Assembly: GCA_964499705.1 (NCBI GenBank)
Contig: CAZCME010000011.1
Coordinates: 122,206-142,205 of the forward strand
Source: an uncultured bacterium
GTDB lineage: Bacteria > UBA8481
Direction: 5' to 3'
DNA: 20,000 nt
The translations under genes were made by a program, and so were the position numbers. The notes beneath the pieces were generated by a model that saw only the letters and a list, made by a program, of their open reading frames with translations, did not search any database and was not told the origin of the DNA. This document shows, one piece after another, positions 1 through 20,000 of the stretch (positions are counted from its first letter, which is position 1; every line of letters begins with the position of its first letter).

Positions 1-11
1 CCTCAACGCAC

Positions 12-713
12 ATGAGTCAGCTGGTAATCATCACCAGCCTGATTACGTCGATGGTATGCGTGCAGATGCCGCTGGAGATAGCGGCAGGAAAGGAGATAAG
101 ACAAATGCTCTGGTCGCGTGATTATGGCTTTGTAAGGCGATACGTCGAATTTGTGGTTTTGGAGACCGTTCGTGCAGCGCTGGCGTTATGGATAGTCCTG
201 TGGCACGGCGTCATCTTCGGTCTTGCGGCGGGCGCCGCGATCATACTATCGAGCGATCAAACGCTCCTTTCCATCGTCGCCTGTTATCTCGGCGCGGTGA
301 TCGCGGGCGTCTTCTTCTACGTCGCGACACCGGGCATTTCCTGGCGAGTCATACGGGATTCCGTCGGTGAGGCGCACCTGGAGGTCGGTGTGCTTCCTCA
401 TGAAACGATGGCGGTTGAAGAGTTTGTTCGATGTATACGAGAAAAATGGTTTCGAAATCTCAACGAAGGAGGCGAGGAAGATATCGAAGCCGATGAGGTT
501 GTGGCTGCAGCGGCGGAGGCGGAGTCTTTGCCGTGCGACTGTGACGAAGGAGGAGCGGATGCAAACAAAGCTGAAGAAACGGGTATCGGGGATGTCGCGC
601 GTGAGGATTGCCCTCTCGCGCTCAATGGCGAGGAATTCGTCCTGCGGGACGCATTCCTCATGGACGTGGCGCCGATCGATTCGGGCGCTCAAGGAGAACA
701 ACATGTTCAATAA
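12..713 (+). CDS. Hypothetical membrane protein with acidic C-terminal tail
   Basis: 233-aa ORF with 2-3 hydrophobic segments (ALALWIVLWHGVIFGLAAGAAIIL; LLSIVACYLGAVIAGVFFYVA) followed by an Asp/Glu-rich tail. The ATG at 12 is part of ATGA (12-15), consistent with coupling to an upstream gene. The stop overlaps the next gene. Confidence 0.75.
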   Translation: MSQLVIITSLITSMVCVQMPLEIAAGKEIRQMLWSRDYGFVRRYVEFVVLETVRAALALWIVLWHGVIFGLAAGAAIILSSDQTLLSIVACYLGAVIAGVFFYVATPGISWRVIRDSVGEAHLEVGVLPHETMAVEEFVRCIREKWFRNLNEGGEEDIEADEVVAAAAEAESLPCDCDEGGADANKAEETGIGDVAREDCPLALNGEEFVLRDAFLMDVAPIDSGAQGEQHVQ

Positions 714-1521
714 TCGTTGGTGCGTCGGCGCTCTCGTCGGCGCGATCATGCTCGGCGGCGTCGCCTGTTCGAACGACAAGCAAGTTCGGCAGCCGGTTCA
801 TCCGGTGATTACGCCGACACCGTCAAATCAGTATCCGGCGTCCGCGATCACGGCGCCCCAGCCCGTCTTCGCTACTCCTGTCGCGAATCCGGTCGTTGCT
901 CCTGCGCCTGTCGCGCCGGCGCCCGTGTATGTGGCGACCGCGGTGGTTTCAGCGCCGGAGCCGGTGGATCCGTGGCTGGTATGGAAAAGCGCGGAGCGTG
1001 GTTCGATGAATCGGTTCGAGCCGTCCGGCGAAGATCTCGTGATACCGCTCGGGATACGATCGCTTCCGGATAATGCGAGCGATGCTCAGGCAATTCGCTG
1101 TCTGGCTCTTCTGGACAACATCAGCTCGGAGGTCGAGCGCGCAAAGAGAAATCCCGCTTACCGCGTGGAAGTCTCGACGATCAAGGTTGAAGGATTCACC
1201 CTCTCGGGCGCAACAGAGGGCCGATCGTCGGAGGTACTCTACGGGCGACTGCCGTGGAAAGCTGTCGAGCAGGGTGTCGTAACGAATCGTGAGATCGCCT
1301 ATCTGGCGGGTAAGCCCGTCGCGGTCAGAGCAGCGCTCGTCGTCCCAAGTTCGAAGCTGTCGAATTCTGAACGCCGTACCATTTCGTCGCTGGCGCATGA
1401 TCAGATGTTGCGGGACAGCGCGGCCGTGGATGATCTTGTGACCGCAGGCCGTGCCAAGGCAGTGGCTGCCGAGGTGGACGCTCGCTTTACCGCGACAACG
1501 TCGAACGATACCTGGCGATAA
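703..1521 (+). CDS. Putative lipoprotein with Pro/Ala/Val-rich linker
   Basis: AAGGAG at 691-696 precedes the ATG at 703, which is a better start than 367. The N-terminus MFNNRWCVGALVGAIMLGGVA-C is a signal peptide II with a lipobox Cys at residue 22. A P/A/V-rich linker and a globular domain follow (272 aa). Confidence 0.8.
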   Translation: MFNNRWCVGALVGAIMLGGVACSNDKQVRQPVHPVITPTPSNQYPASAITAPQPVFATPVANPVVAPAPVAPAPVYVATAVVSAPEPVDPWLVWKSAERGSMNRFEPSGEDLVIPLGIRSLPDNASDAQAIRCLALLDNISSEVERAKRNPAYRVEVSTIKVEGFTLSGATEGRSSEVLYGRLPWKAVEQGVVTNREIAYLAGKPVAVRAALVVPSSKLSNSERRTISSLAHDQMLRDSAAVDDLVTAGRAKAVAAEVDARFTATTSNDTWR

Positions 1522-1523
1522 CC

Positions 1524-3077
1524 GTGAATTCGCCATCGTCCGGATTCGTTTTCTTGCTGGTTGCGGGCAGCCTTGCGCTGCCCGCGCTTGCGGTCGCGGA
1601 ATCCCTCTGGCTGGATGTCAAGCCCGGGACACCGGTTGGCGTGTCCTGGGCCGGGGCCGAGACCATGACGCTCATCGAGGAGGCGTCGGCATCCGGCAGG
1701 ACGCAGGAGGAAGCGACGCGCGCCGCGGTGGTCATGGCTCGCCTCAAGCTCTCCTCCTCCTTCGGCATGTCATCGCTTCGCGAGCGAGTCGTCGTCAGCG
1801 AAGATCTCTCCTCTTCGTCATCATCTTCTCGCATGTCGCGTGATGCGTTCGCGGACAAAGTTTCTCCGGATTTACCCATGTCGCTCCTTCGTGCGATCAG
1901 AATTTCATACTCGGAACTTCATGACGCTGATCGCACGAGTTTCATGGCTCGGGCAACGCTGGGTCTGCCTGCCCAAAATCTGGAGGACGCGCGGCGCCGG
2001 GCTCTGGAAACGTTGAAAGATTTACGCTCGGCCGCAGAAAGGGAGCAATCGAACCAGCGCGATGCCATCATGCGCCAGGGGATAGCGGCGCTGCAACGCG
2101 CGCGCACCTCGGTCGGGGTCTCGAACTGCATCGAAGAGATCGCGGCGATCGAAGGTTCGTTGGAGGAAGCGGCCAATCTCGGGGTTCCGACGCCTCAAAC
2201 CGAATCGCTTCGTACTTCTTGTCGTGTTGGCCGCGAGTGGATCCAGAGATACACGAATCATACATTCAACTGTGACATCATCGAGTCCTCCTCGACCGTG
2301 TCGCCTCTTGCTCGATTGATCGAGGCTAATGTGATACGGGAAGCCGGCATGCTTGGATTGACCGCACGCGTCCGTCATTTGATGGCGGGCTCCATCCGTA
2401 GTAGTGCGACGCCTGGTTCGGGAAGCATGTTTCGCGTCGCGCGACGGACGACTCCCTCGCTGATCCGTCTTGCCGATTCGGCCGTCTTCTTTCCTAACGT
2501 CCGGTTTGCCCGCGACGTGAGCGATCGCGATTTCATGACGGAGGGCGCCGATCTCGAAATTAACCTTCCGACATTCGGTCCCGCGGAACGGGCTCTTTCA
2601 GCACTGGGGCCTTCGTCAGTGCCGGCCTTTGATGGTCTCGCGCGTTCGATTTCCATATTTTCCCGCGCCCGATTCAGAGCGATGCCCGATTTGTCGGCGG
2701 ACACCGTGGAGGTTTCTGATCGGGCGCGTACTGGAAATCCTGATCGATCTCGGACCGGAGTTCTTCTTGCGATCGATAACGGTCACGGGCTTATTCACGT
2801 CGAAGGCCGGACCTGGGTCTGGGTCTGGCTGCCCAACGTCACCGATCCTGATCTTCCTGGGTGGCGTGTGATTGCGCCCGCTCTCCGGATCTATTCGAAG
2901 CCAGATGCCCGCGGCCTTCGCAGATGGATTCGCTCGGCGCGGCAGAACGAAGGATTTTTGTATCAGGGCGAGGGAGAGGAATGGTTGGAGTTGGCGGACG
3001 AGAGGGGGCGCGTGGTCTCTGTCTGGAAGAACGATTTGAACGGCTCGGCCGGAGGAGAGGGATGGGTGAATCCATGA
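1524..3077 (+). CDS. Exported protein, N-terminal region weakly LPP20-like
   Basis: 517-aa ORF with a GTG start 2 nt after the previous stop and a signal-peptide-like N-terminus (FVFLLVAGSLALPALA). The segment ASASGRTQEEATRAAVVMARLKLS resembles the G-x-x-x-x-E-A-x-x-x-A-x-x-x-A-R pattern of LPP20-like domains. The family call is weak. Confidence 0.7.
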   Translation: MNSPSSGFVFLLVAGSLALPALAVAESLWLDVKPGTPVGVSWAGAETMTLIEEASASGRTQEEATRAAVVMARLKLSSSFGMSSLRERVVVSEDLSSSSSSSRMSRDAFADKVSPDLPMSLLRAIRISYSELHDADRTSFMARATLGLPAQNLEDARRRALETLKDLRSAAEREQSNQRDAIMRQGIAALQRARTSVGVSNCIEEIAAIEGSLEEAANLGVPTPQTESLRTSCRVGREWIQRYTNHTFNCDIIESSSTVSPLARLIEANVIREAGMLGLTARVRHLMAGSIRSSATPGSGSMFRVARRTTPSLIRLADSAVFFPNVRFARDVSDRDFMTEGADLEINLPTFGPAERALSALGPSSVPAFDGLARSISIFSRARFRAMPDLSADTVEVSDRARTGNPDRSRTGVLLAIDNGHGLIHVEGRTWVWVWLPNVTDPDLPGWRVIAPALRIYSKPDARGLRRWIRSARQNEGFLYQGEGEEWLELADERGRVVSVWKNDLNGSAGGEGWVNP

Positions 3078-3730
3078 AGGCACTGGTATTGTTGATTCTC
3101 ATCATCATCATTTTCGTGAGCATCGTGACAAGCGTCCGCTCCGACTATCAGCATCAATTGCTTAACGCTCTGTTGGGTCGCGAAGCAAGCGCGGTTGCTC
3201 CCATATTGCCCGGAGTAGGGGCATCTCCGGATTCGATCGCGTTGATCGGATTGACCGGGGGCGCAATGGTGCCGCTCTACAGAGCGGCGGACCCTTTGTC
3301 ATACGAAGCGACGCCGATCCGCTGGCTTCTTAAGCGCGATCTGGCTCGATATCATTTTGTCAGCGCTAGTCCGGATGGATTCCTTATCATCGCGGATTCC
3401 AACGATACCACGAGGAATATCCGCGTCTTCGCGGGTGATGTCGCGCCTGATACGAAGGGCGATGTCGGTCTTGATCCCTTTGCGGATTCGCGAGCTCTTG
3501 TCGGTGATCAGGCCGTCGAGATCTTTGACATGGATCCAACCTCGAGGCTGTCCGCACCCGCTCATATTGTGACGTCCGGCGCGCTCATCACGCTCGCCTA
3601 CATTCCCGATGACGCTCCAGATGCCGCGCCAACACCATTAGTGCTATGCCGGCGCAGTAACGGACGATTCATTACAGGTATTGTGCCGAAAGCCGTTCTT
3701 GAGCAATCCGAGGAGGCAGATCATGACTAG
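3074..3730 (+). CDS. Hypothetical exported or membrane-anchored protein
   Basis: ATGA overlap at 3074-3077. The N-terminus MKALVLLILIIIIFVSIVTSV is a signal or anchor helix, followed by a beta-rich-looking domain (218 aa). Confidence 0.75.
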   Translation: MKALVLLILIIIIFVSIVTSVRSDYQHQLLNALLGREASAVAPILPGVGASPDSIALIGLTGGAMVPLYRAADPLSYEATPIRWLLKRDLARYHFVSASPDGFLIIADSNDTTRNIRVFAGDVAPDTKGDVGLDPFADSRALVGDQAVEIFDMDPTSRLSAPAHIVTSGALITLAYIPDDAPDAAPTPLVLCRRSNGRFITGIVPKAVLEQSEEADHD

Positions 3731-4511
3731 AGTCATTCGCAATCTTCTCGTTCTTTTCACGCTATCCGCTGTGATAGCTCACTTCTGGCGACCGGATTCC
3801 GGCGGACCAGGTGGCCGGTGGATGACGAATATAATTGTCGAGGTGCCGTCCGTGATGGAGCGCTTCGTCGGCCCGTTGGGATTTCGCATTGGTGCCACCC
3901 TCGCGATTGCATGGGCACTGGTTCGCATTCGCGCTCGATGGCGTAAATCAGAGTTATGGAGGATTCAGCGCCCCTCGGTTTCCACCGTGGGCCCACGCCG
4001 CGCACCATTAACCGTCACGGTGATGAATCCGGAAGAAGCCGCTCTTACGCGTCGGAAGGAAATTCGGCGCCTGGCCGCTCATCATCTCCTGGATCGTGAC
4101 AATTCCGGAATGAGCGAGCGCGAGGCGAGGCGGTTGGTCGCGGAATGCGCAGCAGCATTCCTGGATGAGAATTCCGATCTGGACGTTCATTCCGCAGCGA
4201 AGCGGCTTGCAGATGAAGCGGATCACCTCCGTCGGCAGAAGGCAGAGGACAGGGAGCGTGTTCAACGTCGGCAAAGAATTCTGGATCAGGCCGTGCGTTT
4301 TCTAGTGGAAGGAACTCCGAAGTTGACTCCCGCAGTTGCTCAGGCGCGTGTCGCGGCCGTGGCGAAGGACATATTGATCGGCGGCACGAAGGAAGACGAA
4401 GCCAAAGTGGCGGAGCGATTGGCGATCGCTGCATATTTGGAGCGCATTGATGAGGGGCGTATCCATTCAGATGCGGAAACGGGCTCATATCGAATGCGAG
4501 GCGCGCAATGA
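3723..4511 (+). CDS. Membrane protein (two TM segments) with a tandem-duplicated helical domain
   Basis: AGGAGG at 3711-3716 precedes the ATG at 3723. Two hydrophobic segments are followed by two copies of a helical unit of about 60 aa (nt 4050-4232 and 4266-4445); 262 aa. Confidence 0.8.
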   Translation: MTRVIRNLLVLFTLSAVIAHFWRPDSGGPGGRWMTNIIVEVPSVMERFVGPLGFRIGATLAIAWALVRIRARWRKSELWRIQRPSVSTVGPRRAPLTVTVMNPEEAALTRRKEIRRLAAHHLLDRDNSGMSEREARRLVAECAAAFLDENSDLDVHSAAKRLADEADHLRRQKAEDRERVQRRQRILDQAVRFLVEGTPKLTPAVAQARVAAVAKDILIGGTKEDEAKVAERLAIAAYLERIDEGRIHSDAETGSYRMRGAQ

Positions 4512-5095
4512 ACAGAACGTCGATTCACAAAAGGGAGGCAAAGAAGCTTTCCATTACGACGCTGTCGCGGGCGGAAAAGGACTTCTCCAAAGCGTTGGCG
4601 GAACAAGTGCTCGAACATGTCTCAACGACCGAAGTTGCTCGATTTCGGGGCGGCGACGGCTCAATCGATGAGCGAGGTTTTCTGCAATCGAAGTCCCTGC
4701 GCGGGATCGTAAAGCGGATGATCGGTACGGCAGCCTGTCCGCTTCCGGTCTCATTCTCGTCGAATGCGGCACTTTTGATGCGTATCGGGCGTTCGGTCCT
4801 TCGGCGATTGTCGCATTGCCCGGTCGCCGCATGGAAACCACTCGATGTGAAATGGGAATTTCTGAAATGCTTCGGTAACGAGCATGGGAGAGCCCTTGCG
4901 TTTCGGGTCGATCAGGAAAAAGTTCTCATATTGCTTATTTCGGATAAACAGAATGTCGCGATTTCGTGCGATGAGATCGCTTCGTTGCGTTGCCTCATAC
5001 TCGAAGAGAACACCCTTTTAAGCGGACGCGTCAAGTTCGTGATGGGTGTACCGATATCCACTCGCCATTGCCGGGATAAGGAGGTCGAAGCATGA
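4508..5095 (+). CDS. Hypothetical protein
   Basis: 195-aa ORF with ATGA overlaps at both ends (4508-4511 and 5092-5095). No motif recognised. Confidence 0.7.
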   Translation: MNRTSIHKREAKKLSITTLSRAEKDFSKALAEQVLEHVSTTEVARFRGGDGSIDERGFLQSKSLRGIVKRMIGTAACPLPVSFSSNAALLMRIGRSVLRRLSHCPVAAWKPLDVKWEFLKCFGNEHGRALAFRVDQEKVLILLISDKQNVAISCDEIASLRCLILEENTLLSGRVKFVMGVPISTRHCRDKEVEA

Positions 5096-6903
5096 CCGCC
5101 GCCGTTCTGGCTTTTGAGCGACTCGATCGATACAAGCGAATGCGCCTCCTCCAGAAGGTGAATCGCCTGCGAAAGCTCCTGGTTCCTGAAGTCTTCGCCT
5201 CTCTGCGGTGCGTTCTCGATCATCCTGTGGCTGACCTGCGATCACTCTGTATGGAATTGAAGAGCGCCGGATTGATACCAGCCGCTATCACGGAATTCAC
5301 GGAGGCCTTCACGCCACCGGAGCCTGATCATTACGCCTCGTCCGGATTCGTTCGACTTCTCGAAGTGATAGAAGAGAAGTGCGAAGTTCTCGATCCTCCT
5401 CGCTTCATGCGCCTTCTTGCCGAACATCCGGAATGTCCGTGCCGCAGAAAGTTGGCGCATGCATTCAGAATTCTTCCGCCCACGAAGCACCTGCGCGGTT
5501 TGCCTGTCGGCGACGACCGCGCGCGCCGACTGATTTCCGGGCTTCGTTCCACTGAAATTCAATTCGCAAAAAAGGCGATTGAGCGTAACGCGCCATTCAT
5601 CATCGTGGACGACGGTGGCGAAGCGGCCAGCCTTTTTGCGCTCGCGGCCGAAAAGGCGAAGGTATCGGCATGGGAATTGACCATCGCCAATGCCTCGGAA
5701 ATGAACGAAGTCACGCTTGAGCTGGCCTCAGTTCAGCCGTCCCATGTCCTGATTTCGTGGGTCGAAGGGCTGGAATGGAAGACTATCCTTTCTTTCTGCG
5801 CCGGCACGACGACACCCGTACTCAGCATGGGATCGGCGTCCTTCGGTCTCTTCACACGTGATCGTGCGCATGCGGGTGTGCCTTACATCGTGATCGGCGC
5901 GCCACAAGACGAGTATGTATCGATCGGCATTCAATCGGCGTATGAAGTTCCGGAAGCGGCGGCGAAATATGTGGCGAGGCTGGTTTCTGTATTAAGGCGT
6001 GTTCCTCCAATCCGGGTCGTGTCGAGCGTGCTGGAGGATTCTCAAGTTGTCCGCGAATCCGAGAGTCTGCGCGCCCGCGCGGCCCGCGAATTTCCGTATG
6101 ACATCGCGGACCTCGAAGATCTCAGAACAGGCCTCGCTCGGATCGATACCGAATGGGCGAAGAAATTCGTGGGGCAGACAAGAGCGAAGGAGTCCATTCT
6201 CACGGCTCTCGAGTCACATTTGGACGAATGGAACCTCGGGCCAAGCCGGATACTTTTATTGGCCGGTTCGCCCGGCACCGGAAAGACGTCCGCGGCGAAC
6301 TGGCTGGCATCACTGATGACGGGAGGCCGAAAAGTATTCTTGAGCGGCACCGAGTATCTGCATGAATATTCGGTCAGCACGCTTCTCGGCGCAGGCCCGG
6401 GATATGTGGGTCACGAGATGCCTGGGGTACTGGATCCGATATTCACTCATTCCCTTACAACGCTCATTGTGGACGAGGTCGATCGAGCTCATCCGAGCAT
6501 TGCACGACTCCTGCTCGTTCGTCCCGGTACGAACGGCTCCATTGTCGACTCGTTTGGCCGCACGATGCGTCCCCCACTCATTATTGGAACCACAAATCTC
6601 GGTTATACGGGCGCCGGTCTGGCCGGGCTCGCGCGCGATACCGAAGACGAGGCGTGGCATGTACGAAGGTTGCTAACCGAAGAACTCGGGGAAGAAGTGC
6701 TCTCCCGATGCCAACTGGTGCTCTTTCATTCTTTCACCGCGGAAGAAATCGATGAGTTGATCGCAATGTCGTTGGGAAATAAATATTCGAAGGAGGAACT
6801 TTCGGCGGTATGGAAGAAGCTGGGGCCGCGGCATCGAAATTACTCGGCTCGCGAGGTGCAGAGCGCATGCGGCGCTGTTACCGGAAAGAGGAATAGTGCA
6901 TGA
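5092..6903 (+). CDS. Clp/Hsp100-like AAA+ ATPase with intact D2-type module and degenerate D1-like region
   Basis: Strong RBS TAAGGAGGT at 5077-5085. The C-terminal half has ClpA/B D2 motifs: FVGQ, Walker A GSPGTGKT (6265-6288), EYLHEYSVSTLLGAGPGYVG pore loop, Walker B IVDEVDRAHP, DSFGR and TTNLG. Confidence 0.88.
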   Translation: MTAAVLAFERLDRYKRMRLLQKVNRLRKLLVPEVFASLRCVLDHPVADLRSLCMELKSAGLIPAAITEFTEAFTPPEPDHYASSGFVRLLEVIEEKCEVLDPPRFMRLLAEHPECPCRRKLAHAFRILPPTKHLRGLPVGDDRARRLISGLRSTEIQFAKKAIERNAPFIIVDDGGEAASLFALAAEKAKVSAWELTIANASEMNEVTLELASVQPSHVLISWVEGLEWKTILSFCAGTTTPVLSMGSASFGLFTRDRAHAGVPYIVIGAPQDEYVSIGIQSAYEVPEAAAKYVARLVSVLRRVPPIRVVSSVLEDSQVVRESESLRARAAREFPYDIADLEDLRTGLARIDTEWAKKFVGQTRAKESILTALESHLDEWNLGPSRILLLAGSPGTGKTSAANWLASLMTGGRKVFLSGTEYLHEYSVSTLLGAGPGYVGHEMPGVLDPIFTHSLTTLIVDEVDRAHPSIARLLLVRPGTNGSIVDSFGRTMRPPLIIGTTNLGYTGAGLAGLARDTEDEAWHVRRLLTEELGEEVLSRCQLVLFHSFTAEEIDELIAMSLGNKYSKEELSAVWKKLGPRHRNYSAREVQSACGAVTGKRNSA

Positions 6904-9068
6904 AGCGATCAAGCCAGTCCTATCAAAATCATACAACCCGTCTTTCGCTCTTGATTCTTCACGAAGCATCGCAGCACATGCGATCGCGAACAGAGCTGAG
7001 GCGCGGAGACGTCGAGGCCGCGCTCACAGAGCTTCAGGCTCGCTGCCTCGACAAACCGGTGATCAGAGAGGTCATTTCCGCCGCATTTGATGATCTGCAT
7101 TCAAAAGACTCTCAGACGGTCAGGGTGGTAACGGCGCTTGCCGAATTGAGTCGACGCTACGCCGGACCCACACTGTATGAACGAGTAGTGAAAGCGTTCG
7201 TCGCCGGCGGTAGGCATGAACTGGAATTGTTGTCCGCGTGGTGGCCCGAGGATATCGGTCTTGAGAGCGATATATGCGCTGTTGATGAGAATTCGGATGA
7301 CATTGTTGTTCCAGACTCCAGGTTTCTCCGTGTCCCAACATTCGAAGAAGATTCGGCGGCGGACATGGAATCCATGTTGAATTCACCGGAATTCAATGAG
7401 ACGCCGGGAATCGATCTGCTTGATTTCAGGAGAGCGGTGGAATACCGGCGATTTGTCGGTGTCGATAAAATCGTCCGGGATGTGGCGGCGCAACTCGGGC
7501 AGGGTCGCAGCGTGGTAATCACGGCGCCTCCCGGCGCGGGCAAGACATCCGTCGTATTATCTCTCGCGCTGCAGCATTCTCTCGGCCTTTTACCCGCTCT
7601 GGGCGATCGCCTGCTAAGGCATCTTTCGTTGCGGGACATGATGGGTGAGCATGTAGGCTATGTGGGGGGCTTGGAACAGAATGTCGAGGCGTTGCTCGCT
7701 CATCTTCGGGATCTGGTAGTCAGAACGGTCGTGTTCTTTGATGAAATTCATCTTATGGTGGGAGCAGGATCAGGAAATGCCGGCCCCGGTAAGAGCAGCG
7801 CGGATCTTGCAAATTTACTCAAGCAAAATCTCTCCACCGGCGAACTCCAGGTTCTCGGAGCATCAACGAGCCTTGAATGGTCGAGGGTCGAAATATCGGA
7901 TCCGGCGTTCGCACGACGCTTCATCAAAATATCGTTACCTCTTCCGACAGGCGCCATGCTCCGAGAGCAATTTCAAGCCAGCAAGCCTGCGTTCGAGACG
8001 GCCAGCGGCTTCAGGTCTTTTTTTGAGGAAGGAGCGGTGGAGAAGATTCTCGAGATCGCCGAAGAATCGTCCAAGCAGACCGGACAGGCATCCGCCGCTC
8101 CTGATCGTTTCTGGCGCATCGCCTCTCTTTGTCTTTCGCAGGAAGCGAAGGGAAAAGTCGAAAATGCTTTCGACCATGAGCCGGTAGCTATCAACGCGGA
8201 GAAGGTCCTCGAGGTATGTTTTCCCGAATTTACATTCGAGATTCCAGCGCTTCATCTGGCACGCGGGTCAATCGCCCGCGCCATAAGTCTATATTGCGGC
8301 GAATCCGCTGGAGAACGTGTGCAACGCTTCGTCGCCGTGGAAAACGGTCGCAGAACCGGGGGGCCGCTCCTACTTCTTCATCTGAAGCACAGCAACTCGA
8401 ACGGTCAGATCGTGAATTTCGCGCGCGATCTGGGCGCGGCATTGTTCGGGGGGCAGCATCCCCATTGTGTCACTCTGGATGCCGCTTGGATGCCGAAGGA
8501 ATCGATGATCGAGGCGCTCGCGGGACTTCCCGCCCGGTCGGTCTGCATCCTGTTGAGAAGCCGATCTGAAAAAGATCTGCTCGAAACCTTGTTCGGAGGT
8601 CTCGTTCACTATGGAGCTTCCATACCTGGCCCCGAGAAGAAGGAGAGCGATGCCCTTCGAAGCTGTGTCTTTCTCTTCTGTGATGAGGAAGAGGATGAGC
8701 CGGGTCATCTGTTTGACGACGATCTTGCGAGACATATTCCGACGGTCATCTTTCAAGCGAAGGGCATGCGCGGCAATATTCGGAAGGATCTCAGCGCGCT
8801 GGCTGTCGATATCAAGAATGCTCACCCAAAGTATCGCCTGCATGTACCTGCGGCGGGAGATCGATTGTGGAAAGTCATTGAACCGCTGATTCGCCGGGAG
8901 GGGATGGATTCTCTCCGCAGCGAGATCATGCGTACTCTTTCAGACCGGAGGGAGTGCTCCGTTGCCGATGGTCCACCGTCCACGCTGCATCTCGTACCCA
9001 GAGGTTTCGATAACAAGAAAGTCGGATTTCGCATTCTGCCGAGCCGAAAGGACGCGTCGCGATGCTGA
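6900..9068 (+). CDS. Clp/Hsp100-like AAA+ ATPase with intact D1-type module and degenerate D2-like region
   Basis: ATGA overlap. ClpA/B D1 motifs are present: Walker A APPGAGKT (7524-7547), Walker B FFDEIHLMVGAG, DLANLLK, GELQVLGAST and DPAFARRF. The C-terminal part follows the D2 layout without Walker motifs. Confidence 0.88.
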   Translation: MKRSSQSYQNHTTRLSLLILHEASQHMRSRTELRRGDVEAALTELQARCLDKPVIREVISAAFDDLHSKDSQTVRVVTALAELSRRYAGPTLYERVVKAFVAGGRHELELLSAWWPEDIGLESDICAVDENSDDIVVPDSRFLRVPTFEEDSAADMESMLNSPEFNETPGIDLLDFRRAVEYRRFVGVDKIVRDVAAQLGQGRSVVITAPPGAGKTSVVLSLALQHSLGLLPALGDRLLRHLSLRDMMGEHVGYVGGLEQNVEALLAHLRDLVVRTVVFFDEIHLMVGAGSGNAGPGKSSADLANLLKQNLSTGELQVLGASTSLEWSRVEISDPAFARRFIKISLPLPTGAMLREQFQASKPAFETASGFRSFFEEGAVEKILEIAEESSKQTGQASAAPDRFWRIASLCLSQEAKGKVENAFDHEPVAINAEKVLEVCFPEFTFEIPALHLARGSIARAISLYCGESAGERVQRFVAVENGRRTGGPLLLLHLKHSNSNGQIVNFARDLGAALFGGQHPHCVTLDAAWMPKESMIEALAGLPARSVCILLRSRSEKDLLETLFGGLVHYGASIPGPEKKESDALRSCVFLFCDEEEDEPGHLFDDDLARHIPTVIFQAKGMRGNIRKDLSALAVDIKNAHPKYRLHVPAAGDRLWKVIEPLIRREGMDSLRSEIMRTLSDRRECSVADGPPSTLHLVPRGFDNKKVGFRILPSRKDASRC

Positions 9069-9763
9069 AAGCGGGAGCACGCCTGCTCGCCGGCTCCGCA
9101 TTGGTGATTGCAACATGCGCGCTGGGAAAGAATCTCGAGTTTCTGTGCGCAGGCGCCTACTTTGCTGCGCGCTGGGATGTGATCTGCTTCGCGCTGGGAT
9201 TCTGCGTGGCAGTCGGCATTAAGTTGATGATGCCCGAAATATGCCGGTTCGTGGAGACGCTCGATCATGAGATGTGCCACGCCATCGCCGCTTTTGCCAC
9301 GGGCGGCCGCGTGGAAGCGCTGGGCGTCTCCAGGGCGGGTTATGAGGGAGAAGTGAGACATACCGGCCGCCCCCTCTTTTCTTCGATCGCTCCCTACGTT
9401 CTCCCTCTCGCATGCATCGGCGCAACGGGAATTGTGGCGATTTCCGCCGAGCGCTATCGCCCTTGGGTGATCGGGTTATACGGCACTACGTTTCTCTTCT
9501 ATTTTGCGCGACTTGTGCGGGATCTCCAAGCCACGCTTCGGCTTTCATATGAACTGAGCGATATCAAACACCATCGCGTTCTATCCATTCTGGTGATCGC
9601 CGCAACGAACGCAATCTTGTGCGGAATCATGCTTTCGATCGTCTTTCGGATTTCGACGCCGCGGAGTTTCCTGGCGGCATCCGGAAGTGATGCAATCGTG
9701 ATCAGCCGAGAAATAGCGCGGCTGGGATGGACAATTTCGCAGGAGGTGTTGCGATGCCTGTGA
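9062..9763 (+). CDS. Membrane zinc metallopeptidase, M50B-like
   Basis: HExxH motif HEMCH (9266-9280) in the context HEMCHAIAAFATGGRV, followed by G-x-V, IAPY and a later SD. Multiple TM segments. This layout is typical of Peptidase_M50B. Confidence 0.8.
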   Translation: MLKAGARLLAGSALVIATCALGKNLEFLCAGAYFAARWDVICFALGFCVAVGIKLMMPEICRFVETLDHEMCHAIAAFATGGRVEALGVSRAGYEGEVRHTGRPLFSSIAPYVLPLACIGATGIVAISAERYRPWVIGLYGTTFLFYFARLVRDLQATLRLSYELSDIKHHRVLSILVIAATNAILCGIMLSIVFRISTPRSFLAASGSDAIVISREIARLGWTISQEVLRCL

Positions 9764-10893
9764 TTCATCAAACCAGCGATTCGGAACTTCTCGAAGCCCT
9801 CGAAATTGCGGCCGACGCGGCACCGGAGCCCATCCTTATCCTCGGAGAATCAGGATCGGGCAAGGAGATTATAGCGCGCGCCATAGTGGCGGCATCGTCC
9901 CGCGCCGATCGTCCGCTCATTCAGATTAACGCTTCCACGATCAGTGATGAGCTTGGAGATACATCGGTCTTCGGACATCGACGCGGCGCCTTCACAGGCG
10001 CGGACCGGGCACATGATGGATTGTTGGCCGCCGCTCATGGAGGCACACTTCATGTGGATGAAGTCGCCGATCTTTCGCTTCGCAATCAAGCTAGAATTCT
10101 GCGAGTGCTGGATCGACGCGGTGAGTATCGAAGAGTAGGCGAGGTGCTAATTCGCCAGGCGGACCTCTGGATAATATGTTCGACCAACCGCGATCTGAGC
10201 TTAGCCGTCCGCGACGGGCATTTCCGCGCCGATCTCATGTACCGCTTGGATGTCATCCGCGTCGACGTCCCTCCGCTTCGGGCGCGTCGATGCGATATTC
10301 CCGGGCTTATTGACGCAATTTTGCGAGATATATCTTTTGACCTGAAACGTTCCGTCCAGATCACGAGCGGTGCGCAGCGCGCTCTGATTGACCATCCTCT
10401 TCCAGGCAACATCCGCCAATTGCGAAATGTCCTCGTGCGAGCGGCTCATATGTGCAAAAGAGCCGACAGGTCAGCGCGGGAACTGGTGATCTCCGATACT
10501 GTGATCGATAAATGTCTGAGAATGAGCGATACGGGAATCGTGATCGATCGATCGACTGCGCCGGCGGTCCGGGAGCCCGTTCGGGACAAGGAAGCAGTTC
10601 AGCATCTTGCGCGCGACTGCGAATCGATTCGGCACATGGCTCGAAAGATCATCTCGATGGCGACAACCGGGGAAATGAAGATCACGGATCACACGATATT
10701 CGGAGAGGTCCTCCACGATCCCGGGGCCGTTGCTCTTTACCTCGTTCTGGAAGAAGAGGTCAGAACACTCGGCGGGAAGAGATGCAGCGTCCTGAGAAAC
10801 CTCGGCTGTGATCCCAAGGCGTTCTCGTCGTACGTGGCAAAAATCACCAAGCATCACCCCGAAGTTGTCCAAGCGGCAATGAAGCTCATATGA
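9754..10893 (+). CDS. Sigma54-dependent transcriptional activator (bEBP) lacking an N-terminal regulatory domain
   Basis: AGGAGGT at 9741-9747 precedes the ATG at 9754. Motifs: GESGSGKE, FGHRRGAFTGA, GGTLHVDEV, QARILRVL, TNRDL, FRADLMYRL, PGNIRQLRN. The C-terminal GGKRCSVLRNLGCDPKAF is Fis-HTH-like. Confidence 0.92.
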   Translation: MPVIHQTSDSELLEALEIAADAAPEPILILGESGSGKEIIARAIVAASSRADRPLIQINASTISDELGDTSVFGHRRGAFTGADRAHDGLLAAAHGGTLHVDEVADLSLRNQARILRVLDRRGEYRRVGEVLIRQADLWIICSTNRDLSLAVRDGHFRADLMYRLDVIRVDVPPLRARRCDIPGLIDAILRDISFDLKRSVQITSGAQRALIDHPLPGNIRQLRNVLVRAAHMCKRADRSARELVISDTVIDKCLRMSDTGIVIDRSTAPAVREPVRDKEAVQHLARDCESIRHMARKIISMATTGEMKITDHTIFGEVLHDPGAVALYLVLEEEVRTLGGKRCSVLRNLGCDPKAFSSYVAKITKHHPEVVQAAMKLI

Positions 10894-11150
10894 CGCGGTT
10901 CGCTGAATCAAGGCCTGGCGATTTGAATCAGCCGGGCGCCTATGCAGACTTCGTGGCACCAGCAATGGATGCGCTGATGCGCCGCGACGGTATTAGCGCC
11001 GAGGAAGCCGAGTTTCTCGTCCTGCGTGCCTTGCAGCTGGTCATCGTACGCTCTTCAGCGGAACTTGTGTCGGTCGTGGATGACATGCGCGCGCCGGAAT
11101 GTGCGGTGCGCTCTTCCGTGGACGAGGTCCGGGCATGCGCACCGGCTTGA
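10890..11150 (+). CDS. Small helical protein, ANTAR-like
   Basis: ATGA overlap with the bEBP gene; 86 aa. AMDALMRRDGISAEEAEFLV resembles the ANTAR pattern A-x-G-I-L-M-x-R-x-G-I/L-S-x-E/D-E-A-F. The family call is tentative. Confidence 0.6.
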   Translation: MTRFAESRPGDLNQPGAYADFVAPAMDALMRRDGISAEEAEFLVLRALQLVIVRSSAELVSVVDDMRAPECAVRSSVDEVRACAPA

Positions 11151-12478
11151 TGTCGGGTGCCGCCGCATATTCGAAGGAGCATCTTCGGCTGCTGAACTCG
11201 CTAATCGATGATTATCTCTCCGGTGGAGCATCGCTATCGGAAGTTCTTCACAGGGAAATCGAGGAGCTCAATGGGAGTCGAAAACTCCTCCTGCCGGCGG
11301 TGCTCGTAAGTTGTCTGGCAACCGCAGAAGATGTGAAAGCGTTTCTCACGACGTTCCGGTGTACCGTCTCCTCCAATTTCGAGGATGAGCCCTATCCCGC
11401 GCTCCGTTGTAAGCCGTGGACGCGCTCGCTGAGACGAGCATTAGCTCGCGACCGGCGGATCTGGGAGATCTTTTCGGAGTCGCGTTATTCGGCGGAGATC
11501 GCGGCCGCGTTCGTAACGAAACTCGATGCGGATTCGCTGCTGGCAGAGGGGGCGGTGCGCTTTGTCTGCGAAAATCCGAGGGGAACCGGAGTCCTCATCC
11601 GGATGCTGCGTGATCATGACCTGCCCGAGTGGCTCGTTCGAAAGGTCAAGACAGCGCTGAGGGAATTGGTCGACGAGTCGCCGCAGCCCCCGCGGCATCT
11701 GTTGAAGAGAGGGCGGGAGATATTCCGCGCATGCGAGACGGATTCGCGTGATCGCCACGCAGGGTGGGCTATTGACGTCGCGATCGAGGTGGCGCGGATG
11801 CTCGGTCCGTCGTCGAGTGTCTTTGTGAACTGCGAACGGCTGATATTGGAGCAGCCTGATTCCGTTGAGAGTGACATTCAGTCCCTTTACAGCCCGCTCA
11901 AGGCTGGCCAAAGGGCACACACGAAGATGAACAAGTCGGCGTGGAGGCAATTTCTTGTCGGCGCGAATTACGAAGCGCGAGCGCTGAAGCTTGTGGAGTC
12001 CGGTGCGCTCGCACGTCATGTGGACTCGGAGAGGATTGCGATGGTCGTCTCCTGCCTCATTCCGCCGTGGACTCTTCTGGAGAAACTAAGGGGGTTGGCA
12101 TTCGACGTTCTACAGAGTGGTCCGAATCAGCGATTCGAAGATGCGCTTGCTGCGATCGTCGCGAACTGGATGAAATACGCGGAGCCGCGGGAGGTCGAGC
12201 AGGGCGCGATTGGTGTCAAGTCGAAGTTGCTGACGTGGATCATCGCATCCGGTGCAAACCCTGCATTTACCGATACCCCCTTGCGCGAAATTGCATTCGC
12301 CGGCCGTACCGACACGCCAAGCGCTCTTCTTCTCCCGATTTCCTCCGAGTCGAATAGCCGACCGCGCAGATTTGTCTGGCTTTTACCGCCTGACATCGTG
12401 AGAGCGATGCTGGAGACCGGTGATAGCGGAAATCGGGACACCCACCGCGAGCCTGAGGCCCGATTTTGGGGGAAGTGA
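11135..12478 (+). CDS. Hypothetical protein, predicted largely alpha-helical
   Basis: ORF of about 445 aa overlapping the previous gene. The start is either ATG 11135 (GAGG upstream) or ATG 11150 (TGATG overlap). No motif recognised. Confidence 0.75.
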   Translation: MRTGLMSGAAAYSKEHLRLLNSLIDDYLSGGASLSEVLHREIEELNGSRKLLLPAVLVSCLATAEDVKAFLTTFRCTVSSNFEDEPYPALRCKPWTRSLRRALARDRRIWEIFSESRYSAEIAAAFVTKLDADSLLAEGAVRFVCENPRGTGVLIRMLRDHDLPEWLVRKVKTALRELVDESPQPPRHLLKRGREIFRACETDSRDRHAGWAIDVAIEVARMLGPSSSVFVNCERLILEQPDSVESDIQSLYSPLKAGQRAHTKMNKSAWRQFLVGANYEARALKLVESGALARHVDSERIAMVVSCLIPPWTLLEKLRGLAFDVLQSGPNQRFEDALAAIVANWMKYAEPREVEQGAIGVKSKLLTWIIASGANPAFTDTPLREIAFAGRTDTPSALLLPISSESNSRPRRFVWLLPPDIVRAMLETGDSGNRDTHREPEARFWGK

Positions 12479-12613
12479 GTGCGTTGCGACGATCGATAGC
12501 GTGGTTGATGCCTGTCTGGTGGAAATCCGTAGCAATTCCATAGAACTATGATGCCCGCCTGACAGTCGTACTTGAGTTTCATCGACTTGCATCTCGGGTT
12601 CAGCGTGATTTCG

Positions 12614-12629
12614 AGGCATGACAATTGCC
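12614..12629 (+). promoter_or_regulatory. Candidate sigma54 (-24/-12) promoter
   Basis: AGGCATGACAATTGCC has GG (12615-16)-N10-GC (12627-28) with GGCAYG and TTGC boxes. It sits in the only sizeable intergenic gap of a locus that encodes a bEBP. Against it: two flanking consensus positions mismatch, and the predicted start site would be only a few nt before the ATG at 12646. Confidence 0.35.
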
Positions 12630-12645
12630 CTTGAAGGAATCCGCT

Positions 12646-13350
12646 ATGCCATTTAGCTTCAATATCGATACCACCCCCTCTCGTGTCGCGCTCCTGGACC
12701 TTGATTCACCTTCATGGAGCGAGGACTGTGCCCGGCTCGGCGGGCGGGATGATGTTTTCGTCATCACGGACTCGGCATCTCTCGGCAAGGTCACGAGGCC
12801 CAATCTGATCCTGCGCCGTCCGGGATTGCGAACAGTCCTCGTGCCGCAGGCCGCCGATATTCCGTCTACCGAACTCGTTGCGGAAATATTTGCTCGTGGA
12901 ATCCCGCGGGCATATGGCCTCGTCATCTGCGCTCAGCAGCAGTCATTAAGCACCGTGATCGAAGCGATCGCACATGACGGTTCGGAAAGTGGATACCGAA
13001 AGATCCTGGGTGAAATCGGTCTTCGCGCACATGTACGCGAACAACGACTTGGTCGCCTGCTGGTGGCGACGACATTCCACTGCGCACGTACGCGAGATAT
13101 CGAATGCGCGGCCGACAATACCATTTCATACGGCACCCGGCTCGAGAATACTGGGAGGCCATGGCGTGAAGCATTCGTTCACCTTGCAGTCGAGAAGTCG
13201 CATCAGAAGGTAAATGTCGAACCACTTACTGATCGCGCCTTCGGTCGCTTGCGGAATGAGGAGCGGCTTCATCTGCAGATCGTCGGACGCCCCGGGATGC
13301 GAAGGGGCGGCGCGGACCTCTGTGCGCTCTTCGGGATGTGCGCGGGATGA
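12646..13350 (+). CDS. Hypothetical protein, degenerate DnaB C-terminal/RecA-fold-like
   Basis: AAGGA at 12634-12638 precedes the ATG at 12646; 234 aa. The ordered segments RVALLDLD, VLVPQAADIPSTEL, YGLVIC, YRKILGEIG, DIECAADNTISY and VHLAVEKSH parallel DnaB [45 protein letters not shown] and AEIIIAKQRN. No Walker A/B. The ORF is solid, the family call is tentative. Confidence 0.6.
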   Translation: MPFSFNIDTTPSRVALLDLDSPSWSEDCARLGGRDDVFVITDSASLGKVTRPNLILRRPGLRTVLVPQAADIPSTELVAEIFARGIPRAYGLVICAQQQSLSTVIEAIAHDGSESGYRKILGEIGLRAHVREQRLGRLLVATTFHCARTRDIECAADNTISYGTRLENTGRPWREAFVHLAVEKSHQKVNVEPLTDRAFGRLRNEERLHLQIVGRPGMRRGGADLCALFGMCAG

Positions 13351-14948
13351 ATTCGCCTCAACACAATGAAATATCATGTGGTTCACAGGTTCCTTCGAAT
13401 CCACCCAGGGTGATCTGTTCGTTCATGGATGACGATCACGACCGGATCACAAACACTGCCGGACAATACAATGACATCTCCGACCAGGTGAAACTGTTTA
13501 CGGCAATGGATCTCGTATCCGGATATCTCTCGCGCCGAATACTTGCGTGGCCGCCTTCAAACCTTCGGTGCGCACTCGGAGCCATTTTTGCCCGCGTGCC
13601 ATTATTTCTGATCGGAGGCGCAGGTGTTGGAAAGACGCTTCTGATGAGAACAATTGCGGATCTTGCAGGTGAGGGAGCGGCAATTCATTACGATTTATCT
13701 ACCTGCGATATCTTCCACATGGTGGGTCTCCCTGACGTCAGTAGTTACCACTCAGACGGCAAAACGGACCTCTCCTTCCGCACGCATTCGCGAAGCCTTC
13801 TAAGGAATCCCGGCTATATTTTGTGGGATGAAATCTCTCGGTCCACTTGCGAAAACCAGGCCCTCCTCATGGAAGCGATCGAATCCTCATCCGTGCTCGG
13901 GTTCAAAATCACGAGCCGTCACGTTCTAGCCTCGAATCCGACCGGCAACGGCTTCAAGAGCGTGCATGGCGTCGATGCGGCCTTGGCGGACAGGGCACTC
14001 GTCATGCTGAACGTCGACCAAGGGGCGTGGATCTCGAATCCGGAGCGGGCGGGCAAGTACGTCGTGCTGGCACTCGACGGGCTGGAATTCGGATCGGCTC
14101 CGACCGATGAGGAGAGGGCGGCCTTCTCCTTCCTTTCGACCTCGGTCCCATCTGCAGCATCGTCACTTCTGCAGAGCTTCCTCCGCAACGACGATCGACG
14201 AGCGGGTCTTGCGACGTTTACCAAGGAACTGGCGATGCATGCATCGTCGCTGGGGAGGGTCATTTCGAATCGGGTTCTCGTACGAACAGCACGCTTCCTG
14301 CCCTATCTCATCCTTCTGAACAAGGGAGACACGGAATCTGCCGTCCGTGATTGCGTAATCTCCTGTCTTCAGCACCGGTGCGAATTGCAAGAGGAGGCTG
14401 TCTCGCTCTGCGCGCGCCATGCCTATGAGGGACTGATGATGCCGCGTGATCCCGAACGCGAATTGTTGACGACGCTGTCGCGTATAAAGGACTCCGAAGG
14501 AAAGATGAGGGCTATCGTGGATTTTAAGCCTGATCCAATCTTTCTCACGTCCCAGTTTCGCCATGCACTCCAGTGCGTACGCGAATCGTGTAACGACAAC
14601 AGCATACTGCTGGAGATGGGAGTAGCGACCGTTTCGCGATGGATACGCGGCGGTTGCAAGAACGCGGTTGATATCAAGCGTGGGCTGGTCGACTCACTTC
14701 TATCCTGCCGCGCGAACCTGTTGCAGCGGTATTTGGAGCATGCAGTACCGCACTTTGCGCCTTCGCGTCAGCATCCTGTGGCACGTGCGGCGAACGCGGG
14801 CGCAAGTCAACTCGGGGATATCGAAGTGGAATTGGGGACCGATGATACTATCGGTGTGAATTCGCGGTTTTTTGCGACATTGGAAGAGCGATACGGTTCG
14901 AAGTATCAGGAAAGGCTGAGGAGGGAAGAACGTGCGGTCATCGGATGA
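13347..14948 (+). CDS. MoxR-type (AAA_5/AAA_3-like) AAA+ ATPase with C-terminal helical extension
   Basis: ATGA overlap at 13347-13350. Motifs: PLFLIGGAGVGKT Walker A (13614-13637), ILWDEISR Walker B followed by NQALLMEAI, sensor-1 ASNP, DAALADR arginine finger and ISNR sensor-2-like; 533 aa. Confidence 0.85.
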   Translation: MNSPQHNEISCGSQVPSNPPRVICSFMDDDHDRITNTAGQYNDISDQVKLFTAMDLVSGYLSRRILAWPPSNLRCALGAIFARVPLFLIGGAGVGKTLLMRTIADLAGEGAAIHYDLSTCDIFHMVGLPDVSSYHSDGKTDLSFRTHSRSLLRNPGYILWDEISRSTCENQALLMEAIESSSVLGFKITSRHVLASNPTGNGFKSVHGVDAALADRALVMLNVDQGAWISNPERAGKYVVLALDGLEFGSAPTDEERAAFSFLSTSVPSAASSLLQSFLRNDDRRAGLATFTKELAMHASSLGRVISNRVLVRTARFLPYLILLNKGDTESAVRDCVISCLQHRCELQEEAVSLCARHAYEGLMMPRDPERELLTTLSRIKDSEGKMRAIVDFKPDPIFLTSQFRHALQCVRESCNDNSILLEMGVATVSRWIRGGCKNAVDIKRGLVDSLLSCRANLLQRYLEHAVPHFAPSRQHPVARAANAGASQLGDIEVELGTDDTIGVNSRFFATLEERYGSKYQERLRREERAVIG

Positions 14949-15994
14949 CCGTAGATAGAAGTCCGAGCGAGCAGATTAGAGGGTTGAAATCTGCCTGGGC
15001 GTCATCGCGACGACGTGTCATCGACGTGCTCGCGGCTGCATTGTCGACACCAACCTCAACACTCGCTCGTGCTGCTATTCGATTCTGCCTGGAGGGTGAG
15101 CGCCGCGAAGCTCTTCTGAAACATCTCGTCGCTTGCCGAAAAGGAGACAAAGTGCTCGCGATGATGGCGGCCGCCGTGAGCGAGAATGAAGATGGATTCA
15201 AGCCGACGTCGTTTAGAGGCATGATTCTCATTCTGCGAAAGGCCGTGTTATCGCCGGTTTCGAAAGAAAATGCGACAAAGCCGGATTTTCTGCGAGTGAT
15301 CGAGAGGCAGGGCGCGACATCATTGATTGTGGCGCTGGCGCGCATCTCCGCGTCGATGCCGGAGATTCGGCGGGCCGAGAGTCTGCTCTGGGAACAGCAG
15401 AATCACGGTCTCGACCTCCGAAGTCAGACCGCGGCACTCTATCATGAGAAGCGTGTGCTGCGAATCTCGGATCATCCTTCGCGAAAAAAGGATGATACGG
15501 CCGACGCAATACGTCGGCGCCTGCTGGAAGGAAGTATTTCACGGAAGGAATTGTTTACAGTGATCTCGAATGACGGGGTGCGGGGCGGGGAGGCCAAGAA
15601 ACTCGCCCGTGTTGCTACTCTTCTTCTTTCCGATTGCGAAGTGCGCGAGGCGCTCGCAAGACTCCTTCCGGACCTCGGGAAACCGCCGGGTATGATCTCT
15701 CTGAGTTACATTATGCATGGGGTGATCGAGGCTTCGAAGCGGAGTCTTCAACCGCGCGCACTCAGCATCGGCGAATATGCCATTCTGACGAAGCAACCCG
15801 AGAAATGGTTCTTTGCTCCCACTTGTACTCCTGCGTACATCCAGAAAGGAAGCCGCCTTCGTGTCATCCATGATTCTCTGGAGATTACCGTGGTCGAAGG
15901 AGTAGATAAGGAGTCGCAGAACGGTGTTGCGGTCGAAGCGCCGCTCGCGGACAAGTTCGCGTTTCTTGTGCCGCTGGCTGTTGGGCTGGAATGA
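14945..15994 (+). CDS. Hypothetical protein downstream of MoxR
   Basis: ATGA overlap; 349 aa, basic and mostly helical. No vWA MIDAS motif (DxSxS) or HExxH seen. Confidence 0.72.
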   Translation: MTVDRSPSEQIRGLKSAWASSRRRVIDVLAAALSTPTSTLARAAIRFCLEGERREALLKHLVACRKGDKVLAMMAAAVSENEDGFKPTSFRGMILILRKAVLSPVSKENATKPDFLRVIERQGATSLIVALARISASMPEIRRAESLLWEQQNHGLDLRSQTAALYHEKRVLRISDHPSRKKDDTADAIRRRLLEGSISRKELFTVISNDGVRGGEAKKLARVATLLLSDCEVREALARLLPDLGKPPGMISLSYIMHGVIEASKRSLQPRALSIGEYAILTKQPEKWFFAPTCTPAYIQKGSRLRVIHDSLEITVVEGVDKESQNGVAVEAPLADKFAFLVPLAVGLE

Positions 15995-16055
15995 AACAAT
16001 CCCCATTCACCAGATTCTGTGGCCGGGTCGCCTTGACGAGGAAGAACTTCGCTCA

Positions 16056-16520
16056 ATGCCCATCTCCATCACTCGCGGCGCGTTTATCGCGGATGGCGTA
16101 CTCCCGGACAAACTGATGAGTGGATTCCGCGAATTCGTCGAAGAGCAGAAGGGTATTCGCGCACTTATCTGCGATGGTCTCGAACGCTACATTTGCGAGC
16201 CAGTGCATGACCCGAGAGAGTATCATAATCGATTGTCATCCATCGTGACGAGATTAGCGACGCTCGGTACGGATGTTGGGATTCCGATTCTGCTCTCCGC
16301 ATATATCCGTCGGGCTGCCAGGGATCGTGTCCCTACTCTCGCTGATGTTGATGGTGGTTCGAGAATCACCGGCATTTCGCGGGGGGTGGTTTTACTTCAT
16401 CCAGATTCTATCGGCATGATGGACGAGGTCGAGATCCGATTCCATTGCGGAAAGCCGCGACGATTGCTACTGAGCAAGGCGCGCCTGAACCGAGAACTCT
16501 GCCGGTTCGAGGAAGCATGA
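16056..16520 (+). CDS. Degenerate DnaB helicase C-terminal-like domain protein
   Basis: GIRALICDGL, YHNRLSSIVTRLATLGTDVGIPILLSAYIRR, RVPTLADVDGGSRI, VVLLHP and LCRFEE align in order with DnaB [59 protein letters not shown] and YTRFEN. No Walker A. The start is uncertain: ATG 16056, or TTG 15981/15924 in the same frame. Confidence 0.68.
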   Translation: MPISITRGAFIADGVLPDKLMSGFREFVEEQKGIRALICDGLERYICEPVHDPREYHNRLSSIVTRLATLGTDVGIPILLSAYIRRAARDRVPTLADVDGGSRITGISRGVVLLHPDSIGMMDEVEIRFHCGKPRRLLLSKARLNRELCRFEEA

Positions 16521-17356
16521 ACATCCTCGTCAAGATGGATTACTTCGCGAATGGCGAAAGGGCGACCTCCATCGGGATCGTCGCGGATGGATGTTCATTC
16601 CGGAACCCCTGCGGGATCCTCTGTCGCAATCAGGAATATGAATACGTCTACGGCGAGTTCTCCTACTGCGTGGCGCCTGCTCGAAAAACATTCGACGGCG
16701 AGCCCCTGGACATGCAGGTGATCGTCAGACAGGCCAGAAAATATTCGATACTCGATGTCATCCAACCTCGCGCGGATTGGATTGTGCGGTTCTCCGTGCT
16801 CAGGCGTGATGTGCGAAATCCCATTCGTCCCCTATCGACAGCTCAACTCAGACTGGCCGATTCCATAATCGAGGCGGAATCCGAGGATCTAGAACATGCT
16901 GTCGCCGCGTGGGTCGGACTGTGGACGGTATCCGGAGTCACGGGGTTGGATTATTCGGACGTTGGCACTCTGGCGAAGGGGGCGCGCTCGATCGCTCGGC
17001 AAGTTCAGCTATCGACGAGCGACTTCAAGGGCAAGCTCAAGAGGTTCCTGCCCGCGTTGTTGCCGAAGCGGCAGGAAAGAACGGGGCTCATTGTCGTAGT
17101 CACGCACCGTGGGAACGTCTCCCTGAGCATCTGGGAAGACGTCATGAAAGCGATTAATAAGCAGGTATCGGCTGAACCTGAGGTGGACATTCTCCAACAG
17201 TGTTTTGTTCTGCCAGACATGCATCCGGATCACATGCGCATTGTCATCTTTGACTGCAGCAACGTGGGAAGCGATTCAAGCAAGCCTGCCGCGAGTGCCT
17301 CTGGAATGACGAAGCGCGGTGCCCGACAAATCGCAGATGAGAGCGGAGAGGAATAG
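16517..17356 (+). CDS. Protein with FtsZ C-terminal-like half (H7/T7 loop plus C-terminal subdomain), no GTPase signature
   Basis: ATGA overlap; 279 aa. [30 protein letters not shown] resembles FtsZ [55 protein letters not shown]...[13 protein letters not shown] resembles [24 protein letters not shown]...ESMGDEIRVTVIA. GGGTGTG is absent. Confidence 0.7.
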   Translation: [279 protein letters not shown]

Positions 17357-17668
17357 CTCATAACGAATTGGTCACTGCTAACATTCGGCGAGGAGCATGG
17401 GCGAATTCTCAGATCCGCGATGCCGTTCGGACGATTCGATCCGATGGGGGAGATACGTGACCGGCCGGGGCACGTCGTGGTTGTGCACTGCTCGGCGGGG
17501 GTGGCAAGGACAGGGGTAACCTGCTGCCTTATCGCGCAGAGGCTTCTGTCGTTGCCTGACGCAAAAGCGATACTGAACTGGGGCGAAAATGCGGGATTGG
17601 CATTCTTTCCGGGCATTGTGCAGGCGATCGTGGAGCTGACACATCGCGCGACGAGGGGTGGCGAATGA
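17357..17668 (+). pseudogene. Truncated Cys-based protein tyrosine/dual-specificity phosphatase
   Basis: P-loop VVVHCSAGVARTG (HCX5R, 17486-17512). The open frame runs 103 codons from directly after the TAG at 17354-17356, with the first ATG at 17420. This is too short before the P-loop to hold the usual general-acid loop region. Confidence 0.6.
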
Positions 17669-17716
17669 TGTCGAGAGTGCCCGTGCAGGATACAATTGCA
17701 GTCAACTGAACCATCC

Positions 17717-17792
17717 GGCGGGGTAGCTCAGCGGTTAGAGCGGCGGTCTCATATGCCGTAGGTCGGCGGTTCAAATCCGCCCGCCGCCACCA
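17717..17792 (+). tRNA. tRNA-Met (CAT), elongator type
   Basis: 76-nt cloverleaf: D arm GCTC/GAGC, anticodon loop CT-CAT-AT, T arm GGCGG-TTCAAAT-CCGCC, discriminator A and encoded CCA. The G1-C72 pair and the lack of three consecutive G-C anticodon-stem pairs argue against an initiator tRNA. Confidence 0.93.
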
Positions 17793-17829
17793 ACCGAAGG
17801 TTGGGAGGCAGATCGAATGTCGCGCGACA

Positions 17830-17865
17830 GGATGCCGCGCATCCCCATGGATTCAAGCGGCATCC
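17830..17865. terminator. Hairpin between the convergent tRNA and pcm genes, possible terminator
   Basis: Perfect 9-bp inverted repeat GGATGCCGC (17830-17838) / GCGGCATCC (17857-17865) with an inner ATCC/GGAT stem. There is no U-tract, so function is uncertain. Confidence 0.35.
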
Positions 17866-17936
17866 CGAGCGCCGCGTCATCCGCCCGCTGCCAGAGGCGG
17901 AAATCCGAATGCGCCGCGCGGTCATTCCCCCTCGCC

Positions 17937-18608
17937 TCAATTCTTCGCCTGCTGCCTCAACGCGGCTCCCGTCATCGGCACGAACCTCACCGCGTAGGCG
18001 CTCTTGACGATCCGGCCTGCTTCCGTCTTCTCCACGACAATCAGATCCTGGATCACGCGCCCGACGGGGATCACCAGCCGGCCTCCCATCGCCAGCTGCT
18101 CCACGAGGGGCTCGGGGATGAATTCCGGAGCCGCGGTCGCGATCACGGCGTCGAACGGAGCGCGGGCGGGCAGTCCGTGGTAACCGTCGCCGTGATGCAC
18201 TCTGACGCGGTCGCCATAACCGAGCCGTTTCAGCGCGCGCTCGGCTTCCGCCGCCAGCGGCTCGATGATCTCGAAGGTCTCCACCTCGCATCCCAGTTCC
18301 GCGAGAATGGCCGCCTGGTAACCCGATCCGGTGCCGAGCTCCAGCACTCGTGAACCCGCATGCACGCCCGCCAGCTCCGTCATGGACGCGACGATGTACG
18401 GCTGGGAGATCGTCTGGTCGAAGCCGATGGGGAGCGGGCAGTCTTCGTAGGCGTACGCGCGCTGCGCGGCGGGAACCATTTCATGGCGGGGAACGCGGCG
18501 CAGCGCGGCCAGCAGGTCCGGATTCGTGATGCCTCGACGGATGATGGTCTTCCTGACCATCGCCTCGCGCGCGGCCGCCGGAGAATCGCTTTCGCTTTCG
18601 TCCTTCAC
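17937..18608 (-). CDS. pcm: Protein-L-isoaspartate(D-aspartate) O-methyltransferase
   Basis: Motifs AYEDCPLPIG, QTISQPYIVA, VLELGTGSGYQAAILA, GDGYHG, APFDAVI, GGRLVIPVG and VRFVPM. Confidence 0.96.
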   Translation of the reverse strand: MKDESESDSPAAAREAMVRKTIIRRGITNPDLLAALRRVPRHEMVPAAQRAYAYEDCPLPIGFDQTISQPYIVASMTELAGVHAGSRVLELGTGSGYQAAILAELGCEVETFEIIEPLAAEAERALKRLGYGDRVRVHHGDGYHGLPARAPFDAVIATAAPEFIPEPLVEQLAMGGRLVIPVGRVIQDLIVVEKTEAGRIVKSAYAVRFVPMTGAALRQQAKN

Positions 18609-18661
18609 ATCCCTATTTTACCGGATGATGCGCGGAATCTTCCACGGCGCCCGCTTCCGGT

Positions 18662-19882
18662 TCACCCCCGACGCGGTTTCGGATAACTCTTGTTCACGTC
18701 GATGGGGGCGGTATGCGGGCTATTCCACATGATGTCGAAGAAGTTCACGGCCTCCAGCGCAAGCGCGGGTCTCCGGAAAATCAATTCGACGTTCCGCATC
18801 TCCGTGAAATAATCCCGGCTCCAGTTGCTCGTCCCGAGCCACAGGGTCCCACTGTCCACGATCATGTATTTGCTGTGGATGACGCGCGCGAAGGGAATGA
18901 ATCCGGTGCTGTGCTCCGGAAATGTCACGATCCGCACCTCGATGTTCGGGATGAGCGAAAGCGATTTGAGATGATCGACTCCGGGCACCGCGGTATTCCA
19001 GTGAGACACCAGGAGCCTCACCTTCACGCCGCGCACCGCGGCGGCTCTCAGGGCTCCGTCGACGGCGGGCCAGTACTTCGTGCGGTTGGTGACGGGCGTG
19101 TAGCTGAGAAGTTGAATGCTGATCGAGGTGTCCGCGGAGCCGATCAACTCCTGCAACGCTGAGAGCGCATCCCGGATGCCGGACGGATTGAGTTCCATCG
19201 GACTCGCCACCAGCTCCACATCGCCCGACCGCGCGCGTGTCGTCGCCGCCTTCGAACGCGCGTGACTCCGTGCCACAGACGTATCTCCATGAGGCTTCAC
19301 CGGAATTCCCGCCATGCGCCAGTCCGCGTCGTAGATCCGGCCGAGATGGCGGCCGATGGTCCTGTCGTGCAAGAGCACGCCCATTTCCTGGATCTCCGTC
19401 AACGACTTCCAGTCATAATTCTGGCTTCCGACAAAAGCCGTGTCGCCGTCCACGATCCAGTATTTGGCGTGGAGTTCTCCTCCCGTGCGATGCTCCAGGT
19501 CGAGTGTCCGCAGCTCCAGCCGCGGAATGCCGCGCAGGACATCCAGCGTGATCGTGTCATTCTTGATGAAAGCTTCCGAGACTAGAAACCGGATCCGCAC
19601 GCCCCGTTCGCCCGCCGCTCTCAAGTCGCCCGTCACGGATTCCAGTTCGCGGCCCGGCTCCGAAAAGACATAAAATTGCGCGATGTCGATGGTCCGGCGC
19701 GCGCCCCGGATCATCGACCGCCACGTGTCAAGCGCCCGAAGAAGTTGAGGCGGCGCGGTGATCGCGGTCTCGTCAGGCATCGAAATCACGAGCTGCGCCG
19801 GAGGTTGGCCGGAATGTCCGAGTTGCGCCGTAGAGCAGCAGGCCAGGAGGAGAAGTGGGAAAACGAGAAGTCGTCGTGTCAT
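18662..19882 (-). CDS. Phospholipase D family protein (two HKD motifs), probable lipoprotein/exported
   Basis: Motifs HAKYWIVD...GSQN and HSKYMIVD...GTSN. Signal peptide MTRRLLVFPLLLLAC-C. The start is ATG 19882, with an alternative TTG at 19894. Confidence 0.92.
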   Translation of the reverse strand: MTRRLLVFPLLLLACCSTAQLGHSGQPPAQLVISMPDETAITAPPQLLRALDTWRSMIRGARRTIDIAQFYVFSEPGRELESVTGDLRAAGERGVRIRFLVSEAFIKNDTITLDVLRGIPRLELRTLDLEHRTGGELHAKYWIVDGDTAFVGSQNYDWKSLTEIQEMGVLLHDRTIGRHLGRIYDADWRMAGIPVKPHGDTSVARSHARSKAATTRARSGDVELVASPMELNPSGIRDALSALQELIGSADTSISIQLLSYTPVTNRTKYWPAVDGALRAAAVRGVKVRLLVSHWNTAVPGVDHLKSLSLIPNIEVRIVTFPEHSTGFIPFARVIHSKYMIVDSGTLWLGTSNWSRDYFTEMRNVELIFRRPALALEAVNFFDIMWNSPHTAPIDVNKSYPKPRRG

Positions 19883-19946
19883 CTTTGAATTCAATTCGAC
19901 GCTCAGCGGAAAGTCAACCAGCCTCGTTCAACGAAAGGCGACCGCC

Positions 19947-20000
19947 TGTCAACGCAAAGTAGAAAGTTCCGCTTTTCTGCAAGGTAGAAAGGTCCGCCTC
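19947..20000. mobile_element. Probable terminus of an IS1202/ISNCY-type insertion sequence (element continues beyond the window)
   Basis: Starts TGTCAA and contains a 19-nt imperfect direct repeat, GCAAAGTAGAAAGTTCCGC (19954-19972) / GCAAGGTAGAAAGGTCCGC (19979-19997). This TGT end plus subterminal repeat architecture is typical of these IS ends. No transposase lies in the window. Confidence 0.55.

Follow-up and report, generated by a model that had tools for sequence, protein, structure and literature searches.

A coupled gene row with Clp-type, sigma-54 activator and MoxR-class ATPases in an acquired island of an uncultured groundwater bacterium

A row of genes in an uncultured groundwater bacterium is real, intact and unlike anything catalogued, and so far it has been seen in this one bacterium only. 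The row is the right-hand third of a ~60-kb low-GC island that was acquired horizontally. Our leading interpretation, which we hold tentatively, is that this segment of the island carries two adjacent, co-directional modules, a self-activating sigma-54 operon (module A) and a MoxR conflict module (module B), and not one machine. We think that this is the more economical reading because a MoxR gene and its partner recur alone elsewhere in the island and because a gap of 167 nt lies at the boundary between the modules.

Gene row and island

The window (the whole stretch of DNA that was analysed, 20,000 nucleotides) holds 18 ORFs between positions 12 and 17668, here called g1 to g18, all on the + strand and 98.7% coding. 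Eight junctions are ATGA overlaps (g3/g4, g5/g6, g6/g7, g7/g8, g10/g11, g13/g14, g14/g15 and g16/g17), five further short overlaps bring the overlapping junctions to 13, and the only real gaps are those of 167 nt (g12/g13) and 63 nt (g17/g18). This layout bears out the initial annotation, which had described about 18 coupled genes on one strand. Contig pieces identical to this DNA are present in runs of two studies, which speaks for the reality of the DNA. The gene set had not been recognised as a named system, and no catalogued defence system was matched: PADLOC gave only generic AAA matches, for 4 of the 18 proteins. For the four proteins searched (g8, g12, g14 and g17), no full-length homologue was found outside this organism.

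The island has a GC content of 0.48–0.63, compared with 0.60–0.62 for the large contigs, and it is bounded by two near-identical copies of tRNA-Met. The right boundary is a tRNA-Met (CAT) found with ARAGORN at 17717..17792 (+), which differs from the copy at 79718-79790 of the contig (C11) in 2 of ~75 positions, both in the 5' half. In a related genome (G002) the order tRNA-Pro, aminotransferase, tRNA-Met is kept and no island gene follows. The island is rich in conflict-type genes, its cargo including HipA, Macro, ADP-ribosylglycohydrolase, three metallophosphatases, FGE-sulfatase and DUF5131. This contig yielded no tyrosine integrase for the island. Another part of the island contains a truncated activator remnant.

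Such a row might be a decaying patchwork, in which leftovers of housekeeping genes sit on a dead mobile element and no longer have a function. The gene fragment g18, the lack of nucleotide-binding motifs in g16 and g17, the activator remnant, the missing integrase and the extreme divergence of every protein would fit with it. Against it, the 17.6 kb contain no internal stops or frameshifts, the eight ATGA couplings have ribosome-binding sites, and every one of the 21 ORFs examined has a GC3 above its GC2. Moreover, Walker A and B are intact in g7, g8, g10 and g14, as are GAFTGA in g10 and HExxH in g9. The ATPase core of g14, the sole gene that could be tested in this way, is under purifying selection, since comparison with its paralogue gives dS 0.53, dN 0.062 and omega 0.12. 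We consider decay very improbable because of this low omega, the intact catalytic motifs and the intact translational coupling; they support the earlier claim that the divergence is maintained.

A proposed sigma-54 operon with envelope, Clp-type and peptidase genes

The operon is predicted to start ~2 kb before the window, where the genome has its single perfect match to a sigma-54 promoter. TGGCAC-N5-TTGCA, which we take to be the sigma-54 consensus, has a sole 11/11 match on both strands of the 4.67-Mb genome, at C11:120212 (+), within a divergent intergenic region and before the first envelope gene. The genome has rpoN. Examination of the upstream sequence, as had been suggested, thus added this promoter and three more envelope genes, located 0.15–2 kb before the start of the window. 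No upstream site for the activator was found, and there is no 9-mer common to the island's two sigma-54 promoters.

Five envelope proteins had been proposed at the 5' end of the row, and g1 to g5 do show signal, lipobox or transmembrane features, which are putative as they come from hydropathy and reading of the N-termini by eye. g1 (12..713) would be a membrane protein with ~4 hydrophobic segments and an acidic C-terminal tail (pI 4.3). g2 (703..1521), preceded by the ribosome-binding site AAGGAG, is lipoprotein-like, with a putative signal peptide running to a lipobox-like Cys and a Pro/Ala-rich linker. g3 (1524..3077; 517 aa) is probably secreted, having a signal-like N-terminal segment, and g4 (3074..3730), whose ATGA overlaps with g3, is probably anchored to the membrane at its N-terminus. 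g5 (3723..4511) combines an N-terminal transmembrane segment with a basic helical domain (pI 10.5), and g6 (4508..5095; 195 aa), coupled by ATGA on both sides, is predicted to be a basic cytoplasmic protein. g1 and g2 have no match in Pfam, PADLOC or NCBIfam, and g5 has no significant one in Pfam, including at E<=10. At E<=0.01 neither g3 nor g6 matches Pfam; at E<=10, g3 has three weak sub-threshold matches (best E 0.041) and g6 one (LcrR, E 0.074).

The next two genes encode Hsp100/Clp-type ATPases. g7 (5092..6903) has a D2-type AAA+ module at residues ~346-569, preceded by a 345-aa N-terminal region without recognised fold. It scores 43.5 bits on Pfam AAA_2 (cut-off 27), aligns in NCBIfam to ClpB positions 553-778, which is the D2 module, and reaches 99% with ClpB D2 in hhalign; its motifs are Walker A (6265-6288), Walker B (6463-6483) and a GYVG pore loop (6400-6411). 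g8 (6900..9068) has a D1-type module at residues ~170-370, flanked on both sides by regions of no recognised fold, with Walker A at 7524-7547 and Walker B at 7731-7751. It scores 37.6 bits on Pfam AAA (cut-off 21.2) and aligns to the D1 module of ClpB (positions 197-336), as also indicated by the ClpA/ClpV/ClpB D1 matches in NCBIfam and by hhalign (99.2%). The search for full-length relatives of g8 returned itself alone among 5.8e9 proteins.

g9 (9062..9763) is a predicted M50B-like intramembrane metallopeptidase (Pfam Peptidase_M50B, 38.4 bits, cut-off 26) with four hydrophobic segments and HEMCH at 9266-9280, in agreement with the HExxH membrane peptidase reported initially. g10 (9754..10893) is a sigma-54 activator of PspF-type architecture, in which Sigma54_activat (163.8 bits) is followed by AAA_lid_14. 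Its AAA+ domain begins at the N-terminus, the sensory domain is absent, and GAFTGA lies at 9985-10002; its NCBIfam matches are to the central domain and all under the equivalog cut-offs. A divergent C-terminal HTH is possible at 10771-10845, a call made by eye with no Pfam HTH match. Together with the MoxR-class g14, these genes account for the four AAA+ proteins of three classes that had been counted. The 86-aa acidic g11 (10890..11150), ATGA-coupled to the activator gene, has no family match in Pfam, PADLOC or NCBIfam. g12 (11135..12478; 447 aa), the last gene before the 167-nt gap, belongs to no recognised family (no Pfam match at E<=10); among 5.8e9 proteins its relatives are its own cluster only, and it is absent from the four other genomes of the phylum that were searched. 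For module A as a whole, no relatives were detectable beyond generic AAA+ and M50B domains.

Module A could instead be a horizontally acquired envelope machine that serves secretion, builds surface structures or extracts membrane proteins, powered by the Clp-like pair, switched by sigma-54 and with no conflict role. ClpV serves type VI secretion, EccA serves type VII, and surface structures are commonly under sigma-54 control. Eight envelope proteins are encoded ahead of the ATPases, g7 and g8 score on ClpV (TIGR03345, 70 and 63 bits) as well as on ClpB, and g8 has a weak match to T7SS EccA (E 5e-4). We think that this alternative is unlikely, however, as no recognisable secretion component was found among g1-g6 (Pfam and NCBIfam, E<=0.01) or in the further envelope protein gA (Pfam, E<=10), all NCBIfam scores are far under the cut-offs and the island context is of conflict type.

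Returning to the self-activating operon, which would run from the promoter through g12, we infer its working from domain logic. The eight envelope proteins (secreted, lipoprotein or membrane) would sense a disturbance of the envelope. An inhibitor of g10 would then be removed by intramembrane cleavage through g9, by ATP-driven unfolding through g7 and g8, or by both. The inhibitor might be the coupled small acidic g11, g12 or a protein anchored in the membrane; nothing resembling PspA or an anti-activator was recognised. Freed g10 would fire the sigma-54 promoter, giving positive feedback.

The MoxR module and its paralogue

The 167-nt gap coincides with the boundary of the MoxR module. Its first gene, g13 (12646..13350; 234 aa; ribosome-binding site and ATG), belongs to no recognised family, with no Pfam or PDB match. 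g14 (13347..14948) is a MoxR-class AAA+ protein, with Walker A at 13614-13637, Walker B at 13818-13838 and a variable C-terminal part of ~155 aa. The class assignment comes from its nearest relatives (AAA_3 in 19/19, bpMoxR in 17/19; AAA_5 also occurs), g14 itself being under all Pfam MoxR cut-offs. An exhaustive search returned nothing but g14 above 68 bits, and in the PDB it matches a midasin AAA domain. g15 (14945..15994), probably helical and without family match (Pfam, including E<=10, and a further search), is its fast-diverging partner.

The paralogue of g14 lies at C11:82475-84004, at the other end of the island, and is 67% identical, its C-terminal 155 residues only 25%. The gene after it is 24% identical to g15 over 237 aa (E 3e-14). 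The paralogous pair belongs to a separate unit (C11:82475-86863) whose neighbours include no Clp, M50B or activator genes. The third gene of this unit has HEAGH and a DTSGS MIDAS motif (zincin-vWA) and is homologous (E 6e-8) to a gene downstream of MoxR-like relatives in other phyla. Among the loci of these relatives, 22 of 25 have such a downstream partner; among 16 aligned partners, HExxH is kept in 13 and the MIDAS motif in 14. The window has no zincin-vWA gene. Where the paralogue and the relatives in other phyla have it, the window copy has dead DnaB-like and FtsZ-like proteins.

Dead DnaB and FtsZ domains had been recognised initially, and the Atlas models agree with moderate confidence (pTM 0.65 for g16 and 0.72 for g17). 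g16 (15924..16520; the start may be at 16056 instead) is modelled as a RecA/DnaB_C fold, with TM 0.77-0.84 to DnaB_C/AAA_25 clusters over residues 45-198; Pfam DnaB_C gives 18.9 bits, below the cut-off of 27, and the motif scan found no P-loop or Walker A. g17 (16517..17356) is modelled as an FtsZ/tubulin fold (TM 0.66 to FtsZ over 225 residues), no GTP-binding signature (tubulin G-box) was found in the motif scan, and its relatives among 5.8e9 proteins are itself alone. g18 (17420..17668; 82 aa) is a fragment of a Cys-based (tyrosine) phosphatase that lacks the N-terminal half of the fold, with a CX5R loop at 17486-17515 (Y_phosphatase 20.9 bits, profile positions 169-189 of 234; DSPc positions 73-110 of 133).

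Module B would thus comprise g13-g17 and the g18 fragment, the variable C-terminus of the MoxR-class protein being matched to g15 and the zincin-vWA partner being replaced by g16 and g17. MoxR remodelling might release or assemble these dead mimics, which would interfere with division or replication and lead to growth arrest or abortive infection. The roles proposed initially for envelope sensing and for dead domains as decoys are of this conjectural kind.

The initial annotation took the row for a single 18-gene machine. One integrated system of ~21 genes, acting in a single pathway and transcribed from the sigma-54 promoter, would agree with the single strand, the dense coding, the overlapping junctions and the single strong promoter upstream. 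Nor was anything resembling a terminator or a sigma-70 promoter found in the 167-nt gap; it is quite possible that the two modules share a transcript by read-through from module A, and act together. However, the MoxR gene and its partner stand alone at the other end of the island, in the 25 loci of MoxR relatives from other phyla neither the Clp pair nor M50B nor any other homologue of the operon is found close by, 19 of the 21 operon proteins match none of these loci, and adjacency of genes in defence islands is often coincidental. In our opinion a single machine is improbable. Of the proposed stress or anti-invader system, the uncatalogued gene set, the conflict-rich island and the selection on g14 find support; the integration into one machine does not.

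Comparison with known systems

Kaur, Burroughs, Iyer and Aravind (2020; PMC7159879) describe MoxR-vWA 'ternary' NTP-dependent conflict systems, whose effectors include inactive NTPases and, rarely, FtsZ/tubulin, and the background given in the initial annotation agrees with their text. Like the systems in that text, the window has a MoxR-class AAA+ protein with a fast-diverging partner, inactive NTPase-fold and cell-division-related proteins, and a site among other conflict genes; in the paralogous module, moreover, a metallopeptidase is fused to the vWA partner. It differs in that the window module has no vWA domain and g14 is under every Pfam MoxR cut-off. A dead DnaB_C-like domain does not appear in the text of PMC7159879 (DnaB/RecA, 0 occurrences), although its supplements may list similar architectures, and the text likewise mentions neither sigma-54 nor M50.

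The Clp pair shares with class I Hsp100/Clp proteins (ClpB, ClpA, ClpV) a D1-type module in g8 and a D2-type module in g7, both with Walker motifs, arginine fingers or sensor motifs, and Tyr-containing pore loops intact. In contrast to them, the modules are split over two polypeptides in reversed gene order (D2, then D1), the Clp_N domain is missing, each protein has ~350 residues of no recognised fold, and the NCBIfam scores, at 60-70 bits, fall far below the cut-offs of 885-1900.

In the phage-shock (Psp) response, the activator PspF acts at a sigma-54 promoter and is released from an inhibitor upon envelope stress perceived by membrane sensors. g10 resembles PspF in lacking a sensory domain and consisting of an AAA+ domain and a putative DNA-binding part at the C-terminus; membrane proteins in one regulon and a sigma-54 promoter are also common to both, and inhibitor release would be. 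Unlike in Psp, no PspA, PspB or PspC homologue was recognised, the activator gene is itself part of the operon that it probably regulates, the row also encodes Clp-type ATPases and an M50B peptidase, and g10 scores 198 bits on the PspF model of NCBIfam (cut-off 444).

Regulated intramembrane proteolysis followed by Clp degradation is known from the sigma-E pathway, in which RseP is followed by ClpXP. ClpP and an anti-sigma factor were not found here, g9 is M50B-like rather than an RseP-type S2P with PDZ domains, and the regulator is a sigma-54 activator instead of an ECF sigma factor. What the two have in common is that genes for a membrane metallopeptidase of the M50 clan, for AAA+ unfoldases and for an activator of transcription stand alongside genes for envelope proteins.

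The putative operon and its candidate regulators

Between positions 12 and 17668 of the window there are 18 plus-strand ORFs (g1–g18), and this region is 98.7% coding. Re-reading of the junctions gave eight ATGA overlaps, exactly as counted in the initial annotation, together with five further short overlaps; the only real gaps in the row are of 167 nt (g12/g13) and 63 nt (g17/g18). GC3 exceeds GC2 in all ORFs, and AGGAGG-type ribosome-binding sites precede several starts. Hydropathy and reading by eye point to signal, lipobox or transmembrane features in g1–g5. At E ≤ 0.01, Pfam gave no match for 11 of the 18 window proteins. When ten proteins or parts of them were rescanned at E ≤ 10, seven gave none, and g3, g5 and g6 gave only weak sub-threshold matches (best E 0.018).

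The -24/-12 promoters recognized by sigma-54 have the consensus TGGCAC-N5-TTGCA. A scan of both strands of the whole 4.67-Mb source genome (G000) with this consensus returned fourteen 10/11 sites and one 11/11 site. The sole perfect site lies on the plus strand at C11:120212-120227 (L001:18007-18022 in a stretch of the same contig, C11), in a divergent intergenic region 1993 nt ahead of the window and about 250 nt ahead of the first gene of the operon. The gene for a secreted protein of 301–308 aa and two lipoprotein-like ORFs follow it, running into g1. The envelope genes recognized earlier at the 5' end of the row stand, but the operon begins upstream of the window and carries eight envelope proteins, not five. 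Since the perfect site and three envelope ORFs precede g1, the unit probably runs to about 21 genes, led at the 5' end by those for eight envelope proteins, and its own probable activator is encoded within it. Divergent from the operon, a gene on the minus strand (L001:15414-17288) encodes a protein of 624 aa that has a methyltransferase domain at its C-terminus and an N-terminus that looks receiver-like by eye.

The candidate activator is g10, with PF00158 at 163.8 bits plus the lid. The motif GAFTGA, which is the sigma-54 interaction loop of enhancer-binding proteins, is found at residues 78-83. The protein is without an N-terminal sensory domain, which is the PspF-type layout, and rpoN is present in the genome on another contig (C6:159481). 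From these sequence features, g10 is probably the activator of the site at C11:120212, acting from within the same operon. An HTH-like stretch can be seen by eye at residues 340-364, with no match to Pfam HTH_8. Its neighbour g9 matches Peptidase_M50B at 38.4 bits, above the cut-off of 26, and has an HEMCH motif (HExxH) and four hydrophobic segments, as corresponds to an M50B peptidase.

The two Clp-like AAA+ proteins are g7 and g8. Both stand above the Pfam cut-offs: g8 carries a D1-type module (37.6 bits with AAA; 99.2% to D1 by hhalign) and g7 a D2-type module (43.5 bits with AAA_2; 99.0% to ClpB D2 by hhalign). D1- and D2-type modules are likewise present in class I Hsp100/Clp proteins (ClpB/ClpA/ClpV). 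However, in those proteins both modules are on one chain, D1 then D2, whereas here they are on two polypeptides with the gene order D2 then D1; moreover, the N-terminal Clp_N domain of that class has no match in g7 or g8. In NCBIfam the pair reaches at best 70.6 and 62.7 bits, where the equivalog cut-offs are 885–1900. Each protein has about 350 extra residues of unassigned fold. A degenerate second AAA+ module in the g7 N-terminus or the g8 C-terminus was considered and found no support, with hhalign probabilities below 1% and Smith-Waterman z values against ClpB D1/D2 of -1.2 to 2.1, no better than cross-controls. AlphaFold2 models from single sequence had mean pLDDT values of 38.4 (g8) and 37.4 (g7), too low for use of the fold.

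The MoxR unit and its paralogue

The fourth AAA+ protein, g14, is under all Pfam cut-offs and shows no AAA_3 or AAA_5 match at E ≤ 0.01. When 1.84 billion representatives were searched exhaustively with HMMER, g14 itself was the only protein above 68 bits, and 108 other proteins aligned to residues ~60-250 only, so that it has no relative past the AAA core. Among the best 19 of these 108, AAA_3 is found in all 19, AAA_5 in 18 and bpMoxR in 17, and the best PDB match of g14 is the midasin AAA (E 1.3e-7). Because of these relatives and this match, g14 probably belongs to the MoxR class by homology, even if it lies below the Pfam cut-offs itself. The proposal from the sequence of four AAA+ proteins in three classes is borne out, with MoxR the probable class of g14, and each of the four has intact Walker A and Walker B motifs. 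When the 21 operon proteins were compared with all ORFs of their own genome, 15 matched themselves only, and g7, g8 and g10 matched housekeeping Clp proteins and activators.

At the opposite end of the island in which the operon lies there is a paralogue of g14–g15, a left module of three genes (C11:82475-86863; L029:12475-16863). Their products are a MoxR-like ATPase, a protein similar to g15, and a protein that combines a zincin (HEAGH) with a vWA (DTSGS) motif. The g14 paralogue (C11:82475-84004) is 67% identical overall, in a mosaic manner. Over residues 56-378 the identity is 89% (dS 0.53, dN 0.062, omega 0.12), and over the last 155 residues it is 25%. The g15 protein and the product of the gene after the g14 paralogue share 24% identity over 237 residues (E 3e-14). 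Since the motor is conserved while the C-terminus and the downstream partner change together, the comparison suggests that the C-terminus of g14 would bind g15. Prediction of the g14 and g15 complex gave run scores of 0.65, 0.00 and 0.00. The earlier proposal that the divergence of the locus is maintained and not decaying holds for the g14 core, which passes the selection test (omega 0.12) as the one gene in which this could be measured.

In the left module, the last of the three genes, with its HEAGH and DTSGS (MIDAS) motifs, is a homologue of the gene that follows the MoxR-like relatives (best E 6e-8). In 25 such loci from genome contigs of other phyla, the downstream ORF is at least 200 aa long in 22; among 16 aligned partners, HExxH is present in 13 and MIDAS in 14. 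This zincin-vWA partner has a weak PDB match to minigluzincin. In the window, neither the partner profile nor any Pfam vWA model finds a match in g13, g15, g16 or g17, and g16 and g17 stand in the place of the partner. Around the 25 MoxR-like genes no homologue of the other operon proteins was found, save generic activators in two loci. A gene upstream of the MoxR-like relatives is common to 7 of the 25 loci, and in the PDB it matched only a coiled coil, weakly; it was considered as kin of g15 or g17, and no relation was found. In a Myxococcales MAG (L006:4880-15475), a 1682-aa protein with Tubulin_2, Macro and protein-kinase domains is encoded directly before the MoxR-like gene, which is followed by the gene for a HEAT-repeat protein of 1348 aa. 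A Nitrospirae MAG (L020:6917-12984) has, in this order, genes for a 665-aa sigma-54-type AAA+ protein, a 365-aa protein, the MoxR-like protein and the zincin-vWA partner, which is another activator-type AAA+ protein paired with the same MoxR family.

The two proteins in the place of the partner have predicted folds of NTPases. The ESM Atlas holds g16 from residue 45 onward, and this model (pTM 0.65) matches DnaB_C/AAA_25 clusters with TM 0.77–0.84. No Walker A (GxxxxGK[ST]) is present, and g16 reaches 18.9 bits with Pfam DnaB_C, against a cut-off of 27, over profile positions 111-218 only. The g17 model in the Atlas has a pTM of 0.72 and resembles an FtsZ cluster with TM 0.66 over 225 residues, prediction being compared with prediction. 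The tubulin G-box, the signature of GTP binding, is absent from g17, and there is no Pfam Tubulin/FtsZ_C match. The description of these proteins as dead DnaB and FtsZ domains thus agrees with both the predicted folds and the missing NTP-binding motifs. The last ORF, g18, is a fragment of 82 residues in which the CX5R loop is intact. PDB sequence searches with g12, g13, g15, g16 and g17 gave nothing significant.

The 18 genes had been read as a single machine, and this view was not sustained: the MoxR unit recurs alone in the left module, and the 167-nt gap falls at the module boundary. Because the unit exists independently and the gap is found at its border, the economical reading of the row is one of two adjacent modules, module A from the upstream sigma-54 promoter to g12 and module B formed by g13–g17 and the g18 fragment. 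The two could still be co-transcribed across that gap, where no terminator was found.

Genomic island, rarity and reality of the locus

Both modules lie in a low-GC tract of C11, from ~81 to 140 kb, in a genome of 4.67 Mb and 61% GC; the window is at the end of this contig. The tract has a plus-strand tRNA-Met (CAT) at each edge, at C11:79718-79790 (L029:9718-9790) on the left and at window 17717-17792 on the right. Over ~75 aligned positions the copies have 2 differences, which both fall within the 5' half, and their 3' halves are identical. The right copy has an acceptor-stem G.G mismatch at position 6 and is altered at position 38; it may be island-borne or decaying. A relative of the same family (G002) keeps the tRNA-Pro, the aminotransferase and the tRNA-Met, after which comes unrelated DNA of 66–71% GC. 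Atypical GC, flanking tRNA repeats and absence from a relative define this tract as a tRNA-associated genomic island. A search for tyrosine integrases (PF00589 only) found three genes in the genome, none of them on C11. At window 17792, one contig of run X4 leaves the 3' end of the tRNA-Met for sequence unlike the window; it could be the tRNA of another organism or a different junction.

The island encodes ADP-ribosylglycohydrolase, GNAT, FGE-sulfatase, Macro, DUF5131 and HipA proteins or domains. A ~735-aa protein without Pfam match and a 292-aa calcineurin-like phosphoesterase (metallophosphatase) occur as a pair twice, at C11:91846-94944 and C11:100516-103592 (stretches L002 and L030), and may be another duplicated two-gene system; a third metallophosphatase is encoded nearby on the opposite strand. 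A second sigma-54 promoter (10/11) precedes an operon (L001:5004-15396; C11:107209-117601) for an ABC permease, an NMT1-type binding protein, two methyltransferases, of which one is RsmB-like, three unassigned proteins and a 596-aa activator, with a truncated activator remnant, a 132-aa lid fragment, just upstream. No activator sites shared between the two sigma-54 promoters were found. This is the gene content of a conflict or defence island.

The DNA of the locus is real, as six runs from two studies gave identical contig pieces. Contigs of four runs are essentially identical, and the differences clustered at window 13820-14151 look like cross-mapping of the paralogue. Word-limited searches of 5.8 billion proteins with g8, g12 and g17 returned only their own clusters; for g8 and g12, only the ~8000 candidates with most common words were scored. 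In addition, g12 was absent from the four other genomes of the phylum examined, and no close relative appeared in viral contigs scanned with g8, g14 and g7, or in metagenome contigs scanned with the g14/paralogue alignment and g14 alone. PADLOC-DB 2.0 gave no match for 14 of the 18 proteins, and the matches of g7, g8, g10 and g14 are confined to the P-loop or AAA portions of models for unrelated proteins. The gene set is not described in the full-text literature searched, although the supplements of Kaur et al. might list related architectures. The earlier impression that it is unlike any named system is in keeping with both results. The locus is thus real, intact and unusual, and is known from a single uncultured organism.

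Interpretation and comparison with known systems

We infer every mechanistic step proposed for modules A and B. The boldest reading, to which we give a low probability, is that of an undescribed envelope-triggered dormancy or abortive-infection system. A self-activating sigma-54 circuit would couple envelope-spanning sensors, the intramembrane M50B peptidase and an Hsp100 unfoldase that is "split and inverted" over two proteins, and would drive a vWA-less MoxR module whose dead FtsZ and DnaB mimics would stop division and replication. If this reading holds, a MoxR conflict module can trade its vWA-peptidase partner for dead division and replication proteins, and the paralogue with the ancestral-type partner in the same island makes a natural before-and-after pair. 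Moreover, Hsp100-type D1 and D2 rings would be possible as two separate, translationally coupled proteins, and a conflict-type operon could house the very sigma-54 activator by which it is probably driven. The locus also illustrates the orphan content of candidate-phylum islands, with 15 of 21 proteins lacking a paralogue in their own genome and all four tested lacking a relative among public proteins (the AAA core of g14 aside).

Among known systems, the MoxR-centred conflict systems are the closest to module B. Kaur et al. (2020; PMC7159879) mention inactive MinD and FtsK effectors and, rarely, FtsZ/tubulin effectors for these systems, and module B can be read as one of their variants. It shares with the MoxR-vWA systems their variable or inactive effector domains (g16 and g17, and the diverged g15 and g14 C-terminus). 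However, those systems have a vWA (MIDAS) partner beside MoxR, as the left module does and module B does not, and for this reason module B is not filed as a MoxR-vWA member. The adjoining module A is an orphan envelope operon with sigma-54, Clp and M50B elements; it has no specific component in common with the Psp response or with the RseP-then-Clp pathway, but its logic resembles that of both.

Follow-up and report, generated by a model that had tools for sequence, protein, structure and literature searches.

Two-ring Clp/Hsp100 machines are homo-hexamers in which both motors lie in one chain. Within the window analyzed here, a 20,000-nucleotide stretch of contig CAZCME010000011.1 from an uncultured bacterium, two adjacent Clp-like genes (A and B) raise the question of whether the two motors may be divided between two chains. 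A first-pass annotation had read the genes as copies of a duplicated Clp gene that underwent reciprocal loss, leaving a dead D1 and a live D2 in A and a live D1 and a dead D2 in B, with the two proteins forming an obligate mixed, alternating ring; having weighed the evidence below, we consider that model unlikely.

The gene pair and its coding signal

ORF calling and translation placed both genes at the annotated positions, gene A at 5092-6903 (603 residues) and gene B at 6900-9068 (722 residues), both on the plus strand. The stop codon of A and the start codon of B share the sequence ATGA (6900-6903, plus strand), the coupling that the annotation had reported, and a second ATGA overlap (5092-5095) joins the start of gene A to the upstream gene, with a Shine-Dalgarno sequence (AAGGAGG, 5078-5084) ahead of gene A. 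Overlapping starts and stops of this kind were found at several further junctions of the same gene chain, so the A/B overlap is not specific to the pair. The predicted layout of A is an N-terminal half of no assigned family followed by a live Clp D2-type AAA+ module, while that of B is an N-terminal region, a live D1-type module with its lid, and a probable AAA+-like C-terminal half without a P-loop. The D2 gene comes first and the D1 gene second, the opposite of a D1-then-D2 arrangement, and the residues beyond the live modules number 340 in A and about 285 in B. Both this order and the sizes of the two proteins, relative to about 760 residues for ClpA-type frames, are consistent with descent from a duplicated two-ring ancestor, and to that extent they suit the tandem duplication of the reciprocal-loss model.

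The genes could also be decaying and no longer functional, left over from acquired clp genes within a foreign island, as both are orphans, half of the recognizable sequence is gone from each, and the GC3 of the chain (0.56-0.67) lies under that of the genome (0.717±0.094). However, both frames run uninterrupted, free of stops and frameshifts, for 603 and 722 codons, and the live modules retain every catalytic residue. The codon likelihood of gene A was better in frame than in both shifted frames, and a coding-frame signal was present in all parts of A and B, both non-Clp halves included, the dead halves being as good as the live halves. Decay is, in our estimation, very unlikely.

Each protein carries one live motor module

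The complete D2 motifs annotated in A belong to one full Clp D2-type AAA+ module spanning residues 341-590 (6112-6861, plus strand), with Walker A at G392-T399, Walker B at D461/E462, sensor-1 at N502 and an Arg finger at R539; the only G/AxxxxGK[ST] in A is that at 392-399. Against a D2 profile built from 60 Clp proteins, hhalign gave A a probability of 99.8 (E 1.4e-27), residues 341-562 matched NBD2 of ClpB (4lj8_A, E 7.6e-22), and Pfam AAA_2 scored 43.5 bits (cut-off 27), a match found in A only and absent from the C-terminal half of B. AlphaFold2 run without an alignment was unusable even for this clear module (mean pLDDT for A 37.4); with a Clp alignment the D2 module was modeled at pLDDT 80-94, and the model superposed on ClpB NBD2 (4lj7_B) with a TMt of 0.62 and an rmsd of 2.9 A over 225 columns.

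Likewise, the complete D1 motifs annotated in B fall in one full D1-type module that, with its lid, spans residues 167-440 (7398-8219, plus strand), with Walker A at 209-216, Walker B at 277-282, the arginines R339/R340, and the lid motif APDRF at 400-404. Residues 205-372 matched ClpA D1 (6uqe_A, E 1.9e-17), and hhalign against the D1 profile gave a probability of 99.3 (E 4e-20). The paired Arg finger and lid, which are D1-type features, were found in B only and were undetected in the N-terminal half of A. Besides the D1 P-loop at 209-216, B has a second G/AxxxxGK[ST], GNAGPGKS at 292-299, within the same D1 module. Both live domains have the GYVG pore loop that had been noted (A 437-440, B 253-256), and on the two-ring PHROG profile phrog_4871 (764 positions) A fell on positions 495-683 while B 173-425 fell on 182-425. 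Between them, A and B have a single live module of each type, the D1-type in B and the D2-type in A.

Outside these modules, Clp_N (PF02861), the M-domain and ClpB_D2-small were undetected in A and B, and an N profile gave hhalign probabilities of 0.1-0.2 against the two proteins. Scores against the NCBIfam equivalogs (63-71 bits, with cut-offs of 885-1417) were below all thresholds, the best for A being ClpB TIGR03346 (70.6 bits vs 1232.1) and the best for B being ClpA TIGR02639 (62.7 bits vs 993.15).

Judged by motif content, each protein would be equipped with the full set for a homo-hexamer with a single motor, which argues against cooperation and is in keeping with A and B being two independent single-motor AAA+ proteins that act at different steps of the gene chain without binding each other, their non-Clp halves serving as adaptor or targeting domains. 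The single-ring D2-type protein Skd3 (human CLPB), which is among the sequence and fold matches of A, including the solved ones, fits this explanation too. Set against it is the fact that the neighboring genes carry exactly complementary types of module, and we consider independent action possible but doubtful.

The remaining halves of A and B

Loss of the Walker A motif from the non-live halves was borne out, as neither the N-terminal half of A nor the C-terminal half of B has a G/AxxxxGK[ST]. The annotation had further claimed that these halves track D1 and D2, respectively; by sequence both were at chance, and at the level of fold the claim stood for the C-terminal half of B in the ESM Atlas and weakly for A.

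Residues 1-340 of A (5092-6111, plus strand), annotated as a dead D1, are an orphan region without a P-loop, and the D1 assignment was not supported by sequence comparison. The hhalign probability against D1 was 0.2, and HMMER identified one Clp domain per protein in A and B and no second domain. Local profile alignment to D1 gave a z of -0.57, with 137 of 200 shuffles reaching the score, and whole-profile alignment gave z values of 0.73-1.15 (13-18 of 100 shuffles) in a test where unrelated ORFs of the window reached up to 2.75. When A was added to the Clp alignment with MAFFT --add, 33 of 122 conserved columns agreed, compared to 27.2±3.9 for shuffles, and 7 of 60 shuffles reached that number. 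Neither A 1-340 nor B 1-167 matched a single Pfam family at E<=10, and FIIVDD at A 169-174 is equally readable as a Walker-B relic. In the ESM Atlas all ten structure neighbors of the N-terminal half of A were P-loop NTPases, a point in favor of reciprocal loss; however, the TM values to AAA/STAND P-loop proteins were 0.38-0.44, and the top feature score of 0.79 is graded by the Atlas as a lead only. Nor did AlphaFold2 fold a D1 here, as residues 126-333 were modeled at pLDDT 25-50 despite a D1-favoring alignment with 42 Clp rows.

The C-terminal half of B (residues 437-716; 8208-9047, plus strand) was similarly at chance by sequence. Its hhalign probability against D2 was 0.2, local profile alignment gave a z of 1.44 (21 of 200 shuffles reached the score), whole-profile alignment gave 1.37-1.40 (9-10 of 100 shuffles), and MAFFT --add found 27 of 109 conserved columns relative to 28.2±3.6 for shuffles. 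The ESM Atlas, whose figures are by its own statement not measured for protein parts, aligned 253-256 residues of this half to Clp ATP-binding subunits at a TM of 0.50-0.52, near the 0.5 border and from a model with a mean pLDDT of 0.56; feature scores were 0.90-0.92, and the ten best family-bearing matches were all AAA. From this structural match we conclude that the C-terminal half of B is probably a degenerate, AAA+-like domain without a P-loop at the place of D2. Such a domain points to a two-tier assembly, and its being kept at that place counts against two independent motors.

The residue-by-residue alignments of the annotation did not prove unique, and the register of the B half is ambiguous; MAFFT, for example, set FLFCDE (B 591-596) on Walker B instead, and the two candidate positions for the Walker-B strand are 546-552 and 588-596. 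R611 of B, in LARHI, lies at the finger position under the annotated register, which would suit reciprocal loss, but it fits one of two possible registers. A complex prediction with A 341-603 (with alignment and ATP) and B 437-722 (without alignment) scored 0.00 relative to a mark of 0.32 and gives no answer either way on binding.

Comparison of the two proteins with each other also counts against reciprocal loss. By BLASTP the dead and live counterparts of A and B had no similarity, and the similarity between the proteins was limited to the live stretch from P-loop to pore loop (21 of 60 identities, E 3e-4). While the AAA+-like fold of the B half is what reciprocal loss would give, the N-terminal half of A was without D1 similarity in every sequence test, and in a strictly alternating ring the Arg fingers that both live modules have of their own would point at dead sites.

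Searches for relatives

One assembled genome is so far the sole source of the A/B pair. With the whole of A as query, 863 of 8000 scored candidates matched; these were canonical Clp proteins, the best having 31% identity over 37% of A. Residues 1-340 of A had no match in 1.84 billion representatives, the sole match to B 373-722 was its own sequence, and the C-terminal half of B as a separate query matched none of 6312 candidates (192-613 residues long) at E<=10. Among five genomes of the phylum the pair was present in one, its own, and 41 genomes (again including its own) gave D1-level Clp matches only, with a best foreign score of 70.3 bits. Metagenome contigs yielded two loci with 29-30% identity confined to B 167-367, and none of 78 pattern matches in genome contigs held up as a relative. 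No relatives of either non-Clp half were found in any collection searched. On the right flank, the contig carrying the PLD gene in a relative (G002) ended after 2.7 kb.

Gene chain and genome context

A and B lie in a same-strand, low-GC3 gene chain with a sigma-54-type promoter upstream, and the proteins of the chain are mostly of unassigned function. Also encoded in it are a sigma-54 activator and a midasin/MoxR-like protein, both of them AAA+; these, along with the overlaps general to the chain, are compatible with two motors that act separately. The same genome has five canonical Clp-like frames (764-992 residues), and hence we regard the pair as an addition to, and not part of, the housekeeping set. 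A scan for sigma-70 promoters and terminators gave no signal above shuffles, and defense and phage libraries returned weak P-loop-level PADLOC matches and the Clp-like PHROG only.

We also considered a split FtsH-like machine, in which the pair would feed the M50B-like membrane peptidase encoded downstream. PF13398 occurred in 26 of 151 genomes, including this one, and within ±8 kb of 20 of the 28 foreign PF13398 places there was no Clp D1- or D2-type ORF (at least 120 residues, E<=1e-3). With none of the 20 neighborhoods giving comparative support, this candidate was rejected.

Comparison with known AAA+ machines

The closest counterparts of the live modules are the Class I Clp/Hsp100 proteins (ClpA, ClpB, ClpC and ClpV/TssH), to which the D2 module of A and the D1 module of B align with Walker A and B, sensor-1, Arg finger(s) and pore-loop tyrosine, as well as the D1 lid in B. 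Unlike Class I proteins, which have two nucleotide-binding modules with Walker A and B per chain, A and B have one each; their live modules are split between two chains, the gene for D2 preceding that for D1, and identity over the modules is only about 30%. In ClpB, according to one study, the arginine pair of NBD1 has a trans-acting role (PMC4239642).

Pex1/Pex6 is a partial likeness, being two paralogous two-tier AAA+ chains that form one double ring with degenerate sites; the second AAA+ fold is here Atlas-level in B and weak in A. Pex1/Pex6 differs in being eukaryotic and in having an inactive D1 and an active D2 in both subunits, such that the loss is not reciprocal, and its assembly is demonstrated, whereas that of A with B is putative.

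Torsin is not known to have an Arg finger of its own, whereas R539 is retained in A and R339/R340 in B, and the TorsinA/LAP1 system further differs in being single-tier and eukaryotic. It nevertheless offers reciprocal loss a precedent, in that a dead AAA+ fold completes a live site: as reported, TorsinA, a live AAA+ protein, works with LAP1 or LULL1, AAA+-like partners that are without nucleotide-binding motifs and keep a conserved arginine (PMC4358337).

Two further systems resemble parts of the arrangement. Beinker et al. reportedly studied ClpB as separate NBD1 and NBD2 pieces in laboratory constructs, which share with A and B the idea of D1 and D2 tiers cooperating from separate chains; however, those were engineered cuts of one gene, without extra 300-residue halves or a reversed gene order. 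Skd3 is organized like A, with one D2-type motor behind an N-terminal part that is not AAA. The N-terminal part of Skd3 carries ankyrin repeats, while that of A is without any Pfam family at E<=10, and A has a D1-type neighbor gene.

A proposed divided two-motor unfoldase

The reading we favor, tentatively and at a little short of an even chance, is that A and B are complementary motor tiers of one unfoldase and very diverged, lineage-restricted Clp/Hsp100 descendants. A would contribute an intact D2-type motor and B an intact D1-type motor, each with a pore-loop tyrosine and its own Arg finger(s), and B would be two-tiered, with its live D1 followed by the P-loop-less AAA+-like domain at the D2 place. 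The two proteins would be made together from one transcript and would form a composite translocase with two motors, working on shared substrates, the D1 tier of B and the D2 tier of A playing the roles held by one chain in ClpA, ClpB and ClpC. We infer this cooperation because the modules are complementary and the genes apparently co-transcribed. As for geometry, we rate rings of like next to like (one ring of B and one of A, either stacked or working in sequence) as somewhat likelier than strict A-B alternation within a ring; the retained R539 of A and R339/R340 of B mildly favor like-with-like contacts, since an alternating ring would not need them.

A related proposal holds that duplication was followed by reciprocal tier death, and that A and B now function solely within a mixed double ring in which the dead D2 of B and dead D1 of A are structural, arginine-donating partners. 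The dead-domain claim at its base holds for one protein of the two, and at fold level only, and we judge the proposal decidedly unlikely; if true, prokaryotes would gain their first double-ring AAA+ hetero-oligomer, which would also be the first such machine to divide labor reciprocally between its tiers.

Work on how D1 and D2 share their task still relies on engineered mutants. A natural pair with one live tier per chain, as A and B appear to be, would provide such studies with an existing system in which to ask which neighbor each tier requires, and if the two proteins do cooperate as complementary tiers, hetero-oligomeric double-ring AAA+ machines would no longer be limited to the eukaryotic example of Pex1/Pex6.

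Gene layout and the live modules of A and B

The window forms the end of a contig of 142,205 bases in an assembly of 4.67 Mb, and a plus-strand chain of ORFs runs almost without gaps from before its start to position 17356. This chain includes gene A (5092-6903, +), an ORF of 603 residues, and gene B (6900-9068, +), an ORF of 722 residues. The stop of the preceding ORF overlaps the ATG of A (ATGA, 5092-5095), ahead of which lies an AAGGAGG (5078-5084), and the stop of A overlaps the ATG of B in the same manner (ATGA, 6900-6903), as the first-pass annotation had stated. Since stop/start overlaps of the ATGA kind also occur at several further junctions of the chain, the A/B overlap points to general co-translation and not to a special bond between A and B. 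A clear coding-frame signal was present in both halves of each gene.

In a search of PDB sequences, residues 341-562 of A matched the second AAA+ module (NBD2, or D2) of T. thermophilus ClpB (E = 7.6e-22), and all 51 of the PDB sequences matched by A at E ≤ 0.01 were Clp/Hsp100 D2 modules or Lon. Pfam AAA_2 scored above its cut-off in A, while the NCBIfam ClpB, ClpV, and ClpA models matched through their D2 parts only and far under their equivalog cut-offs; hhalign against a D2 profile made from 60 Clp proteins gave a probability of 99.8. The expected motifs were found (Walker A G392-T399, GYVG 437-440, D461/E462, N502, R539), together with a possible sensor-2 arginine, R587, which was so placed in one MAFFT alignment and not in another. 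An AlphaFold2 model of A from a 43-row alignment had pLDDT values of 80–94 over residues 340-590, and compared with ClpB NBD2 crystal structures the A model gave a TMt of 0.62 and an rmsd of 2.9 Å over 225 columns. We noted that residues 507-516 (GAGLAGLARD; window 6610-6639) resemble the GAGFGFAKRD stretch of ClpC-type proteins, which we take to hold the ClpP-docking loop; the loop in A has the length of the ClpB type, which lacks a ClpP-docking loop.

Residues 205-372 of B matched the first module (D1) of ClpA (E = 1.9e-17), with 44 PDB sequences matched, and hhalign of B gave probabilities of 99.3 against D1 and 95.1 against D2. B has a Walker A (209-216), a Walker B (277-282), the arginines R339/R340, and a lid motif APDRF (400-404), with GYVG (253-256) occupying the KYRG pore-loop position. 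A single PHROG profile for a two-ring Clp-like protein (764 positions) was matched by A on positions 495-683 and by B on 182-425. These database matches, the shared profile, and the motif positions bear out the earlier assignment of a live domain with a GYVG motif to each protein. Between Walker B and sensor-1 of the D1 module of B there is a second P-loop-like string, GNAGPGKS (292-299; window 7773-7796), located where the conserved GAGxxEG stretch falls; it is probably a chance look-alike. HMMER found one Clp domain each in A and B, and the two proteins shared no similarity with each other beyond the live P-loop-to-pore-loop stretch (21/60 identities, E = 3e-4).

The remaining halves of A and B

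The first-pass annotation had also proposed that the N-terminal half of A (residues 1-340) and the C-terminal half of B track D1 and D2, respectively, as dead ATPase domains. Neither A 1-340 nor B 373-722 contained a P-loop motif or matched a Pfam family at E ≤ 10, and the proposed likeness was at chance level in every sequence test. The hhalign probability was 0.2 both for the B half against D2 and for the A half against D1, the best stretch (B 505-546, on the part after the D2 P-loop, the same stretch picked out by eye) having a P-value of 0.31. Local profile alignment gave z = 1.44 for B/D2 (21 of 200 shuffles reached the score) and z = −0.57 for A/D1 (137 of 200). Whole-profile alignment with 100 shuffles gave z = 1.37–1.40 (9–10 reaching) and 0.73–1.15 (13–18 reaching), against 2.5–6.2 for true distant AAA+ proteins and up to 2.75 for unrelated ORFs of the window. 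At columns at least 90% conserved, with sequences placed by MAFFT --add, the B half matched 27/109 (60 shuffles, 28.2 ± 3.6) and the A half 33/122 (27.2 ± 3.9; 7 shuffles reached this), as compared with 47/109 and 50/122 for the live modules. Nor was the by-eye alignment unique: FLFCDE (B 591-596), read there as the sensor-1 strand, was placed at Walker B by MAFFT, and FIIVDD (A 169-174) can be read either as the P-loop strand or as a Walker B relic.

Both proteins are present in the ESM Atlas. For B 373-722, all 10 of the best family-bearing Atlas feature hits were AAA families (scores 0.90–0.92), a level that the first hit of 4–10 of 100 shuffled proteins also reached (≥0.9) in a calibration made for whole proteins, not parts. 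The Atlas model of B 437-716 aligned with Clp ATP-binding subunits at TM 0.50–0.52 over 253–256 residues, the whole-protein model behind this having a mean pLDDT of 0.56, and the model of B aligned with MgsA/RuvB-type AAA+ proteins at TM 0.43–0.46. We favor an AAA+ fold for the C-terminal half of B. No feature hit to A 1-340 scored above 0.79, a lead only by the tool's own rating, and all 10 structure neighbors were P-loop NTPases (AAA, STAND), with TM of only 0.38–0.44. AlphaFold2 with 42 Clp rows, an alignment biased towards the D1 fold for this half, left residues 126-333 at pLDDT 25–50 while the D2 half was confident; because a wrong alignment register could also give low pLDDT, a dead D1 in A is compatible with this result yet unsupported by it. 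That the A half is a degenerate D1 seems doubtful to us.

A 1-340 had no matches in 1.84 billion representatives, and the C-terminal half of B matched itself alone in both length ranges searched. Whole A retrieved canonical Clp proteins only, at coverage of 47% or less, and the best foreign match to B among 41 genomes (its own included) was a canonical Clp D1 (70 bits). The A half was absent from four of the five genomes of this phylum in the collection searched, and no closer relative was found in the metagenome and genome contigs scanned. The A/B pair is known from one genome only, which has five ordinary Clp-like frames (764–992 residues) elsewhere.

Genomic surroundings

The chain extends over ~27 kb, from ~9853 of L014, the neighboring upstream stretch of the contig, to window position 17356, and a tRNA-Met gene (17717-17792, +) lies directly past its end. 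Most chain products have no Pfam family, and GC3 is 0.56–0.67 against 0.717 ± 0.094 for long ORFs genome-wide, a pattern suggestive of an island that was acquired or is evolving fast; the proteins scanned, which cover part of the stretch, included none with an integrase domain. The products of the first chain ORFs (12-713, 367-1521, 1524-3077, 2861-3730, and 3681-4511, all +) have several membrane-type stretches or signal-like N-termini. For two of these ORFs, 367-1521 and 2861-3730, the true start is probably an internal ATG beside the preceding stop, near 703 and near 3071, respectively.

Directly after B, starting 7 nt before its stop, is an M50B-like membrane peptidase (9062-9763, +) with HEMCH and three hydrophobic stretches, whose PF13398 match is partial and weak (38.4 bits, cut-off 26); of 28 loci of this family found across 150 other genomes, 20 were examined and none of the 20 had Clp-type neighbors. 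It is followed by a predicted sigma-54 activator (9727-10893, +), an AAA+ protein with GAFTGA and without a receiver domain, classed as PspF/RtcR-like by PADLOC and NCBIfam. A second activator-type AAA+ protein is encoded in or near the chain (L014:13606-15396, +). A fourth AAA+-type protein of the chain (13338-14948, +; 536 residues) is a midasin/MoxR-like P-loop protein, weakly resembling midasin (E = 1.3e-7) and a PHROG ATPase. A perfect sigma-54 −24/−12 consensus, TGGCACGTGCTTTGC, lies between divergent genes ~240 nt upstream of the first ORF in the long plus-strand chain that includes A and B (L014:18007-18021, +; contig positions 120212-120226, G000:C11), and a two-mismatch site, AGGCATGACAATTGC (12614-12628, +), falls within the chain's sole real intergenic gap; over the whole window, consensus matches were not in excess (16, with 16.4 expected from shuffles).

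Working model

Adjacent, co-oriented, overlapping genes encode one live D1-type and one live D2-type translocating motor. B probably also carries a P-loop-less AAA+ domain at the D2 position. Of the reciprocal Clp pair first proposed, the live modules of B and A, their GYVG motifs, and the ATGA coupling stand, as probably does the C-terminal half of B at the level of fold; the sequence tracking of the two other halves does not. In the literature searched, no account came up of bacterial Clp partners that had each lost the opposite motor. The nearest is the ClpI paper, which describes double-ring enzymes that are intact (PMC10149685).

As for ring arrangement, the NBD1 arginine pair of ClpB acts in trans on the neighbor's ATP, according to one study (PMC4239642), and arginines of the trans-acting type are retained in both A and B. 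In the strictly alternating ring suggested by the first-pass annotation, these arginines would face dead sites, and so we place like-with-like rings slightly ahead. LAP1 with Torsin is a precedent for mixed or dead-partner AAA+ rings (PMC4358337). In the working mode that we consider most likely, A and B would cooperate as one two-motor unfoldase.
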